Shown here: in pieces, positions 1-64,000 of the stretch
Layout of the letters: each line of letters opens with the position of its first letter
Numbering within the stretch: position 1 is the first letter of the stretch
Assembly (NCBI GenBank): GCA_017477845.1
Contig: JAFUTR010000017.1
Span: 447-64,446, forward strand
DNA length: 64,000 nt
Reading direction: 5' to 3'
Source of the DNA: Bacilli bacterium
Lineage (GTDB): Bacteria; Bacillota_I; Bacilli_A; RF39; UBA660
The notes under the pieces: generated by a model
What the model saw: the letters and a program-made list of their open reading frames with translations, nothing else
Databases searched by the model: none
What the model was told of the DNA's origin: nothing
Made by a program: the position numbers and the translations under genes

Positions 1-548
1 AATCCACCATTTTCATTTGCTAACTCTTCTAATTTTGTTAGTGATAATTTTTCTAGTTCCTCAACTGTTTTATGTGGTGTAACTATAATTTTAACATCAT
101 TAGCAGATCCACTATATTTTGTATCAATGTAGAATTCAATCCATTCATTTAAATAGAATGAAGAATTAATTCCTTCTTTGTTATATCCTTTTTCAACAAA
201 ATAATCGATTATTTCCATTGTTTTATCATCACCACGATATTCATGTCCATTACCAATTAAGATAATTCCATCAATAACAAAGTCAGTTTGTTTTGGATTT
301 CCTTCTTCATCTACAATTTGAGTTAATACTCCATCTCTGTAATCATATTCATATCCAGTATTATTTGTTGGTTTTTCATCTTTATTATCTGTTTTTTCTT
401 CTGTATTATTATTGTTTGTATTGTTATTATTTGTAGTTTCTTTATCTCTTAATAAGAAGAACCATACTGCAAATAATAGTAATAGGATTATGATAATTAT
501 TACAATTATTAATCCAATATTTGATTTTTTCTTTTCATTATTTTCCAT
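1..548 (-). CDS. hypothetical membrane-anchored protein (C-terminus outside window)
   Basis: Absent from the ORF track because it runs off the left edge. My translation from ATG at 548 (AGGAGG at 554-559) gives MENNEKKKSNIGLIIVIIIIILLLLFAVWFFLL (one TM helix), then an Asn/Thr-rich linker and a globular part. The frame is open to position 1. Confidence 0.6.
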   Translation of the reverse strand, partial: MENNEKKKSNIGLIIVIIIIILLLLFAVWFFLLRDKETTNNNNTNNNNTEEKTDNKDEKPTNNTGYEYDYRDGVLTQIVDEEGNPKQTDFVIDGIILIGNGHEYRGDDKTMEIIDYFVEKGYNKEGINSSFYLNEWIEFYIDTKYSGSANDVKIIVTPHKTVEELEKLSLTKLEELANENGG

Positions 549-571
549 TATTTCCTCCTAATTTATCCTTA

Positions 572-1102
572 TTATTTTTCAGGTGTTACAGTTATTCTAT
601 AACTTTCTGAATATGAAACACCAGCATAATCAAGTGGAGCATGTCCTCCAAAATATATTTTACATTTCTTTGAATTAATAGTAGCTCTAATCCATATTCC
701 AGACGCTTCAGTATCTGCTTTATCGTATTCTTCATCTAAATATAAATTATATACCTTACCATCATCAGCAATAGTCTTAAAATAATCTACTAAACTATTG
801 TGAAGTGCAATTTTATCTTCTTTACTATAAGACTTGTTTAAATATACATCTATTTCTAGATTTTCATTTGCCTCTTGATAATAACCATCAATCACATCAT
901 ATTCAACAGGTAATTTATCTAAATCAATCTTATATTTAGAAGCACTTGTTTTAGCTTCGTTAGTAATTGCTTTTTCTGACTTAGTCGAATTTTCTTTTTG
1001 ATTATTATTTGTGTTGTTGTTATTGTTTTCAGTTTTACCGCAACCTACAAGTGTAACGCACATTACTAATGCTAATACACCAATTAATAATTTCTTTTTC
1101 AT
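572..1102 (-). CDS. lipoprotein, unknown function
   Basis: N-terminus MKKKLLIGVLALVMCVTLVGCGK is a signal peptide plus lipobox (LVGC), followed by a poly-Asn linker. GGAGG lies at 1107-1111. Confidence 0.75.
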   Translation of the reverse strand: MKKKLLIGVLALVMCVTLVGCGKTENNNNNTNNNQKENSTKSEKAITNEAKTSASKYKIDLDKLPVEYDVIDGYYQEANENLEIDVYLNKSYSKEDKIALHNSLVDYFKTIADDGKVYNLYLDEEYDKADTEASGIWIRATINSKKCKIYFGGHAPLDYAGVSYSESYRITVTPEK

Positions 1103-1117
1103 TTTTCCTCCATTATC

Positions 1118-1609
1118 CTAATCTTCCTTAGGCTTTTCTACATCTTTTCCTAAAAGGATATCTCTTAAATGATAAGCGGAATCATTATCGTTTATGTCAT
1201 TAAAATCTACTGTAACACCATAATCCTTTACGGTTTCAACAGCTTTTTCTCCAAAACCAAACATGTAATGATTACAAATATATCCATGTTTTTCTACTTC
1301 CTGTGGCTTCTTACCAACTGTCTTATCTTGATAAAAATATGCCCTGTCAACAATCATTTTCATTGTTGCTCCACTTTCCACTGCTTTAGATTCAAGTTTG
1401 CTACCTTTTTTCTTATAGAATTTATCAGTCCAAGTACCATTTCCATAAGTCCCAACATAGTATTCTTGTTTCTTTCCATCATAATCAATAAAATACCAAA
1501 ACTTATTTCCTTGACCACCAATTCTATGATCTACAAAATCTTTATAACCAATAACAAATTCAAATCCATCATTCTCATTAACGAGATTCATAAATGATTC
1601 TGCATTCAT
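1118..1609 (-). CDS. hypothetical protein
   Basis: 163-aa ORF packed tightly with the lipoprotein gene. No signal peptide and no family recognised. Confidence 0.55.
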   Translation of the reverse strand: MNAESFMNLVNENDGFEFVIGYKDFVDHRIGGQGNKFWYFIDYDGKKQEYYVGTYGNGTWTDKFYKKKGSKLESKAVESGATMKMIVDRAYFYQDKTVGKKPQEVEKHGYICNHYMFGFGEKAVETVKDYGVTVDFNDINDNDSAYHLRDILLGKDVEKPKED

Positions 1610-1785
1610 ATTTTTATGATTTACCTCCTTTCAAATTATTAAACGATAAGTTTGTTTTTTTAATGTTTGTCACTTAACAGGCATTGTACGAAAGCAACAA
1701 AATGTTGTACAATTAAATTATACATTATGAACTTATTTTATCAAACAACAACGGATACACTATTTGTTGTATTGTAGGAGGAATT

Positions 1786-2352
1786 ATGAAGAAACAGCCA
1801 CAAATAACTGAAAAAACTAAAAATAATTTAATGACTAGTTTTTGGAATTTATATAAAAACAAAGATATCTCTAAAATAAAAATTAGTAATATTTGTGATA
1901 AAGCCAAATATGAAAGAACTACTTTTTATAGATATTTCAACGATATATCTGATATTCTTACACAATTAGAAGATGAAGTTATTAATAATCTAAAAAAGGA
2001 TATTAATAATAAAGGTACTCCCAATAACCATCAAGGAATACTCTGCGATGGGTTCAAAGATTTTACTAATAAGTATGGTGAATACATTGTATATTTTTAT
2101 TTAAAAGGTAATGTTAATTTTTACAATAAATTTAAAGACCTTGTAAAAACAGACGTATATGATTATTTAAAATTTAGTGTCAATGATGAAATAAAAAAAG
2201 ACTTTATTTTTGAGTTTCTATTTTCATCATTACTTAATCAATATTCATATTGGTATAGACATAAAAATGTAATGGCTCTTGAATCATTTGTTGAGTTATC
2301 TAATACTATTTTATCGAATGGTGTGAAATCTATTTTGGAATATAAAAAATAG
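1786..2352 (+). CDS. TetR/AcrR-family transcriptional regulator
   Basis: N-terminal HTH region (ISKIKISNICDKAKYERTTFYRYFNDISDIL) is typical of TetR_N. GGAGG precedes the ATG. It is divergent from the 1-1609 cluster. Confidence 0.75.
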   Translation: MKKQPQITEKTKNNLMTSFWNLYKNKDISKIKISNICDKAKYERTTFYRYFNDISDILTQLEDEVINNLKKDINNKGTPNNHQGILCDGFKDFTNKYGEYIVYFYLKGNVNFYNKFKDLVKTDVYDYLKFSVNDEIKKDFIFEFLFSSLLNQYSYWYRHKNVMALESFVELSNTILSNGVKSILEYKK

Positions 2353-2483
2353 ATTTTTTAATGCATAAATGATCGCAATATTACTATTTTACGAATTATA
2401 TATTCCCTTATTTTACCTTTTAAAAATATAATGATCTAAAACTGATCTAAAGTCTTTTTTTAAGTGTTTTTTAGAAAAAGAAA

Positions 2484-2521
2484 AACTCGTGTTTTCCTTT
2501 ATTTATAGGACTTTACGAGTT
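2484..2521 (-). terminator. intrinsic terminator attached to the orphan secA tail
   Basis: AACTCGT (2484-2490) pairs with ACGAGTT (2515-2521), with an inner TCCT/AGGA pairing. It is followed on the minus strand by a T-rich run (A-run 2474-2483 on plus) and overlaps the orphan stop codon at 2520-2522. Confidence 0.6.
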
Positions 2522-2563
2522 ATTTACCACAACATTGCTTATATTTACGACCACTGCCACATG
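2520..2563 (-). pseudogene. secA: displaced 3' end of secA (zinc-finger tail remnant)
   Basis: The minus-strand translation reads ..ACGSGRKYKQCCGK*, the SecA C-terminal zinc-binding motif. No secA body lies upstream of it. Compare the live secA tail [15 protein letters not shown] at 16685-16730. Confidence 0.65.
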
Positions 2564-2695
2564 CGAGCCAAATTAGTATATTTTCCATATTTATAGTATT
2601 ATGGATATTTCCTTTATTTTCAAGGGTTTGTGGACAGGTAATTTTTTGTATTTTTTGTACTATTTTTGCCATTTTTTATATAAAATATTCATCTA

Positions 2696-2715
2696 ATGTG
2701 CACAAAATGTGCACA
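2696..2715. repeat. left-arm tandem TGTGCACA palindromes (candidate integrase arm or regulator sites)
   Basis: ATGTGCACAAAATGTGCACA is identical to 16606-16625. The neighbouring CCTTTATTTTCAAGGG (2611-2626) resembles 16556-16570. Confidence 0.5.
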
Positions 2716-3061
2716 AATCCTAGCATATCCTATATTTTCTTTGTCATTTACATTATATATAATAATCAATATTTAAGCAAATCTATTTTTTGTTGTTGTA
2801 TATGTTTGAATTTTACTATTCTCAATTAATTAAATCTTGATACATCTCCATTAGTTTGGAAACGCATTCTGATTCAGTGGTTCTAATTCCAAAATTGTAT
2901 GCTTCCATAACTGCTTTGTCATTAAGTTGGTGAGCAGTTCTTAATTTTATCTTTTCTTTCTCTTTCTAAAGCCATTTAACACCCCTCACATGTAATTATA
3001 TCATAAAAAAAACAGATTTTTACATCTGCTTATTGTTCGTAATATCTTAATCTTTGCGATT

Positions 3062-3280
3062 TTAATATACTCTTTTATTTAAATCTATTGCATGTAATTG
3101 TAATTTAATTATTATTTGACTTATCTCACTATCAGAAAACCCTAATTGTTTTAGTTCTTTTCTTTTCATCTTCCATAAGTCTTTAATTATTCTTATATCT
3201 TTTTCTTTAAGTTTATTTATAATCTTATTGTTAAGTTGTAATTCCTCTATATTTTTTTCTAAAATCATAGTACATACCAT
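3062..3280 (-). CDS. stand-alone RNA polymerase alpha C-terminal-domain-like (helix-hairpin-helix) protein
   Basis: 72 aa. IEELQLNNKIINKLKEKDIRIIKDLWKMKRKELKQLGFSDSEISQIIIKLQLHAIDL follows the RpoA-CTD pattern IEELxLSxRxxNxLKxxxIxTxxDLxxxxxxELxxxxNxGxKSxxEI. Its ATG abuts the stop of the CarD-like gene. Confidence 0.55.
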   Translation of the reverse strand: MVCTMILEKNIEELQLNNKIINKLKEKDIRIIKDLWKMKRKELKQLGFSDSEISQIIIKLQLHAIDLNKRVY

Positions 3281-3775
3281 CTATTTAATTAATTCTTGAA
3301 CTTTATTGATGATATATTTTTTTGTTTCATCAAAAGTCATATTTAATGCTATTGATAATTCATTATACAAATATTGTTCAGCTTTATTGAAATAGTTTGA
3401 ATCTTTATCGCTTATTTTTTTCTTATTATTAATTCTTTCTTCATTTCTTAAATATGCGGTTTTAATTATCTTTATTAGATCTTCTTGAGTTCCATTATAA
3501 ATTAAGTCTTTATATGTATTTTCAATATATCTATCTTCAATGTTTTTTAGTGGTTCTATATTCGGAATATTATTTATAAGTTTTTCAGCTTCTTCTTTAC
3601 TAATAATATCTCTTATATAACCCATTCTATTATCAGCAGGAACATCAATTATTAATGAATCATCGTCTATTGGAACTAATATATAATAATCTAATCCATT
3701 CATTTTATTTTTCTTTACTTCTCTTACTTTGCATACATCCTTTTTGTATACTAAATAATCATTTGCCTTATACAT
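3281..3775 (-). CDS. CarD/CdnL-family RNA-polymerase-binding regulator
   Basis: 164 aa. The N-terminal region (YKANDYLVYKKDVCKVREV..YYILVP) resembles the CarD_CdnL_TRCF RNAP-interacting domain, and the helical C-terminal half and overall size fit the family. GGAGGG precedes the ATG. Confidence 0.7.
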   Translation of the reverse strand: MYKANDYLVYKKDVCKVREVKKNKMNGLDYYILVPIDDDSLIIDVPADNRMGYIRDIISKEEAEKLINNIPNIEPLKNIEDRYIENTYKDLIYNGTQEDLIKIIKTAYLRNEERINNKKKISDKDSNYFNKAEQYLYNELSIALNMTFDETKKYIINKVQELIK

Positions 3776-3800
3776 CTTATCCCTCCTTTAATTGTTTTAG

Positions 3801-3928
3801 AAAATAAAAATACGCAAGTCCTTATACAATCGGACTTACGCATTATTGCTACACTTGAATATAATTGACTTAAATATACCTCTTAACAATTAAATTATAT
3901 CACTTTTTTTATTATTTCGTAAGTTTAG
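3801..3928 (-). promoter_or_regulatory. promoter plus leader cassette, copy 1 (upstream of the CarD-like operon)
   Basis: On the minus strand: TTACGA (3917-3922), 17-bp spacer, TGaTATAAT (-10 at 3894-3899), a ~50-nt leader, then a terminator-like hairpin. About 130 bp is homologous to 5969-6100. Confidence 0.55.
3803..3841 (-). terminator. leader hairpin plus U-tract (attenuator or intercistronic terminator), copy 1
   Basis: RNA GCGUAAGUCC-GAUUGUAUAA-GGACUUGCGU forms a 10-bp stem (two G-U pairs) at 3812-3841, followed by AUUUUUAUUUU. It lies 36 nt before the CarD-like start codon. Confidence 0.6.
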
Positions 3929-3932
3929 AAAT

Positions 3933-5942
3933 TTATTTTTTATCTTCACTAAGAATAATATTTTTAATCATTTCAGCTGTTTCTTCAACTCCAAGTTTAT
4001 CTACATTAATAGCTAAATCATAATTTTCAAATGAATTCCAATTTTTATTAGTAAAATGATTATAATGCTTTGCTCTTTGTTTATTAATTTTATTTATTTC
4101 TTTTTCAGCTTTATTTTTATCTAAACCATAATACTTAACTACTCTTTTAATTTTTGATTCAATGTCTGAATATAAGAATATTTTAATAACATGTTTTCTA
4201 TTTCTTAAAACATAGTCAGCACATCTTCCTACTATAACACATGGTTCTTTCTTAGCTAACTCTTCTATTATTCTTGATTCTGATTCAAATAGTTTATCAT
4301 CATTTGTATAATAAATACTTGATTTAACACTTTGTTCTTCATTTTGTTCAATATAATTTTTATTAAATCCAAATTCTTTTGAAGTTAATTTAATAATCTC
4401 TTTATCATAGAAATTAATACCTAATTTTTCTGCTAATAACTTACCAACAAAATGTCCTCCAGATCCGTATTCTCGCGAAATAGTTATTACTACTTTATTA
4501 TTTAATAATGATTTGCCTAATTTTAATTTTTCATCTTCTATGATTGTTTCTTTTGTTAGATTATCCATCTGTTTAAATTCTTGCTTAAGTAAAATTACTC
4601 CTGTAATAAATGCTAATACATCAGCTATAATTGCACTCCATAACATTGTTACTACACTATGAGATAAATTAGCAATTATTATAATTGAAGGAACAAAGAA
4701 TATTACATCTCTTGCAAGAGCTAAAATTGTTGATTTTAAACTTGATCCCATTGATTGTAATAATATAGATATAGATTTAATTAGACAAGTTAATACTATT
4801 CCTCCTAAGAATATTCTTAAACAATAATATGCAAATTCCATATATTCAGTTCCATTACCGCTACCAAACATATTGATGATAAATCCAGGAAATAATTCAA
4901 ATATAACAAATGCTATGAATCCTATTATTAAATTAGTAATTAAAATATATTTAACTGTTTCTTTAACTCTTTTTGTATTTCCTGCTCCCATGTTATATCC
5001 AATAATAGGCATTCCACCTAGTGATACTCCAATTACTATTGATACTACTATTCCAAATACTTTCATGCAAATTCCTATAACTGCCAAAGGAATAACCGCT
5101 CCATAAGGAGCGCCAGTTGAAGCCATTGTCATATATCCATACTTACTTACTAGATTATTAGCTACAGCAATAATAACAACTATTGCAAGTTGGGTAATTA
5201 AAGAAGCAAGTCCTAAAGATATTGCTTTTAAACAAATACTTTTATCTAACTGCATTGATTCTTTATTAACTTTAAATTGTTTTGATTTTTTTAGATAATA
5301 AATACTAATTATGAATGTTAAAATTTGACCTATTATAGTTGCAATAGCTGCACCCTTAACACCCATTTTAAATACAAATATAAATATTGGATCAAGTATT
5401 ATATTAGATATTGCACCAACTATTGTTGCAACCATTGCATACTTTGGACTTCCATCATTTCTAATAGATGCATTTAATCCTTGACCAATAATATAAAATG
5501 GTAAACCATAACAAATTATTCTTAAATAATCTTTTGCATATTGATAACATTCAACTTCATTAGGATTACCACCAAAAATACCTAATATTTGTTTACTAAA
5601 TACTAATCCTATAACAGTTAAAACTATAGAAATAAATATTAAAAGGATTAACCCATTTCCTATAGACTTATTAGCCTTTTCTTTATCTTTTGCACCTAAA
5701 GATAAACTAAATAGTGCTGCTGATCCATCTCCAATTAATAAGGCAAATGCAAGTGATATAACAGTAAACGGATAAACTATATTAGTTGCTGCATTACCAA
5801 ATGCTCCAGCTTCACTCCAACCTATAAATATTTGATCCACAATATTATATAGTGCTGCAACTATCATGCTTATAACACATGGTATTGCAAATTTTTTAAT
5901 TAATTTAGGAATTCTTTCTTTTCCTAAATCTAGTTCTTTCAT
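3933..5942 (-). CDS. MATE-family efflux transporter fused to a C-terminal cytidylate-kinase-like (Cytidylate_kin2-type) domain
   Basis: 669 aa. The first ~450 aa are polytopic with MATE-like features (IPCVISMIVAALYNIVDQIFIG...). Residues ~480-669 (VVITISREYGSGGHFVGKLLAEKLGINFYDKEII...GRCADYVLR...) match the soluble cytidylate kinase-like family. Confidence 0.7.
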   Translation of the reverse strand: MKELDLGKERIPKLIKKFAIPCVISMIVAALYNIVDQIFIGWSEAGAFGNAATNIVYPFTVISLAFALLIGDGSAALFSLSLGAKDKEKANKSIGNGLILLIFISIVLTVIGLVFSKQILGIFGGNPNEVECYQYAKDYLRIICYGLPFYIIGQGLNASIRNDGSPKYAMVATIVGAISNIILDPIFIFVFKMGVKGAAIATIIGQILTFIISIYYLKKSKQFKVNKESMQLDKSICLKAISLGLASLITQLAIVVIIAVANNLVSKYGYMTMASTGAPYGAVIPLAVIGICMKVFGIVVSIVIGVSLGGMPIIGYNMGAGNTKRVKETVKYILITNLIIGFIAFVIFELFPGFIINMFGSGNGTEYMEFAYYCLRIFLGGIVLTCLIKSISILLQSMGSSLKSTILALARDVIFFVPSIIIIANLSHSVVTMLWSAIIADVLAFITGVILLKQEFKQMDNLTKETIIEDEKLKLGKSLLNNKVVITISREYGSGGHFVGKLLAEKLGINFYDKEIIKLTSKEFGFNKNYIEQNEEQSVKSSIYYTNDDKLFESESRIIEELAKKEPCVIVGRCADYVLRNRKHVIKIFLYSDIESKIKRVVKYYGLDKNKAEKEINKINKQRAKHYNHFTNKNWNSFENYDLAINVDKLGVEETAEMIKNIILSEDKK

Positions 5943-5968
5943 AAACTATACCTCCACAATTATTTTTG

Positions 5969-6100
5969 AGCATAAAAATACGCAAGTCCTGGTACAATTG
6001 GACTTACGCATTAATGCTACTCATTGACTATAATTGACTTAGTATATTTTTTCTCAACGAAGTAAATTATATCACAAATTTAAAGTTTTCGTAAGTTTGA
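5969..6100 (-). promoter_or_regulatory. promoter plus leader cassette, copy 2 (upstream of the MATE fusion gene)
   Basis: On the minus strand: TTACGA (6089-6094), 17-bp spacer, TGaTATAAT (-10 at 6066-6071), leader, hairpin. It is homologous to 3801-3928. The promoter hexamers are conserved while the spacer sequence differs. Confidence 0.55.
5971..6009 (-). terminator. leader hairpin plus U-tract, copy 2
   Basis: RNA GCGUAAGUCC-AAUUGUACCA-GGACUUGCGU (5980-6009) followed by AUUUUUAU. It lies 37 nt before the MATE start codon. Confidence 0.6.
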
Positions 6101-6139
6101 TTTAAATTTTTAGCATAATGTCTTAATCTTCCGATTAGT

Positions 6140-6916
6140 TTAACCTAATGCCACGTCAAGAATCATCATTATAATGAATCCAAATGAAAAACCTAGTGTT
6201 CCTAAATTAGAATGTTTACCTACTTGAGATTCTGGTATTAATTCTTCTACTACTACATATATCATTGCTCCTGCAGCAAATGATAATAAATAAGGTAGTA
6301 TAGGAACTACTAACGAAGTTAATATAATTGTTATTCCTCCAAAGATTGGTTCTACAATACCAGATAATGTTCCATATAAGAATGATTTACTTTTAGAATT
6401 ACCCTCCTCTTTTAATGGCATTGATATTATTGCTCCTTCAGGGAAATTTTGAATAGCAATACCTATTGATAATGCAATTGCCCCAGCAATTGTAATAGTG
6501 CTATTACCACTAATTGCACCTGCTAGTGCTACTCCAACTGCCATTCCTTCTGGGATATTATGTAGTGTTACTGCTAAGACCATCATTGTTGATTTTCCTA
6601 GATTTGATTTCATTCCTTCCGGCTCTTTACTTTTAACGTGTAAGTGAGGAATTATATTGTCTAATATAAGTAAGAATATTATACCTAATATAAAGCCAAT
6701 TGTTGCTGGTAGCCAAGCTATTATATTTTGTTCTTTTGCCATATCAATTGACGGAATAATTAAAGACCAAACTGAAGCTGCCACCATCACTCCTGATGCA
6801 AATCCTAATAATACTTTTTCAACTTTTTCATTTAATTTGTTTTTCATTAGGAATACCATTGCTGATCCTAATGTTGTTCCTATAAAGGGAATAATTAGCC
6901 CAAGAAATAGATTCAT
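6140..6916 (-). CDS. ZIP-family (ZupT-like) divalent metal transporter
   Basis: 258 aa, polytopic. Motifs HNIPEGMAVG and QNFPEGAI are typical of ZupT/ZIP. It follows the permease gene after 9 bp. Confidence 0.8.
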   Translation of the reverse strand: MNLFLGLIIPFIGTTLGSAMVFLMKNKLNEKVEKVLLGFASGVMVAASVWSLIIPSIDMAKEQNIIAWLPATIGFILGIIFLLILDNIIPHLHVKSKEPEGMKSNLGKSTMMVLAVTLHNIPEGMAVGVALAGAISGNSTITIAGAIALSIGIAIQNFPEGAIISMPLKEEGNSKSKSFLYGTLSGIVEPIFGGITIILTSLVVPILPYLLSFAAGAMIYVVVEELIPESQVGKHSNLGTLGFSFGFIIMMILDVALG

Positions 6917-6925
6917 TATATCACC

Positions 6926-9304
6926 CTATTCATTACCTTTTAAACTTGTAACCATATCTATTTTCTTAATTTTTCTTGCTAAGAATTTAGATACTAGGTA
7001 TGAAACTATAAACGTTCCTATAGCTGCAATAATATAAGTTCTTGTAGTTATGAATGCACAAAAATCATAGTGTTCTTCAATTGCTGTTTTAAATAACCAA
7101 TCAGTTAAATAGAATCCTGCAGGTAGTCCAATTATTATTGAAATTATTGCTATCCAATTGTTTTGTTTAATAAAAATATTTTCAATTTGTTTATCTTTAA
7201 ATCCTAATACTTTTAATGTTGCAAATTGATACTCTTTTTCTGTATAAGAAAGTATTCCTAAGTTATATATGATTACACTGCCAAGAAGTATGGCAATACC
7301 AATAATCATTATTAGCATTGTTCTCATCATAGATAACATACCTGTCATTCCTTCTTTTAGACTATTAATATTTTGAATTGTTTCAATGTTTTTTATTTCT
7401 TTCGTTTTGCTTAAATCATTATTTGTATATAATGCATCTGGTTTATATTCTATTCCTAATGATTCAAGATATTTTTTAGTCATAGATACATTTTGATTTT
7501 GAGGGTCTTTATTAAATCCTATAATTTTTGATTTATAATATTTACTATCACCATAAATATGCCACTCTATTTCATCACCTAATTTGTAGTTATTAGTTTC
7601 TGCTAATTTATATGTAACATAAATACCATCATCTGTTGGCTTATCTTTAATTTTATTTTTATTATCCACGAATCTTAAATAATCTCCAGCATTTGTTACT
7701 AAAATGTTATTTGATTCTCTTTTAGCATTTTTATCTCTTATTTCAATTCCTATACTTTGAGAAGTCTTGCTTCCATATTTTTCATATAAAGAATTATATT
7801 CTTCGTTACTGATACCTTCTTTTATATTTAATTTATAATCAAAATTATACAAATCTTCAAATTGTAATTTTACAAAGAAGTTCATTGAATCTAACATACC
7901 AAATGAACATACTATTAAGGCACAGCATCCAACCACTCCTGCAAGTCCCATAAATGTTCTCATTTTATTTCTTAAAATATCCCTTAAATTCCATTTTGAA
8001 GAAAAACTTAATTTCTTAAACAATCCTTTTTTAGTTATATTTAAAGCTTTACCTTTAACACTTGGTATTTTTGTTCTTAATGTTTCTGCAGGATTTTCTT
8101 TTAAGATACTTCTACAAGTTATAAATGTAATAAATGCTACTGCAAGAACTACTATAGCAGCCACATAGTAACAAGAACTATCCATAGCAGGATGACCATT
8201 TGGTATTTCAAAGAAATCCATTTCTGTTCCTATAAATACATTACCAATAGCAAAGTATCCTAATACCAATCCTACTACACTAGCTATAACGCTAATCCAA
8301 AATCCGTAACCTATATAATGAAGTAATATTCTTCTATTACTAAATCCTAATGCTTTTAATGTTCCTATTTGCGTTCTTTGATTCTTAACAACTCTAGTCA
8401 TTGTTGTAATAACTGATAGCATTGCTATGAATAAGAAGATTCCCGAAAAAACTCCTACATACGTTTTTCCTTCATCTATTTCTCCTTGATAAGCAACATA
8501 AGAAGATGTATCTTCTACATTTATAATTGCTTTGGCATTTTCTACCTTGTCTTCGATTGTCTCTTTAACCTCATCTACTTTACTTTTATCTTTAACATCT
8601 ACCATAATACTTGAAAATGGTATATAGTCTTTATATTTAAAGTTTGGCATTATCATTTTAAATACATTTTCATCAGTAATGTTTGCTTCATTCATAACTA
8701 ATGATTTAATATAATCTTCTGTTATTTCATTTGTGCTCATATAAGCGAAACCAAATTCTTTTCGATCTGGATATAATTCGGACTCATCTCTTACATCATA
8801 TAAATGATCTGGTACATTAATTCTACCTAATACTTTTTCATACAATTCCATTCCATCATATTTTACTAGTACAGTATCTCCAACTTTTATATCATTTTCT
8901 AACGCATAAAAATTATCTAACCAAATACCAGATTTGTTAACATCAAATTTTTCTCCTTCAAAAACATAAAACTTTGAAATATTATTTGATTCAATGAAAT
9001 TTAACAATAAAGTTTTATCATTGTCTGTCGTAGCTGTCACTGATAATTTAAGTTCAGCATCATTTACATTATTTAATCCCTTAATAGTTTTTAAATCATC
9101 ATGGTTTAAATATCCCATTACACTTAAATCATATAGGTTATTTTCTGAATAAAACTTATCTGCTGTTTCTTGCATACCACCCATATATGCTTTTATTCCA
9201 GAATAAGCCATTATTCCTATCATAACCATTAAAAAGATTGTTATAAATTGAGATAAATTCTTACGAATATCTCTTAACATTTTTCTTTTTAACATAATTA
9301 CCAC
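6926..9304 (-). CDS. ABC transporter permease with two FtsX-type domains (MacB/YtrF-like)
   Basis: 792 aa. It has two 4-TM blocks separated by large extracytoplasmic domains. Its start overlaps the stop of the ATPase gene. Confidence 0.8.
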   Translation of the reverse strand: MVIMLKRKMLRDIRKNLSQFITIFLMVMIGIMAYSGIKAYMGGMQETADKFYSENNLYDLSVMGYLNHDDLKTIKGLNNVNDAELKLSVTATTDNDKTLLLNFIESNNISKFYVFEGEKFDVNKSGIWLDNFYALENDIKVGDTVLVKYDGMELYEKVLGRINVPDHLYDVRDESELYPDRKEFGFAYMSTNEITEDYIKSLVMNEANITDENVFKMIMPNFKYKDYIPFSSIMVDVKDKSKVDEVKETIEDKVENAKAIINVEDTSSYVAYQGEIDEGKTYVGVFSGIFLFIAMLSVITTMTRVVKNQRTQIGTLKALGFSNRRILLHYIGYGFWISVIASVVGLVLGYFAIGNVFIGTEMDFFEIPNGHPAMDSSCYYVAAIVVLAVAFITFITCRSILKENPAETLRTKIPSVKGKALNITKKGLFKKLSFSSKWNLRDILRNKMRTFMGLAGVVGCCALIVCSFGMLDSMNFFVKLQFEDLYNFDYKLNIKEGISNEEYNSLYEKYGSKTSQSIGIEIRDKNAKRESNNILVTNAGDYLRFVDNKNKIKDKPTDDGIYVTYKLAETNNYKLGDEIEWHIYGDSKYYKSKIIGFNKDPQNQNVSMTKKYLESLGIEYKPDALYTNNDLSKTKEIKNIETIQNINSLKEGMTGMLSMMRTMLIMIIGIAILLGSVIIYNLGILSYTEKEYQFATLKVLGFKDKQIENIFIKQNNWIAIISIIIGLPAGFYLTDWLFKTAIEEHYDFCAFITTRTYIIAAIGTFIVSYLVSKFLARKIKKIDMVTSLKGNE

Positions 9305-9999
9305 TTAACCTCATCAATATTTTTTGGATGTTTATTTAATTCATTAGAAACAACTTTTCCATTCTTTATTCTAATAACTCTATCTGCTATATCAGCAATT
9401 AAAGAGTTATGTGTAACTATGATTACTGTTGTATCTTCATCACTTTGTTTTCGAAGTAATTTTAATATTTCAACACCTGTTTTAGAATCAAGTGCACCAG
9501 TTGGTTCATCACATAATAATACTTTAGGATTTTTCATTATTGCTCTTGCAATGGATACTCTTTGTTGTTCTCCACCTGATAATTCTTGAGGAAATTTATC
9601 AACATGTTTTATTAATCCTACACTTTTTAATACTTCTTTTGAATCTTTTGATGTATTTGTAACATCTTTAATTAAATTAACATTTTCATCTACCGTCAAA
9701 GTTGGCATTATATTATAAAACTGAAATATAAATCCAACATCATGAGCTCTATATCTTGTTAATTCACTATCATTAAATTTAGCTATATCATCTTCACCAA
9801 TCATTATTGATCCTGATGTTGCCTTATCCATTCCGCCCAACAAATTAAGTAATGTAGATTTTCCTGCACCAGATGGTCCAAGTATAACTACAAACTCTCC
9901 TTGATTAATACTTAAATCTATTCCATCTAAAGCATTAAACTTTTGCTCACCTACTGTATAAGTCTTTTTTACATTTTTTAGTTCTATAAAATTTTTCAT
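9298..9999 (-). CDS. ABC transporter ATP-binding protein (MacB/LolD-like)
   Basis: Walker A GPSGAGKST, signature LSGGEQQR, Walker B LLCDEPTGALD. I moved the start to ATG 9999 (MKNFIELKNV), which has AAGGA upstream. The track start at 10029 lacks an RBS. Confidence 0.85.
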   Translation of the reverse strand: MKNFIELKNVKKTYTVGEQKFNALDGIDLSINQGEFVVILGPSGAGKSTLLNLLGGMDKATSGSIMIGEDDIAKFNDSELTRYRAHDVGFIFQFYNIMPTLTVDENVNLIKDVTNTSKDSKEVLKSVGLIKHVDKFPQELSGGEQQRVSIARAIMKNPKVLLCDEPTGALDSKTGVEILKLLRKQSDEDTTVIIVTHNSLIADIADRVIRIKNGKVVSNELNKHPKNIDEVKW

Positions 10000-10069
10000 T
10001 GTATCCTTCTTTCTAAATGTGAAATACATTTCATATTAAGTATATTTCTTATTTTTAAAATAGTCAACT

Positions 10070-10097
10070 AAAAATATGAATATTATTTCATATTTTT
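10070..10097. promoter_or_regulatory. palindromic candidate TetR operator in the divergent promoter region
   Basis: AAAAATATGAA-TATTA-TTCATATTTTT has 11-bp perfect arms. It lies between the ABC operon start and the TetR gene, just upstream of TGtTATACT (extended -10) for the TetR gene. Confidence 0.5.
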
Positions 10098-10135
10098 AAA
10101 ATTTGTGTTATACTCTACTTACGAGGTGAACATCT

Positions 10136-10747
10136 ATGATTGATAATATTAGAGAACCAAAACAACAAAGAGCAATTAAAAAGAAAGAAAAAATTATTGA
10201 AGCTGGTTTTAATCTTATATGCAAAAATGGTTATTATAATACTAATACTGCAGAGATAGCAAAAGAAGCTGGGGTATCTACAGGAATTGTTTATCAATAT
10301 TTTAAAGATAAATATGACATATTAATTGAAGCTTTAGAAAAATATGGTGATGATATTTTCTTCCCTATGTTAAAAGTAAACAATGTTAAATTTGATAAAT
10401 CTGACTTTGATAAATTGTTAAAACAAATGATTAAACATTATATAAGTAATCATAAAGTATCTAATGTAGCTCATGAAGAAATAATGTCAATGGTACATTC
10501 AGACAAAAGAGTTGCAGAATACTATTATAAAAGAGAATTAGAAATGACTAATACATTAAAAAGAATCTTAATTGAAAATAATTTCAAAGATGATGATTTA
10601 TATGAAAAAGTTCACATAATGATGGGGCTAATTGATAATTTATGTCACGAAATTATATATCATAAACATAATGATATGAATTATGATGTCATGACAAATC
10701 TTGTAACTGAAAACATTAAAAATCTATTTAAAAACGATCTAGTTTAA
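10136..10747 (+). CDS. TetR/AcrR-family transcriptional regulator
   Basis: The N-terminus KQQRAIKKKEKIIEAGFNLICKNGYYNTNTAEIAKEAGVSTGIVYQYFKDKYDIL is the canonical TetR HTH. A hairpin terminator overlaps the stop codon. Confidence 0.85.
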   Translation: MIDNIREPKQQRAIKKKEKIIEAGFNLICKNGYYNTNTAEIAKEAGVSTGIVYQYFKDKYDILIEALEKYGDDIFFPMLKVNNVKFDKSDFDKLLKQMIKHYISNHKVSNVAHEEIMSMVHSDKRVAEYYYKRELEMTNTLKRILIENNFKDDDLYEKVHIMMGLIDNLCHEIIYHKHNDMNYDVMTNLVTENIKNLFKNDLV

Positions 10748-10976
10748 CTAAATCGTTTTTTGTTCGCAATATTACTAATTTCCGAGCAAATTACGTTTCA
10801 TTTTAAGTAATTTGAAATTAAAAATACGTGGCACGTTTTGTTGCTTTAGCAATGAAAGTGGCGATAGTATTTTTTCTTTTTTATGAATCTCGATGATGAA
10901 ATAAAAAGGCACCTTTACTACTTACGAATGTTTGTAGTATTGGTGCTTAATGGGATTCCAAAGGGTTTATCCTTGG

Positions 10977-11016
10977 CACACATTGTTATTGGCTCTGCCA
11001 ATATCATAGTGTGTTA
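10977..11016 (+). other. candidate oriT (MobV/pMV158-type hairpin and nick region)
   Basis: Imperfect 17-bp inverted repeat CACACATTGTTATTGGC-TCT-GCCAATATCATAGTGTG, followed by TTA. ATAGTGTG/TTA resembles the pMV158 nick region as I recall it. A second long hairpin lies at 10907-10948. Confidence 0.4.
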
Positions 11017-11038
11017 CTATCTTGTCATAAAGATAGTC

Positions 11039-12220
11039 TTATAAAGAATGACCATCATCTCTACTCTTTTCTTTATATGGTTTATAATCATTACCTAATA
11101 TATTATGTATTTCTTCTTCCTTTTTCTTTGATATTAATCCATCTGCTACTAAATGATAGAAGAAATTTGATACTCTCTCTATTGTCCTTTTTAAAACGGT
11201 TATTGTATTTTCAAGTATTGATACTCTATTTGATAACTTTGTGTTTTGAAATTTTAAGGTTTCATTTTCATCCTTTAAATCATAGTTTTCTTGTTGTACT
11301 TTTGAATATGTACTTATCTGTTCTTTCATTGCTTTATATGTATTATCTAACTTAGGTTTCATTTCACTTATTTTTTTAGACTCTTCTATTACCTTATTCA
11401 TACTATCAAATGTATCTTTTTTTATCTTAATTGATTCTTTACCAAACAATACAGGTTTATTAGATTCTATTTTTACTTCTAAATCAGTAATAGCTTGATC
11501 TAGTTTATTACTTCTATTTGTTAATTCTTTATTTACTTCTTGTGTTGCTCTTTTAAATTCTTTCATATTTAAGTGTTCTACTGCACTATGTTTTTGACCT
11601 CTTTCTAGGGCAAATCCGCCTAGATTTAATAATTCACAATAATTATCTTGTAATTCACTTAAATGCTCTTTATCGTGGATATATTGCTTTTTAGAGATGG
11701 TATATCGTTCAGTCGATGTCCTTTTATCAAACTTTTTTATCAAAGGAACTACTACACAATGTATATGAGGTGTTTTTTCATCCATGTGTAATGTTGCATG
11801 TAATATTTGTTCATCTTTATATCCTAAATAATCTTTTACAAATGCCATACAATACTCTGACCATTCTAGTACCTTTTCTTTTGGCATATCATTAAAGAAG
11901 TTGTGAGAAGCAGTAAATATCATTTCATCTGCTACAACACTTTTGGATTTATCTACCATTTGTCTAAATGTTCTTCTTCTATCTTCTCTTTCAGATTTCA
12001 TTCTTTCTTCGTGTTCTTTTTTATATTCTTTTGTTATTTCATAAAAGCCTTTAACATATTTCATATTTAATGGAACAAGTTCTACATTATCTTTAGTTTT
12101 TGATAAGTCTATATCTGGATTTGAATTATATGCTTTCTTTTCTCTTTTATTGTGAGAGCCAATTTGAGCTAGATCATTTAAAGTATAGATAGGTTCACTT
12201 CTGAATATTGCGTAATTCAT
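11039..12220 (-). CDS. MobV-family (Mob_Pre) relaxase
   Basis: 393 aa. Motif I is HNKRE. Motif III is HMDEKTPHIHCVVVP (HxDExxPHxH). The C-terminal half is coiled-coil. It overlaps the integrase stop by 4 bp. Confidence 0.75.
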   Translation of the reverse strand: MNYAIFRSEPIYTLNDLAQIGSHNKREKKAYNSNPDIDLSKTKDNVELVPLNMKYVKGFYEITKEYKKEHEERMKSEREDRRRTFRQMVDKSKSVVADEMIFTASHNFFNDMPKEKVLEWSEYCMAFVKDYLGYKDEQILHATLHMDEKTPHIHCVVVPLIKKFDKRTSTERYTISKKQYIHDKEHLSELQDNYCELLNLGGFALERGQKHSAVEHLNMKEFKRATQEVNKELTNRSNKLDQAITDLEVKIESNKPVLFGKESIKIKKDTFDSMNKVIEESKKISEMKPKLDNTYKAMKEQISTYSKVQQENYDLKDENETLKFQNTKLSNRVSILENTITVLKRTIERVSNFFYHLVADGLISKKKEEEIHNILGNDYKPYKEKSRDDGHSL

Positions 12221-13500
12221 ACTGTTTCACCTTCTTTAATTTGAAATCCTATTACATTTTTTATAACATCAGTTGTATTTTTACTATCAAATTCATTAAC
12301 TGCTAATCTTTTATTATCTTCTATACTTCTAATGTAATAATTCTCAGTTGTTTCTACATTTCTATGTCCTAATAGATCTGCCACTTCTTTAATCTCTGTT
12401 CCATTATTTAATACTTTAGTTACATATGAACCTCTTAAATCGTAAAATCTACATTTCTTAATTCCTAATTCTTCATGAATTACTTTAAATGGATATCTTA
12501 ACAAATCTGTTCCTGAATATGTTCCATTATCACGAACAAATACTAAATCTAAATTATTTTCTCCGCAGTTTTTGTTTAAAACTATTCTATTCTCTATTAC
12601 TTTTCCATATTCATTTTTCACTTCTTCAATATGATAATATTTATAATCTTTACCAAATAAGTTTTTTAATTCTTCTTGTCTTTCTTTGTAGTTAGTTAAA
12701 GCTGTTTTTAAAGTATCTCCTATGTATATAGTTCTTTGCCCTGATAGTGTCTTTGTTGTACCAATATACCATCTTCCATCTTTATCTTTTGGTTTATCAT
12801 AAACACTATGTTTAATGTTGATTATTCCTTTTTCTAAATCAATATCTTCCCATGTTAATGCAAATAGTTCTCCTGTTCTCATTCCAGTAAAGCATGCTGT
12901 TAAGAAAGCACATATAAATGTAGAATCATCTTTAAATCTATTTAGAATCAAATCTATTTCTTCTTTTGTGTATAGATGTTTATCTTCTTTTTTCTCAGCA
13001 TCCATTTTAGGCATTCTAATTGTTAATGCTGGATTATATTTAATAAATCCATATAAATTACATGCATCTCTAAATGATCCTTTAATAATCTTTAACATAT
13101 TTCTAAAGTAATCTCTTGAAAAATCATATCTATTAACTAAATCAGTAATAAAAGAATTTAAAGTTAAACTTGTTATATTACACATTCTATAATGTCCTAT
13201 ATAGGGTTTAATATATTTTTTTGATAATGTTGTATATGTTTGAATAGTATTGTATTTCAAATTGTTTTTACAATAATTATCAATCCAATAATCTAAATAA
13301 TCACTATATGACATTTTGCATACTTTGAATGGTTTACCTGCATTTATATATTCATTGAATGCAATTGTTCCAGCTTCTAAAGCTTCGGCTTTGGTTTTAA
13401 ATCCACTTTTATTAATATATTTTCTTTTACCATTTTCACTTGCTATTTCAAATCTATATTGATAAACATCTTTTCTTTTTGTTATTCTTATACTACTCAT
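12217..13500 (-). CDS. tyrosine site-specific recombinase/integrase (internal copy)
   Basis: 427 aa. The N-terminal arm-binding-type domain is YQYRFEIAS..YINKSGF. Box I is TGMRTGEL. The C-terminus is YDLRGSY...LLGHRNVETTENYY. Confidence 0.85.
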   Translation of the reverse strand: MSSIRITKRKDVYQYRFEIASENGKRKYINKSGFKTKAEALEAGTIAFNEYINAGKPFKVCKMSYSDYLDYWIDNYCKNNLKYNTIQTYTTLSKKYIKPYIGHYRMCNITSLTLNSFITDLVNRYDFSRDYFRNMLKIIKGSFRDACNLYGFIKYNPALTIRMPKMDAEKKEDKHLYTKEEIDLILNRFKDDSTFICAFLTACFTGMRTGELFALTWEDIDLEKGIINIKHSVYDKPKDKDGRWYIGTTKTLSGQRTIYIGDTLKTALTNYKERQEELKNLFGKDYKYYHIEEVKNEYGKVIENRIVLNKNCGENNLDLVFVRDNGTYSGTDLLRYPFKVIHEELGIKKCRFYDLRGSYVTKVLNNGTEIKEVADLLGHRNVETTENYYIRSIEDNKRLAVNEFDSKNTTDVIKNVIGFQIKEGETV

Positions 13501-13726
13501 TTTCTACCTCTACTTGAATAACTACTTTTCTAATATTATTAAGGTCAGATAGATCCTTTCCTTCATTTTGAATTAAGAATCTTTCTAAAGTGGTTTTTAG
13601 AACTTTTAAGCTTCCTAGTTTAATAGCTGGCAAATAACCTTTTCTAATCAATTCATAAATATAATTTGGGCTAGAATGAAGAATACTAGCAACTTCCTGA
13701 ACGGTGTATATTAATCTTTCTTCCAT
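13493..13726 (-). CDS. excisionase-type helix-turn-helix DNA-binding protein
   Basis: 77 aa. YTVQEVASILHSSPNYIYELIRKGYLPAIKLGS is the excisionase/MerR-like HTH_17 pattern. It lies immediately upstream of, and overlaps, the integrase gene. Confidence 0.7.
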   Translation of the reverse strand: MEERLIYTVQEVASILHSSPNYIYELIRKGYLPAIKLGSLKVLKTTLERFLIQNEGKDLSDLNNIRKVVIQVEVENE

Positions 13727-14214
13727 TATTTAAACTCCGCTAATAAAGCATCCATCTCTGCTTGTTCTTCTGGAGTACATGGAGTTGAAGTACACATTTC
13801 AGGATGTTTCATCCATTCAGGTATATTCTCTTCATTATTATTCTTTTTATTATATTTATTATTATATTTGACTGAATAGTCTAGGTTTTCTTGATTATTT
13901 GATTCATGATCTGATGACCATTTGCTCCATATATCATTGACTAAGTGAATTATCCTTTTCTCCCTTTGATGATCTTTCTCATATTCACATTTAATTAATC
14001 CCATTTTTTCTAGTTTTTTAATATGTCTTGATGCTGTTTCAAGTCGTATATTATACATTTCTGATAGTTTTCTATTTGTTATCCAACAATATCCTTCCTT
14101 TCTGCATAATGCTATGATTCGCTCAGCAATCAGTTTTTCTTCTGGTGTAAGTTGTTTTGTTTCATATATATATTTTGGTACTACCGCATATATCATTATG
14201 TAATCGTTTTCCAT
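13726..14214 (-). CDS. winged-HTH protein (replication-initiator- or regulator-like)
   Basis: 162 aa. LTPEEKLIAERIIALCRKEGYCWITNRKLSEMYNIRLETASRHIKKLEKMGLI resembles the HTH_36/DnaD-like N-domains of element replication proteins. It is the first gene of the xis-int-mob operon. Confidence 0.45.
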   Translation of the reverse strand: MENDYIMIYAVVPKYIYETKQLTPEEKLIAERIIALCRKEGYCWITNRKLSEMYNIRLETASRHIKKLEKMGLIKCEYEKDHQREKRIIHLVNDIWSKWSSDHESNNQENLDYSVKYNNKYNKKNNNEENIPEWMKHPEMCTSTPCTPEEQAEMDALLAEFK

Positions 14215-14353
14215 AATCTTTCTCCTTTTCTAAATTACTGAACTTCGGCCTCTGTTCACTTCCATTATCTAGGAGATTGATTATATATACCATGCGAAAA
14301 AACTCTACAAATTGTCTTGCAGAGTTCTATATTTACTCCGAAAAAACTCCGGA

Positions 14354-14965
14354 TTAATTTTCGATTGTTACAATATTCTTACTAATGTATTTTTTTAGTT
14401 CTGATACTAAAATAGTATCCATTTTTATTTCATCCATAAGTCCTAATTGCAAAGCCATTTTTATATAAGCGCTTTTCTTTGATCTATAGTATTTATCTTT
14501 ATGTATTTTAGTTTCAAATATTATTATTTCATCTGTTAGTGGTTTTGGTTTATCATATTCAAAGTTTTTGATAACATATTTTTCTATCTCATCTAAATTA
14601 TAAAATGAATCTCTTACTCTCATTAATAAATGCTCACATAAGTCTATAGATTTTTTATAGTCTTTTTTAGTAAATCTTTTAAAAGAGATTTCACTTCCTA
14701 GTTTAAGATTATTTTCGTTGATATTTTTAATTTTCAACGAAGGATCTTCAACTATAACAAACTCCAAATCTTCTGTAATTGTATATTTCAAATATTCTTG
14801 GTACACGGCCTGCTCAAAAAAATTATCTTGTAGTTGTACAAATATGTTGTGAATGTCTTTCATTACCTCTTTATGATCATACTCTTTTATTATTGCTTCT
14901 GATAATGGTCTTTGTACTTCTAATAAGGTTATATCTAATTTTCCTTCTTCATCTCGCGCAATCAT
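14354..14965 (-). CDS. hypothetical protein (orphan cargo between the two integrase modules)
   Basis: I moved the start to ATG 14965 (MIARDEEGKL), which has AGGAGG 5 nt upstream. No family recognised, no TM segments. Confidence 0.5.
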   Translation of the reverse strand: MIARDEEGKLDITLLEVQRPLSEAIIKEYDHKEVMKDIHNIFVQLQDNFFEQAVYQEYLKYTITEDLEFVIVEDPSLKIKNINENNLKLGSEISFKRFTKKDYKKSIDLCEHLLMRVRDSFYNLDEIEKYVIKNFEYDKPKPLTDEIIIFETKIHKDKYYRSKKSAYIKMALQLGLMDEIKMDTILVSELKKYISKNIVTIEN

Positions 14966-15149
14966 TCCAAACCTCCTAACAAAAAAGAGAGAAAAAGACA
15001 TTAAAGTCAATTTCTCTCATTGAATCCATTAATTAATAAACTAAATTGTTTTCGTGTATAAATTAAAAGTGCTTTATTTCTCATTAGACATCAGCTCCAA
15101 TTAATTAATTGTCTTCTATAATAACACTTTTTTCTTAAAAATCAAGGTT

Positions 15150-16463
15150 TTAGTCTTTAAAAGGTATTTCTTTTGTATCTGGTATATCTAAAGTGTTGGT
15201 ATAATCTTCAAATTTATCAACCGTATCAGTTTCCATTTTATCAGTTACTCTTACATAAATGTTATATGTAGTCATAATAGAAGAATGTCCTAATCTTTTT
15301 GAAACAGCTTTTATATCTGCTCCTTGTTCTATCAGTCTTGTGGCATGTGTATCTCTAAAATCATGGAATCTGCATGGTATTTTTAATTCATAATTTATTA
15401 CTTTAAAAGCATGTCTTGTAGTTTCGGTTCCTCTATATTGTCCATTAGGCTTAACAAATATTAATTTTGCCTCTGGTAAATTTAGTTCTAGTTCTGCAGG
15501 TGCATCAACAATCTTGATTTCTTTCCTTTCTGTATGTGGATTTATTACTTCTTTTTCGTAATGTTTTAAATAAGCATCCCCATAGAACTTTATATATTCT
15601 TCTTGTTCTTTTTTATATTCTTTTAATGCTTTAATTAGTGTATCTCCTATACCTATAGTTCTATTTGATTGAGGATTCTTACATGTTCCATAATACCATT
15701 CTTCTACTGAATGTCCTTTTGTTATTACATATTTTTTAGGTAATTGATGTTGATTCTTTTTTATAATATTTTTGTTTACTGTTAATGTTTTCTTTTCAAA
15801 GTCTATATTATCCCACGTTAAAGCATAACATTCTGATACACGTAGTCCAGTATAATAAGCTGTTAAGAATGAATAATAGATATATGGTACATCTTTAAAT
15901 CTTTCTAGTATTATTTCAAACTCTTCTTGAGTAAAAATATGTGCTGGATCTCCTGTAACCACATCATATTTTGGGATATGTACTCTTTCAGCTGGATTAT
16001 CATTTATAAAATTAACTGTATAACATGCATATTTAAGCGATCCTTTTATTAATTTTAATATTCCTTTTAGATAATGCTTTGAGTAATGCTTTTCTTTATA
16101 TAGTTTATTAATATAGTTTTGTATTGTATAAGAATCTAGTTGAGTTAATTTATACATTCCTAATTCTGGCTTTAAATGATTTTTAATAATATTTAAATAA
16201 GATGCTATCGTCGCATATTTAACATTGAAGTAGCAATAATTAGTCATCCAGTAGTCTAAATAGTCTTCATATGACATATCCTTAATCTTTTGTTTTCTTC
16301 CAGTCCTAAAATATTCATTATAAGCAATAGCTCCTGCTTCTTGAGCTTCTTTTCTCGATTCGAAACCACTTTTATTAATATACCTTCTTACACCTCCTCT
16401 TGAAGCAATCTCAAATCGATATTGATAAACCTTTCCCCTTTTCATAATTCTAATCTCTGACAT
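15150..16463 (-). CDS. tyrosine site-specific recombinase/integrase (junction-proximal copy)
   Basis: 437 aa. Box I is TGLRVSEC. Box II is HDFRDTHATRL...LGHSSIMTTYNIYV. The N-terminal 89 aa share 56 identities with the other integrase by my manual alignment. Confidence 0.9.
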   Translation of the reverse strand: MSEIRIMKRGKVYQYRFEIASRGGVRRYINKSGFESRKEAQEAGAIAYNEYFRTGRKQKIKDMSYEDYLDYWMTNYCYFNVKYATIASYLNIIKNHLKPELGMYKLTQLDSYTIQNYINKLYKEKHYSKHYLKGILKLIKGSLKYACYTVNFINDNPAERVHIPKYDVVTGDPAHIFTQEEFEIILERFKDVPYIYYSFLTAYYTGLRVSECYALTWDNIDFEKKTLTVNKNIIKKNQHQLPKKYVITKGHSVEEWYYGTCKNPQSNRTIGIGDTLIKALKEYKKEQEEYIKFYGDAYLKHYEKEVINPHTERKEIKIVDAPAELELNLPEAKLIFVKPNGQYRGTETTRHAFKVINYELKIPCRFHDFRDTHATRLIEQGADIKAVSKRLGHSSIMTTYNIYVRVTDKMETDTVDKFEDYTNTLDIPDTKEIPFKD

Positions 16464-16537
16464 AATGTTCCCTGTCCTTTCTTATTGAACAAAGAAAAAC
16501 TAGCAATTCAAATGCTAGTTTCATTATTTCACAAAAA

Positions 16538-16670
16538 TGTGCACATTATATAATCCCTTTATTTATAAGGTTTTTAAGAGATTATTTTGAATATTTTATA
16601 CTTTTATGTGCACAAAATGTGCACATTTGAGAAAATTGGTGCTTTTTTTGTGCACATAAATTTTCTCAAA
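16538..16670. repeat. right-arm cluster of TGTGCACA palindromes plus a 12-bp inverted repeat
   Basis: TGTGCACA occurs at 16538-16545, 16607-16614, 16618-16625 and 16649-16656. The perfect inverted repeat TTTGAGAAAATT (16626-16637) / AATTTTCTCAAA (16659-16670) brackets the last one. All lie between the integrase start and the secA stop. Confidence 0.55.
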
Positions 16671-16684
16671 GCCTTATTTTACGG

Positions 16685-19174
16685 CTATTTTCCATGACAT
16701 TGTTTGTACTTCTTACCTGAGCCACATGGACATGGATCATTTCTTCCAATTTTTTCCTTTTTTGTTTTTTTAGCAACTGCATCTTTTCCATCATTTGTTA
16801 TCTTGTTTTTTGCAACTTCCTTTCTTTCAATGTTTTGCTTGATTTCAGCACGCATTAAGAAAGCGGTTACTTCTTTGTCAATTTTTTCATTCATCTCATC
16901 AAACATCTGGAATCCTTCAACAGTGTATGCAGTTAATGGATCTGTTTGTCCATAACTTCTTAAATGAATTCCTTCTCTTAAATGTGACATAGTATTTATA
17001 TGTTCTGTCCAATACTTATCTATAATATTAAGAGTAATTACTTTTTCAAATTCATCGCTTATTTCTTTAGGAATACTCTTTATCTTTTCTTCGTATTCTT
17101 CTACTAAGTGATTATAAATTAAATCAATTATTTCATCCTCTTTTTTATCATATAAAATTTTCGCATCTATATCTTTTTTAAGTAATCTTTCATTAACTGT
17201 TGCTACTATTTCATTTATATCTTCTTTTGTTAGTTTTGTTTCTACTTGTAAGTGTGACATTACAAGTGTTGTAATATAATTCTTCATTATATCCAAAACG
17301 GTTGAATGAATTGATTCATTATCTAGTATTTCATTTCTTCTACCATACATTATTTTTCTTTGATTATTCATTACTTCATCATAATTAAGTAATTGTTTTC
17401 TTATATCAAAGTTGTTTCCTTCAACACGTGCCTGCGCAGTTGTTAGAGCTTTAGAGAATGTTTTACTTTGTATTGGCTGATCTTCTTTTAAACCTAAAGT
17501 TTGCATCATTCTTTTTATTCTTTCACTTCCAAAACGTACCATCAATTCATCTTCCATTGAGACATAGAATTGAGTAAATCCTGGATCTCCTTGACGTCCT
17601 GATCTTCCCCTTAACTGGTTATCAATACGACGTGATTCATGACGTTCTGTACCAAATACACAAAGTCCTCCAAGTTCTTTTACACCTTCACCAAGTTTAA
17701 TATCTGTTCCACGTCCTGCCATATTTGTTGCAATTGTAACAGAACCTTTTTCTCCTGCTTTTGCAATTATTTCTGCTTCCCTAGCATGATTTTTAGCATT
17801 TAATACTTCATGTGGAATTCTTCTTTTATTTAAAAGATTATCAATTAATTCATTTGTTTCAATTGCAATTGTACCAACAAGAACTGGTTGTCCCATTTTA
17901 TGACGTTCTTCTATTGCATCTATTAATGCTTTATATTTTCCTGCTTGTGTAGAATATATTAAATCTGGTTCATCTTTTCTTATTACTTCTTTATTTGTTG
18001 GAATACAAATAACGTACATATTATATATATTTCTAAACTCTTCTTCTTCTGTTTTAGCAGTTCCAGTCATACCAGAAATTTTCTTATACATTCTGAATAA
18101 GTTTTGAAATGTTATTGTAGCAAGAGTTTTTGTTTCTTGTTGAATTTTTACTCCTTCTTTTGCTTCTATTGCTTGATGAAGTCCATCACTATAAGCACGG
18201 CCTTTCATAAGACGTCCAGTGAATTGGTCAACAATTACAATTTCTCCATCTTGCACTACATAATCCACATCATTTTTCATACTATAATTTGCTTTTAAAG
18301 CCTGATTAATAAAATGAACTAATGTAGTTTGTTCAAGGTCATATAAATTATCAACCCTAAAATGTTTTTCTGCTTTTTTAACTCCTTCTTCAGTTAATGT
18401 AACTCCTTTTGTTTTTTCATCATATAAATAATCATCATCTTCTTTTAAACTTTTAACAAATGAATCTGCATCCATATAAAGTGATGCACTTTTCATTTCT
18501 CCACCAGAAATAATAAGTGGAGTTCTTGCTTCATCTATTAAAACTGAGTCAGCTTCATCTATTATTACAAAGTTTAGGCCACGTTGAACTCTATTTTCTT
18601 TTTTTACTACCATATTATCTCTTAGGTAATCAAATCCAAGTTCATTATTTGTTGAATATAAAATATCGCAATTGTATTGTTCTTTTTTCTCACTTGGAGA
18701 AAGTGCTCTTAAGTTTGTTCCTACACTTAAACCAAGAAATCTATGGATGCTTCCCATCCAATTACTATCACGATCTGCTAGATATTCATTAACTGTTATG
18801 ATATGTACGCCTTCTCCAGTTAAAGCATTCAAATATGCTGGCATTGTTGCAACAAGGGTTTTTCCTTCACCTGTTTTCATCTCTGCTATATTTCCATAAT
18901 GAAGTGCAATACCTCCAATTATTTGAACCCTAAAAGGTTTAAGCCCAATTACTCTATATGCTGCTTCTCTTACTGTTGCAAATGCTTCAGGCAATAAATC
19001 ATCAAGTGTTTCACCATTCTTTAGTCTTGTTTTAAACTCTTCTGTTTTTGCCTTTAATTCATCATCACTTAACTTTTGATATTCTTCATCTAATACTTCA
19101 ACTTTATCTGCAATTTGCGAAAATTTCTTTAATTCTTTATATTCATGATCAAATAATTTTTTTAGTATATTCAT
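16685..19174 (-). CDS. secA: preprotein translocase ATPase SecA
   Basis: 829 aa with canonical SecA sequence throughout ([38 protein letters not shown]) and a C-terminal zinc motif [15 protein letters not shown]. Confidence 0.97.
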
Positions 19175-19220
19175 AAAATCATCTCCATATTAACTATTTT
19201 ATCAAAAATAATGCTAATTT

Positions 19221-19250
19221 AAAAGAAAAAAAGCATTTTACAATGCTTTC
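19221..19250 (-). terminator. intrinsic terminator
   Basis: AAAGCATT-TTAC-AATGCTTT (19230-19249), followed on the minus strand by a T-run. It lies directly after the stop of 19251..19892. Confidence 0.6.
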
Positions 19251-19892
19251 TTATGCAAATATTTTTTCTTCATCGTCTTTTAGACTTGCAAGTGAGAATA
19301 TTGATTCTACTATATTTAATATAATTATTCCTGTTAAGAATATTACACTTAATTCATATGTGCAGTAAAATATTGTGTAATCATTGTATGTTGATGCAAA
19401 GAAATTTTTAATTATCCATGTTATTACAAATAAAACAAAGTTAACTAAGTAAAAACGTCCGATTGCTTTATTTTCAGTTTTATATTTATGTATTCCTGTA
19501 TATCCTAAAAGTAATGTTAAAACAATGTGTCCTGTTTTATACACTTTTTCTTCTTTTAATTCATCTACTTCTAACTTATTAATCTTGTATAAATTAATTT
19601 TTTGAAGTACTAGGAATACTAGTGCTACTATTAAAAATATAATGCATATTGTCATATGATGATTTAGCATAAATGCCAATAAACCAGTTGATACATTAGT
19701 ACAAGTAAACATCTCTTTTGTACAGTCTCCATTACATACTAAGTTATAAAAATCTACTCCACTGCAATCTAGAATTGATATTGAGTATATTAATACATAT
19801 AGTATAAATAAGCCAAAAACTGCAATTAGAAATTTATTATATTTAATAACATTTTTTCTTAATTTTAAAAATTCTTTCTTTTCTTTTTTCAT
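19251..19892 (-). CDS. TM2-domain membrane protein
   Basis: 213 aa, polytopic. LLLGYTGIHKYKTENKAIGRFYLVNF resembles the TM2 domain core. Confidence 0.5.
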   Translation of the reverse strand: MKKEKKEFLKLRKNVIKYNKFLIAVFGLFILYVLIYSISILDCSGVDFYNLVCNGDCTKEMFTCTNVSTGLLAFMLNHHMTICIIFLIVALVFLVLQKINLYKINKLEVDELKEEKVYKTGHIVLTLLLGYTGIHKYKTENKAIGRFYLVNFVLFVITWIIKNFFASTYNDYTIFYCTYELSVIFLTGIIILNIVESIFSLASLKDDEEKIFA

Positions 19893-19912
19893 ACTTATCC
19901 CCGCACATTGAA

Positions 19913-20455
19913 TTATTCTGATTCTATTATACCGTAGTTACCTTCTTTTCTTTTGTATACTACAGATATTTTAGAACTTTCTGCATCCTTAAATATATAA
20001 AATTGATGCTCAAGTAATTCCATTTGTAAAAGTGCTTCTTCTTCACTCATTGGTTTTACTTCTACAGTTTTTCTTTTTACTATTTTATATCCATCTTCTT
20101 TATCATCATCTGTTGCTTCAATTGCATCAAACATAAAGTCTTTAGATAATTTATCCTTCATTTTCTTTGATTGTAATTTTGTTTTGTTCTTTCTTATTTG
20201 TCTTTCTAATTTATCTACAACAACATCAATTGCTGCATATAAATCATCCCTTGTTTCTTCTGCTCTTAAAATAACATTTTTTAAAGGTATAGTAACCTCT
20301 ATTTTTTGATTATGTCCTTTTACACTAGCAACTACTGTCGCTCTTGTTTTTTCTGAATCACCAATATATTTATTAATTCTATTTAGTTTTTCTTTTGCAT
20401 AATCTTGAATTGCTTTAGTAACTTCAATGTTGTCACCACGTACATAAATTTCCAT
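19913..20455 (-). CDS. hpf: ribosome hibernation-promoting factor (long form)
   Basis: 180 aa. The N-terminal domain is S30AE-type (MEIYVRGDNIEVTKAIQDYAKEKL). The C-terminal dimerisation domain is KPMSEEEALLQMELLEHQFYIF. It is upstream of secA, as in Bacillus. Confidence 0.9.
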   Translation of the reverse strand: MEIYVRGDNIEVTKAIQDYAKEKLNRINKYIGDSEKTRATVVASVKGHNQKIEVTIPLKNVILRAEETRDDLYAAIDVVVDKLERQIRKNKTKLQSKKMKDKLSKDFMFDAIEATDDDKEDGYKIVKRKTVEVKPMSEEEALLQMELLEHQFYIFKDAESSKISVVYKRKEGNYGIIESE

Positions 20456-20531
20456 ATATTGTCCTCCTATATCTATATTTTAACACAAATATCTTACAAA
20501 TTCCAAATATTTCACAATAATAGAAAAAAAA

Positions 20532-20807
20532 CTACCTAACTATAGTAGTTTCTTTTACAACATTAACATCTAATGCTTGGTAACCTTTTGTAGTTTCTAA
20601 TAGTTTAAAATCTACAAATTGTCCTTCGCTTAAAGATTTATATCCATCTTGATTAATTGCTGAATAATGAACAAATATATCCTCATTATCTTTATAATCT
20701 ATAAAGCCATATCCTTTGTCATTATTGAACCACTTAACTCTTCCTCTCACTTCTACTAGCTCCTCTCTACCTTTAAATATTTTTTGATAGCTACCATACA
20801 TGCGCAT
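20532..20807 (-). CDS. cold-shock-domain protein
   Basis: [15 protein letters not shown] (RNP1) and DIFVHYSAI (RNP2). It has unusual N- and C-terminal extensions, and the start codon is uncertain. Confidence 0.8.
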
Positions 20808-20835
20808 CTTTATAATATCACCAAAATGTTTTAAA

Positions 20836-20879
20836 AACCAAAAAAGGCTTAAACTGTTGTTTTGTTTCCTTTTTTGGTT
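20836..20879 (-). terminator. hairpin after the LytTR gene
   Basis: 12-bp perfect inverted repeat AACCAAAAAAGG (20836-20847) / CCTTTTTTGGTT (20868-20879) overlapping the stop codon. The U-tract is weak. Confidence 0.45.
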
Positions 20880-21606
20880 ATTTACTTTTTATTATAGATT
20901 TACTTAATAGTTTTTTATTCTCTCTAGAGATATCAAATGAAACAATTCCATTATTAAGAGTTATTTTATTTTCATTAGGATTATACTCAGTTACTTTATC
21001 TTTATTAATTATGCAACTTCTACTTGTTTTGATAAATCTATCATCAAGTCTTGTTATTACACTTTTAAGTGATTCAGGAGTATAAAAATTCCCATAATTA
21101 GATTTTATAATACATTTTTTACTATCTTTTTCTTTTGTTATCATTTCGATATTCTTAAAATCTATTTTCTTAATAATTCTATTTGTTTCTATTGTTAAAC
21201 ACTTTTCTCTATTATCATAGTTTTTTATTACTTTATTTAAGTCTTCTTTAAGTATTTTATTAAATAGTGCATCTTGATATATAATATCTAATAAGTATAT
21301 TCTTTTACTTAATAAATCATTTTTTATTGTTTTATCTTTTAAAATAAAGATAATAATTGAATTCCAATCTTCCTCTATATTCCTTATATAATTAGTTAAT
21401 TGAAGATTATTATCATTTAAAGATTCAACTGTTAACAAGTATACTTTGAATCCATTAATTGATTTTATTATTTCTTTGTCCTCTTTTAAATTATTATTTA
21501 ATAAATGATACTTTACTTCTATGTCATAATTCATCATATAACTACTTATTTCTTCTTTAATACTTTTTCCATTGTTATAGTTACTGCTAATTATAAAGTT
21601 TATCAT
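20878..21606 (-). CDS. LytTR-domain transcriptional regulator with a degenerate receiver-like N-domain
   Basis: The C-terminal region [61 protein letters not shown] is LytTR-like. I moved the start to ATG 21606 (MINFII), which has AAGGGG upstream. Confidence 0.6.
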
Positions 21607-21619
21607 TTTTTTCCCCTTT

Positions 21620-22699
21620 TTATTTATTTTTTTTGAAATGTTCCTCAACATGTTTTACTTTGTTTTCCATTTTTTCTGAAATTATACTTGTATGTAATAC
21701 TAACCATAAAACAATGGCTAAAAGTATAAAGTAAAGAATCATTCCATATTTTGGATTTTTTAAAACATATAATATTGAGGCAATTGAAAATAATATATTT
21801 ATTGCATATATTATTAAGACTGTTCTTCTTTGAGACAAGTGTCTCTTTAAAAACTGGTGATGTAAGTGTTCTTTATCTGCTTCAAATATAGGCTTTCTTT
21901 TTAATAATCTTCTTACTATTGCAAATAATGTATCCAATATTGGTACAGCAAGTATAAGAATTGGTACAAGCATTGACGTTAATAATGTTCCTTTGTATCC
22001 TAAAAGTGAAATAATTGATATTATAAATCCCATGAAAGCTGATCCTGCTTCTCCTGCAAATAGTTTTGCTGGATAGAAATTATGTACAAGAAACCCAGAT
22101 GTTGCTCCAAGCATTATAAAAGTTATTGTTATCTCAAGTGTTTGTACTCTTCCTTGAAAAAAAGCAATTATTCCAATAGTTAGATAAAATATTGAAGAAA
22201 GCCCAGAGCTTAGTCCATCTATTCCATCAATAAGTCTTATGACATTTGTGCATCCCAATATAAAGAATAGTGTTATAGGATATGAGAATATTCCAAATTC
22301 TATTTCGTAACCAAATACTGTAATACTTGTTAGAAGAATTTGTCCATAAAAAACTATTGTCGAAGCAGCTATAACTTGTCCTAATAATTCATATTTTGCA
22401 TCAAGTGTTTTTATGTCATCAATTATTCCATAGATTATGATTATAAAACTTCCTATCAGTATTGAATTCATTTCTATACTTTGAATACCAAACAGCATAT
22501 AGCCAAATAAGAATCCAGCAAAAATACCTAATCCACCTAATTTTGGAATAGGTTTATTATGAACTCTTCTATCATCATTTGGTACATCTATTGCACCAAT
22601 GTGATGTGCTATAACACTTGTAAGTGGCATTATTAAAGCTGTAAACACAAATGTTGTTAAAATCATTAAAAATATTTGATCTAGATAATCATTAAACAT
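21620..22699 (-). CDS. glycosyltransferase family 4 (TagO/WecA-type undecaprenyl-phosphate GlcNAc-1-P transferase)
   Basis: 359 aa, polytopic, with MraY/WecA-type motifs (NDDRRVHNKPIPKLGGLGIF, NVIRLIDGIDGLSSG). Confidence 0.8.
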   Translation of the reverse strand: MFNDYLDQIFLMILTTFVFTALIMPLTSVIAHHIGAIDVPNDDRRVHNKPIPKLGGLGIFAGFLFGYMLFGIQSIEMNSILIGSFIIIIYGIIDDIKTLDAKYELLGQVIAASTIVFYGQILLTSITVFGYEIEFGIFSYPITLFFILGCTNVIRLIDGIDGLSSGLSSIFYLTIGIIAFFQGRVQTLEITITFIMLGATSGFLVHNFYPAKLFAGEAGSAFMGFIISIISLLGYKGTLLTSMLVPILILAVPILDTLFAIVRRLLKRKPIFEADKEHLHHQFLKRHLSQRRTVLIIYAINILFSIASILYVLKNPKYGMILYFILLAIVLWLVLHTSIISEKMENKVKHVEEHFKKNK

Positions 22700-22750
22700 T
22701 TAAATCACCACTTTTATTATTATAGCAAAAAAAAAGAATAGTAAAAAGAT

Positions 22751-23008
22751 TTATTGATTTTTTAACCTTAAATATTTGTTTTTTGTAGCTAATCCACCAT
22801 TTAAATGTCTAATTTCTTTATGGTAATTGAATATATCTTTTATTTTTTCATATAATTCTACATTTATATATCTTAGTCTTTCTTGCATATCTTTGTGAAC
22901 AGTGCTCTTGCTAACATTAAATAAAAAAGCAGTTTCTCTGATTGTCTTTTTATTATCTATAATATATTTACTTTCCTCTATAACTCGATTAGTCATTTTT
23001 TTATTCAT
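22751..23008 (-). CDS. spoIIID: sporulation transcriptional regulator SpoIIID
   Basis: 85 aa. The sequence TIRETAFLFNVSKSTVHKDMQERL...HLNGGLATK is the SpoIIID signature. Confidence 0.85.
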   Translation of the reverse strand: MNKKMTNRVIEESKYIIDNKKTIRETAFLFNVSKSTVHKDMQERLRYINVELYEKIKDIFNYHKEIRHLNGGLATKNKYLRLKNQ

Positions 23009-23070
23009 AATTATCCCTCAATAAATTTTATTTAATTATTTACTTTTATATGAATAAAAAAATACTAAAG

Positions 23071-23694
23071 TTATATTTCTTTAGTATTTTTACCAAGTAT
23101 TGCATTTGGATTTTGAATATTTCCATTTTTTAATACTTCAAAATGTAAATTATAATTTGCATTATAAATTTTTGATGTTCCACTTTCTGCTATTTTATCG
23201 CCTTTATTTACTTTGTCATGTTCTTTTACTATAACATTATCAAGTACTTGATAAATACTTACAATGTCATTATCATGTGTAATTTCAACTATGTTACCAA
23301 GCACTTCATTATTATAAACTTTAGTTACTTCTCCATCCATAATAGCTATTACATCAAATTTTGAATTAGATGAATATGTCAGTCCAGAATTTTGTAGGTA
23401 AGTACTTTCATAATTTATGATTGCACCTTCTTGTTCTATTTCATTTCCTTGATAATTATAATATCCTACTATTACTTGAACATTATCTCCATTATATGGG
23501 TTACTTACAACCTCTTCTTCCTCCTTCATTACAGGAAGTGTGTTTTCAAATATTTCTTCATTAACATACTCAAGATTATCTTCTTGTGGTATTTCTTTAT
23601 AAAGTACTCCTGTTGAAAGATTCATTAGAAATATTACTAATAAAATATAGAATAGTGGTAATACATACGGTCTTAATACTAATTTCTTTTTCAT
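23071..23694 (-). CDS. membrane-anchored degenerate M23/LytM-domain protein (SpoIIQ-like)
   Basis: I moved the start to ATG 23694 (MKKKLVLRPYV), which has AGAGGTG upstream. It has an N-terminal TM segment. The C-terminal LytM domain reads NLHFEV instead of HLHFE, so one metal ligand is lost. It is adjacent to spoIIID, as spoIIQ is in Bacillus. Confidence 0.55.
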   Translation of the reverse strand: MKKKLVLRPYVLPLFYILLVIFLMNLSTGVLYKEIPQEDNLEYVNEEIFENTLPVMKEEEEVVSNPYNGDNVQVIVGYYNYQGNEIEQEGAIINYESTYLQNSGLTYSSNSKFDVIAIMDGEVTKVYNNEVLGNIVEITHDNDIVSIYQVLDNVIVKEHDKVNKGDKIAESGTSKIYNANYNLHFEVLKNGNIQNPNAILGKNTKEI

Positions 23695-23745
23695 TTTTTC
23701 ACCTCTAAATATATTTTTATCTAAAGATGAAATATTATACATAAA

Positions 23746-23949
23746 TTATGCAAAACAATTATAAAAATCGTAAAAAAAGTTTGTTACAAGATAAACAATT
23801 GCAATAGTCAAGAAAAAATAAAATAGTCTTGCTTGTTTAATCTTATTTTTTTTAAATATTTGATTAATATTTATTGAGTCCATTGACCATATTACAAAGA
23901 TTCCTACTATTATATAGAGTAAAAATTTAGCTTTCATTATATTCTCCAT
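23746..23949 (-). CDS. small membrane protein
   Basis: 67 aa with two predicted TM helices. Its start overlaps the end of rpiB. Confidence 0.4.
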   Translation of the reverse strand: MENIMKAKFLLYIIVGIFVIWSMDSININQIFKKNKIKQARLFYFFLTIAIVYLVTNFFYDFYNCFA

Positions 23950-24379
23950 TTTCGTAATCAGTTATATCTTTTATTCTTTTAATGTATCTTTCATTATTTT
24001 CAAACGGAGTTCTTAAGAATTTTTCTACTAAATTTATAGCATCATTAATTTTTGTTTTCCCACTAAATGCTACTACATTTGCATCATTATCTTTTCTTGT
24101 TAAATATGCTTCTTCTTCACTATTAACTTTGGCACATCTTATTCCTTTTACTTTGTTACATGCAATAGAAATTCCAATTCCACTACCACATATTAATATA
24201 CCATAATCATATTCTTTATTAGCTACTTTTTCTCCAAGAATAAATGCATATTTAGTATAATCAGTGCTTTCTTCACTATCAGTTCCTAAATCTGTAATAT
24301 CATATCTTTCTTTTAAATACCTATATAGTTCTTTCTTTAATTTATAACCTCTATGGTCATTTGCTATTGCTATCTTCAT
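23927..24379 (-). CDS. rpiB: ribose-5-phosphate isomerase B
   Basis: The sequence MKIAIANDHRGYKLK...GILICGSGIGISIACNKVKGIRCA is the RpiB/LacAB family. The start is set at ATG 24379, with AAGAGGTGA upstream. Confidence 0.85.
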   Translation of the reverse strand: MKIAIANDHRGYKLKKELYRYLKERYDITDLGTDSEESTDYTKYAFILGEKVANKEYDYGILICGSGIGISIACNKVKGIRCAKVNSEEEAYLTRKDNDANVVAFSGKTKINDAINLVEKFLRTPFENNERYIKRIKDITDYENGEYNES

Positions 24380-24445
24380 TATAGTCACCTCTTTTTTATT
24401 ATAAAACAAAAAAAACAAAAAAAAAATACCATAAAGGTATTCTTA

Positions 24446-24661
24446 CTAAGCATTCTCTTCTTGAGCAAAACCATACTTTTTGTTGAATTTATCAACACGT
24501 CCTGTATGAGTTTTTCTAGATTGCTGATTAGTATAGAATGGATGACATTTTGAACAAACTTCAACATTTATTTCATCTTTTGTTGATAATACTTCAAAAG
24601 TTTCCCCACAAGCACATTTTACTGTAGCTTTTTTGTAATCTGGATGTATACCTTTTTTCAT
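24446..24661 (-). CDS. rpmE: 50S ribosomal protein L31 (Zn-ribbon type)
   Basis: [24 protein letters not shown]...[10 protein letters not shown]. The start is set at ATG 24661, with GAGGAGAG upstream. Confidence 0.9.
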
Positions 24662-24721
24662 TTTTTCTCTCTCCTCTCGCCATGAACAAGTCATAGATAA
24701 TTGATAAGGATTTAACCTTGT

Positions 24722-24853
24722 ATGTTTCTTTGAGCAATTTTCTTCTTATATTTTGCTGACTTTGCTACAATGAATGCTGGGATTGTTCCAGGAACAAAAA
24801 TAAGTGCAAACACTCCTGCTAATATAAGTCCCTTTCTATTCATAAAATCACTC
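24722..24853 (-). CDS. possible 43-aa membrane peptide
   Basis: Below the track's length cutoff. My translation gives [43 protein letters not shown], with GAGGAG 7 nt upstream of the ATG. Confidence 0.35.
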
Positions 24854-24883
24854 CTCAAACGTCATTAATATACACTTTTTTAT

Positions 24884-25642
24884 TTATTTTGTCAACTCTT
24901 CTATAGTTTTTATAATTTCATTTGCTATCAAATTATATCCATACGTATTAGGGTGAATGTTTAAAGGATTCGGTAAAGCTTTTTCATTACCATCAAAAAT
25001 ATCAAATATGTTTATATAGTTTACATTTAGTTCATCGCATAATTCTTCTAAATTATTATTATAATATTTAACATATTCATCTATTTCACTTTTATAATTA
25101 ATTAATCTTGGAAGAGGGTTATAATATCCAGTTACTATAATACTTCCTTTTGCATATTGCTTAATTAATATAATCAAATCTTTTAGTTCCATAATTATAA
25201 TGTCAATATCTTTTTTAGATTTTGCTTTATCACTTAGTTTTTCTTCAATATTTTCTATAGTAATTCCTTTTATAAAATCATTAGCTCCAATTGTAAGTGT
25301 GACTAAATCTGACTCCCTAAGTTCTTCTTTTAGATATAAGACTCTATTCATAGTTTCTATTTTTTTATTTTTTTCTATATCATTTGTTAAGTCTTTTATA
25401 GTATAACCTGATTTGGCAAACATCTTGGTATATGACTTTAATAATTTATTTTTTTCTAAATAGTCTTTTATGTAATCTGGATAGCCAAAATCCACATTTG
25501 AATATGCATTCATTCCCTCAGCTATCGAGTCACCCAAAGCAATATAATTTATTTTTTTAGATTCTTTTGAAAAAAGATTATATATTCCAAAAACAAATAT
25601 AAAAGAACAAAATAGTATTATTACTTTAACTTTTCTACTCAT
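24884..25642 (-). CDS. SGNH/GDSL-family hydrolase, membrane-anchored
   Basis: N-terminal TM segment, GDS block (YIALGDSIAEG), a GxND block (TIGANDF) and a C-terminal His region. Confidence 0.75.
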   Translation of the reverse strand: MSRKVKVIILFCSFIFVFGIYNLFSKESKKINYIALGDSIAEGMNAYSNVDFGYPDYIKDYLEKNKLLKSYTKMFAKSGYTIKDLTNDIEKNKKIETMNRVLYLKEELRESDLVTLTIGANDFIKGITIENIEEKLSDKAKSKKDIDIIIMELKDLIILIKQYAKGSIIVTGYYNPLPRLINYKSEIDEYVKYYNNNLEELCDELNVNYINIFDIFDGNEKALPNPLNIHPNTYGYNLIANEIIKTIEELTK

Positions 25643-25660
25643 AATATCTCCTTGATAATA

Positions 25661-26917
25661 CTATTCTATTTCTTCAATCTTTATTTTAGCACCTACATCT
25701 GTTAATTTTTCTACTATTCCTTCGTATCCTCTCAATATGTATTCAACATTTCTTATTGTTGTTGTTCCATCTGCAATTAACGCTGCTGTTACAAGTGATG
25801 CACCTGCTCTTAAATCTGTAGCAGATACTTCACATCCTTTTAAATTATTAGGACCTACAAATGTTGCAACCATTCCTTCACTTTTGCAACTCATGCCCAT
25901 TTTTTCTAATTCTTTTAAATGCATGAATCTATTTTCAAATATTGTTTCCTCTACTATAGATGTTCCATTACATCTTGAGAAAAGGATTGAAAAAGGTTGT
26001 TGTAAGTCAGTTGGGAATCCTGGATACACCATTGTTTTTATATGAGTCTTTTTATAATTATTTCTAGCATTTACTATTATATAATCACTTCCGATTTGTA
26101 AGTCTCCACCCATTTCAACTAACTTAGAAGTAACTGATTCAAGATGTTCTGGTATTACATTATATACTTTTAAATTTTCTCCAAGAAGCGCTCCAATTAT
26201 TATATATGTTCCTGCTTCTATTCTATCTGGTATTACTTCATGAAAGCATCCATGTAATTTATCTACACCTGTTATCCTTATTTCAGATGTTCCTGCTCCT
26301 GTTATCTTAGCACCCATATTATTTAGATATGTTGCAATATTAACTATTTCTGGCTCTTTTGCAGCATTATCTATTATTGTTTTACCTTTAGCTAGTGTTG
26401 CTGCAAGCATTATGTTTATAGTTGCACCAACTGATGCTATATCAAGATAGATATTTGCTCCTTTTAATTCTTTGGCTTCCACAATGTATTTTTCATTTTC
26501 ATTTGTAATTGTTGCACCTAATGCTTCAAAACCTTTTAAATGTAGATCTATTGGTCTTGATCCAATTGAACATCCCCCAGGAAGAAATATTTCTACATGC
26601 TTATATTTTCCTAAAAGGGCCCCCATAAAGTAATAAGAAGCACGTAGTTTTTTTGTAAATTCTTTTGGTATTTCTTTATTAACAATTGTGCTAGGGCTTA
26701 TAACTACACTTTCTGATGCACGTCTAACATCTGCTCCTAAGTACTCAAGCATTTCGCATAATACATCAGTATCTGTTATTTCTGGAACATTACAGATTGT
26801 AACATCTGTATCTGCAAGAATTGATGCTGGAAGAAGCGCAACTGAACTATTTTTTGCACCGCTAATCTTTATTGTTCCAGATAATTTATTTTTCCCTTCT
26901 ATTTTCATGACTTTCAT
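25661..26917 (-). CDS. murA: UDP-N-acetylglucosamine 1-carboxyvinyltransferase
   Basis: 418 aa with canonical MurA sequence (ISGAKNSSVALLPA, LPGGCSIGSRPIDLHLKG). Confidence 0.92.
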   Translation of the reverse strand: MKVMKIEGKNKLSGTIKISGAKNSSVALLPASILADTDVTICNVPEITDTDVLCEMLEYLGADVRRASESVVISPSTIVNKEIPKEFTKKLRASYYFMGALLGKYKHVEIFLPGGCSIGSRPIDLHLKGFEALGATITNENEKYIVEAKELKGANIYLDIASVGATINIMLAATLAKGKTIIDNAAKEPEIVNIATYLNNMGAKITGAGTSEIRITGVDKLHGCFHEVIPDRIEAGTYIIIGALLGENLKVYNVIPEHLESVTSKLVEMGGDLQIGSDYIIVNARNNYKKTHIKTMVYPGFPTDLQQPFSILFSRCNGTSIVEETIFENRFMHLKELEKMGMSCKSEGMVATFVGPNNLKGCEVSATDLRAGASLVTAALIADGTTTIRNVEYILRGYEGIVEKLTDVGAKIKIEEIE

Positions 26918-27066
26918 GATATCACCGCCTATAATATTTTATTTTTTTAATTCTTTTTTGCCACAAAAGTTTAAATTTCTTCTTATACTTTAATTTTAAA
27001 CATATTGATTAAAGTAGTCAATAACACTTTTAAAATTGTACATTAATAAAGACATAATAATATTTA

Positions 27067-27588
27067 TTATGCCTTTAAGTATTTGTTTAGTATTTCTTGA
27101 ACGAAAAATTTATACTCTATTTTGTTATTATCATCTATGTTACAAAGAGGCGGATATAATACACACCAATAATTACTTCCTTTTCCTTCTCCAAGTGTTA
27201 CAACAAGTGACTCATAATATCCTTCTTTATACTTAACATCATGAAATATTTTTTCTGGGAAATAGTTCATTCCATAATTAATTTTAAATTTTTTACTATA
27301 ATTAAAATCATTTAGTTTTTTTTCCACATAATTTGTTAAAAAATTATAATTATTTTCTATTTTTTCTCTTGCTTCATTAATATTATCAGAGTCAATTATT
27401 ATTTTTTCCACTTCTTGATTTAATTCTTTACTTAATTCTTCTTTTATTTTTATATCGTTTTCATTATTGCTGTTTGCTATCACTCTTATTCTAATTGCTT
27501 CTTCTGGGATTAATATTATTTTCTCTTCATTTATACTCAATAAGTACAATGACATTATTATTCCTAACACTATTATTATCTTTTTCAA
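27067..27588 (-). CDS. spoIIR: stage II sporulation protein R
   Basis: Signal/TM segment followed by IRIRVIANSNNENDIKIKEEL...WCVLYPPLC, typical of SpoIIR. Confidence 0.75.
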   Translation of the reverse strand: MKKIIIVLGIIMSLYLLSINEEKIILIPEEAIRIRVIANSNNENDIKIKEELSKELNQEVEKIIIDSDNINEAREKIENNYNFLTNYVEKKLNDFNYSKKFKINYGMNYFPEKIFHDVKYKEGYYESLVVTLGEGKGSNYWCVLYPPLCNIDDNNKIEYKFFVQEILNKYLKA

Positions 27589-27649
27589 TTTATCACCTAA
27601 TAATTATTGTTAGATTTTATTGTTTTTTAAACAAAAAATAGGATTTCTC

Positions 27650-28465
27650 CTATTTACTTAGTATAAAAAGCATTCTATCACGTTCTTGTAAATCTTTTTT
27701 TACAATTATTTCTATATTATTTAGATAGAAATTCGCTATTTTTTTTATAGATTCACTTTGATCTTGACCTATTTCAAAGGCGATAAGAAATTTTTCATTT
27801 AAATATTTTTTTATATCTTTCAAAATTCTTTCGTAATACAAAAGTCCATTTTCTCCTCCATATAATGCAATTGAAGGTTCATTATTTTTTACAATTTCTT
27901 CTATTTCTTCATTATTTCTAATATATGGTGGATTACTAATTATACAATCATACTTTTCATTTATTTTATCAAATAAGTCACTATTTATAACTTTAATGTC
28001 TAGATTATATTTATTTTTATTGATATTTGCAACTTTCAGTGCGTCACTACTTATATCTGAAATTGTAACAATTGAAGTAGGTATTTTTGTTTTTATGCTA
28101 ATACCTATTGCTCCACTTCCACAGCATAAATCCAGTACTTTGGGGTTTGTAAATCTTTCGTTTATTATTTTGATAGAATTTTCTACTAACTCTTCTGTCT
28201 CAAACCGTGGTATAAGTACATTTTCATCAACATATAATTCTATTCCGTAAAAATTGACACTATTAGTTATGTATTGAAGTGGCTTATTATTCTTTCTTGC
28301 ATCAATCATTTTTTTGAATTTATCCTCTTCAACTGTCGATAATTCTTTATTTAAATAATTGATTAATTCAAGTGTATCATATCCCGTAACCATTGATAAG
28401 AGAATTTTAGCATCTACTGATGAGAGATATTTTTTCCCAAAGATTATTCCTTCTTCGATTGTCAT
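27650..28465 (-). CDS. prmC: peptide chain release factor N5-glutamine methyltransferase
   Basis: DLCCGSGAIGI and NPPY motifs. The start is set at ATG 28465 (TAAAATG junction with the prfA stop) rather than the overlapping track start. Confidence 0.85.
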   Translation of the reverse strand: MTIEEGIIFGKKYLSSVDAKILLSMVTGYDTLELINYLNKELSTVEEDKFKKMIDARKNNKPLQYITNSVNFYGIELYVDENVLIPRFETEELVENSIKIINERFTNPKVLDLCCGSGAIGISIKTKIPTSIVTISDISSDALKVANINKNKYNLDIKVINSDLFDKINEKYDCIISNPPYIRNNEEIEEIVKNNEPSIALYGGENGLLYYERILKDIKKYLNEKFLIAFEIGQDQSESIKKIANFYLNNIEIIVKKDLQERDRMLFILSK

Positions 28466-28466
28466 T

Positions 28467-29531
28467 TTATTCTCCAGCAAGGATTCTTCTTTGATCTTCT
28501 GTAATAAGTGCTTCAATAATTGGTTCTAAGTCACCTTCCATAACTCTATCAAGTTGCATTAGGGTAAATCCAATTCTATGATCAGTTACTCTATTTTGTG
28601 GGTAATTGTATGTTCTTATCTTTTCTGATCTATCACCAGTTCCTATTTTACTACGTCTTTCTGCTCCTTCTTTTTCTTCTTTTTCTTGTAATTTCATGTT
28701 ATAAAGTCTAGTCTTTAAGGTATTTAATGCCATTTCTTTATTCTGGGTTTGACTTCTCCCTACTTGACAATATACGATTGTTCCTGTTGGTATATGAGTA
28801 ACTCTTACAGCAGAGTCAGTTGTATTAACTCCTTGCCCTCCTGCTCCACTTGACCTTGTTATATCTATTCTTACTTCACTCATATCTAGTTCAAAATCAA
28901 ATTCTTCTGCTTCAGGCATGGCAATTACTGTAGCAGTTGATGTATGAACACGTCCCTGCGTTTCAGTTACTGGAACTCTTTGAACACGATGTGCACCACT
29001 TTCATACTTCATTTTTGAATATACATTTTGTCCTTTTATCATAAAGCTTACAAGGGAAAATCCTCCACCTTCAGAGTATTCTTCAGTAATAGGTTCAATT
29101 TTCCACCCTTGTTTTTCAGCATACTTTAAATACATTCTATATAAGTCTCCAGCAAAAATATTAGCTTCGTCTCCTCCTGCTGCTCCTCTTATTTCAACAA
29201 TTACATTTTTACCATCATTAGGATCTTTTGGTATTAGTAATATCTCTATTTTATGCTCCAATTCACTTTTTTTAATTTCAAGACTATCTAGTTCTTCTTT
29301 GGCAAAGTCTCCAAGTTCAGGGTCTTTTGCCATTTCTTTTGCAGCATCAATATCTTCAAGTACTTTTTTATACTCTTCATATGTGTTTACTGTCTGTTCT
29401 AAATCTTTTGATTCTTTAGATAATTCTCTTGTTTTTTTAATATCTTTTAATACTTCCGGATCAAGTAATTCTTTATTTAATGTTTCATATCTTTCTTTAA
29501 TAATATTTAATCTTTCTATCATTTCACTCAT
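28467..29531 (-). CDS. prfA: peptide chain release factor 1
   Basis: PVTETQGR (PxT) and SGAGGQGVN (GGQ) motifs. Confidence 0.97.
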   Translation of the reverse strand: MSEMIERLNIIKERYETLNKELLDPEVLKDIKKTRELSKESKDLEQTVNTYEEYKKVLEDIDAAKEMAKDPELGDFAKEELDSLEIKKSELEHKIEILLIPKDPNDGKNVIVEIRGAAGGDEANIFAGDLYRMYLKYAEKQGWKIEPITEEYSEGGGFSLVSFMIKGQNVYSKMKYESGAHRVQRVPVTETQGRVHTSTATVIAMPEAEEFDFELDMSEVRIDITRSSGAGGQGVNTTDSAVRVTHIPTGTIVYCQVGRSQTQNKEMALNTLKTRLYNMKLQEKEEKEGAERRSKIGTGDRSEKIRTYNYPQNRVTDHRIGFTLMQLDRVMEGDLEPIIEALITEDQRRILAGE

Positions 29532-29588
29532 CTCTTCTTTTCTAATTATATTATATCAAAAATATTGATTTAAAAAAAGAGACTAAAA

Positions 29589-30029
29589 TTACTGTTCTAA
29601 TTCTAGTTCTTCTTCATCTAATACAACTAAATCTTTTAAATCATCATCGCCATCATCAAAGTCATCATCATCTGATATTTGACTATCATAATCATCGTCT
29701 TCTTCAGTTATCTCATCTTTGATTTCTACTTCTTCCTCTTCCTCTTCTTCTTCATTATCATCTGCTTTAGCAACTTTATCAGAAGTATGTCTTTTTCTTA
29801 AATCCCACTTTCCATCTTCTAATAATAAGAAGTTTTTATCTGTTGTAAGAGTTGTATAATAGTCCCCAATCTTCTTTTCTATAGATGATTTTGGAAGTTC
29901 CAATAATTCTGCTATTTTATTAAAAAGCTCAAGTGTGTTCATTGCTCCTTTTTCCTCTAATATCAAAGATGTTATTTCCTTATATGAAAGTAATTCTAAA
30001 TCTTCTTTTTTCATCTTATCTATTTTCAT
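29589..30029 (-). CDS. rpoE: RNA polymerase delta subunit
   Basis: N-terminal HARE-HTH-like domain (LSYKEITSLILEEKGAMNTLELFNKI...) plus a long Asp/Glu tail. Confidence 0.8.
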   Translation of the reverse strand: MKIDKMKKEDLELLSYKEITSLILEEKGAMNTLELFNKIAELLELPKSSIEKKIGDYYTTLTTDKNFLLLEDGKWDLRKRHTSDKVAKADDNEEEEEEEEVEIKDEITEEDDDYDSQISDDDDFDDGDDDLKDLVVLDEEELELEQ

Positions 30030-30119
30030 AGTTTCTTTCCTCCAACTAATAATTCAATTTAATAGTAAAAATACTCAAATAAACTTATATCACTATTTAT
30101 ATTTAAAAGCAATATTTTT

Positions 30120-31874
30120 TTACATTTTTTCAGGACATTTAATTCCCATTATATTTAATAACAACATATTTGTGTCATATACTACTTTTGTAAGTACTAA
30201 CCACGATTCTCTTAAGTCTTCATTTTCAAGAGTAATAATCTTGTTTTCTGAATAAAATTTATTATATATACTCGTTAGTTTATAAATGTATTCCGCTATT
30301 TCATTAATAGATTTAGAGTCATATGCTCTTTTTAGTACATTTGGTAATGTAAGTAAAGTAATGACAATTTCCTTATCTGTTTCGTTATTAATTATCTTAT
30401 AGTCATTATATTTAATATTTGATTCATCTGCCTTATTTAATAAAGATTTCATTCTTATAGTTGAATATAATAAATATGGTCCTGTTTTACCATCTAAATC
30501 ACTAAATTTAGCTGGATCAAAGCAGTAATCTGTTGCTCTAAATGGAAGTAAATCAGCATATTTTAAAGCAGCTATTGCAATAAGCTCTGATGTTTCTTCT
30601 ACTTTTTCTTCTTCCACAATATTTCTATTAATTCTTTTTTTACATTCATCTTTAATTAAATTAATTAACATTTCAAGAGGCATTACTCCACCTGATCTTG
30701 TTTTAAATGGTTTCCCATCTTTTCCATTCATAGTTCCAAAGCCATAAAAACCTAATTTAGTATTTTCATCTACTATTTTAGATTTGTATGCTCCGCGAAA
30801 TACTTGAGTAAAATGTAATTCTTGTCTTATATCTGTTGTATACCAAATCTCATCTAATTTAAATCTTTTCATTCTTCCATATATTGTTGCTAAATCAGTT
30901 GTCGCATATAAATATGCTCCATCACTTTTTCTTAGTAGTAATGGCGGGATTTCTTTATCATCTGTATCTTCTTTTACATCCATGATTATTGCTCCATCAC
31001 TTTCATAAATAAGATTTTTTGATTCAAGATATTTGAATAGTTCTTTAATGTATTTAAAACTATCCATTTCCCCTTCCCATAAATCAAAATTAGTATTTAT
31101 TCTATCATATATATTCTTAATATCTCTTTTAGATAATGTGCTAACCTTCTCCCAAATCTTAGTATATACTATGTCATTATTTTGAATTTGATATGTTATT
31201 TGTCTTGCTTCGTTTAGATAATTTTCATCTTCCTTGCTTTTTTGTGATGCAGTTGGATATATATCTTTTAAATCTTCTATTGTTATTGGTAAGTTAAAAT
31301 CTTCTCCATTATAATTTTCTTTAAAGCATGGTAAATCTTTATATCTATTTTTTATTTCTAAAACTACTAATCCAGCTTGAAGGCCTGAATCTCCTAAATG
31401 AACATCACTAATTGTATTATGCCCAAGTGTCTTAGCAAGTCTTTTTAAAGCTTCACCAATATTAGCACTTCTTAAGTGCCCTACGTGAAGAGTTTTTGCT
31501 ACATTTGCTCCTCCATAATCTAAAAGAATGTTTTTAGGGTTCATTTTATCAATATTATTATTAATATCACTTTTTATTTCATTTATGTATTTTATCAAAG
31601 AACCATTACTTATTGAAACATTTATGAATCCTGCTCCTGCTATGTTAATGTTTTCAAAATTATTATCTTTATCTAATTCTTCTTTTATATCTTTTGCTAT
31701 GTCAACAGGATTTTTATGATATATTTTTGCAAGAGTCATTGCATCATTTATTTGGAACTCTCCTAAGTCTCTTCTGTTTGATGTTGAAATAGTAATATGG
31801 CTATCATATCCTTTATTCTTTGCTATATCATTTATTATTTTTTCATATTCATTAATCTTACTCATTTGATTCAC
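30120..31874 (-). CDS. argS: arginine--tRNA ligase
   Basis: 584 aa with the class I motif HVGHLRS. Synteny with the preceding DUF1934 gene matches Bacillus ywiB-argS. Confidence 0.9.
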   Translation of the reverse strand: MNQMSKINEYEKIINDIAKNKGYDSHITISTSNRRDLGEFQINDAMTLAKIYHKNPVDIAKDIKEELDKDNNFENINIAGAGFINVSISNGSLIKYINEIKSDINNNIDKMNPKNILLDYGGANVAKTLHVGHLRSANIGEALKRLAKTLGHNTISDVHLGDSGLQAGLVVLEIKNRYKDLPCFKENYNGEDFNLPITIEDLKDIYPTASQKSKEDENYLNEARQITYQIQNNDIVYTKIWEKVSTLSKRDIKNIYDRINTNFDLWEGEMDSFKYIKELFKYLESKNLIYESDGAIIMDVKEDTDDKEIPPLLLRKSDGAYLYATTDLATIYGRMKRFKLDEIWYTTDIRQELHFTQVFRGAYKSKIVDENTKLGFYGFGTMNGKDGKPFKTRSGGVMPLEMLINLIKDECKKRINRNIVEEEKVEETSELIAIAALKYADLLPFRATDYCFDPAKFSDLDGKTGPYLLYSTIRMKSLLNKADESNIKYNDYKIINNETDKEIVITLLTLPNVLKRAYDSKSINEIAEYIYKLTSIYNKFYSENKIITLENEDLRESWLVLTKVVYDTNMLLLNIMGIKCPEKM

Positions 31875-32202
31875 CTTCTATTAAAAGATTAAATTTTATA
31901 TTTTCATCACCTATAGTATATATAAATTCCATTTTCTTTTTGTCTATATTTTTTTTAATTACTATAATATTAAAAGACATATTATTACTTTTATCAATTA
32001 TATTTACTAATTTTTTATTGAAGTCTAATATTATTTTATTTTCTTTTTTTGTCTTAGTTAATCTATTAATTGCTTTATCAAAGATATATTCATCATTGTT
32101 ATCATTAAATGTTATTATATCTTTATTTAATTTTGCAATTCCTTCATATTTAAATGGATTATTTTTGTTTTCTATAGTTAATTTAATTCTTATTTTTTTC
32201 AT
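31858..32202 (-). CDS. DUF1934-like small beta-barrel protein
   Basis: Upstream partner of argS. The start is set at ATG 32202, with GGTGA upstream. The track start at 32214 is a GTG. Confidence 0.55.
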   Translation of the reverse strand: MKKIRIKLTIENKNNPFKYEGIAKLNKDIITFNDNNDEYIFDKAINRLTKTKKENKIILDFNKKLVNIIDKSNNMSFNIIVIKKNIDKKKMEFIYTIGDENIKFNLLIEGESNE

Positions 32203-32308
32203 ATTTATCACCACTGAAAATACAACACGAATTATAACATATTATTTTAATTTTTAATACATATTTTTTTATTATTTAATCACAATATAACTGAAACGGA
32301 ATGATTAT

Positions 32309-34261
32309 ATGAAAATATTTAGACGTATTATGAAGTTTGTTATCTTATCTTCTATTATTTTATTTGTCCTTTTTTTTGGACTTTATGGTTATTCTAAATT
32401 GTCAATGAAACTTGAAATAAGGAATGCTAATAATATAGCACTTTATGATAAAGATGGAAATATTTTTTTTATGGGAAATGGCACAAATGAATGGATAAAT
32501 ATAGAAGATATATCTGAGTTTCTAATTGATGCTACTATTTCAACAGAAGATAAAAACTTCTATAATCATTTTGGATTTGATTTTTTAAGAATAGCCAAAG
32601 CAGGTTGGACAAATCTTATCAATAGAAAAGCATTACAAGGAGCATCTACCATATCACAGCAATATGTTAAAAATTTGTTTTTAGATTTTGACAAAACATG
32701 GGAGAGAAAATGGAATGAATTGTGGCTTACTTTAAATATAGAAATCCATTATTCTAAAGATGAAATTTTAGAAGGTTATTTAAATACAATAAACTATGGT
32801 CATGGAATGTATGGAGTAATGAATGCAAGTAAATTCTATTTTGGAAAAAGTGCTCATGACCTTGATTTGGCAGAAGCAGCTATGCTTGTAGGTATTCCAA
32901 AATCACCTTCTAATTATTCTCCTTTAATAAACTTTGATTTAGCTAAAGAAAGACAATACTTAGTTCTTTCACAGATGGTTAAAAATGATTATATTACACA
33001 AAAAGAAATGGATGATGCATATTTAGAGAATTTAGAAATAATTGGGAAAAAAAATAATATTAATTTATCAACAGTTATGTACTATCAAGATGCTGTTATG
33101 AAAGAACTTGAATCAATTGATATTCCAAAATCATTTTTGGATACTGGTGGTTTAAAAATATATACTGCATTTGATATAAATGCCCAAAAAACGTTAGAAG
33201 AAAAAGTAAATAATAATTTAAAAAATAATGATGAAATTCAAAGTAATGCGGTTATGATGGATCCAAATAACGGAAGAATTATTGCACTTTTAGGTGGTAG
33301 AGATTATTCTTTATCTCAATATAATCGTTCTACTTCGTCTTATAGACAAGTTGGATCTGTTATAAAACCTATTTTGTATTATGATGCACTAGAAAATGGT
33401 TTTACTGCATCTACTTGTTTCACAAGTGAAGAGTCAACTTTTGTTTTTTCTAATAATCAAGAGTATTCTCCACGCAATGCTAGCGATGTTTATGCTAATA
33501 AGCCAATTTCTATGGCTGCAGCTATTGCTTATTCAGATAATATATATGCTGTTAAAACTCTTTTATTTTTGGGATCTGACTCCCTTATTTCTATGGCTAA
33601 AAGATTAGGATTTACTACTAAAATGAACAGTGTCCCATCTCTTGCTCTTGGTACTAGTGAAATGAATATTATTGAGCTTACTTCTGCTTATTCAACTTTT
33701 GCAAATTTAGGTTATAAAGTTGATCCTCATCTTATATTAAAGATATTGGATAAAGATGGAAATGTTTTATATGATGCTAATGAAGAAAAAAATTTGATTT
33801 TAAACTCTAGTCTAGTATTTATTTTAAACAATCTACTTACTAATACATATGACTCTAGTATGATTGATTATAATTATCCAACTGTTATTGGTATTGCTAA
33901 TAAATTAAGTAGAAAATACTCTATAAAATCTGGTACAACTGCTACTGATAGTTGGACTGTTGGATATACTCCAAACTTAGTGATGTCTATTTGGATTGGA
34001 TATGATGACAATAGAAATATAACAAATAATGATTATATGTATTCAAAAAATATCTTCGCTGATACAATGGAAGAATATTTAAAAGATACAAGCGAAGAAT
34101 GGTATGATATTCCAAATAACGTTGTGGGAGTTTTAGTAGACCCTATTAGTGGTAAATTAATAAATGATAAAAATTCAAAGAGCAAAAAAAAGGTTCTGTA
34201 TTACTTAAAAGGAACAGAGCCTAATGATTCACAAATTGTCTTTGACGAAATTATTGAATAA
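32309..34261 (+). CDS. bifunctional class A penicillin-binding protein (glycosyltransferase/transpeptidase)
   Basis: GT51 motifs EDKNFYNHFGFD and GASTISQQ. Transpeptidase motifs SVIKP, SDN-like and KSGTT. Confidence 0.88.
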   Translation: MKIFRRIMKFVILSSIILFVLFFGLYGYSKLSMKLEIRNANNIALYDKDGNIFFMGNGTNEWINIEDISEFLIDATISTEDKNFYNHFGFDFLRIAKAGWTNLINRKALQGASTISQQYVKNLFLDFDKTWERKWNELWLTLNIEIHYSKDEILEGYLNTINYGHGMYGVMNASKFYFGKSAHDLDLAEAAMLVGIPKSPSNYSPLINFDLAKERQYLVLSQMVKNDYITQKEMDDAYLENLEIIGKKNNINLSTVMYYQDAVMKELESIDIPKSFLDTGGLKIYTAFDINAQKTLEEKVNNNLKNNDEIQSNAVMMDPNNGRIIALLGGRDYSLSQYNRSTSSYRQVGSVIKPILYYDALENGFTASTCFTSEESTFVFSNNQEYSPRNASDVYANKPISMAAAIAYSDNIYAVKTLLFLGSDSLISMAKRLGFTTKMNSVPSLALGTSEMNIIELTSAYSTFANLGYKVDPHLILKILDKDGNVLYDANEEKNLILNSSLVFILNNLLTNTYDSSMIDYNYPTVIGIANKLSRKYSIKSGTTATDSWTVGYTPNLVMSIWIGYDDNRNITNNDYMYSKNIFADTMEEYLKDTSEEWYDIPNNVVGVLVDPISGKLINDKNSKSKKKVLYYLKGTEPNDSQIVFDEIIE

Positions 34262-34814
34262 AAATTTCTACTTCATCTCCTGTTTTAGCAAGAGAGCCAT
34301 TACCATCATCTGTGTCTAAATGCAATTCTAAAGTAAAATCTTCACTTTCTTTGATCCATACATCATCAAAAATTGTTGATTTTTCACTTACTATTTTAGT
34401 AGATACTTTATCGATATTCATAAGTCCTAATTCTTCTCTTTGCTTTCTATTAATATGAAGATGTCTATTTGCTATTATGCAGCAAGGTTTTGTTACTTCT
34501 CCTTTTGGTCCAATTATTGTAATAACAGCAGCACCTTCTAAATCACCACTATTTCTAATTGGTGGATTAATTCCTAATGAATAACTATCTGTTTTTGATA
34601 TTTCTACTTGAGTATATTTTCTAAGTGGTCCCAAGAGTCTTACTCCATCTATATTTCTTTTTTCAGTTTTAAGAGTTACCTTTTTATCACTTGAAAATTG
34701 TCCAGGTTGAACTAAATCCTTTACTTTTCCTAATGGTTCATCACCAAATAAAGTTTTATAATCTTCTTCTGTTAAATGTATATGTCTATTTGATATTCCT
34801 AATAATACTTTCAT
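34251..34814 (-). CDS. pduL: phosphate propanoyltransferase PduL-like
   Basis: Two repeats of the PduL motif (GISNRHIHLTEED and IANRHLHIN). Confidence 0.8.
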   Translation of the reverse strand: MKVLLGISNRHIHLTEEDYKTLFGDEPLGKVKDLVQPGQFSSDKKVTLKTEKRNIDGVRLLGPLRKYTQVEISKTDSYSLGINPPIRNSGDLEGAAVITIIGPKGEVTKPCCIIANRHLHINRKQREELGLMNIDKVSTKIVSEKSTIFDDVWIKESEDFTLELHLDTDDGNGSLAKTGDEVEIFIQ

Positions 34815-34921
34815 ATAATCACCTTCAGTTTTATTATAACATATCTTTTATTATATTTTAATTAATAACTAGTATATTCTAAAATAATTTGTTATAATCA
34901 ATATGATAAGAGGTGTTATGT

Positions 34922-35461
34922 ATGTTCATTTATATAATATTGTGTGTCTTGGTAACTGCAATTTCGATTTTTGTTGCTATTTTAGTTGCTAATATGAATA
35001 AATTTAAAGAGATGAATACTAAAATTAGTATTGCCGAAGATGACGCTAATCAACTTTTACAAAAAAAACTTGATCTTTTGATTAATATTAATGAATGTGT
35101 TAATAAAAAAATAAAAGATAAAGAAAATGATTTATCGAGTGTTATCGAATTAAAGGCAACTAATCTTGATAAGTTTCAGTTAAATACTGAACTATCTAAA
35201 TATGATAAAACAATATTGGAATTAACTGATTTTAATAAAGATATTGAATATAATGACGATGAACTTGAAATATTTGATGAATTAGCAGATACTAGTATTA
35301 AATGTTTATCAGTAGAAAAGTATTATAATGATAATGTTACTAAATATAACAGTCTTGTAAAAGCATTTCCAGCAAGCTTTGTTGCAAAATTAAAACATTA
35401 TAAAAGTAAAGTTTTATTTACTAACGAAAAAGAAGAGATATTTGAAATACTTAAAAAGTAA
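34922..35461 (+). CDS. LemA-family membrane protein
   Basis: N-terminal TM segment plus a LemA-like C-terminus (YYNDNVTKYNSLVKAFPASFVAK). The start is set at ATG 34922, 6 nt after AAGAGGTG. Confidence 0.6.
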   Translation: MFIYIILCVLVTAISIFVAILVANMNKFKEMNTKISIAEDDANQLLQKKLDLLININECVNKKIKDKENDLSSVIELKATNLDKFQLNTELSKYDKTILELTDFNKDIEYNDDELEIFDELADTSIKCLSVEKYYNDNVTKYNSLVKAFPASFVAKLKHYKSKVLFTNEKEEIFEILKK

Positions 35462-35462
35462 A

Positions 35463-36137
35463 TCAAATATCTTTTATTTTCCAATCAATAGGTTTTATAT
35501 TATTTTTAATTAAAAATTCATTTGTTTTTGAAAATGGCTTACTTCCAAAGAATCCTCTATATGCTGAAAGTGGGGATGGATGTGAAGACTCAATAATTAA
35601 ATGTTTTTTATTTGTTATTAATTTTTTCTTACTTCTAGCATCACTTCCCCATAATATGAAGACAACAGGTGTATCTTTTTTATTAATTATTTTTATAACT
35701 TCATCAGTAAATGTTTCCCATCCTTTATTTGAATGTGATTTTGGCTTATCTTTTACAACTGTAAGTGATGAATTTAAAAGTAAAACTCCCTGCTCAGCCC
35801 AAGATACTAAACTCCCATGATTTGGAGGTTTTATTCCTAAGTCAGTTTCTAACTCGCTAAATATATTAATTAATGAAGGAGGTTTTGCTATTCCAACTTT
35901 TACAGAGAAGGAAAGCCCCTCTGCTTCATTTTCACCATGATATGGATCTTGTCCTAATATTACTACTTTTACATTTTCATAAGGAGTTTTGATGAAAGCA
36001 TTAAATATTAGAGACATTTTTGGATATATTATTTTATTTTTATATTCATTGATAATAAAATTTTTAAGATTAATAAAATAATCTTTTTTATATTCCTCTT
36101 TTAATAACTTATCCCAAGTGTTATTGTTTCCTATCAT
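35463..36137 (-). CDS. ung: uracil-DNA glycosylase
   Basis: GQDPYHG, GVLLLN and HPSPLSA motifs. Confidence 0.92.
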   Translation of the reverse strand: MIGNNNTWDKLLKEEYKKDYFINLKNFIINEYKNKIIYPKMSLIFNAFIKTPYENVKVVILGQDPYHGENEAEGLSFSVKVGIAKPPSLINIFSELETDLGIKPPNHGSLVSWAEQGVLLLNSSLTVVKDKPKSHSNKGWETFTDEVIKIINKKDTPVVFILWGSDARSKKKLITNKKHLIIESSHPSPLSAYRGFFGSKPFSKTNEFLIKNNIKPIDWKIKDI

Positions 36138-37386
36138 AAATATCCTTTCTTATGCTAGATTTTAATTTCATTATTGCATAAATATTTATTAAAGTTGTTA
36201 ATGCTGTTAGAATATCAACATACGCCCAAATAGTACTTGATTTTATGTAAAAACTTAGTACTATTACTATTATAACAATTATTTTAGCAAGTGTATCACT
36301 TTTGTTTGATTTTAAATATTTTATGTTTAATAATCCATAATAATATGATGTTATAATTGTTGAAAAAGCGAATAAAGTAATTATTATATTTAAAATTAAT
36401 AGACCAAAATTACCAAAATGATAGTTGAAAGCGTAGTTTACAATTTCTATTCCATTAATATTGGATAATTTTGTAAGATCTAAATCACAAGTTAATATTA
36501 TTAAACAAGATACTGTAGTTATTATAAATGTAATTAATCGAGTTCCTATAATCTGAGTTTTTATAGTATTTTCTAAATCTTCATTTTTGGATAAAGCTGC
36601 TACCATCGAGGTTGTTCCCATGCCTGCCTCATTTGAAAAAATTGCTCTTTGAATTCCTATTATAATTGGTATAGTTGAAAGTGATTTTATTTTAAAACTT
36701 TCTTTTATTATATCTCTTATAATGCCTGGAACAATATAAACATTTTTATAAATAACAATTACACCAAGTGTAATATAAACAATATTCATAAAAGGAACTA
36801 AAAATGATACTGCTTTATTTATGCCTTCAAGACCTTTTCTAATAGTAAATATCACTATTATTAATAAAATTATCATTGTTAATATTTTGCTAAGTGAAAA
36901 ATAATTACTTAAAGAAATAATTATTGTATTACTTTGTATCAAAATAAAGGCAAAAAGATATGATAAAATAACCAAATATGAATATATTTTTGATAAACTT
37001 TTATTTTTTAATATGTTTTTTATATAAACTTGTGGTCCACCAAAAATTCCACATTTACTCTTTTCACGATATTTGACTCCAACAAGAACTTCTATATAGG
37101 TAAAAAGTGTTGTTAAAATGCTTGATACCCATATCCAAAATATTGATCCTTTTCCTCCTACAGTAAGAGAAAGTGCTATTCCGGAAATTGAACCAACACC
37201 TATCTTACCTGCAAGTGTTAAATTTAACAATTTTAGTTGTTCTTTTACGTCAATTTTTGCTATTGATTTTACTTTTTTTGATATTTTATATTGTGGAAAG
37301 TTTAAGTAAAACAAGAGAAATATCCCATAAAATATTATTATAATTGTTGTTATAATCCACAAAAGAGAACTTATATATTGTATCAC
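36121..37386 (-). CDS. amino acid carrier protein (alanine/glycine:cation symporter family)
   Basis: 421 aa, polytopic, with AGCS-like blocks (GVGSISGIALSLTVGGKGSIFWIW, EAGMGTTSMVAA). Confidence 0.7.
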   Translation of the reverse strand: MIQYISSLLWIITTIIIIFYGIFLLFYLNFPQYKISKKVKSIAKIDVKEQLKLLNLTLAGKIGVGSISGIALSLTVGGKGSIFWIWVSSILTTLFTYIEVLVGVKYREKSKCGIFGGPQVYIKNILKNKSLSKIYSYLVILSYLFAFILIQSNTIIISLSNYFSLSKILTMIILLIIVIFTIRKGLEGINKAVSFLVPFMNIVYITLGVIVIYKNVYIVPGIIRDIIKESFKIKSLSTIPIIIGIQRAIFSNEAGMGTTSMVAALSKNEDLENTIKTQIIGTRLITFIITTVSCLIILTCDLDLTKLSNINGIEIVNYAFNYHFGNFGLLILNIIITLFAFSTIITSYYYGLLNIKYLKSNKSDTLAKIIVIIVIVLSFYIKSSTIWAYVDILTALTTLINIYAIMKLKSSIRKDIYDRKQ

Positions 37387-37404
37387 CCTATCACCATTTA
37401 ATTA

Positions 37405-37437
37405 TACAAATAAAAATAGCTGTTTATGCAGCTATTT
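37405..37437 (-). terminator. intrinsic terminator after rlmH
   Basis: AAATAGCTG (37414-37422) pairs with CAGCTATTT (37429-37437). It is followed on the minus strand by TTTTATTT. Confidence 0.6.
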
Positions 37438-37887
37438 ATGATACTCTTCATTATTATTAATTTTAAATGCCCTATAAATTTGTTCTAGTAAAATAACCCT
37501 GAACAATTGATGAGGAAATGTCATTTTAGAAAAGGATAGTTTATAATTTGAAAGTTTTTTTATTTCAGCATCGAGTCCATAAGACCCTCCTATAATAAAG
37601 GTTATATTGCTATTTCCAATAAATATATTATTTAATCTATTAGCAAAGTCAATTGATGACTCTTCATTTCCATCAATTTCCAAAGTTATAATATAATCTT
37701 TTTTATTTACATATTTTAATATTTTTTCTTTTTCTTTTCTTAGTATCGTTATTTTATCATTATTTCCTACATCTTCTACTTCTATAATATCCAATTGATG
37801 AAATTTGGAAATTCTTTTTAGATATTCTTTTATAGCCTCTGTGAAATATTTTTCTTTAATATTGCCAACACATATTATTTTTATCAT
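37432..37887 (-). CDS. rlmH: 23S rRNA (pseudouridine1915-N3)-methyltransferase
   Basis: 151 aa of SPOUT fold with the typical N-terminus IKIICVGNIKEKYFTEAIKEY and C-terminus FPHQLFRVILLEQIYRA. Confidence 0.85.
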   Translation of the reverse strand: MIKIICVGNIKEKYFTEAIKEYLKRISKFHQLDIIEVEDVGNNDKITILRKEKEKILKYVNKKDYIITLEIDGNEESSIDFANRLNNIFIGNSNITFIIGGSYGLDAEIKKLSNYKLSFSKMTFPHQLFRVILLEQIYRAFKINNNEEYHK

Positions 37888-38651
37888 TATATTACTACTA
37901 GCTCCGTTTCTTCATGCTGGTTTGCAATAATAATGTTGTTGTTAAAATATTTATTATCTTTTAATTCATCTTTGACTTGTTCAAGTGCTAGTTCTCTTGT
38001 ATTGTTCTTTTCACTAAGATGGGCTAAAATTATATATTTAGTATTTTTACCAATTGTTTTATTCAAATATTTTCCTGTATATCTATTGGATAAGTGTCCT
38101 TTATCACTAATTACTCTTTGCTTAAGTATATATGGGTATGGACCATCCATAAGCATTTTTTCATCATGATTTGATTCAATTATATATGCATCTAAATTTT
38201 TGGATATTTCATAATATTTTCTATTTATATATCCAGTATCTGTTAGATATAGTACTCTTTTTTCTCCATCACCTATTATAAATCCATATGCTGGAACATC
38301 ATGCGATGCTGTAATATATTCTATATCTAAATTACCAATTGTAACAAATTTATCCTCTACAATTTCTATATTGTCAATATTAATAATCTTTTTTATTTCT
38401 CCAAATAATTCTTCTTTAATGAATACTTTAGTATTTATTTTTTTAATAACTGATGATAGTCCTCCAATATGGTCACTATGGGTATGGCTAATTATTATTC
38501 CATCTATTTCATTTATATCAATATTATTATTGTCTAAAGTCTTTTTTATCCTTTGATAGTTTACTCCAACATCAATTAAAATCTTGGTACCTTTAGATTC
38601 TATTAGAGTTGAATTTCCTTTAGATCCACTTGCTATTACTTTAATCTTCAT
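37887..38651 (-). CDS. MBL-fold metallo-hydrolase (YycJ/WalJ-like)
   Basis: HTHSDH motif, size, and position next to rlmH. Confidence 0.75.
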   Translation of the reverse strand: MKIKVIASGSKGNSTLIESKGTKILIDVGVNYQRIKKTLDNNNIDINEIDGIIISHTHSDHIGGLSSVIKKINTKVFIKEELFGEIKKIINIDNIEIVEDKFVTIGNLDIEYITASHDVPAYGFIIGDGEKRVLYLTDTGYINRKYYEISKNLDAYIIESNHDEKMLMDGPYPYILKQRVISDKGHLSNRYTGKYLNKTIGKNTKYIILAHLSEKNNTRELALEQVKDELKDNKYFNNNIIIANQHEETELVVI

Positions 38652-38652
38652 G

Positions 38653-40119
38653 TTAATAAAACCTTGCTGGATTTAGGAATGTACCACCATAGAATGGGAA
38701 TCCACTTGATATAGAGAAATGTAAGTGACATCCAAAAGCATATCCAGTTTGTCCCATAGTACCTATTTTTTGACCCATAGAAACAGTTTGTCCTTCTTTT
38801 ACTCCTAAAGAAGCTAAATGAGCATACATTGTATAGTATCCATTGTTATGATTTATAACAATATAGTTTCCATTCGTTTTTGTATAAGTGGCTTTTTCAA
38901 CTACTCCGTTATTTGCTGAATAAATAGGTGAATTACATCCAGTTCCTGATATATCAATTCCTTCATGAAGTTTTCCCCAGCGCCATCCATATGGACTTGT
39001 TATTGTATATGGTTTTGCTGTAGGCCATCCCCATACTCCTAGATTCCCTACTGTTGGGATTTCTTTACTACCTTTTAAAATGATTTTTGGAGTAGATGGT
39101 TTAGTAACTTCAGTTTTAGTTATTACTGCAGATTGAATCTCACCATTAATTTTTTGAACTTTTTTTGTTACCCTTATTGTTCCATTTTCTCCTTCTTGCT
39201 TAACTTTATCATATCCAACCATCATTGTTTCGTCATATTCAATTTTTGTTTCAAATTTTTCTTCTTGAAGTTCAACTACATGATCTTCCTCTATTAATTT
39301 AAATAGTGGATTGATAAGTCCAAGATTAACTGTTTGCCCTTCATACAACAAATTATTTTCACTTGTAAATTCTGGATTTGCTATTAAAAATTCATCAACT
39401 GATAATTTATTTTTATAAGCTATATCACTAATTGAATCACCAAGTTTAACAACATATTTTTGTTGATCATTTACAGTTCCAAATAACATGTACTTATTAA
39501 GTTCTTCAGTATCTGTAAAGATTTTTTCTTCAGTAGATATTTTTCCTTCTGTTATTGTTATTTGATTTTTGATATAGATATCTTCAATTATTGTTCCTAT
39601 ATCTTCTAATTCTTGTTGTTCTTTATTTATAAATGCTGTATATTCTTCTTCAGGTATAAAAACTGCAACTGTATTTTTTATTGATTTTTCAAATAATTCT
39701 CTATCAATTACATTTATTTTTTGATCTGGTGTTGTTGTTTTTTCTTCTCCTTCATTTTGTTCTTCAACACCCTTAATTGTAATTGTATATCCACTAATGG
39801 TAAAAGGGGCTAATCCTTTTATTTTTTCATATATTTCTTTTTCAGTTGAGATGTTATCAACATATGTTATTTCTTTTACTATATCAAGATCATTTGGTAA
39901 AAATACTTTTGATACATTATATTTTTCTTTGATTTCATATTGTTCATCATCTATGTACTTTTCTAATAAATCTTTATTTTTAATATATCCTATTGTTTTC
40001 CCGCTTAGATAAACACGATATACTTCTTTTGGTTCTTCTACTTTCTTATAGCCTACAAAGAAAATAGAGGAACTTATAATTATTGACAATATAATAATTA
40101 AGTAATCCTTTTTATTCAT
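38653..40119 (-). CDS. membrane-anchored M23 peptidase with LysM- and G5-like modules
   Basis: Intact M23 motifs HEGIDISG and GCHLHFSI. The LysM-like segment is YVVKLGDSISDIAYKNKLSVDEFLIANP. The start is set at ATG 40119, with AAGGAGAA upstream. Confidence 0.7.
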   Translation of the reverse strand: MNKKDYLIIILSIIISSSIFFVGYKKVEEPKEVYRVYLSGKTIGYIKNKDLLEKYIDDEQYEIKEKYNVSKVFLPNDLDIVKEITYVDNISTEKEIYEKIKGLAPFTISGYTITIKGVEEQNEGEEKTTTPDQKINVIDRELFEKSIKNTVAVFIPEEEYTAFINKEQQELEDIGTIIEDIYIKNQITITEGKISTEEKIFTDTEELNKYMLFGTVNDQQKYVVKLGDSISDIAYKNKLSVDEFLIANPEFTSENNLLYEGQTVNLGLINPLFKLIEEDHVVELQEEKFETKIEYDETMMVGYDKVKQEGENGTIRVTKKVQKINGEIQSAVITKTEVTKPSTPKIILKGSKEIPTVGNLGVWGWPTAKPYTITSPYGWRWGKLHEGIDISGTGCNSPIYSANNGVVEKATYTKTNGNYIVINHNNGYYTMYAHLASLGVKEGQTVSMGQKIGTMGQTGYAFGCHLHFSISSGFPFYGGTFLNPARFY

Positions 40120-41467
40120 TTGATTCTCCTTTTTTGTCTTCAAATACCGAGAAGAATTTTGATATATCTTTTTTAAATCTTAATGGAATTGTTCCTGTAG
40201 CACCATTACGATGCTTTGCAACAATAAACTCAAGATCACTTATCTGATCTTTTGTTTCTAAATCTTTTTTGTAGTAATCTTCTCTATATAAAAATGCAAC
40301 TATATCAGCGTCTTGCTCTATTGAACCAGATTCTCTTAAGTCACTAAGTATTGGCCTTGGATTTTCTTTTCTTTGTTCAGCTGAACGTGATAATTGCGCA
40401 AGTGCTATTACTGGCACTTTTAATTCAAGTGACATAAGCTTTAGTGCTCTTGAAATATCTGATACTTCTTGCTGTCTATTTCCGCCATAATTTGCGGCAG
40501 ATGTTATAAGCTGTAAGTAGTCAATTACAACTAAGTCTAGTCCTGATTCTGAATTTGCAAGACGTCTACATTTGCTTCTTATATCTCCTATTGTTACACC
40601 TGGAGTATCATCCATATATATATTTGTACTTTCCAGTTTTGCTAATGCTTCATTAACTTTATCCCAATCATCTTGTAGTGCTCCTGTTGCAAGTTTATAT
40701 CCTTCTACGTGTCCTAAGCAAGATATCATTCTTGATACTAGGCTTTCTGCACTCATCTCTAAACTAAAAATTGCCACTGTTGCATTAGAATTTACTGCTG
40801 CATTTGTAGCCAAATTTAATGCCCATGCACTTTTTCCAACTGCTGGTCGAGCAGCAATTATAATTAATTGTCCTTCATGAAGTCCTGCTGTTAATTTATC
40901 AAGTCTTTCCCATCCTGTTGGAAGTCCAGTTATTTCTCCATTTTGTGTAGATAATTTTTCTAAATTTGCTTTTGCTGAATTAACTACTTCTTTGATTGTT
41001 CTAAATTCTGTTGTTCTTCTATTATTAACAACATTTAATATTCTTCTTTCTGCTTCATCTAATGTTGTATTTATATCAACTGATTTATCATATGCATTTG
41101 TTGCAATATCAGTAGAGACTTCTATTAGTCTTCTTTGTAGAGCTGTCTCTTCTACAAGTTTTATATATTGTTCGACATTTGCTGCAGTTGGAACTATGTT
41201 AAATATTTCTGTTAAATATTCCATTCCTCCAACTTGAGTTAATAAATCTTTATTTCTTAGTTCAGAAGTAACTGTTGTAGCATCTATAGGGATTCCTTTA
41301 TCATGTAATTCTTTCATTATATTAAATATTTTAGAATTACTGTCATAATAAAATGAATCAGGCTGTAGTGCATCACATGCTTTTTGTAAAGCATAAGTAG
41401 ATAAAAACATCGATCCTAAAACAGACTGCTCTGCAATCATATTATTAGGTATTTCTTTTATTGCCAT
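40112..41467 (-). CDS. dnaB: replicative DNA helicase
   Basis: Walker A ARPAVGKS plus conserved DnaB blocks (IAEQSVLGSM, VVIDYLQLI, LSRSAEQR). Confidence 0.96.
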   Translation of the reverse strand: MAIKEIPNNMIAEQSVLGSMFLSTYALQKACDALQPDSFYYDSNSKIFNIMKELHDKGIPIDATTVTSELRNKDLLTQVGGMEYLTEIFNIVPTAANVEQYIKLVEETALQRRLIEVSTDIATNAYDKSVDINTTLDEAERRILNVVNNRRTTEFRTIKEVVNSAKANLEKLSTQNGEITGLPTGWERLDKLTAGLHEGQLIIIAARPAVGKSAWALNLATNAAVNSNATVAIFSLEMSAESLVSRMISCLGHVEGYKLATGALQDDWDKVNEALAKLESTNIYMDDTPGVTIGDIRSKCRRLANSESGLDLVVIDYLQLITSAANYGGNRQQEVSDISRALKLMSLELKVPVIALAQLSRSAEQRKENPRPILSDLRESGSIEQDADIVAFLYREDYYKKDLETKDQISDLEFIVAKHRNGATGTIPLRFKKDISKFFSVFEDKKGESNE

Positions 41468-41480
41468 ACAATATCACTTC

Positions 41481-41921
41481 CTATTTTTCTAGTTTTACTT
41501 TTAAAACTCCAACTATTTCTTTATATAATGCTATTTTAACATTATGGTATCCCAATGATGATAATCCTTCATCTAGTAAAATTTGTTTTTTATCAATTTT
41601 GATTTTTTCTTGTTCTAATTCTTCTTTTATTTGTTTTGTGCTAACACTTCCAAAAACTTTATCTTGTGCTCCAGTTTTTACTTTGAATATTAGTTCTATT
41701 TTTGATAACTGATTTTTTATTTTTTCAGCATCTTTTCTAAATTTTTCATCTTGTTTTTGTTCTTCTTTTCTAGTGTCAAGATAGTCTTGATAATTATTTT
41801 CAGTCAACTTTTTTGCATAACCATTTTTTATTAAATAATTTTCTGCATATCCATCTTTAACTTCTTTAATTTCTCCTCTTTTACCTTGACCTCTTAAATC
41901 TTTAATAAATATTACTTTCAT
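41481..41921 (-). CDS. rplI: 50S ribosomal protein L9
   Basis: [31 protein letters not shown]. Confidence 0.92.
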
Positions 41922-41933
41922 AATTACTCCTTC

Positions 41934-42905
41934 CTAATTGAGAGTTTTTATTATATTTTTTAATTCTTCCTCAACTTTTTTTATTGTAGAGTCTTTAATA
42001 GATGCTCCTGCTTCATTTTCATCTCCACCGCCATTAAATTTTTCTAATATTTTACCTACATTTATTATTCCAAGTGATCTAGCACTGATACCAATTTCAC
42101 CATTTTCTAATTTTCCTATTACAAATGAAGCCTTTATTTTGTCAAATTGTAAAAGAGTATCTGCTATTTTTGCAAGATCTTCCCTTCTATATATAATGTT
42201 TGATTTACCTTTAGATAGTGCAACATTTTTAATTTGTTTTACGTTTGTTATGACTTTTTGGCGCTCTACATATTCTTTTAAATCTTGTTTTAATAAATAT
42301 TGTACGTATCTAGGATCTGCTCCTTGAAGACTTAGAATATAGCTAGTTCTATATGTATCTGTTGTTGTCTTAATTACATAATTAGTTGTATCAAGTACTA
42401 TTCCAGATAATATAATTGTTGCTGTTTTTTTATTGATTTTTATGTTTTCATTGTCAAGTAAATCTGCTATCATTTCACAAGTGCTAGATGCATCTTTATC
42501 AATAATAATAAGACCTTTATTTATAGATTGTTTATTTTCATCATGATGGTCTATTACTATTACTTTTTTAAATAAACTGAATAATTCTTTATCTTGTAAT
42601 AAATAATCTTTATTTGTATCTACTACAATTAAAAGACTTTCATTGTTAATTTTATCTTTTATTTTATTTGATGTTTTTATTGAATATTCATCTTTTATTG
42701 CATCTAATGCCTTTTTAACGCCCTTTTCATTTTTTTTATCATTGATTATAATAACTGGTCTTTTACCTTTTTCTTTAATATATTCATAGATTCCTACAGC
42801 TCCACCTAAAGCATCTAAATCTAAATAGCGATGCCCCATTATAAATATATTTGTAGAATTCACAATCATATTGTTTAATTCATCTATGTGTTTTAATATC
42901 TCCAT
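41934..42905 (-). CDS. DHH/DHHA1-family phosphoesterase
   Basis: DLD, DTN, DHH and GGG-type motifs (GHRYLDLDALG, VVDTN, VIDHHD, FNGGGDENEAG). It sits in the gdpP position next to rplI but lacks the N-terminal membrane/PAS part. The start is set at ATG 42905, after GGAGGG. Confidence 0.7.
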   Translation of the reverse strand: MEILKHIDELNNMIVNSTNIFIMGHRYLDLDALGGAVGIYEYIKEKGKRPVIIINDKKNEKGVKKALDAIKDEYSIKTSNKIKDKINNESLLIVVDTNKDYLLQDKELFSLFKKVIVIDHHDENKQSINKGLIIIDKDASSTCEMIADLLDNENIKINKKTATIILSGIVLDTTNYVIKTTTDTYRTSYILSLQGADPRYVQYLLKQDLKEYVERQKVITNVKQIKNVALSKGKSNIIYRREDLAKIADTLLQFDKIKASFVIGKLENGEIGISARSLGIINVGKILEKFNGGGDENEAGASIKDSTIKKVEEELKNIIKTLN

Positions 42906-42962
42906 GTGCCCTCCAATTTCTCTTTTATTATACAATAAATGTGCATAAAATAAAAGAAAAGA

Positions 42963-43259
42963 TTAGTTCCTTTTCTTTTTTAATTTTATAATTCTAATTA
43001 TTTTAGTTTTTTTGTTACCAATTATAAATCCTATAACTAAAATTAGGATGAAATAAATATGTAAAGAAGCATTGTTTATTAAAAATAAAAGATAAAAATA
43101 CGATATAGATAAAAGAATTGAATATGATAGATTACATAATATTCTAATAAAAGTTTTTTTATTATATAGTAGGAAGTAAATAATATTATATATCATTGCA
43201 ACAAACATCCCAAATACAAATGATACTATTAATGATTGAATTTGTATTTCAAGAGTCAT
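42963..43259 (-). CDS. yabQ: spore cortex biosynthesis protein YabQ-like
   Basis: 98-aa multi-TM protein immediately after yabP. Confidence 0.55.
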   Translation of the reverse strand: MTLEIQIQSLIVSFVFGMFVAMIYNIIYFLLYNKKTFIRILCNLSYSILLSISYFYLLFLINNASLHIYFILILVIGFIIGNKKTKIIRIIKLKKKRN

Positions 43260-43549
43260 TATTTAAATAAACGATTAATTATACTTTCTTTTTCCTTTGA
43301 CTTAGGTTCATCTATATAATCCATTCCAATTATTTTACCTTTTATAGAAACATTTCCTTGCATTGTATCTAATTTTATCAATTCCAATTCTTCACCTTTG
43401 ACTAAAAGAGGTCCCATAGTAGTTTCCATTAAAAATTCTTGATCATCAAAATTTTCAATTTTTTTTACTCCAGATACTAATACATTTTTTCTATCAGCTA
43501 GTGATATTCCATGATTATAATTACTAAGTACATTATCTACTTTGTCCAT
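43259..43549 (-). CDS. yabP: sporulation protein YabP
   Basis: 96 aa. ISLADRKNVLVSGVKKIENFDDQEFLMETTMGPLLVKGEELELIKLD is YabP-like. Confidence 0.75.
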   Translation of the reverse strand: MDKVDNVLSNYNHGISLADRKNVLVSGVKKIENFDDQEFLMETTMGPLLVKGEELELIKLDTMQGNVSIKGKIIGMDYIDEPKSKEKESIINRLFK

Positions 43550-43598
43550 ATTTAGATTATCCTCCTAGTCAATAATATGCTTCAATGTTATAAATATG

Positions 43599-43626
43599 AA
43601 AAAAAATAAAAGCATTTCTGCTTTTA
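43599..43626 (-). terminator. intrinsic terminator after spoVG
   Basis: TAAAAGCA-TTTC-TGCTTTTA (43607-43626), followed on the minus strand by a T-run. Confidence 0.65.
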
Positions 43627-43627
43627 T

Positions 43628-43918
43628 TTATTCTTCTGTTTCAGCTTCTTCGTAAGCCTTAAGAATTTTTTCTTCGAATAAAGCTCTTATCTCAGGATTA
43701 ATAGGATGAACAATATCACGATGTACTGTTACTGTTTCTCCTTCTTCATTTTCAACTTCTCTAGAAGTACTAGGCATAGCAATGAATAATCCATTTTTAC
43801 CTTCGATTATACGAATATTATGAATTGCTAATCCATTGTCAACTACAACAGATGCTCTACCTTTCATATGAGATCCTTCGCGTTCTTCTTTCTTTACTCT
43901 TACTGATGTAATCTCCAT
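43628..43918 (-). CDS. spoVG: septation/sporulation regulator SpoVG
   Basis: MEITSVRVKK...ASVVVDNGLAIHNIRIIEGKNGLFIAMPS. Confidence 0.92.
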   Translation of the reverse strand: MEITSVRVKKEEREGSHMKGRASVVVDNGLAIHNIRIIEGKNGLFIAMPSTSREVENEEGETVTVHRDIVHPINPEIRALFEEKILKAYEEAETEE

Positions 43919-43990
43919 TTATTTCCTCCCCATAAAGTTTTTAACTTTATAACATAATCGTATAATAAATTTTTATAAAATGCAAACAAT

Positions 43991-44206
43991 TTATATAAAA
44001 ATTTTTAAATTTTCTGTTATCACGTCACTGTATGTAAAAGATTTAATTTTGTTCGATTTTTCGGGCTTAATTGTAAAAATAGCGTTATAAGTATTTTCTA
44101 TTCTTCCATCGAACTCCTCTGTTTGATTTCTAGCTCCAAAGTATTTAAAATGAATTATTTTTCCTTTATAACTTTCTATATTACTTTTTACAATTGATAT
44201 ATTCAC
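43991..44206 (-). CDS. veg: Veg protein
   Basis: 71 aa. IKSNIESYKGKIIHFKYFGARNQTEEFDGRIENTYNAIFTI, in the expected position between rsmA and spoVG. Confidence 0.8.
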   Translation of the reverse strand: MNISIVKSNIESYKGKIIHFKYFGARNQTEEFDGRIENTYNAIFTIKPEKSNKIKSFTYSDVITENLKIFI

Positions 44207-44275
44207 TTTTTTCTCCTTTAAAAAACATATAATCTTTTCTCTAGATTATATGCTTATTATTTTTTTAATATTCAT

Positions 44276-45079
44276 TTAAATGTTATTACTAATTTCAATA
44301 AATACTTCAATTGGTATATTTTCAGCTCTTACATCAACTGGTAGATTATTTTTTACTAAAATTTTTTCTATTATTTTAAAATCATATTTTTTTAAGTTAT
44401 TTTTTAAAGTTTTTCTTTTTTGAACAAAAGAATCTTTGATAAGTTTAAAAAACTTATCCTCATTGTTAATATTATATTTTTTTTCTTTTTTAGTAAAAGA
44501 AATAATTATGCTATCAACATTTGGTTTTGGAAAAAAGGAATTTCTTGATACAGTAAATTCTTTATTTATGTCAAAAAAATAATTTAAATATATCGATATT
44601 GAGGAATAATCTTTTGAACCAGATTTTGCACTAAATCTTTCACCTACTTCTTTTTGGACCATTAAAACCATTTTTTTTACATCTATTTTATCTTCTATTA
44701 TTTTGTTTATTATTGGTGTCGTAATATAATATGGTAAATTAGCTATTACATATAAATTATTATATTTAATATTTTTTATATCTTCTTTTATATTTCTATT
44801 TAAAAAATTATCGAAAATTAAATAAAAATTATCACTTTTTATTTTAGATTTTAAATTATCTTCTAATTCTTTATCTATTTCGTATGCTAATACTTTTGAT
44901 TTTTTTATTAATTCTTCAGTAAGTGCTCCACCGCCTGGTCCTATTTCAATTATCAAATCTTCTTTACTTGTTTCTGCTACTGATACAATTTTATTAACTA
45001 CATTTTTATCATTTAAAAAGTTTTGACCATATTTTTTTTTAAAGTTATGTTCTATCATATTTTTTCCCTTCTCAATCAT
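44276..45079 (-). CDS. rsmA: 16S rRNA (adenine1518/1519-N6)-dimethyltransferase
   Basis: KKYGQNFL and EIGPGGGALT motifs. Confidence 0.9.
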   Translation of the reverse strand: MIEKGKNMIEHNFKKKYGQNFLNDKNVVNKIVSVAETSKEDLIIEIGPGGGALTEELIKKSKVLAYEIDKELEDNLKSKIKSDNFYLIFDNFLNRNIKEDIKNIKYNNLYVIANLPYYITTPIINKIIEDKIDVKKMVLMVQKEVGERFSAKSGSKDYSSISIYLNYFFDINKEFTVSRNSFFPKPNVDSIIISFTKKEKKYNINNEDKFFKLIKDSFVQKRKTLKNNLKKYDFKIIEKILVKNNLPVDVRAENIPIEVFIEISNNI

Positions 45080-45145
45080 ATTATAGATAATTTAATTTAT
45101 TTTTGCAATTTTATATAAAATAAAAATCTGAAAATATTTTCAGAT

Positions 45146-45745
45146 TTATTTCTTTTTAGTGATTTCTACTGAGATCATATTTCTTCCCATATAACCTCTA
45201 TCTATAACACTTTTTGAATCTTTTACGAATAAATCAACTCTTGTATCTTTATAACATGCTCCACATGTATCAAGTATTATTCCAGGATATTCAACGCCAT
45301 CTATAGTAAGTTTTACTTCATCATAATACTTAAAATATGTTCTTCCTTCCACTGTTCCAAAGGTTTTTTGAAGGTAGGTAGTTGCCGCAGCAATTACAAG
45401 TTTTCCTTTATATGTTAACCAACCTTTTTCATTTGGAGTAAAATCCCAAGTACATAATCCTGTACCTGTACATGCCCCACTATTAAGTTCATCATTATGA
45501 TAATATGATGTTAATCTATATTTAGTGATTACTGGCATTTGAACTTTTTTTTCTTCTTCAATTCTTTTTGGAACATATTTATCTACCATATGTGATGACT
45601 TTAGTGAGTTTACTCCCGAAACATTGAATGTTACTATTCTTTTAACTTCGCCAATTTTAAATAACATAGTAAACACAACAACTACATAAATCATGTAAAT
45701 TGAACAATTACGGAATATTTTTAAAGTTCTTGATTTATTCATCAA
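45146..45745 (-). CDS. 3D-domain (RlpA/MltA-like double-psi beta-barrel) protein, YabE-like position
   Basis: N-terminal TM segment. The C-terminal region (LTSYYHND..., IILDTCGAC..TRVDLFV) looks 3D-domain-like. It sits between tatD and rsmA. Confidence 0.5.
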   Translation of the reverse strand: MMNKSRTLKIFRNCSIYMIYVVVVFTMLFKIGEVKRIVTFNVSGVNSLKSSHMVDKYVPKRIEEEKKVQMPVITKYRLTSYYHNDELNSGACTGTGLCTWDFTPNEKGWLTYKGKLVIAAATTYLQKTFGTVEGRTYFKYYDEVKLTIDGVEYPGIILDTCGACYKDTRVDLFVKDSKSVIDRGYMGRNMISVEITKKK

Positions 45746-45802
45746 AATACCTCACAGATTATATAACTTATAAAACGATAATAACACAATTTATATTTTT
45801 AG

Positions 45803-46570
45803 TCAATTTTTTGATATATTTAAGTTAAACAATTTTACTGCGTTTTCTGTGGTTATTTTTTCAATTTCATTAACTGGTAGGGCGATGCTTTTTGAAAGAC
45901 AATCTGCAATAAGCGGTATATACATAGGTTCATTTTTTTCACCTCTATGCGGAGTTGGTGCAAGATATGGGGAATCTGTTTCTAGTATTAATCTATCTTT
46001 TGAAATAGTTTTTACTGTCTCTCTAAGATTTGTATTTTTAAAAGTTAATACTCCTCCAATTCCAAAATAGAAACCTAAGTCACTATACATTTTTGCATTT
46101 TCTATATTCCCACTAAAACAGTGGATAACACCATAATGATTAAATTCTTTTAAAATATCATATGTATCTTGAAATGCATCTCTTGAATGAATTACTATTG
46201 GTAGTTTTAACCTTTTTGCTATAGCTATTTGCTTTTTAAACAATTCTTTTTGGTTATCTTTATTCTCCTTATCCCAGTGATAATCTAATCCTATTTCTCC
46301 TATGGCTACTACTTTTTTATTGCTTTTTGCTATTTTTTCTAATTCAATTAAATCTTCATCGGTTGTTGTTAATACTTCACTAGGATGATATCCAATTGCC
46401 AAGAATATATTATTATGGTTTTCTGCTATCGCTATTGATTCTTTTATGCTTTTTTTATCACACCCACTCACAATCATGTATTCTACTTTGTTATTAATAG
46501 CATTTTCTATTATTTTTTCAATATCTTCATAATCATCTCTTGATAAGTGACAATGTGTATCTATATACAT
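45803..46570 (-). CDS. tatD: TatD-family metal-dependent DNase/hydrolase
   Basis: IDTHCHL start, EIGLDYHW, and VIHSRDA motifs. Confidence 0.88.
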   Translation of the reverse strand: MYIDTHCHLSRDDYEDIEKIIENAINNKVEYMIVSGCDKKSIKESIAIAENHNNIFLAIGYHPSEVLTTTDEDLIELEKIAKSNKKVVAIGEIGLDYHWDKENKDNQKELFKKQIAIAKRLKLPIVIHSRDAFQDTYDILKEFNHYGVIHCFSGNIENAKMYSDLGFYFGIGGVLTFKNTNLRETVKTISKDRLILETDSPYLAPTPHRGEKNEPMYIPLIADCLSKSIALPVNEIEKITTENAVKLFNLNISKN

Positions 46571-46603
46571 TTTACCTCCTAAAAAGAAGACAAAAGTCTT
46601 CTA

Positions 46604-48151
46604 TTATTTGTTTTCTATTTCTTTCATTTTAGCATCTTTATCGATTCTTTGGAATAGTGGAGATGGTGCTATTGTTTGATATTTATTGTCATGTTTAAAT
46701 TGTTCTTCTTTTAATTCTATATTTAACTGTCTTAAGATTTCACTTCCTGTATCTGGTAGGAATGGAGTTAATAATACAGCACATACTCTTATTGACTCAA
46801 GTAAGTTATATAATACTGTTTCAAGTTTATCTTTTTCATTTTCATCTTTTGCCAAAGTCCATGGAGTAGTTTCGTCAATATATTTGTTGCATCTTCTTAA
46901 AACATCAAATATTTCATCAAGCGCTCCACCTATTTCTAAATTATCCATTTTTTTATCAACTTTAGTAGATAAATTATTTACTTTTGATATTAAGTCAAAA
47001 TCATAATCCATTGAAACTTTCTTATTTTCCACTTTGCCTTCGAAATATTTATTTGCCATTGAAATAGTTCTATTGACAAGGTTTCCTAAGACGTTTGCTA
47101 AGTCACTATTAATTCTTTCAATTATTAATTCATATGTTATTGTTCCATCATTTGCAAATGGTATTTCATGTAAAACATAATATCTTATGGCATCTAGTCC
47201 AAATAAATTAACTAGTTCATCTGCATACATAATATTACCTTTTGATTTACTCATTTTATCATTTCCCATTAATAACCAAGGATGTCCAAATACTTGTTTT
47301 GGAAGTTGCAACTCAAGAGCCATCAAAATTATTGGCCAATAAATTGTATGAAATCTTATAATGTCTTTTCCTATTAGGTGTAAATCAGCTGGCCATAATT
47401 TTTTAAATTCATCTGTTGGATTATCAACATCATATCCTATATTTGTTATATAATTCGATAATGCATCAATCCATACATATATTACATGTTTTGGGTCGAA
47501 GTCTACTTGTATTCCCCAGTCAAATGATGTTCTTGATACACATAAATCCTGAAGACCTGGCTTTAAAAAATTATTTAACATTTCATTTTTTCTTGACTCA
47601 GGTTGTATAAATTTAGGGTGCTCTTCGATATACTTTATTAATCTGTCTTGATATTTGGATAATTTAAAGAAATAAGCTTCTTCATGTGCTACTTCTACTT
47701 CTCTTCCACAATCTGGACATTTTCCATCAACTAGTTGGCTTTCTGTAAAAAATGATTCACATGGAGTGCAATATAACCCCTCATAATTACCTTTGTAAAT
47801 ATCTCCTTGATCATATAGTTTTTTGAATATTTTTTGCACTTTTGCCTTATGATTTTTATCTGTGGTTCTTACAAATCTATCATATGTAGTATTCATTAAA
47901 TCCCAGATATTCTTTACTTCCTTAGCAATATCATCAACGTATTCTTGTGGGGTCACTCCTTTTTCTTCAGCTTTCAACTGAATCTTTTGTCCATGCTCAT
48001 CTGTTCCTGTTTGAAAATAAACATCATATCCTTTTTGTCTTTTATATCTTGCAATTGCATCAGCTAGAACTATTTCATATGTATTTCCTATATGAGGTTT
48101 TGATGATGTATAAGTTATAGCTGTAGATATATAATATTTTTCTTTTTCCAT
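46604..48151 (-). CDS. metG: methionine--tRNA ligase (short form, no C-terminal tRNA-binding domain)
   Basis: HIGN (class I HIGH), KMSKS and a zinc knuckle CPDCG. Confidence 0.96.
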   Translation of the reverse strand: MEKEKYYISTAITYTSSKPHIGNTYEIVLADAIARYKRQKGYDVYFQTGTDEHGQKIQLKAEEKGVTPQEYVDDIAKEVKNIWDLMNTTYDRFVRTTDKNHKAKVQKIFKKLYDQGDIYKGNYEGLYCTPCESFFTESQLVDGKCPDCGREVEVAHEEAYFFKLSKYQDRLIKYIEEHPKFIQPESRKNEMLNNFLKPGLQDLCVSRTSFDWGIQVDFDPKHVIYVWIDALSNYITNIGYDVDNPTDEFKKLWPADLHLIGKDIIRFHTIYWPIILMALELQLPKQVFGHPWLLMGNDKMSKSKGNIMYADELVNLFGLDAIRYYVLHEIPFANDGTITYELIIERINSDLANVLGNLVNRTISMANKYFEGKVENKKVSMDYDFDLISKVNNLSTKVDKKMDNLEIGGALDEIFDVLRRCNKYIDETTPWTLAKDENEKDKLETVLYNLLESIRVCAVLLTPFLPDTGSEILRQLNIELKEEQFKHDNKYQTIAPSPLFQRIDKDAKMKEIENK

Positions 48152-48162
48152 TTGTTCTCTCC

Positions 48163-48624
48163 TTAATAATCTGATTTTCTATCTTGAAAATCGTCTCCTT
48201 CATTATCTGCTAAAAGGTATTTCATAAATAATCCTTGAATTATTCCATCACCTTTTTTTACAACATATTCTTTGTCACCTTCATTTTGAATTTTAATAAA
48301 AATATGTCCTTCATTATCATTATTATTATAATAATCTTTATCAATTACACCAACTTGATTGCACATCCGTACATTATACTTAAATCCTTGACTACTTCTG
48401 TCTACTAATAATAAAACTTCATCTTTATTCATATAAGCTTTGATACCAGTTGGTATTTTTTTTATTTCATTAGGTTTTAATATAAAGTCTTCTAATGCAT
48501 AAAAATCATATCCTGCTGCATATTTTGTCTTTCTTTTTGGAAGTGAATAAGCCTGATATAATTCTAAGTCATCTTTAATATCTTTTTTAAATTGATTAAA
48601 ACTTATTTTTTCAAATTTTCTCAT
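48163..48624 (-). CDS. dUTPase-like protein (trimeric dUTPase fold; C-terminal motif V not evident)
   Basis: AAGYDFYA, VDRSSQG, GVIDKDYY and GDGIIQG match dUTPase motifs I-IV. The tail ends ...DDFQDRKSDY with no GGFGSTG-type motif. Confidence 0.6.
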   Translation of the reverse strand: MRKFEKISFNQFKKDIKDDLELYQAYSLPKRKTKYAAGYDFYALEDFILKPNEIKKIPTGIKAYMNKDEVLLLVDRSSQGFKYNVRMCNQVGVIDKDYYNNNDNEGHIFIKIQNEGDKEYVVKKGDGIIQGLFMKYLLADNEGDDFQDRKSDY

Positions 48625-48635
48625 TTTTCCCTCCT

Positions 48636-48853
48636 AATAAAAAACCCATCCTAAAAAGGACGAGTTATCGTGGTACCACCTTAGTTCATAGAATAATATT
48701 CTACCTTCATATTTTAACGCTTTTAAGCGGGTTTATCTAAATATCGATAAATCTGTTCCAGAACCATTCTCCATAAATTTCTATATCTAATCTCACCTTA
48801 ATAGACTCTCTTTGATAGATTATTATGTCTCTTTCCTTCATTACATTTAAACA
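48636..48853 (-). ncRNA. T-box leader (presumably Met-specific) controlling the dut-like gene and metG
   Basis: The minus strand reads ...ACUAAGGUGGUACCACGAUAACUCGUCCUUUUUAGGAUGGGUUUUUUAUU. This is the T-box sequence GGUGGUACC followed by a terminator. Stem I-type AGAGAG elements lie upstream. The promoter is TTGAAA (48883-48888), 16-bp spacer, TGaTATAAT (48861-48866). Confidence 0.75.
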
Positions 48854-48891
48854 TTTGTGTATTATATCACTTTAAATTTATTTTTCAATAG

Positions 48892-49530
48892 TTATTTTTC
48901 AATTGTAGATTTATTAAGTTCAAGATACTTATTAAATGATTCTACTGACATATTTTTCAATGAATCATCTCTAAACTCTGTTTGTTCTTTAATTCTAGTC
49001 AATATATTGTTTAAAAACAATATATTTATTCTTGAATTTATTCTATCTTTTTTTTCTATTGAATCAAGTTTATATTTTTTGATTATTTTTGGAAAAAACT
49101 CTATACAAACTTCTTCCTTTATCTTAATATCAAGTGATTCGTTTATTCTTTTTGTTTCTTCAGTTAGTACTTGATAGTACTCTTCTAAAAATTCTTTTGT
49201 TAATATTTCTTCTTCTGTTTCTTTTTCAAGATAGTTTTCTTTAATTCTAGTTTTCTTTTCTTCTATTTGACTATTTACTATATCATTTATTCTTTTTCTT
49301 TCTTGATATAAAATTCCTAACAGTTCTTCTTTTTTGTATTTAATGTTAATTTCACTAAAGTATTTGGAGAAGAATAAAAATAATTTATTTATTTCTAATG
49401 CTACAGTATTGTCTGTTGTATTTTTTAATGCTTCTAAATTTCTTTCCATTTCAAGTGTTAGGCTGTTTTTAAATATTTCTTTATTTTTATCTTTGAACAT
49501 CTTGCCAATATCTATATCCATTAATAACAC
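48892..49530 (-). CDS. hypothetical coiled-coil protein
   Basis: 212 aa, Glu/Lys-rich and helical. No family recognised. Confidence 0.5.
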   Translation of the reverse strand: MLLMDIDIGKMFKDKNKEIFKNSLTLEMERNLEALKNTTDNTVALEINKLFLFFSKYFSEINIKYKKEELLGILYQERKRINDIVNSQIEEKKTRIKENYLEKETEEEILTKEFLEEYYQVLTEETKRINESLDIKIKEEVCIEFFPKIIKKYKLDSIEKKDRINSRINILFLNNILTRIKEQTEFRDDSLKNMSVESFNKYLELNKSTIEK

Positions 49531-49580
49531 CTTTTTCTATTTTATGTATATATTGATATTATCAAATATTAGTATTATTG

Positions 49581-52500
49581 TCAATTTTCATTCTCTTCTG
49601 ATTTATTACTTTTTAATACAATTTTATTAAGCATTTTTGCTAAAATAAAAACATAATTTTCCTCTAGTTTAATAGTGTCTAAAATTAATATTAGATGTTT
49701 ACTTTTCATTTGAAATCTAATCATTCTTGATATATTAAATGCATTTAGAAATAATTTTTCTCCATCAATTTGATTGGAAATATTCTCTGAAAAAATTAAT
49801 TCAATATAGTTCTTAGTTTGATGAACTTCTTCCACTTCAAATTTTTTTGCAAGGGACTCAAACCATTCTTCGTACATATAAGCAAGCATCTTTTCGTTTA
49901 GTTTCCCAAATCTATCTTCTAATTCTTTCTTGATTGATAAAAGTTTCTCGTAAGAATCGATTTCATTAATTTTCTTATGTATTTCAATCTTTAAGTCTTG
50001 ATCTTCTACATATTCATCACTTATATGAGTTTCTACATTTAATAATGGCTTTTCATCTTTTACTTGTTCTTCCTCTACTTTATCACCTTTAAGTTTTGCG
50101 ACTTCTTCATTAAGTATTTTTAAATATAATTCTATACCTATATTATCAATAAATCCTGCTTGTTCACTACCTAATATATCACCTGCTCCTCTTATTGAGA
50201 GATCTCTAGTAGCAATACTAAATCCACTTCCTAATTCTGTGAATTCTTTTATAACATTTAATCTTTTAACAGCTGTTTCTGTTAATAATTTGTTTTTGTC
50301 ATACATTAAATATGCATAGGCAATTTTATTACTTCTTCCCACACGTCCTCTAATTTGATATAACTGGCTTAGTCCAAATCTATCAGCATTAAGTATTATT
50401 AAAGTATTGACATTTGGAATATCTATTCCAGTTTCAATTATTGTTGTACAAAGCATAACATCATAGTCATGATTAATGAACTCAAGCATTTTATTTTCTA
50501 ATTCATCCTTAGCCATTTGCCCATGCGCTATTACTATTCTAGCTTCTGGAATTAATCTTTCTAATTCATATTTTTTCTGTTCAATTGTTTCAATTTTATT
50601 ATATAAAATAAAAATCTGACCATTTCTTGATATTTCTTTATATACTGCATCTTTTATGATATGCTGATTCTCTTCCATTACATAGGTCTGCACTGGATAC
50701 CTATCAACTGGTGGAGTTTCTATTAATGATAAACTTCTAAGTCCAGTCATTGACATTTGAAGAGTTCTTGGAATTGGTGTAGCAGTTAATGTTAAAACAT
50801 CTACATTTTCTTTATATTCTTTTATTTTTTCTTTGTGAACAACTCCAAATCTCTGTTCTTCATCTATTACTAATAATCCCAAATCTTTTGGTTTTATATC
50901 ATTACTTAATAATCTATGAGTTCCAAATATTATATCTAATTTCTTTTCTTTTAAGTCTTCTACTATTCTTTTTGTTTCTTTAGCAGTAGTAAATCTGTTT
51001 AATAGAGCTATATTAACAGGAAAATTTTTAAATCTTTCTTTTGCATTTTCATATTGCTGATTTGCTAAAATTGTTGTAGGACACAAATATAAAACTTGTT
51101 TCCCATCATTAACTGCTTTAAACATTGCTCTAAATGCTACTTCTGTTTTTCCATATCCTACATCACCACAAATTAATCTATCCATTGGAACAGATGATTC
51201 CATATCTTGTTTGATTTGATTTGTTACAAAAAGTTGATCTTTCGTAGGTGTATACTCAAATTCTTCTTCAAACATTTCTTGTAATTCATTATCTTTACTA
51301 AATTTATATCCTTGTTTCATTTCACGAATTGCATATAGTTTAAGAAGTTTCTCCGCTATATCTTTTACTTTATTCTTTACCCTTAATTTTGTTTTTTCCC
51401 ATTCGGTTCCACCGAGTTTATTTATTTTTGGGACAATTCCTTCTTTTCCAGTGTATTTACTAATTAACTCAATTTTTTCAACTGGAATATATAATTTGTC
51501 TTTTCCTTGATAAAGAATTTCAATATAATCTTTTAAAAAGTCTCCTTGTTTTAACGTTTTTAGTCCGTTATACACACCTATCCCATGAAGATTGTGTACT
51601 ACATAGTCTCCTATTTCAAGACTATTTATATTTTTTATTTTAGATGAATACTTGAATTTTGTCTTGTATTTAGATCTATTTGTGTGTTTATTAAATAATT
51701 CATTTTGAGTTAAAACAATGTATTTACCGTAAATAAATCCTTTGTTTAATTCTTTATCAATTATATTTATTCTGCTATCAAAAATATTAGTTATTCCTGT
51801 TATTAAATATTGTTCAGTTAAATATTTTGTAAAGTTTTTAATTTGAAAATCTCTTAAAGCAATTATAATTGTAAAACCTTCGAATAATTTATCTTTTAAA
51901 AACTTATTTATTAAATCTACATTTTCATTAAAACTATTTACTTCTTTTACACCAAAATCAATGACATTTTTTGTCGGAACATCATCAAATATGTTATCAA
52001 TAGTGTTGTAATAAACCACTTTATCTTTTGCTATGTCATCAAGCATATACATGTAATTTCCTGTAAAATCTGTATCTGTATCATTTTTGTATTCTGCCAT
52101 TTGTTCCAACATATTAATAAAGTTAGATTTTATTTGAGTAATATTTTTATATATTGTAATTGGCTCATCTAAGTATTCATAAAGAGAGCTTATAGAAGTT
52201 GATAATTCTTTAATGTATTTTTGATTTTTATTTTCTACATCAAAATAATTATCTATTAAGAACTCAGAATATGGACATATATTGCATTCTTCTATTTCTT
52301 CTATTGTTTTTTGGTTATCTTCATCAAAGATTCTTATTGACTCTATTTCATCGCCAAAAAATTCTATTCTTATTGGATGATCTTTCTCTATTGGAAAAAC
52401 ATCTATTATAAATCCTCTTATTCCAACTTCTCCTGTTCTTGTTACAATAGTTTCTCTTTCATAGCCAATCGATATCAGATTATTTATTAATTTTTCTCTT

Positions 52501-52904
52501 TCTATTTCTTGCCCTTTTTTTAGTTTTATTATTGAATTATTATATTTTTCTTTTGTTGGCAGATATCTCAAATAACCATTTAGGTTAGTTATAATTATTT
52601 TTTTATCCTTCGTTAATGTTTTATTTAATGTTTCTAATCTTGATATTTTTAAATCCGGACTTATAGCAATTGATTCACTTGTTAAAAAATCATCCATTGG
52701 AAACAAGTAATTCTTGTCTGTATAAGTAGATAAATAATTATTTAATATATTTGCTTCGAATAATGTTGAAGTTACAATTAATATATTTTTATTACTGGTT
52801 TTAAATAGTTTATTTATATACAACGAAAAGAATTCGTCGTTTAATCCGACCAATCCTATTTTTTTTTCATCTTTGATTGTTATTAAATCTTCTAGTAAAT
52901 TCAT
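49581..52904 (-). CDS. mfd: transcription-repair coupling factor
   Basis: 1107 aa with a CarD/TRCF RID (GDYVVHNLHGIGVY), helicase motifs GDVGYGKTEV, DEEQRFG and a TRG region. Confidence 0.96.
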   Translation of the reverse strand: MNLLEDLITIKDEKKIGLVGLNDEFFSLYINKLFKTSNKNILIVTSTLFEANILNNYLSTYTDKNYLFPMDDFLTSESIAISPDLKISRLETLNKTLTKDKKIIITNLNGYLRYLPTKEKYNNSIIKLKKGQEIEREKLINNLISIGYERETIVTRTGEVGIRGFIIDVFPIEKDHPIRIEFFGDEIESIRIFDEDNQKTIEEIEECNICPYSEFLIDNYFDVENKNQKYIKELSTSISSLYEYLDEPITIYKNITQIKSNFINMLEQMAEYKNDTDTDFTGNYMYMLDDIAKDKVVYYNTIDNIFDDVPTKNVIDFGVKEVNSFNENVDLINKFLKDKLFEGFTIIIALRDFQIKNFTKYLTEQYLITGITNIFDSRINIIDKELNKGFIYGKYIVLTQNELFNKHTNRSKYKTKFKYSSKIKNINSLEIGDYVVHNLHGIGVYNGLKTLKQGDFLKDYIEILYQGKDKLYIPVEKIELISKYTGKEGIVPKINKLGGTEWEKTKLRVKNKVKDIAEKLLKLYAIREMKQGYKFSKDNELQEMFEEEFEYTPTKDQLFVTNQIKQDMESSVPMDRLICGDVGYGKTEVAFRAMFKAVNDGKQVLYLCPTTILANQQYENAKERFKNFPVNIALLNRFTTAKETKRIVEDLKEKKLDIIFGTHRLLSNDIKPKDLGLLVIDEEQRFGVVHKEKIKEYKENVDVLTLTATPIPRTLQMSMTGLRSLSLIETPPVDRYPVQTYVMEENQHIIKDAVYKEISRNGQIFILYNKIETIEQKKYELERLIPEARIVIAHGQMAKDELENKMLEFINHDYDVMLCTTIIETGIDIPNVNTLIILNADRFGLSQLYQIRGRVGRSNKIAYAYLMYDKNKLLTETAVKRLNVIKEFTELGSGFSIATRDLSIRGAGDILGSEQAGFIDNIGIELYLKILNEEVAKLKGDKVEEEQVKDEKPLLNVETHISDEYVEDQDLKIEIHKKINEIDSYEKLLSIKKELEDRFGKLNEKMLAYMYEEWFESLAKKFEVEEVHQTKNYIELIFSENISNQIDGEKLFLNAFNISRMIRFQMKSKHLILILDTIKLEENYVFILAKMLNKIVLKSNKSEENEN

Positions 52905-53470
52905 TTCTTCTCCGTATTATATTTACACATTAATTTTTCTATATCTTTTCCTTTTATATATTCATCCAATAGATTATTTACTATTTCTTTTTTGGCATTA
53001 ATTATTTCTAGTTCTTCCTTATTAAATTTACCTAATACATAATCTTTGGTATCTATGTTTTTGTTATTGGATATTCCTATTTTTAATCTTTTAAAATTGT
53101 CACTATTTAAGTGAAGGGCAATGTTTTTTAACCCATTATGTCCTCCACTAGAACCATTTTTTCTAAGTCTTATTTTCCCAATACTTAAATCCAAATCATC
53201 ATTTATTACTAATACATCATCGATAGATATTTTAAAGAAATGAACAAATTTTTCTACTACTTCGCCAGATAAATTCATATATGATAATGGTTTTAACAAT
53301 ATTATTTTTTCATTTTCTAACAATAATTCATTATATAGTCCATTAAATTTTTTCTTATTGATTTCTATGTTATAACTTTTCGCAAAATTATCTATAAATA
53401 TATAACCAATATTATGACGAGTATTTTCATATTCTAAGCCTGGATTTCCTAATCCTACTATTAATTTCAT
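52901..53470 (-). CDS. pth: peptidyl-tRNA hydrolase
   Basis: MKLIVGLGNPGLEYENTRHNIGY. Confidence 0.93.
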   Translation of the reverse strand: MKLIVGLGNPGLEYENTRHNIGYIFIDNFAKSYNIEINKKKFNGLYNELLLENEKIILLKPLSYMNLSGEVVEKFVHFFKISIDDVLVINDDLDLSIGKIRLRKNGSSGGHNGLKNIALHLNSDNFKRLKIGISNNKNIDTKDYVLGKFNKEELEIINAKKEIVNNLLDEYIKGKDIEKLMCKYNTEKK

Positions 53471-53472
53471 TG

Positions 53473-54213
53473 CTATCTCCTTTCGTGAAAAATCTCTTTT
53501 ATCTCTTTTTTATATTCTCCACTGTTTTCATGTACTATAATTGGTTTTAATACTTTTAATCCAATATTTCCATTTTTTCTTCCTTCTATTAATACCATAT
53601 TTGATTCTGTATTTTCTTTCGGATAAATAAATTGAACTCTTTTTGGTTCAATATTATTTTTTCTGAATTCTTCTATAATTTCAATTAATCGATCTGTTCT
53701 ATGAACAATTGCAAAAGTACCATTATTATTTAAATATTTTTTTGCTATACTTACAAGTTCAGATAATGTAATTTCTTTTTCATGTCTTGCAATAGTCTTT
53801 TGCTCTATTTCATTAATATTTGATTGTTCATTTAATTTAAAATATGGCGGATTAGAAACTATTAAATCAAAATAATTATATTCGAAATATTTATCTAAGT
53901 TTTTCATGTTATCGTTTATAATTGTTATTCTATCTTTTAATTTATTAATTTCTAATGATTCTATTGCTAAATTATATATTTCTTTTTGTATTTCAATACC
54001 ATATATTTTGGCATCTGTCATAGTTGATAGTATTATAGGTATTGGAGCATTTCCTGTTCCTAAATCTAAAATCTTTTTTGTTTTACTTTTTATTGTAATA
54101 AAATTAGGAAGTAATACTGAATCTAAAGAGAAATTAAAATATTTATCATCTTGTACTATTTTTAAATTATTATAGTCTAGTAAATCATTTATTACTTTCA
54201 TTATTATACTCAA
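53473..54213 (-). CDS. SAM-dependent methyltransferase (YabB/TrmN6-like)
   Basis: DLGTGNAPIPI and NPPYF motifs. It sits in the yabB position after the PSP1 gene. Confidence 0.7.
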   Translation of the reverse strand: MSIIMKVINDLLDYNNLKIVQDDKYFNFSLDSVLLPNFITIKSKTKKILDLGTGNAPIPIILSTMTDAKIYGIEIQKEIYNLAIESLEINKLKDRITIINDNMKNLDKYFEYNYFDLIVSNPPYFKLNEQSNINEIEQKTIARHEKEITLSELVSIAKKYLNNNGTFAIVHRTDRLIEIIEEFRKNNIEPKRVQFIYPKENTESNMVLIEGRKNGNIGLKVLKPIIVHENSGEYKKEIKEIFHERR

Positions 54214-54991
54214 CTTCCATCTGTGTTTTATCAGGTTTTTCTATGGTAATTTTTTTATTTAAAACATTATGTGATACTACTTTAACTTCAACTCCATCAA
54301 TTTTAATTTTTGTACCAATTGAAGGGAAATTCTTTTTTAGTTCAGTGTATGTGTCATCTTCATATTTTAAGCAACATAAAAGTCTTCCACAAATTCCATT
54401 TATTTTTGTTGGATTTAAGGAAATATTCTGATTTTTAGCCATGTTTATTGAAACGCTATTAAAATCATTTAAAAATGTATTGCAGCAAAGTATTCTTCCA
54501 CATGGTCCTATTCCACCTATTTCTTTGGCTTTATCTCTAACACCTACCTGTCTTAACTCTATTCTTGTTTTATATATAGATGCTAATCTTTTTGCAAGAT
54601 CTCTAAAGTCAACTCTATCATCTGCAATAAAATTAAATACTAGTTGGTTTCGATCGAGTGTAAAAATACAATCAATAAATTTCATATCAAGTTTTAATTC
54701 ATTTGAAATTTTCTTTGCCTTTTCTAATGCTTCTCTGCTTGTCTTATTGTTATCATCGTTTTTTCTTTTGTCTTCTTTTGTTGCAAGTCTTAGAATTGGT
54801 CTTAATGGTGAAACAATTTTTGCTTCTGGTATTTGTATAATGTCAGTTGCAGCGGTGCAAAACTGAAGTCCGCGTTCTGTTTCAACTACTAGCTTGTCCC
54901 CTTTCTTTATATTTAATTTATTATTTGAAAAATAATATACCCTATTTCCTTTTTCAAAGGTAATACCAACAACATCAAACATTTGTATCAA
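54185..54991 (-). CDS. ricT: PSP1-domain protein (YaaT/RicT)
   Basis: PSP1 C-terminal cysteine-rich block (GPCGRILCC...GICGRLLCC). It lies downstream of holB. Confidence 0.8.
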   Translation of the reverse strand: MIQMFDVVGITFEKGNRVYYFSNNKLNIKKGDKLVVETERGLQFCTAATDIIQIPEAKIVSPLRPILRLATKEDKRKNDDNNKTSREALEKAKKISNELKLDMKFIDCIFTLDRNQLVFNFIADDRVDFRDLAKRLASIYKTRIELRQVGVRDKAKEIGGIGPCGRILCCNTFLNDFNSVSINMAKNQNISLNPTKINGICGRLLCCLKYEDDTYTELKKNFPSIGTKIKIDGVEVKVVSHNVLNKKITIEKPDKTQMEVEYNNESNK

Positions 54992-55829
54992 CTCCTGACA
55001 TCATAATTATTAATTTATCAATAAAAAGTTTAATATTAGGATTATATTTCAATCTCAATATTGCTTCATTTATTGAATTAATTTTGTTTTGAATTTTAAT
55101 AAAATCATTGTTATCATTAATTATTTTAATTTTTTTCTCATAATCTTTTGATAATTCACTTTCTTTTTTTATTTTGTACGTTAAAATATCTCCATATATA
55201 TATATCAAATTTTCCAAAAATTCCTGTAAATATTTTCTGTCTGATAATTTTTTTATATCTATTCTATTTTGATATGCTATTGCCTTTTCATTATTTTCTT
55301 CTATGTTAAAAATAAATTCAAATAATGAGTTTATATAATCAATATCATAATCTTTAAATCTATTTTCTTTAACTATATATCTTAATATTTGACATCTGGA
55401 AACTATTGTATTTAAAACACTATTTTTATTATCAGTTAATAAAATTGCAATTATTTTTTCTTCTGGTTCTTCTAAAAATTTCAGTAATTTGTTAGCAGCA
55501 AATTCATTTAATTTTTCTGCTCCATCAATTACATATATTCTTACATTTCCATTAATCGATTTTGTTTTATACATTTCTTTTAATTTTTCTATTTCTTCCG
55601 TTTTTATTGTATTTGAATCAGATGATATAATGGTAAAATCATAGTTTTTTTCTAAATTTGATATATCAATTCTATCTTTTAAAGATAAAATATGATTTGA
55701 TAATGCTCGTGCTAATTCTATTTTGTTTGTATAATTTGTTTCTAGTAAATATGCATGATTTATTTTATCTTTTTTTATGTATTTTGATATTTGTTGAATA
55801 AAATCATCCTTTTTTATATCTAAACACAT
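54975..55829 (-). CDS. holB: DNA polymerase III delta' subunit
   Basis: 284 aa. HAYLLE and SRCQIL blocks, with conserved synteny. Confidence 0.7.
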   Translation of the reverse strand: MCLDIKKDDFIQQISKYIKKDKINHAYLLETNYTNKIELARALSNHILSLKDRIDISNLEKNYDFTIISSDSNTIKTEEIEKLKEMYKTKSINGNVRIYVIDGAEKLNEFAANKLLKFLEEPEEKIIAILLTDNKNSVLNTIVSRCQILRYIVKENRFKDYDIDYINSLFEFIFNIEENNEKAIAYQNRIDIKKLSDRKYLQEFLENLIYIYGDILTYKIKKESELSKDYEKKIKIINDNNDFIKIQNKINSINEAILRLKYNPNIKLFIDKLIIMMSGVDTNV

Positions 55830-55833
55830 TTTT

Positions 55834-56025
55834 TCACCCCCAATAAAAGAGTTTAAGTATTAATCCTAATAATACCAATCCTGGTGCATCTAAAAAAGTT
55901 AAAAAGCTAATTGTAAAAAAATTAATTGGTATTACCATATTAAATGAAACTGCAACTAAATTATAAGAATATAGTAGTACTATTGCAAAAATTACTTTTT
56001 TTATTATACTTGAAATTTTTTTCAT
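55834..56025 (-). CDS. bofA: BofA-like small membrane protein (pro-sigma-K processing inhibitor family)
   Basis: 63 aa with two TM helices. It sits after recR, as in Bacillus. Contains a ...DAPGLVLLGL.. segment. Confidence 0.5.
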   Translation of the reverse strand: MKKISSIIKKVIFAIVLLYSYNLVAVSFNMVIPINFFTISFLTFLDAPGLVLLGLILKLFYWG

Positions 56026-56065
56026 AGTTTCTCCTTTATAAAAATCTATGAAAAAAGTAGAAAAG

Positions 56066-56662
56066 TTATTCTATTTCTTTCCTATCTATTAAAGCTCTTT
56101 CTAGAGTCATACTATCTATATATTCAATATCTGTTCCAATTGGTATTCCACTTGCTATTCTAGTTACTTTTATATTCATTCCTTCAATTATTTTTTTTAT
56201 GTATAGAGCGGTTGTCTCCCCCTCAATACTTGGTTTAACAGCTATTATAACTTCTTTATAATTTGAATTTTGAATTCTTTTTACAAGTTTTTCTATTCCT
56301 ATATCATCTGGATCTACTCCATCCAATGGAGAAATTAAGCCATCTAAAACGTGGTAATCTCCATTATATGTTCCAATTTTTTCAAATAAAAATATACTTT
56401 TTGGGTCTTCTACAACACACAATACTTGTTTATTTCTTAAGTCATCTGAGCATATATCACAAATATCATTATCAGTTAACCCATTGCAAACATTACACTT
56501 TCTTATATTTTTTTTAGCTTGTAGAATGGAATCAGCGAAAAAACTAGTTTTTTCTTCATCTTCATTAATTAAGAAGAAAGCTAATCTTTCAGCAGTTTTT
56601 TCTCCAATTCCAGGAAGTATTTTAAAGCTTTCAATTAGATTTTTTAAACTATTTGGGTACAT
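56066..56662 (-). CDS. recR: recombination protein RecR
   Basis: LPGIGEKTAERLAF (HhH), a C4 zinc finger CNVCNGLTDNDICDIC and a Toprim domain. Confidence 0.96.
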   Translation of the reverse strand: MYPNSLKNLIESFKILPGIGEKTAERLAFFLINEDEEKTSFFADSILQAKKNIRKCNVCNGLTDNDICDICSDDLRNKQVLCVVEDPKSIFLFEKIGTYNGDYHVLDGLISPLDGVDPDDIGIEKLVKRIQNSNYKEVIIAVKPSIEGETTALYIKKIIEGMNIKVTRIASGIPIGTDIEYIDSMTLERALIDRKEIE

Positions 56663-56961
56663 TAAAATAAACCTGGCATCATATTAGAATACTTTGACAT
56701 TTTCTTTTCTCTTAAATCGTCAACTTTCTTAAATGCATTATTGATAGCAACCATTATCATATCTTCTAATATTTCTAAGTCATCTTTCTCTAAATTATCC
56801 TTATTTTGTATTTCTACTGAAAGTATTTCTTTTTTTCCATTTACTTTAACTTTAACAAGTGCACTTTCCCCATCGAATGTTGTTTTTTCAATCTCTTCTT
56901 CTTGTTTTTGCATATCTTTTTGTAATGATTGTGCTTGTTTCATTATTGCTTGAATATTCAT
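56662..56961 (-). CDS. ybaB: nucleoid-associated protein YbaB/EbfC
   Basis: 99 aa. MKQAQSLQKDMQK...VKVKVNGKKEILSVEI. It lies between dnaX and recR. Confidence 0.88.
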   Translation of the reverse strand: MNIQAIMKQAQSLQKDMQKQEEEIEKTTFDGESALVKVKVNGKKEILSVEIQNKDNLEKDDLEILEDMIMVAINNAFKKVDDLREKKMSKYSNMMPGLF

Positions 56962-56986
56962 TTTTTTCTCTCCTTTTTATATATAA

Positions 56987-58549
56987 TTAATCAAATAATT
57001 CCTTTGCTTTTTCTTTTAGGCTTTTTTTCTTTTGAACTTGATTATTAATTGTCTTTTCTTCTGTATATTTGAATTTTTCCTTGTTATTTTTATATTCTAG
57101 AGTATAATTCTTCCATTCTTCATCTGATATACATATAATTTTACAATCAAAATCAAATACTTTATTAATAATTTTTTCCACTTTATCTAATTCCTTATTA
57201 ATTTGATTTGCCATTCCAATTAATTTTGATACGAGAATCATATTGGAGTTGCTTGCTGCAACTGGTCTTGTATCAGATGACATCATTCTTGATAAATTTC
57301 CAAATTCTTCATCGAAGGCTAGATCCATTATTTTATTCCAGTTATTTCTTATTTTTGAAATAATATCCTTTTTTGGGTCATATAAAGTATTATTAACTCT
57401 GATTTCTTTTATATTTTCAAAATCAAATGATTTACTATTTTTATCACTGTTTAATATTTCTTCATTTTCTATTATAGCTTCTTCTTTTGTTTTAGTATTA
57501 TTATTTTTTAAAATATAATTATCTTGTTTTTTTTCATTGTCAATTATAAATTCAATTATAGATGCTTCTAAAATTATCTTAGGATTTTGTGATTTTTCCA
57601 TCATACTAACAACATTGTCTAATCTTATTATAAATGAGCAGTAAGATTTATTATATTTTTTTTCATTAATCATGCTATTTCTTACATAGTCTATAACACT
57701 ATTACAAAGATTAATCAAATCTATTCCTTCATCATAGTAACTATTTATCAAACTTAAAACTTGATCTATATTTTTGTTTTCTATATTTTGTATAAAGTTT
57801 TTAAGATCATCTTCTGAAATATTGCCAGAAATAGTTCTTATAACACTTGAATCAATTAAATTATTTGTATATGCTGAGGCTTTTTCTAGTATTCCTATAG
57901 CATCTCTTAATCCACCATTAGAATATCTGATTATTTCTTTGATTCCGGTGTCATCTATTTGAATATTTTCTTTTGCGGATATTTCCTCAAGTTTTCTTTT
58001 CATTGATTGAGAATCAATCTTTCTAAATTCGAATGTTTGGCACCTAGAAATAATTGTTAAAGGGACTTTTTGAAGTTCAGTTGTTGCTAAAATAAAAACA
58101 GCATGCTTAGGAGGTTCCTCTAATGTCTTAAGTAAGGCATTAAATGCCCCTGTTGAAAGCATATGAACCTCATCAATTATATAAACTTTATATTTTAATT
58201 CTGAAGGAACAAAAGATATTTTATTTTTTAGTTCTCTTATTTCATCAACGCCATTATTCGAGGCAGCATCTATTTCTAATATATCAACACAATTTGGATT
58301 AATAGAAGATAAACAGTTGGAGCATACTTCGCACTGAATTCCATCAGTTATTTTTTTACAATTAATTGTCCTTGACAGTATTTTTGCTATTGATGTTTTA
58401 CCTGTTCCACGTGGGCCATAAAACAAATAAGCATGTGAAATTTGATTATTATTAATTGCATTTTTTAAAATTTGTATTGTTATTTTTTGTCCCACTACAT
58501 CATTAAAATTTTTTGGTCTATATTTTCTGTATAAAGTTTGATGTTCCAT
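56987..58549 (-). CDS. dnaX: DNA polymerase III subunit gamma/tau
   Basis: LYRKYRPKNF, GPRGTGKTS, a zinc module CxxCxxC and SRCQ. The start is set at ATG 58549, after GGGGGA. Confidence 0.92.
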   Translation of the reverse strand: MEHQTLYRKYRPKNFNDVVGQKITIQILKNAINNNQISHAYLFYGPRGTGKTSIAKILSRTINCKKITDGIQCEVCSNCLSSINPNCVDILEIDAASNNGVDEIRELKNKISFVPSELKYKVYIIDEVHMLSTGAFNALLKTLEEPPKHAVFILATTELQKVPLTIISRCQTFEFRKIDSQSMKRKLEEISAKENIQIDDTGIKEIIRYSNGGLRDAIGILEKASAYTNNLIDSSVIRTISGNISEDDLKNFIQNIENKNIDQVLSLINSYYDEGIDLINLCNSVIDYVRNSMINEKKYNKSYCSFIIRLDNVVSMMEKSQNPKIILEASIIEFIIDNEKKQDNYILKNNNTKTKEEAIIENEEILNSDKNSKSFDFENIKEIRVNNTLYDPKKDIISKIRNNWNKIMDLAFDEEFGNLSRMMSSDTRPVAASNSNMILVSKLIGMANQINKELDKVEKIINKVFDFDCKIICISDEEWKNYTLEYKNNKEKFKYTEEKTINNQVQKKKSLKEKAKELFD

Positions 58550-58734
58550 ATCATCCCCCGCTTTTGATAACATATATATTATAACACATAAAGTATTATA
58601 TAAATTCTTTTTTTAATGTTTTTAATATGTAAAATTTACTATAAATCTTATTTTGTTTAGTGTAATTTAGTTCACATAAATTTAATAAACATTTTATCTT
58701 TGATATATTTTTGTCATATACTTTTTTTAAATAC

Positions 58735-58750
58735 TATTTCCTGGGAAATA
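58735..58750. other. Noc-binding-site-like palindrome 1
   Basis: In TATTTCCTGGGAAATA, the 14-bp core is 13/14 to ATTTCCCGGGAAAT. Confidence 0.55.
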
Positions 58751-58769
58751 TTTTTTCTCCGTTTTATTA

Positions 58770-58785
58770 TGTTTCACGTGAAACT
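58770..58785. other. parS-like site 1
   Basis: TGTTTCACGTGAAACT matches TGTTNCACGTGAAACA at 15/16 positions. The 14-bp core is a perfect palindrome. Confidence 0.75.
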
Positions 58786-58837
58786 TTTTTTCTTTTTCCA
58801 CTATTTTCCCTATTTTGCCTTTTATTATCTGTGTTAT

Positions 58838-58853
58838 TATTTCCTGGGAAATA
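58838..58853. other. Noc-binding-site-like palindrome 2
   Basis: TATTTCCTGGGAAATA. Confidence 0.55.
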
Positions 58854-58871
58854 TTTTTCTCCGTTTTATTA

Positions 58872-58887
58872 CGTTTCACGTGAAACT
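58872..58887. other. parS-like site 2
   Basis: CGTTTCACGTGAAACT, 14/16 to the parS consensus. The 14-bp core is perfect. Confidence 0.7.
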
Positions 58888-58942
58888 TCTTTTCCTTTTT
58901 CCACTATTTTTTCTATTTTACCTTTTTATCCTTTGGTATTAT

Positions 58943-58958
58943 TATTTCCCAGGAAATA
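58943..58958. other. Noc-binding-site-like palindrome 3 (centre flipped)
   Basis: TATTTCCCAGGAAATA, the reverse complement of the other copies. Confidence 0.55.
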
Positions 58959-58977
58959 TTTTTTCTCCTTTTTATTA

Positions 58978-58993
58978 TGTTTCACGTGAAACT
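58978..58993. other. parS-like site 3
   Basis: TGTTTCACGTGAAACT, 15/16 to the parS consensus. Confidence 0.75.
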
Positions 58994-59047
58994 TTTTTTC
59001 TTTTTCCACTTTTTTTTTCTATTTTACCTTTTGTCCTTTGGTATTAT

Positions 59048-59063
59048 TATTTCCTGGGAAATA
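59048..59063. other. Noc-binding-site-like palindrome 4
   Basis: TATTTCCTGGGAAATA. Confidence 0.55.
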
Positions 59064-59086
59064 TTTTTTCTCCGTTTTATTATGTT

Positions 59087-59551
59087 TCATTGAAGTTTTT
59101 TTCCTTTTTCCACTTTTTTATTTATTTTTTTCCTTATTAAGTAAAACTGCTTTTTTATTATCATGCTGCATGTTTTCTCAATATATTTATCATTAATTTT
59201 ATTCATTTGTATTTCAAAGTCACTATTTAATTCATTAGAAGAAGTAGCATAAATAACTTTCTTTATTCTTGAGGATTTTATAACATTTTTACACATTTCA
59301 CATGGTTCTAACGTTGTATAAATTATAACATTATCTAATCTCCAATTATTTAGTTTTCTATTTGCTTTTTCTATTGCAATGATTTCTGCATGCTTTGTCA
59401 CAATATTAGTACTATTTTTTTTATTATATCCCCTTGAAATAATTTTATTATCAAGAACCAAAACACATCCAATAGGGATTTCACCTATATCATAAGCTTT
59501 TTTAGCTTCTTTTAATGCTTTTTTCATAAAATACCTATCATCTTTTTCCAC
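59087..59551 (-). CDS. tadA: tRNA-specific adenosine deaminase
   Basis: HAEIIAI and PCEMC zinc motifs. It uses a GTG start at 59551, 7 nt after AAGGAGA. The last ~15 codons run into the decayed fourth repeat unit. Confidence 0.85.
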   Translation of the reverse strand: MEKDDRYFMKKALKEAKKAYDIGEIPIGCVLVLDNKIISRGYNKKNSTNIVTKHAEIIAIEKANRKLNNWRLDNVIIYTTLEPCEMCKNVIKSSRIKKVIYATSSNELNSDFEIQMNKINDKYIEKTCSMIIKKQFYLIRKKINKKVEKGKKLQ

Positions 59552-59576
59552 AATTATTCTCCTTTGTAAAAAAAAT

Positions 59577-59654
59577 GATGCACATAAGTACTTAATATAA
59601 CGTTAAGGCTGCTACATTCCTGTCCTGACCTGATTCCGCCGTACTTATTGCATC
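59577..59654 (-). ncRNA. ffs: small (about 78 nt) signal recognition particle RNA
   Basis: The minus strand reads GAUGCAAUAAGUAC...UCAGGUCAGGACAGGAAUGUAGCAGCC...GUACUUAUGUGCAUC. The terminal helix closes the molecule. The internal block resembles the domain IV consensus CAGGUCCGGAAGGAAGCAGCC. The promoter is TTGAAA (59684-59689), 17-bp spacer, TAAAAT (59661-59666), 7 nt before the 5' G. A U8 tract follows the 3' arm. Confidence 0.65.
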
Positions 59655-59685
59655 AATATAATTTTATAACAATCTTTTTATTTTT

Positions 59686-59716
59686 TCAATAAAAATAAGA
59701 GATTTTCTCTCTTATT
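59686..59716 (-). terminator. intrinsic terminator after gyrA
   Basis: AATAAGAGA (59694-59702) pairs with TCTCTTATT (59708-59716). It is followed on the minus strand by TTTTATTG. Confidence 0.65.
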
Positions 59717-62278
59717 TTATTGTTCATTTGTTTGATTTATTGTTTCATCTGTGTTTTCTTCCACATCTTCGCTTCCAACATTTTCTTCTTTTTCTATTAT
59801 CGCAGTAGTTGATACTTTTTGATCTTCTCTTAAACTTATTAATCTAACTCCTTGTGTGTTTCTGCTTAAAGTTGATATTTGAGATAATTCCATTCTTATA
59901 GTCATTCCACTATCAGTAATGATTATTAAATCTTCATTCTCATATACAGTTCTCAATGAAACTAATTTTCCATTTTTTTCTGTTATATTTAATGTTTTTA
60001 CTCCTTTACTTCCTCTATGTGTTAATCTATATTCATTAATTGGCGTTTTCTTTCCATAGCCTTTTTCTGTTACTATTAATACTTCTGCATTTGGTTCTAC
60101 TACTTCAGCACCAACGACATTTTCATTTTCTTCTAATTCTATTCCTTTTACTCCTGAACTTCCTCTTCCCATTATACGAACTTCTGTTTCATTAAATCTT
60201 ACTAATTTACCATTACTTGATCCTATAATTATTTCTTTATTACCATCTGTTTTTCTGACAGCAATTAATTCATCATCTTCTTTTAATACAATTGCTTTTT
60301 TACCATTCGCTCTTATATTCTCAAATTCTTCTCTTTTTGTTCTCTTTACTAATCCTTTTTTAGTAATAAATGTTAATAATGTTTGATCACTTTCTTCATT
60401 TACTGTTACAACTGATGTTATTTTTTCTTCTTTTTCTAGTGGTAATAGATTTATTATTGGTAATCCTTTTGCTTGTCTAGAAAATTCTGGAACCTCATAT
60501 CCTTTCATTCTATAAACTTTTCCATAATTACTAAACATTAATATATAATCATGAGTTTTCATCGACAAAAGTTTTTCTGGGAAATCTTCTTCATTTGTTG
60601 TCATACCTTTAATTCCAACTCCACCTCTATGCTGAGTTTTAAATGTATCATCAGGTATTCTTTTTATATATCCTTTATTTGTTAGTGCAATTAGAATATT
60701 TTCAACAGGAATTAATGATTCATCTTCTATATAATCTATAGCTGTCATATCAATTGTTGTTCTTCTATCATCATTATATTTTGCTTTTATTTCTAACATT
60801 TCTTTCTTAATTATATCTAACACTTTTTGTTCTGATGCTAAAATAGATTTCAATTCCTCTATTTCTGCTAATAATGCAGCTAGTTCAGCTTCAATCTTAT
60901 CTCTTTCCAATCCTGTTAGTCTTCTTAATCTCAATTCTAAGATTGCATCAGTTTGAACCTCACTTAGTCCAAATCTTTCCATTAGTTTCTCTTTGGCTTC
61001 AACATCAGTTTCAGCATTTCTTATAATTTTTACAACTTCGTCTATATTATCTAAAGCAATCTTATATCCTTCTAGAATATGAACTCTTTTTTCATCTTTA
61101 GCTAAATCATATTTTGTTCTTCTTATAATAACTTCCTTTTGGAAATCAATATACTTTGATATTATAGATTTTAAGCTTAGAGTTCTAGGAGTTAAACCAT
61201 CAAGCATTAAAAGAATTATCCCATACGATACTTGAAAATTTGTATGTTTATATAAGTTATTTAGTACTACTTGAGGATTTGCATCTTTTTTTAGTGTAAT
61301 TGTTATTTTTACTCCATCTTTTAAATCTGTATGATAATCTGCAATGCCTTCTATTGTCTTATTGTGAACAAGTTCTGCAACTTTGTTCTTTAATTCCATT
61401 GTGTTAACACCATATGGTACTTCAGTTATTACTATATTACTATGTGTTCCATGATCTTCAATAATTGCTCTACTTCTTAAAGTAATAGTTCCTCTTCCTG
61501 TATCGTACGCTTGTTTGATACCAGAATTTCCTAAAATTATTCCACCTGTTGGAAAATCGGGTCCTTTAATATATTGCATCAATCCTAAAGTATCTATTTC
61601 AGGATTATTAATATATGCTACACATCCATCAATTACTTCACCTAAATTATGAGGTGGTATATTAGTAGCCATACCTACAGCAATTCCCATTGCACCATTA
61701 ACAAGTACATTTGGAAATCTTCCAGGTAATACTCTTGGTTCTTTTCTTGTTACATCAAAGTTATCATCCATATCTACAGTGTCTTTTCCAATATCTCTTA
61801 ATAATTCAAGCGATATTTTTGAAAGACGAGACTCTGTGTAACGCATTGCTGCTGCTCCATCGCCTTCAATATTACCGAAGTTACCATGTCCATCTATTAA
61901 CATATATCTTTGGTTAAAATCTTGGGCCATTCTTACCATTGCTTCATAAATTGAAGAGTCCCCATGTGGATGATAGTTACCCATAACTTCACCAACTGTT
62001 TTTGCACTTTTTCTGTGTGGTTTATCAGGAGTATAACCAGATTCATACATTGACCATAAAATTCTTCTATGAACAGGTTTTAATCCATCTCTTAAATCTG
62101 GAAGCGCACGTGAGGCTATAACACTCATAGAATACTCTAAAAATGATGTTTTTACTTCATCAACGATGTTATTTTCTGCTAAACTATCTCTTTCATGGAA
62201 ATATCCACCAAAATTGTTATTATCTATTTCTACTCTTTCAAGAGATTCATCAAATTCTTCAATATTTTCGTTATCCAT
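59717..62278 (-). CDS. gyrA: DNA gyrase subunit A
   Basis: 853 aa with the active-site region AAMRYTE and a QRDR-type [11 protein letters not shown]. Confidence 0.98.
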
Positions 62279-62294
62279 TCAACTTCACTCCCTT

Positions 62295-64000
62295 CTAAAT
62301 ATCTAGATTCTGTACGTATCCAGCATTTTCTTCAATAAATTTTCTTCTTGGATCTACTTCGTCACCCATTAATTTTTCGAATATTGCATCTGCTGCTACA
62401 CAATCATCTACTGTAATTTTTCTTAAAACACGCTTTTCTATGTCCATTGTAGTTTCATTTAACTCTTCAGCATCCATTTCACCTAAACCTTTCATTCTAG
62501 CGATTTCTGCCCTATTTCTGATGTTTTCAGGTAATGAATTTAAATATTTATCAAGTTCTTGCTCATTTAGCACATATTTTCTAGTTTTTCCATGCATTAT
62601 TCTAAATAATGGAGGTTGAGCTGCATATACATGTCCTGCTTCTACAATTGGTCTAAAAAATCTATAAAATAAAGTTAATAATAGAACTCTGATATGAGAT
62701 CCATCCACGTCAGCATCGGTCATGATTACTATTTTGTCATATCTTAATTTATTTAAATCAAATTCTTCGCCAATCCCTGTACCGAAAGCAGTAATAATTG
62801 TTCTAATTTCTTCGTTAGAAAGAGCTCTATCTAATCTTGCTTTTTCAACATTTAATATTTTTCCTCTTAATGGAAGAATAGCTTGTGTCATTGAATCTCT
62901 TCCTTTTTTTGCTGATCCACCAGCTGAATCTCCCTCGACTATAAATATTTCTGATACTTTAGGGTCTTTACTCTTACAATCAGATAATTTACCAAAGAAA
63001 TTTGTTGTGGCAAGGTCACTTTTTCTTGTAATTTCCCTTGCTTTTCTTGCTGCATTTCTTGCACGACATGCTAGCATTGCCTTATTAACAATAGCTCTTG
63101 CATCATCTGGGTTTTCAAGTAAAAATCTTTCAAATCCTTGTGAAAATACGCTATCAGCAAGTTTTCTTACTTCTGAATTTCCTAAACGACCTTTTGTTTG
63201 CCCTTCGAATTGAGGATTTGGATGTTTACAAGATACAATCATTGTTAATCCTTCTTTTACATCATCTCCAGTAAGTGCTTCGTCTTTCTCTTTTAAAATA
63301 TTATTTTTTCTAGCATAATTATTTATTACTCTTGTTAAAGCACGTCTTACTCCTTCTTCATGAGTTCCTCCATCATGTGTATTAATGTTATTAACAAATG
63401 AATAAATGTTTTCATTATATCCTGTGTTATATTGCATTGCAACTTCAAAGAATACTCCATCTTCTTCACCTTCTAAGTGAATAATATCATCATGTACTGG
63501 TGTTTTTCCTGAATTAATAAATCTAACATATTCACTAATACCACCTTCGTACATAAAAGTTTCTCCAGTTGTATCTTCATCATCTCTATCATCTCTTAAA
63601 TTTATAGATAGTCCTTTATTTAAAAATGCTAATTCTCTGATTCTAACCATCAACGTATTATAATCATAAATATCTGAGTCAAATATTTCAGGATCAGGTT
63701 TAAAAGTGACTGTTGTTCCTGTTCTATTTTCTTCACAATCCCCTATTTCTTTTAATGGTTCTACAGTATGACCTCCATTTTCAAATTTTATATAATATAC
63801 TTTTCCATTTTTATATACCTTGACTTCTAACCATTTTGATAGAGCATTTACAACTGACGCTCCAACACCATGTAATCCTCCTGATACTTTGTAACCTCCT
63901 CCTCCAAATTTTCCACCAGCATGAAGTACTGTATAAACTGTTTCAACAGTTGATTTTTTTGTTTTTGGATGTATATCAACAGGTATTCCTCTACCATTAT
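62295..64000 (-). CDS. gyrB: DNA gyrase subunit B (N-terminus outside window)
   Basis: The track ORF 62295..63653 starts at an internal Met. My translation shows the frame stays open to the window edge (..[54 protein letters not shown]..). Toprim motifs EGDSAGG and [10 protein letters not shown] are present. Confidence 0.96.

Follow-up and report, generated by a model that had tools for sequence, protein, structure and literature searches.

The secA-associated island and its genes

The window analysed here is a 64-kb stretch of DNA; coordinates are positions in this window, and L- and P-numbers denote comparison loci and proteins. Features lie on the minus strand unless stated otherwise. The live secA gene (16685-19174) encodes 829 residues by translation of its open reading frame, and the exact protein, P0001, is named SecA by NCBI and carries a recorded SEC-C Pfam match. 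The gene for a 437-residue tyrosine recombinase, Int1 (15150-16463), begins 221 bp away from the stop codon of secA; an earlier note on this DNA had placed an integrase here, near the right junction. Int1 matches PF00589, PF14659 and PHROG phrog_1, its arm-binding-domain match falls just under the Pfam cut-off (21.7 versus 22.3 bits), and its C-terminal part can be aligned with PDB 3nkh and with two structures of Tn1549 Int, 6emz and 6emy. The catalytic residues are R208, H367, R370, H393 and Y403.

Int1 is followed by an ORF of 218 residues (14354-15010; called as 203 residues elsewhere) with no family match in Pfam, NCBIfam or PHROG, which adjoins Int1 in related elements too (40-99% identity). 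Next come a 162-residue winged-helix, replication-initiator-like protein (13726-14214; Pfam HTH_36 and PHROG replication-initiation families), a 77-residue excisionase, Xis (13493-13726; PF12728, and the TIGR01764 excise domain at 32.1 bits against a cut-off of 28.8), a second integrase, Int2 (12217-13500; 427 residues, assigned by Pfam and 42% identical to its paralogue Int1), and a 393-residue MobV relaxase (11039-12220; PF01076, and NF041497 MobV at 112.9 bits against a cut-off of 100). Pfam and NCBIfam thus bear out the second integrase, xis and MobV that had been proposed for the island interior. In Int2, Tyr353 stands at the position of the histidine in the HxxR motif. All backbone ORFs are intact. 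Profile searches with Pfam, NCBIfam and PHROG found no type IV secretion genes in the element, no oriT was identified in it, and the island shows no compositional contrast with its flanks in the window.

The conserved backbone gives way to variable cargo at a motif, TCGGAAATTAGTAATATTGCGA (10762-10785), where similarity to L027 and L028 ends at position 10764; the motif has a 14-mer in common with 2373-2386. The cargo region (3062-10747, mixed strands), annotated with Pfam including precomputed matches, differs among related elements. Here it encodes a TetR protein (10136-10747, plus strand), an ABC ATPase (9298-10029), an FtsX/MacB-type permease (6926-9304), a ZIP transporter (6140-6916), a MatE protein fused to a cytidylate-kinase-like domain (3933-5942), a CarD-like protein (3281-3775) and an RNA polymerase alpha-CTD-like protein (3062-3280). 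Beyond these lies a remnant of an MmeI-type restriction-modification gene with its middle deleted (2823-3054). In L053, an intact 921-residue MmeI-type gene with confirmed MmeI domains sits between segments matching window positions 3054-2936 and 2946-2467. The element in the window is a MobV-type integrative mobilizable element (IME) whose MmeI-type gene has been lost.

Two SecA tails share a crossover core

The final 11 codons and the stop codon of the live secA gene (16685-16720) derive from the element, and this replacement tail stays the same whether it is preceded by a different host secA body or by the right end of another element. It changes a zinc ligand pair from CC to CH. A second SecA tail had been reported about 14 kb away; the minus strand at 2520-2563 does read ACGSGRKYKQCCGK up to a stop codon, with no secA body upstream. 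Its last part, SGRKYKQCCGK and the stop (2520-2555), has the same amino acids as the tail of P0003, the closest non-identical SecA. A degenerate SecA-tail pattern matches at these two tails only in 64 kb, with 0 matches expected from shuffles. A 50-residue ORF at 2520-2672 was rejected as a real gene; it is a chance ORF spanning the junction, and at other loci stop codons interrupt this frame upstream of the corresponding tails.

The identical 8-mer GCCACATG that the earlier note saw at both tails is present at 2556-2563 and 16721-16728. The attL core CATGTGGC (16721-16728) lies in the P-C-G codons of the SecA zinc finger, and identity to other loci switches there; at the attR core CATGTGGC (2556-2563), the alignment of L068 with L053 begins at the first base. 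CATGTGG is present in 60 of 67 tail junctions of related loci. These alignments place the crossover in CATGTGG(C), at 16721-16728 and 2556-2563.

Each junction is bordered by an arm with repeated octamers. The left, integrase-proximal arm (16464-16684) contains TGTGCACA at 16538-16545, 16607-16614, 16618-16625 and 16649-16656, together with a terminator-like hairpin (16496-16522); the right arm (2564-2758) contains it at 2697-2704 and 2708-2715. These six copies are the only ones in 64 kb, against 0.44 expected. Elsewhere the same architecture is kept with the repeats in the same position, but their sequence varies with the integrase clade (TTTGTCCAC, TGTCCAC or TGTTTGTAAA), and this identifies TGTGCACA as an arm site. 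Related segments of about 110 bp had been proposed for the two arms; the identical 19/20-mer GTGCACATTTTGTGCACAT (2696-2714 and 16606-16624; 0.01 expected) stands, whereas the remainder is A+T-rich similarity of doubtful significance.

The junctions recur in other genomes

Comparative loci back the proposal of site-specific integration at the secA 3' end with an element-supplied tail and a crossover at the 8-mer. When other assemblies are aligned to the window, their identity switches no more than a few bases from the core, and such switches are seen with different host secA genes, with upstream tandem elements and with the unoccupied secA of another species. At the left junction, the same element adjoins differing host secA bodies and identity begins in GGWAGAAATGATCCATGTCCATGTGGC. 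Identity of L009 to the window rises from 74.7% to 96.9% exactly at 16722/16729, and the right ends of other elements run to 16732 in L014 and to 16731 in L024. For L009 and L014 the element segment shows 97% identity, against about 75% for the secA segment in L009. At the right junction, L053 has a relative's right end, which matches window 2467-2946 at 97.5% identity, joined to the flank of another host. This flank, in L053 and L054 (right end of the type of the island, Element 1), shares 95% identity with L068, an unoccupied secA locus whose match to the L053 flank starts at the first base of CATGTGG.

Complete relatives bounded by a live and an orphan tail are found in L027 (10.4 kb), L033 (9.9 kb) and L039 (7.1 kb); these three loci and L053 keep the right arm at 88-97% identity. 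More than 14 MAGs of different genera (L023, L026-L029, L031-L036, L041, L043, L070 and L071) carry an Int1 relative (52-100% identical) some 220-250 bp downstream of secA; their SecA proteins are only 48-71% identical to that of the window. In hosts with SecA 64-71% identical, Int1 is 99.5-100% identical and overall alignments of secA and backbone are 88-90% identical; the high Int1 identity across divergent hosts points to recent transfer. The two-integrase backbone is conserved as a unit across hosts at 73-83% nucleotide identity. Two predictions found no counterpart: no empty site (secA, terminator, TetR gene) was found in the host species, all of whose contigs have an occupied secA, as does each checked relative with visible downstream DNA, and viral_contigs scans detected no circular attP junction.

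Taken together, we conclude, with a probability of about 0.88, that window 2564-16720 is a 14.2-kb IME inserted in the zinc-finger codons at the secA 3' end, with a backbone of two paralogous tyrosine integrases, an excisionase, a replication-initiator-like protein and a MobV relaxase.

Proposed mechanism

A lambda-type tyrosine integrase, most likely Int1, would recombine attP with the chromosomal sequence GATCCATGTC-CATGTGG(C), strands being exchanged in the 7-8-bp overlap CATGTGG(C). Int1, probably the secA-specific integrase, would be positioned by the TGTGCACA arm sites, of which the left arm has four and the right arm two. Next to the integrase gene, the element would bring in a duplicate of the final 11 codons and the stop of secA, so that SecA stays full length with its zinc ligands changed from CC to CH; the previously used tail and its hairpin would be pushed 14.2 kb downstream. 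In these A+T-rich Firmicutes the secA target codons hardly vary even in DNA sequence, and this opens a wide host range to the element, as tRNA genes do elsewhere. Xis presumably directs the reverse reaction. The excised circle would carry the junction TTTGGCTCG-CATGTGGC-TCAGGTAAG, and the restored secA would read CCATGTC-CATGTGGC-AGTGGTCGT. After excision, the MobV relaxase would permit transfer of the circle through the mating pore of a co-resident conjugative element.

Alternative explanations and the block beyond the displaced tail

Two readings fit the block downstream of the displaced tail (2365-2521): native flank, or a second element's left end. It contains a hairpin with a U-tract (2484-2521), the direct repeats TTAGATCAG and TTAGATCAT (2431-2450), a promoter-like site (2424-2395) and the motif CGTAAAATAGTAATATTGCGA (2365-2388). 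The hairpin had been described as a strong terminator; the hairpin is interrupted, a U-tract comes after it (-12.1 kcal/mol, z = -2.7), and a simple terminator scan did not call it. The orphan sequence is a SecA tail as claimed, but whether it is the original one is uncertain: in L067 and L072, tail, hairpin and TTAGATCAG repeats together make up the left end of a phage-like element that integrates at secA, and the window may consequently hold a tandem array. The tail at 2520-2563 would then be the left end, or a remnant, of a second secA-targeting element running leftward past the window, with Element 1 inserted into its attL or the reverse. We give this arrangement even odds; it would refine the main explanation, not replace it. 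An exact 36-mer (the tail and 9 nt past the stop) is present in 18 metagenome contigs, where its partners at the CATGTGG junction are many unrelated sequences and also SecA bodies only 69-83% identical to that of the window. The block is laid out like the integrase-proximal arms, with tail, hairpin and paired 9-bp repeats of 11-bp period about 70 nt past the stop. In L067 it begins a unit of 10.5 kb that runs as far as another orphan tail and has a reversed 376-residue integrase, with TTAGATCA(G/T) recurring beside the integrase and in the right arm; L072 is similar. L057 and L060 belong to the same species (96.6% identical) yet diverge right after the hairpin, and all host assemblies break about 450-570 bp left of the window start. 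Against a second element, the 2.5 kb left of the tail hold no integrase or further tail, nor do the 570 nt beyond in L004, and in L060, where the block comes after secA, the 2.3 kb that follow lack an integrase. The tail GSGRKYKQCCGK, moreover, matches P0003 in an uncommon Arg that recurs in L051, which fits a tail native to the lineage.

Which integrase acts at secA bears on the second alternative, an accretion of two secA-targeting elements in which Int2 and Xis are the working recombinase, Int1 is a leftover and the internal att site was later deleted. Int2 directly follows xis, the usual arrangement of an excision module, and the overlapping rep-xis-int2-mobV genes resemble a typical recombination and mobilization operon; in L043 an Int2-like pseudogene (51-54% identical) lies 234 bp after secA. 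Int2 could on these grounds be the working enzyme or share the work, and it has been documented that accreted elements can later lose one module by deletion (PMC5357655). The accretion scenario is nevertheless unlikely. The L043 copy is frameshifted, Int2 has the Tyr substitution in HxxR, and conservation of the two-integrase backbone across hosts indicates that no recent accident brought it about. At secA there are also elements that have an Int1-type integrase but lack Int2, Xis and Mob (L034-L036 and L041), so that an Int1-type enzyme alone is enough for an element to be present there, and the arm repeats flank the Int1 gene and vary with its clade even in elements that lack Int2. An old, vertically inherited insertion that is no longer mobile would explain why every assembly of the host species carries the island, why at least one internal deletion (the MmeI gene) has occurred and why no circular form was detected, but the intact backbone and the near-identity of Int1 and of the L009 and L014 element segments in hosts with divergent secA make such a relic distinctly improbable. 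The window comes from metagenome-type assemblies, and an 8-mer common to two homologous 44-nt coding pieces is unremarkable alone; still, the idea that the second tail is a mis-join, or a random duplication of the end of secA with no link to recombination, can be practically dismissed, given that both junctions recur in independent ENA, Logan and NCBI assemblies, that the core recurs at tail junctions of related loci and that the integrase keeps a constant distance from secA.

Relation to known systems

Canonical Firmicutes MobV-type IMEs such as IMESag-rpsI target the 3' ends of the housekeeping genes rpsI, rpmG, rplL, guaA and ebfC (PMC5704250, PMC5357655). Like the island, they measure about 10 kb, encode a tyrosine integrase beside the target gene and a MobV relaxase but no mating pore, and have variable cargo and frequent tandem accretion at the same site; they also enter the 3' end of a conserved gene and restore its reading frame. 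Unlike them, the island targets secA zinc-finger codons, has two paralogous integrases in one backbone and belongs to a family whose hosts are uncultured gut and rumen Bacilli and Erysipelotrichaceae. The earlier remark that secA is not a commonly reported target agrees with the searched literature, in which no att site in secA was found; secA is absent from the target genes of both surveys. As summarized in PMC5704250 (Pavlovic 2004, Bellanger 2011), ICESt1, ICESt3 and cis-mobilizable elements (CIMEs) occupy the fda 3' end in Streptococcus thermophilus. By comparison with that summary, the site here is secA, and its units include integrase-less pieces of 0.8-1.6 kb, each of which has a secA tail, a hairpin, paired repeats and a promoter-like region of its own.

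Int1 shares with lambda Int and Tn916/Tn1549 Int the arm-binding, SAM-like core-binding and catalytic domains, with sequence similarity to solved structures of lambda-type integrases limited to motifs. The island also shares with these systems repeated arm-type sites in both arms, a short overlap region and a small HTH excisionase. It differs from Tn916 and Tn1549 in targeting one specific sequence, and from the lambda-type systems named in that its arm site TGTGCACA is a palindrome. Genomic islands in tRNA, tmRNA or protein-coding genes restore their target (Islander/TIGER surveys; PMC12424338, PMC12884075); there, as here, an element copy of the target 3' end reconstitutes the gene, and a highly conserved target sequence widens the host range. 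What sets the present island apart is that the restored part is protein-coding and one zinc ligand is changed from Cys to His.

The mechanism is thus familiar, and the target, secA, is unnamed in the searched papers. It serves as the target for an entire family of elements from gut and rumen bacteria, and the secA end is an accretion hotspot. secA is an essential secretion gene, yet it is kept full length by a substitute end.

Element 1 is inserted at the 3' end of secA

The live secA gene (16685-19174, minus strand) encodes 829 residues and has a SEC-C match on record. An orphan SecA tail at 2520-2563, proposed in the earlier note, was borne out: read on the same strand (2563-2520), the segment encodes ..W-L-A-C-G-S-G-R-K-Y-K-Q-C-C-G-K-stop with nothing secA-like upstream, and a degenerate SecA-tail pattern matched only two places in the 64-kb window and none in 100 shuffles. 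The identical 8-mer claimed for both junctions is likewise present, the two tails having CATGTGGC (plus strand GCCACATG) in common at 16721-16728 and 2556-2563; there is a single copy of the full target, GATCCATGTCCATGTGGC, in the 64 kb. The island between these positions (Element 1) is described below as bounded by attL, beside the live secA, and attR, beside the displaced tail, with CATGTGGC as common core; in comparisons with other loci (L-numbers, loci or contigs with related DNA from other assemblies) the breakpoints coincide with this core. The element brings a 3' end that keeps the secA reading frame whole, and the fragment it displaced sits at the far junction. The expected attP junction reads ..AATTTGGCTCG-CATGTGGC-TCAGGTAAGAAG.. 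and the expected restored attB ..GATCCATGTC-CATGTGGC-AGTGGTCGTAAATA... The strong terminator reported after the orphan tail is present as a hairpin followed by a U-tract (-12.1 kcal/mol, z = -2.7), but the hairpin is interrupted and was not called by a simple terminator scan. Base composition gave no GC or skew contrast between island and flanks in the window. An att site of the tRNA type was ruled out because the window contains no tRNA or tmRNA.

The left junction was located by comparison with other carriers of Int1, the integrase adjoining secA. Exact matches to the Int1 protein occur in 51 blocks of the public assembly collection, and among those listed Int1 lies after secA wherever the upstream DNA reaches that far. 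Two host secA genes, of 829 and 830 aa, are unlike up to GGWAGAAATGATCCATGTCCATGTGGC and identical beyond it. L009 has a further insert, of 1.55 kb, separating secA from the element, and its identity to the window rises from 74.7% (up to 16722) to 96.9% (16729 onward); in L014, L015 and L024 the right ends of other elements precede the element's left end, and identity begins at 16732 and 16731. A host-specific variant, CCATGCCCATGT (L023, L025 and L027), sets the exchange to the right of its C. The first difference between tails, GGC-TCA versus GGC-AGT, GGA-AGT or, in L009, GG-TTT, means that the exchange extends no further than CATGTGG(C). Sequence comparison thus places the left junction at the 8-mer.

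For the right junction, a scan of metagenome contigs for the window's orphan tail returned 18 loci. The right end in L053 and L054 is 97.5% identical to window 2467-2946 and abuts, at CATGTGG, a flank with 95% identity to L068, in which an 830-aa secA continues directly into that same tail and the site is unoccupied; the L068/L053 alignment starts with base 1 of CATGTGG. The comparison of occupied and empty sites suggested in the earlier note could be made with this pair, but the pair comes from another host species. Outside the host's own species, an unoccupied secA with its tail was seen in L068 and L060. Exact look-ups of the host TetR, the 213-aa secA neighbour and the 72-aa cargo protein returned occupied loci only, and the 164-aa protein gave no record. 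No empty site was found in five close relatives of the host (SecA 88-90% identical): four are occupied, and the contig of the fifth (L050, with SecA P0003) stops 10 nt past secA. The relatives with SecA P0004 and P0015 (L051 and L072) carry phage-like elements with a reversed integrase of 373-375 aa, that with P0009 (L070) an Int1-type element (76% identical), and that with P0017 (L071) an ICE-like element whose integrase is 61% identical and which carries ParA/ParB, a SpaA-type surface protein, a sortase and an SNF2 helicase. The idea that a CHGK tail marks an occupied site and a CCGK tail an empty one was dropped because the CCGK tails of L070 and L071 are followed by integrases. Complete relatives of Element 1 with a live and an orphan tail at their ends were found in L027 (10.4 kb), L033 (9.9 kb) and L039 (7.1 kb). 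They share the window's backbone from secA to ~10764-10820 and its right arm (2758-2564), with different cargo in between. The switch of identity at the core in other loci upholds site-specific insertion into the secA 3' end with a replacement tail.

Gene content of Element 1

Away from secA, the gene order is Int1, a conserved 218-aa ORF, a winged-helix gene, Xis, Int2, MobV and cargo. Int1 (15150-16463) is a tyrosine recombinase (PF00589, E = 2e-26), as is its paralog Int2 (12217-13500; PF00589, E = 1e-18). The 218-aa ORF has no family match, and the 162-aa winged-helix protein resembles replication initiators. The excisionase (13493-13726, 77 aa) matches PF12728 and TIGR01764, and the relaxase (11039-12220) matches the MobV family NF041497 at 112.9 bits against a cut-off of 100 and PF01076 at E = 3e-27, in agreement with the second integrase, xis and MobV relaxase named earlier for the interior. 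The cargo comprises a TetR regulator, an ABC ATPase with an FtsX/MacB-type permease, a ZIP transporter (assigned from precomputed Pfam matches), a MatE pump with a cytidylate-kinase-like domain, a CarD-like protein with weak sub-threshold matches only, and a 72-aa RNA polymerase alpha-CTD-like protein. A domain scan of ORFs of at least 70 aa in 2564-16720 found no T4SS or coupling-protein domain. By gene content, Element 1 is a canonical MobV-type integrative mobilizable element (IME). No oriT was identified in it; a 290-nt non-coding stretch after mobV (10748-11038) is conserved in relatives, and no nick site was assigned. The attP junction and element tail of a circular form were not found in the viral_contigs collection.

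Some of the cargo is unusual. The MatE efflux pump (3933-5942, 669 aa) is fused to its cytidylate-kinase-like domain at the C-terminus, and the gene pair encoding the CarD-like and alpha-CTD-like proteins (3062-3775) could influence transcription in the host. An MmeI-type (type IIL) restriction-modification gene that is intact in L053 (921 aa, L053:202-2967) is represented in the window by just its two ends, at ~2823-3054, and the window's copy has therefore undergone an internal deletion.

Integrases and putative arm-type sites

Int1 and Int2 are 42% identical. Alignment to 3nkh gives Int1 a complete catalytic set (R208, H367, R370, H393 and Y403); Int2 has R208, Y353 in place of the first His, R356, H379 and Y389. 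Their N-termini are closely similar, and the arm-binding domain PF14657 scores 30.1 bits in Int2, above the cut-off of 22.3, and 21.7 bits in Int1, just below it.

The earlier note had described related segments of ~110 bp in the two arms. An identical 20-mer is indeed shared, but the remainder is A+T-rich similarity. The 19-mer GTGCACATTTTGTGCACAT lies at 2696-2714 and 16606-16624, and the 64 kb contain six copies of the palindromic octamer TGTGCACA (0.44 expected), all in the arms and within 190 nt of the cores. The stretch from the tail to the integrase has one layout in all clades: some 60-75 nt past the stop codon a 7-11-nt word occurs twice at an 11-bp period, with further copies upstream and inverted ones downstream. 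The word itself is TGTGCACA where the integrase is at least 95% identical to Int1, TTTGTCCAC at 72-76% identity, TGTCCAC at 66%, TGTTTGTAAA at 61% and CCTCAT / AATGAGG at 52%. A fixed position combined with a sequence that co-varies with the integrase clade is as expected of arm-type integrase sites, and we infer that these repeats are putative binding sites of that type, distinct from the core. As for a separate att site for Int2, no repeats of at least 11 nt link the intergenic regions around rep-xis-int2-mob; the TCGCAATATTACTA motif is the sole sequence common to these regions and the host flank.

Spread of the secA-specific integrase family

A search with Int1 against one genome per species returned 27 loci. 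Relatives 52-100% identical to Int1 lie 220-250 bp past secA in L023, L026-L029, L031-L036, L041 and L043, whereas a 38%-identical relative (L044) is located away from secA. SecA in the former genomes is only 48-71% identical to that of the window, and the hosts therefore belong to different genera, among Bacilli, Erysipelotrichaceae and Clostridia of the gut and rumen. Across these genera the DNA of the zinc-finger codons GATCCATGTCCATGTGG is nearly invariant, which opens many hosts to one integrase family. It is the Int1 type that is linked to secA, because L034-L036 and L041 have such an integrase but lack Int2, Xis and MobV. Recent transfer is indicated by Int1 proteins that are 99.5-100% identical in hosts whose SecA is 64-71% identical to the window's.

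The secA 3' end as a hotspot and the status of the displaced tail

Among all fetched loci, 60 of 67 tail junctions have the core CATGTGG, the remainder being 1- or 2-base variants. Eighteen kinds of right end adjoin the core, and nine loci have two or three tails. Serial units parted by att sites occur in L009, L043, L057, L061, L065, L066 and L067, and integrase-less units of 0.8-1.6 kb in L009, L057, L061, L063, L065, L066 and L067. L057 and L060, which are one species (96.6% identical), are distinguished by an integrase-less insert of 0.8 kb with a tail of its own. Judged from these junctions, the secA 3' end is a crowded hotspot.

Phage-like elements with reversed integrases of 373-376 aa lie downstream of secA in the close host relatives L051 (12616-22490) and L072 (12770-22493) and in L067 (986-10688). 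They contain phage replication genes, with an S24 repressor in L051 and L072 and a DpnII-type methylase/endonuclease set in L072; their integrases are a second, unrelated family using the secA region. The 1.55-kb integrase-less insert of L009 (2823-4367) encodes a DnaJ-domain protein and a 93-aa ORF between TTAGATAAG repeats at both ends. It lacks a proper tail, so that SecA there ends ..PCPCGLDNFTSKKAFR* without two zinc ligands, and no SEC-C match is on record for this protein. Arrays of units are found in L061 (tails at 5551, 3972 and 2811), L066 (8139 and 6966), L063, L065 and L067 (11197 and 12682). Their units of 1.2-1.9 kb contain one or two genes, such as the 289-aa GNAT-ASCH protein scanned in L068, and each opens with a secA tail, a layout resembling a cassette array; recurrent right ends, for example AAYTTTAAAAGGAAAAAATT..CGCCATGT, are joined to differing cargo.

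That a displaced secA tail exists in the window is clear, but its description as the original tail is unproven. It sits in a 200-bp block with a hairpin, TTAGATCAG/TTAGATCAT repeats, a promoter-like site and CGTAAAATAGTAATATTGCGA. The same block opens the phage-like units of L067 and L072, and in L067 further copies of its repeat are found next to the integrase and in the right arm, directly before the next orphan tail. On this evidence the window could hold a tandem array in which Element 1 precedes a second element, whole or as a remnant; an integrase of ~375 aa in reverse orientation and TTAGATCA repeats would then be expected left of the window. The amino acids of the tail, an uncommon Arg included, nevertheless equal those of the closest SecA relative, as an ancestral tail would, and the remaining 2.5 kb has no visible integrase; we give the two explanations about equal weight. 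All independent assemblies of the host (L001, L004 and L006) break 450-570 bp left of window position 1, which suggests that a repeat or strain-variable junction lies directly outside the left edge.

A wider interpretation, which we consider possible but rather unlikely, is that gut and rumen Firmicutes offer, at the secA 3' end, a docking site with multiple users, where unrelated units pile up serially in a way that partly recalls a cassette array: IMEs, the ICE-like element, phage-like elements and the integrase-less units of 0.8-1.6 kb. Every unit would consist of a secA tail, a hairpin, paired arm repeats and a promoter-like region through to a CATGTGG end, and Int1-family integrases encoded in the array may move the integrase-less units in trans. 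If this were true, a seemingly 'native' secA end would often be the left end of a former element, and insertions would swap the metal-binding C-terminal tail of SecA (CC/CH), which could alter SecA behaviour.

Other repeats in the window

An imperfect palindrome, TCG(G/T)AAAWTAGTAATATTGCGA, is present on the minus strand at 10762-10785 and 2365-2388, both copies directly past the stop codons of the two TetR genes, and at L028:17168, L053:5331, L059:759, L052:3265 and L067:881. It marks the switch from backbone to variable cargo in Element 1 and from the post-tail block to variable genes, and could be a second recombination site, an oriT-like site or an operator. A module of ~140 nt is duplicated at 3790-3930 and 5958-6100 (63 nt at 87% identity, with further pieces), one copy after the ZIP gene and one after the MatE gene, upstream of the MatE and CarD-like genes; each contains a perfect terminator hairpin, GCGTAAGTCC..GGACTTGCGT, followed by a T-run. 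An Rfam scan of window 1-22000 (E <= 0.1) gave no RNA gene match, and the 63-140-nt repeat was therefore rejected as a known riboswitch.

Proposed mechanism

We propose the following route for an element whose anatomy, junction positions, integrase position, arm repeats and host spread are observed. Int1 would bind the TGTGCACA arm sites and the core, and strands of attP and of the secA Pro-Cys-Gly codons would be exchanged inside CATGTGG(C). The element would provide a replacement tail of 11 residues plus stop, which would turn the CxCx8CC zinc finger into CxCx8CH, the form found in E. coli SecA. Transcripts of secA probably stop at the hairpin at 16496-16522, ahead of int1. Xis would steer excision; MobV would nick a putative oriT, and the circle could cross through the pore of a helper element. 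The presence of two integrases is probably the legacy of two secA-targeting elements that accreted long ago and lost the att site between them, a route described for streptococcal IMEs (PMC5357655).

Relation to known systems and significance

About 43% of catalogued genomic islands lie in protein-coding genes (PMC12424338). secA is not among the target genes given in the surveys compared (PMC5704250, PMC5357655) and is not named as an att site in the literature searched, a body that is separate from the TIGER/Islander database itself; the target gene is therefore apparently undescribed. The principle of such integration is known, and what is new is apparently secA as the target. The observation made in the earlier note is confirmed and its interpretation supported.

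secA, an essential and universally conserved gene, joins the short list of housekeeping genes that serve as attachment sites. For annotation, the last 11 codons and the terminator of secA are often element-borne in these organisms, and a second 'SecA tail' marks an island boundary. Cargo delivery into uncultured gut and rumen Firmicutes could make use of these integrases, for which secA already provides an attB. The family also provides a natural data set on integrase specificity, in which five related clades have one core and one arm layout with distinct arm repeats.

Follow-up and report, generated by a model that had tools for sequence, protein, structure and literature searches.

The window, by which we mean the whole 64,000-nucleotide stretch analysed, ends in a run of minus-strand genes. 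These are dnaX (positions 56987-58549, 520 aa), tadA (59087-59551, 154 aa, Pfam MafB19-deam and dCMP_cyt_deam_1), the small SRP RNA gene (59569-59659, Rfam RF00169, 47.7 bits against a gathering score of 40), gyrA (59717-62278) and gyrB (62295-64000, cut by the window end). dnaX, gyrA and gyrB were also assigned with Pfam. The tandem array that is the subject of this analysis lies in the spacer between tadA and dnaX. It was originally thought to sit in the slot of the SRP RNA gene, but that gene is not missing and stands just upstream of tadA, on the gyrA side. Beyond gyrB, the sequence was followed on contig L001, which is 100% identical to window positions 59060-64000 (4,941 bp) and carries dnaA, dnaN, a comK-like gene and recF. 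L001 places the array about 8-9 kb from dnaA and, thus, in an origin-proximal position.

The dnaX start was set at the ATG at 58549, which is preceded by a GGGGGA ribosome-binding site and is the only start with which the exact product is on record. A start at 58573, giving a 528-aa ORF, was rejected since the longer product is not on record. Therefore, the spacer is 537 bp long and not 510 bp as first stated. The claim that it contains no credible gene held up, as a plus-strand ORF of 146 aa at 58700-59140 had no Pfam match and is an artefact of the T-rich repeat. An RNA element was also rejected: Rfam found nothing in the spacer, and the palindrome arms are sequence-invariant across species rather than covarying. 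The fold z-score of -9.3 for a minus-strand spacer transcript is attributed solely to pairing of the palindromes between repeats. No terminators were found at the spacer, and a promoter scan of it did not rise above background.

Tandem Repeats Finder reported a period of 105 bp, 3.8 copies and 88% matches at 58735-59128, and a repeat search gave start-to-start spacings of 102, 106 and 105 bp. As in the original prediction, each unit carries two different palindromes, in the order A palindrome, 19-bp gap, B palindrome and 52-bp gap. The A palindrome reads TATTTCCTGGGAAATA at 58735-58750, 58838-58853 and 59048-59063, and TATTTCCCAGGAAATA at 58943-58958, where CCCAGG replaces the usual centre. 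These A sites match 15 of the 16 positions of the Noc-binding site (NBS) TATTTCCCGGGAAATA, taken from an oligonucleotide in PMC8429893, and are NBS-type at both discriminating positions (A at half-site position 1 and C at position 6). All four share a central mismatch at position 7 of one half-site. The B palindrome reads TGTTTCACGTGAAACT at 58770-58785 and 58978-58993, and CGTTTCACGTGAAACT at 58872-58887. The three sites, whose core is GTTTCACGTGAAAC, match the parS consensus TGTTNCACGTGAAACA at 15/16, 14/16 and 15/16 positions in order along the array, each with a perfect 14-bp core; the first was likewise 15/16 against the parS sequence TGTTTCACGTGAAACA. The fourth B copy, TGTTTCATTGAAG at 59083-59095, is decayed and extends over the stop codon of tadA (59087-59089, TGA on the minus strand), so that the last ~14 codons of tadA lie within the array.

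Chance origin of this cluster is excluded. Allowing up to three mismatches, 4 parS-like and 5 NBS-like sites were counted in the 64 kb, where 0.29 of each would be expected, and none of 100 shuffles reached these counts. All matches with up to two mismatches to either motif fall inside the array. The flipped centre of the third A copy had been taken as evidence of selection on the palindrome arms. CpG decay is a better account: the centre is CG at 84% of A sites in relatives (consensus over 302 clade sites), and CpG in the window is at 0.42 of its expected frequency. The TG and CA centres of the window sites do not argue for such selection; they are the two possible outcomes of CpG-to-TpG/CpA decay, on opposite strands, of an ancestral CCCGGG. 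Avoidance of restriction sites explains the altered centre less well than this general CpG depletion, because counts of CCGG and CCWGG were as expected.

Clusters that mix NBS and parS occur beside gyrA, tadA and dnaX in uncultured low-GC gut Bacilli, where at least 120 species-level genomes have them. A flank census of 120 such loci, which were chosen for having at least one close A-B pair, placed the cluster between gyrA and tadA in 57 and between tadA and dnaX in 8; in most relatives the array is directly downstream of gyrA. Mixed clusters were also present in 6/6 species retrieved through DnaA instead of through the motif. The clade consensus is TATTTCCCGGGAAATA for A and TGTTTCACGTGAAACA for B, identical to the sequences that Jalal et al. 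2021 (PMC8429893) took as NBS and parS oligonucleotides for their in vitro work, which bears out the naming of A as Noc-binding-site-like and of B as parS. The two consensuses differ at exactly half-site positions 1 and 6, the positions that separate NBS from parS (PMC7383237). Both 16-mers are ~99% conserved, and the unit lengths (62-250 bp) and spacer sequences are unrelated among species. Arrays range from 0.3 to 2.5 kb and hold up to 25 sites. Copy number varies: L132 and L133, two strains sharing one DnaA, have 4 and 5 units, respectively. The array is, thus, neither absent nor random in relatives, and it is not a strain artefact.

In the clade, 466 of 654 adjacent site pairs were A-B, compared to 337 ± 10.5 with shuffled order, an excess of ~12 standard deviations. 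The order is not strictly alternating everywhere: in L143 it is AAABBB, and B sites predominate in many clusters. A-B distances have maxima at 25-27, 35-37 and 47-49 bp, and regular arrays have periods close to whole-number multiples of 10.3-10.5 bp, related genomes being treated as independent in both counts. The A-B spacing across the clade, therefore, looks helically phased. A k-mer census of 94 arrays found no third motif common to them. DnaA-box 8-mers were ~4-fold enriched in the clusters of 17 of the 120 loci, but a DnaA-box cluster was rejected as a common component since the enrichment is limited to these loci and the window array, which is not among them, has no good DnaA box. A mobile or plasmid origin was rejected as well: the composite pattern was unmatched in 2.9 million viral contigs, and the array had no blastn match in plasmids.

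NBS are known to be scattered over the chromosome but absent near its terminus, and parS to be confined. The same pattern was seen in 658 kb near the origin of relatives, where 35 perfect NBS 16-mers, and no parS, stand alone at a distance of over 1.5 kb from the nearest cluster. For the window organism, ~90 kb could be covered, and no isolated NBS was found there outside the array.

No ParB was found in the window or in the 120 loci by tblastn with a Spo0J query. The genes were reached by contig walking through DnaA and a 1413-aa neighbour. L001 and L140 are parts of one 28-kb contig, and L140 carries rsmG, a Noc-like gene, parA and parB. In the window organism, these genes lie ~22 kb from the array, across oriC. 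The original prediction had pointed to the rsmG/soj region for both spo0J/parB and noc, and both types of gene are encoded there, on a contig whose 4,941-bp overlap with the window is 100% identical. The Noc-like gene stands between rsmG and soj-spo0J in L140, L138, L137, L132, L134 and L144.

The ParB, encoded at L140:12273-13160, is a Spo0J-type protein of 295 aa with ParB_N and HTH domains, and the ParA encoded in the same genome was confirmed. The Noc-type paralogue has 465 aa. Specificity in this family has been mapped to four positions, which are Q173, K179, K184 and R201 for NBS; in the half-site, adenine 1 is recognised by Q173 and cytosine 6 by R201, and a single lysine, at either 179 or 184, is enough to serve as the permissive residue (PMC7383237). 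At these positions, the Noc-like protein of the window organism reads Q-K-A-R, while its ParB reads R-M-N-S, the parS type with R at 173. The residue mapping was confirmed by alignment to solved Spo0J and Noc chains. Q-K-x-R was found in 148 of 151 aligned sequences (the query and its best 150 representative relatives at 50% identity). The Noc-like protein matched solved Noc best (9e-63, versus 2e-51 for Spo0J), and the ParB matched Spo0J 6SDK best (2.7e-63, versus 9e-51 for Noc). Both carry the CTP-binding motifs GERRxKA and ENLQR.

The Noc-like protein departs from known Noc in several features. At position 184, the window organism has A and the other sequences have N, S, T or A; K or R never occurs there, and K184 is near-invariant in Noc. 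The score against NCBIfam TIGR04285 (nucleoid_noc) was 287.3 bits, below the cut-off of 315 bits, and the co-encoded ParB scored 249.6. The protein starts ~17 residues before the NRFQPR motif, its residue 5 aligns to residues 26-28 of solved Noc chains, and the start is preceded in frame by a stop at a distance of 6-9 codons. The NRFQPR motif is at residues 16-19 in 119 of the first 120 homologues listed, and the N-terminus is likewise short in 133 of 150 representative relatives. The Noc-like protein has no N-terminal amphipathic membrane-targeting helix, which is needed for nucleoid occlusion (PMC8429893). In addition, an N/S/T-rich linker of 150-450 residues is inserted before the C-terminal domain. 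Since the predicted protein lacks a membrane-targeting N-terminus and K184 and scores below the NCBIfam cut-off, the "Noc" of this clade is atypical, and a Bacillus-style nucleoid-occlusion role should not be assumed.

Compared with Bacillus subtilis ParABS (Spo0J, parS and Soj), the clade shares the same 16-bp parS, its origin-proximal location and parA/parB genes adjoining rsmG, and its ParB has the N-terminal ParA-interaction motif LGKGL along with GERR, ENLQR and the HTH. However, parS sites in B. subtilis are dispersed singly over hundreds of kb, whereas those of the clade follow one another head-to-tail within a single array of 0.3-2.5 kb downstream of gyrA, and every unit also has a paralogue-type site. 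The ParB of a ParABS centromere nucleates at parS, spreads from it and recruits SMC and ParA. There is no parS inside the parB of the window organism, and the clade ParB has Ser instead of Gly at position 201. The Noc-NBS system of B. subtilis and Staphylococcus aureus is similar in its identical 16-mer, the position of its gene between rsmG and soj, Q173, K179 and R201, the CTP motifs and, in relatives, isolated NBS scattered near the origin. It differs in that the clade protein is missing helices alpha1 and alpha2 (~25 N-terminal residues), which bear the membrane-targeting amphipathic helix (PMC8429893), never has K or R at 184, carries the N/S/T-rich linker and falls below the NCBIfam cut-off, and that NBS sites of the clade are concentrated in the parS centromere.

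In F-plasmid sopC, a 43-bp repeat occurs 12 times in tandem, and the ParB-family protein SopB binds the 16-bp inverted repeat that every copy contains. Like sopC, the array has head-to-tail units with a palindromic ParB-family site, a helically phased unit length and a variable copy number. The array is tandem and phased but, unlike a plasmid-type iterated centromere, it is chromosomal and has two specificities per unit, with a unit length that varies by species. We consider it a new variant of the known ParB-parS and Noc-NBS systems in which two predicted site types are interleaved. No description of interleaved parS/NBS arrays was found in a literature search of limited breadth.

The array is probably a composite origin-proximal centromere built of two kinds of predicted loading site for two clamp species. 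The B palindromes, as canonical parS, would nucleate the 295-aa ParB working with ParA, and the A palindromes, as NBS, would nucleate a second ParB-family CTPase, the 465-aa paralogue encoded between rsmG and parA. Centre-to-centre distances between A and B are 35 and 68 bp within the 105-bp unit (~10 helical turns), which would place like sites on the same face of the helix and unlike sites on opposite faces. Both clamp species would then be loaded into one compact nucleoprotein complex ~9 kb from dnaA, and the array would grow and shrink by unit duplication. From the sites observed directly, with their clade-wide conservation and alternation, and from the two genes and their specificity residues, we infer that the two proteins each recognise the site type assigned to them, that they are loaded as sliding CTP clamps and that their interleaved sites give rise to a complex in which the clamps are mixed or confine one another. 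Several findings count against this reading: the central mismatch in all four window A sites, the decayed fourth B copy, the lack of isolated NBS in the accessible ~90 kb of the window organism, the score of the Noc-like protein below the NCBIfam cut-off, the absence of K184 and the clusters that depart from strict alternation. Clamps might also slide less freely, not more, when their loading sites are so tightly interleaved. A further step, which we put forward tentatively and hold to be rather doubtful, is that the anchor-less Noc paralogue was recruited as an integral second centromere subunit. Two CTP-dependent clamps loaded from interdigitated, phased sites might give a mixed partition complex, or Noc-type roadblocks might confine ParB to a sharp focus; such a two-protein bacterial centromere would be without described precedent.

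The interleaving could instead be functionless, with a chance-adjacent NBS-parS pair multiplied in the manner of a minisatellite, through slippage during replication or unequal recombination, and the sites acting independently as in Bacillus. In favour of this, units within one array are at least 88% alike, L132 and L133 differ in copy number despite their shared DnaA, the array is a point where short-read assemblies break, and some species have unsorted or B-rich clusters. However, the same A-B pairing is retained in dozens of species despite unrelated spacers and different periods. The excess of A-B adjacency over shuffled order, the ~10.5-bp phasing of distances and periods and the lack of a match in the viral contigs also argue against this explanation, which we regard as unlikely. 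Another possible explanation, slightly less likely still, is that one ParB of relaxed specificity reads both A and B. The array would then be an ordinary ParB centromere whose sites come in two versions, and the Noc-like protein would act elsewhere. The ParB has Ser at 201 (SMSHAR) in all five species read, and G201 is absolutely conserved in extant ParB, with dual-specificity variants having mostly T or S there (PMC7383237). S201 is, however, also permitted in strictly parS-specific variants, and NBS binding needs K or R at 179 or 184 (PMC7383237), where this ParB has M and N/S. Moreover, a Q-K-x-R paralogue is encoded in every relative examined, and the isolated NBS without any parS that are common in relatives suggest a dedicated reader.

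A transcriptional or replication-control element appears very improbable. The array would then be an operator for a KorB-like ParB-family repressor of tadA/dnaX, or an origin-proximal sink tuning DnaA-dependent initiation, as reported for S. aureus Noc, which restrains initiation (PMC5540599). The window array is directly upstream of dnaX, promoter-like hexamers lie between the two, and DnaA-box 8-mers are enriched in the 17 loci. In contrast, the array is mostly between gyrA and tadA and not upstream of dnaX, so no single promoter is consistently targeted. The window array is without a good DnaA box, no third motif is conserved in the 94 arrays and up to 25 sites per array is far above the need of an operator.

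ParB-parS and Noc-NBS are textbook paralogues that diverged to strictly separate DNA sites and jobs, segregation and nucleoid occlusion. In more than 100 species, the two site types are interleaved, phased and maintained, and the Noc-type partner is predicted to lack the membrane helix that defines its known function. In practice, the arrays break short-read assemblies right beside oriC. Since every component is a short oligonucleotide or a soluble protein, in vitro work and experiments in E. coli would suffice to test the predictions, and the organism itself need not be cultured. These arrays may provide a natural system for the side-by-side loading of CTP clamps, whether by co-condensation, roadblocking or insulation, for the function of an anchor-less Noc, and for how a centromere array can turn over its units during evolution and still retain the cores that bind protein.

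A tandem array of 3.8 copies lies at 58735-59128; its period is 105 bp with 88% matches, and its units are spaced by 102, 106 and 105 bp. Palindrome A, which resembles a Noc-binding site (NBS), reads TATTTCCTGGGAAATA in three of its copies and TATTTCCCAGGAAATA in the other. Palindrome B, a parS site, is T/CGTTTCACGTGAAACT in three copies, and a fourth copy has decayed and overlaps the tadA stop codon; both palindromes are 16 bp long. In the 64 kb scanned, all matches with up to 2 mismatches to the parS or NBS 16-mers were inside the array, and with up to 3 mismatches there were 4 parS-like and 5 NBS-like matches versus 0.29 expected. The repeat period, spacings and motif counts confirmed the original prediction of a tandem array with two different palindromes per unit. 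The 3' end of tadA enters the array (59087-59128) and TadA is 154 aa here compared to 175 aa in a close relative (L130:10730-11257), suggesting that array turnover alters the TadA C-terminus.

On the minus strand, the gene order is gyrB, gyrA, small SRP RNA, tadA, array, dnaX, ybaB and recR, and the true start of dnaX is at 58549. The original prediction put the array in the slot that holds the SRP RNA gene in Bacillus; that gene is present here too, at 59569-59659 on the minus strand, between gyrA and tadA. Contig L001 of the same organism encodes an identical TadA, matches window 59060-64000 at 100% identity and has dnaA, dnaN, a comK-like gene, recF, gyrB, gyrA and tadA; therefore, the array is ~9 kb from dnaA. 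Short-read contigs stop exactly at the array on both sides, and assemblers usually break at tandem repeats.

The dnaA operon carries a conserved and unusual insertion in every relative examined: the ComK-family gene (PF06338, ~152 aa) between dnaN and recF (L001:3651-4109; same position in L128, L132, L134, L143 and L144). A 554-aa ORF with no Pfam match splits the usual oriC-flanking intergenic region between rpmH and dnaA (L128:8043-9707, partially present as L001:1-646) and was found only in the window organism and its nearest relative. Between mnmE and mnmG, this genus has a 1412-1413-aa BcrAD_BadFG/DUF2229 protein annotated as 2-hydroxyacyl-CoA dehydratase (L140:3027-7265; L138:10001-14242), an insertion absent from L132 and L134. 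The window itself has a GC content of 26%, a GC skew that is negative throughout (1-64000), which fits one replichore, and a T-box leader (RF00230, 96 bits) at 48653-48850 on the minus strand, upstream of a dUTPase gene and then a class-I tRNA-synthetase gene.

Over the sites in clusters, the clade consensus is TATTTCCCGGGAAATA for A and TGTTTCACGTGAAACA for B. In vitro work on B. subtilis Noc and ParB used NBS and parS duplexes of identical sequence (PMC8429893), which upholds the assignment of A as Noc-binding-site-like and B as ParB parS. The differences between NBS and parS are confined to half-site positions 1 and 6 (PMC7383237), and A agrees with NBS at both. Among clade A sites, 84% have CG at the centre and 14% have CA/TG; the window A sites are all of this minority type, and the nearest relatives have CCCGGG and CCCAGG. 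Taken with a window CpG observed/expected ratio of 0.42 (GpC 1.19; TpG+CpA excess 1.13), this indicates that the "flipped" centre in copy 3, previously attributed to selection on the arms, is instead C-to-T decay of CpG on either strand. Two NBS that overlap by 2 bp (TATTTCCCGGGAAATATTTCCCAGGAAATA) were also seen at L143:19501-19530 and L144:19395-19424, and would place two dimers 14 bp apart.

The par genes were reached by contig walking from DnaA and from the 1413-aa neighbouring gene. The gene order on L140, which shares its record with L001, is rsmG, then genes for a 465-aa ParB-family protein (P0301), ParA, a 295-aa ParB and a DUF951 protein. Both a parB and a noc-type gene are thus present beside rsmG/soj, a point that the original prediction had put up for checking. 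The best solved-structure match of the Noc-like protein was Noc (9e-63, measured on the L132 orthologue; Spo0J, 2e-51), and that of ParB was Spo0J (2.7e-63; Noc, 9e-51). The four specificity positions are Q-K-A-R in the Noc-like protein and R-M-N-S in ParB, and the predicted sites are NBS and parS, respectively. Q173 reads adenine 1, R201 reads cytosine 6, and one lysine at 179 or 184 is enough as the permissive residue (PMC7383237). When the query was aligned with the best 150 representative relatives (50% identity clusters), 148 of the 151 sequences had Q-K-x-R, and all 151 had a residue other than K or R at position 184. For CTP binding, both proteins retain the GERR and ENLQR motifs.

The Noc-like protein starts ~17 residues ahead of the NRFQPR motif (residue ~26 of solved Noc chains), and an in-frame stop is found just upstream of the ribosome-binding site and start codon of its gene, indicating a protein without helices alpha1 and alpha2. 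Within this region, Noc has a 10-residue amphipathic helix needed for membrane binding and nucleoid occlusion (PMC8429893). Of the first 120 homologues, 119 share this N-terminal truncation, as do 133 of the 150 best representative relatives. A long N/S/T-rich linker is followed by a conserved C-terminal domain, and the score with NCBIfam nucleoid_noc was 287 bits, below the cut-off of 315. We call the paralogue Noc-type by its predicted DNA specificity and do not class it as a functional Noc. The linker of P0301 (residues ~205-420) and of its homologues is N/S/T/E/P-rich, and among the matches listed, 37 of 120 homologues have a short aromatic motif there, G-F-K/S-F-V. This motif may serve in interaction or membrane binding, in place of the N-terminal helix that was lost.

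One genome per species was scanned for an NBS-like core and a parS core separated by 10-40 bp, and at least 120 loci matched. Almost all of the loci listed came from MAGs of uncultured gut "Bacilli bacterium" with low GC, Clostridium sp. CAG:710, CAG:1000 and CAG:417 among them; the loci have a median GC of 27% and a median GyrA identity of 69% to the window GyrA. Going by where the CAG genomes are placed, the clade is probably GTDB orders RFN20, RF39 and relatives. For these orders, see PMC10868615. Cluster position is conserved: the gyrA-tadA spacer holds 57 clusters and the tadA-dnaX spacer, the one occupied in the window, holds 8; most others are at contig ends adjoining gyrA/tadA/dnaX. 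Clusters are often strictly alternating, such as 13 A and 12 B at an 80-bp period, 9 and 9 at 75 bp, and 8 and 8 at 64 bp; another has 11 A and 11 B across 2.5 kb. Since a motif-based locus search carries ascertainment bias, a check set of six species was reached via DnaA instead, and all six (window, L130, L132/133, L134, L143 and L144) had mixed clusters around tadA. Strains with the same DnaA differ in copy number (4 units in L132, 5 in L133). Nothing similar was found in viral and plasmid collections, and the limited library of literature searched held no description of interleaved parS/NBS arrays.

Arrays were also carried by contigs labelled Bacteroides helcogenes, Muribaculaceae or Candidatus Scybalousia, the last placed in Bacteroidales by NCBI taxonomy (L026, L017, L018, L048, L057, L065, L086 and others). 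L026 and L065 have 27% GC and GyrA 73-76% identical to that of the window, and the corresponding values for L017 are 37% and 53%. Where checked, the contigs resemble low-GC Bacilli, and the labels seem to result from mis-binning or mis-classification.

Taken over all loci, A-B centre distances have maxima at 25-27, 35-37 and 47-49 bp with a best period of 10.5-11 bp (Rayleigh p ~5e-6), and the periods of regular arrays lie close to integer multiples of 10.3-10.5 bp (n=18, p ~1e-3); these values are no more than suggestive of helical phasing, because the tests count related genomes as independent. The window fits: its A-B distances are 35 and 68 bp, and its period is 105 bp. In 658 kb from relatives, 35 perfect NBS 16-mers were found >1.5 kb from any cluster (chance estimate ~0.1) and no parS was found at this distance. 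ORFs of at least 150 aa contain 28 of these 35, and 18 are in the poorly conserved DnaX linker (~codons 350-400), where NBS occur in at least 18 species (e.g. L009:3793, L016:3556, L018:4703, L038:2299 and L040:6618). The linker sites use two reading frames, one giving ISREI and the other YFPGN, which argues for selection on the DNA and not on the protein. There is no NBS in the window dnaX (56987-58549), and no isolated NBS in the ~90 kb available for the window organism. Another NBS recurs a few kb downstream, ~320 nt from the start of a ~240-aa ORF. DnaA-box 8-mers (TTATCCAC) were seen at 0.35 per kb inside parS/NBS clusters versus 0.08 outside, in the clusters of 17 of the 120 loci listed (e.g. 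L021, L029, L037, L040, L105 and L118), and none was found in the window array.

The best-supported reading, which we consider probable from the sequences, is a composite origin-proximal centromere with ParB loaded at parS and a Noc-type clamp at NBS. The 55 kb in clusters contain 302 A and 472 B sites, and the remaining 794 kb contain 66 A and 32 B. That a chance site pair was amplified neutrally seems unlikely, since 466 of 654 adjacent pairs are A-B versus 337 ± 10.5 after within-locus order shuffling. Spacers and unit lengths are unrelated between species, and the two palindromes are the sole shared sequence. Another explanation is that a dual-specificity ParB reads both A and B, an idea raised by the clade ParB having Ser, an unusual residue, at specificity position 201 (SMSHAR; L140:12273-13160, also L132, L134, L137 and L138). 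According to PMC7383237, Gly at 201 is absolutely conserved in extant ParB, and dual-specificity variants mostly have T or S. We regard this explanation as rather improbable, and a regulatory or replication-control element as very doubtful.

The overall interpretation in the original prediction is supported, with corrections on the SRP RNA and the flipped centre, and its observation stands. In a composite centromere, parS sites would load ParB and NBS sites are predicted to load the Noc-type clamp, which can be tested by experiment with short oligonucleotides and two soluble proteins. The array is a new variant of the known ParB-parS and Noc-NBS systems.
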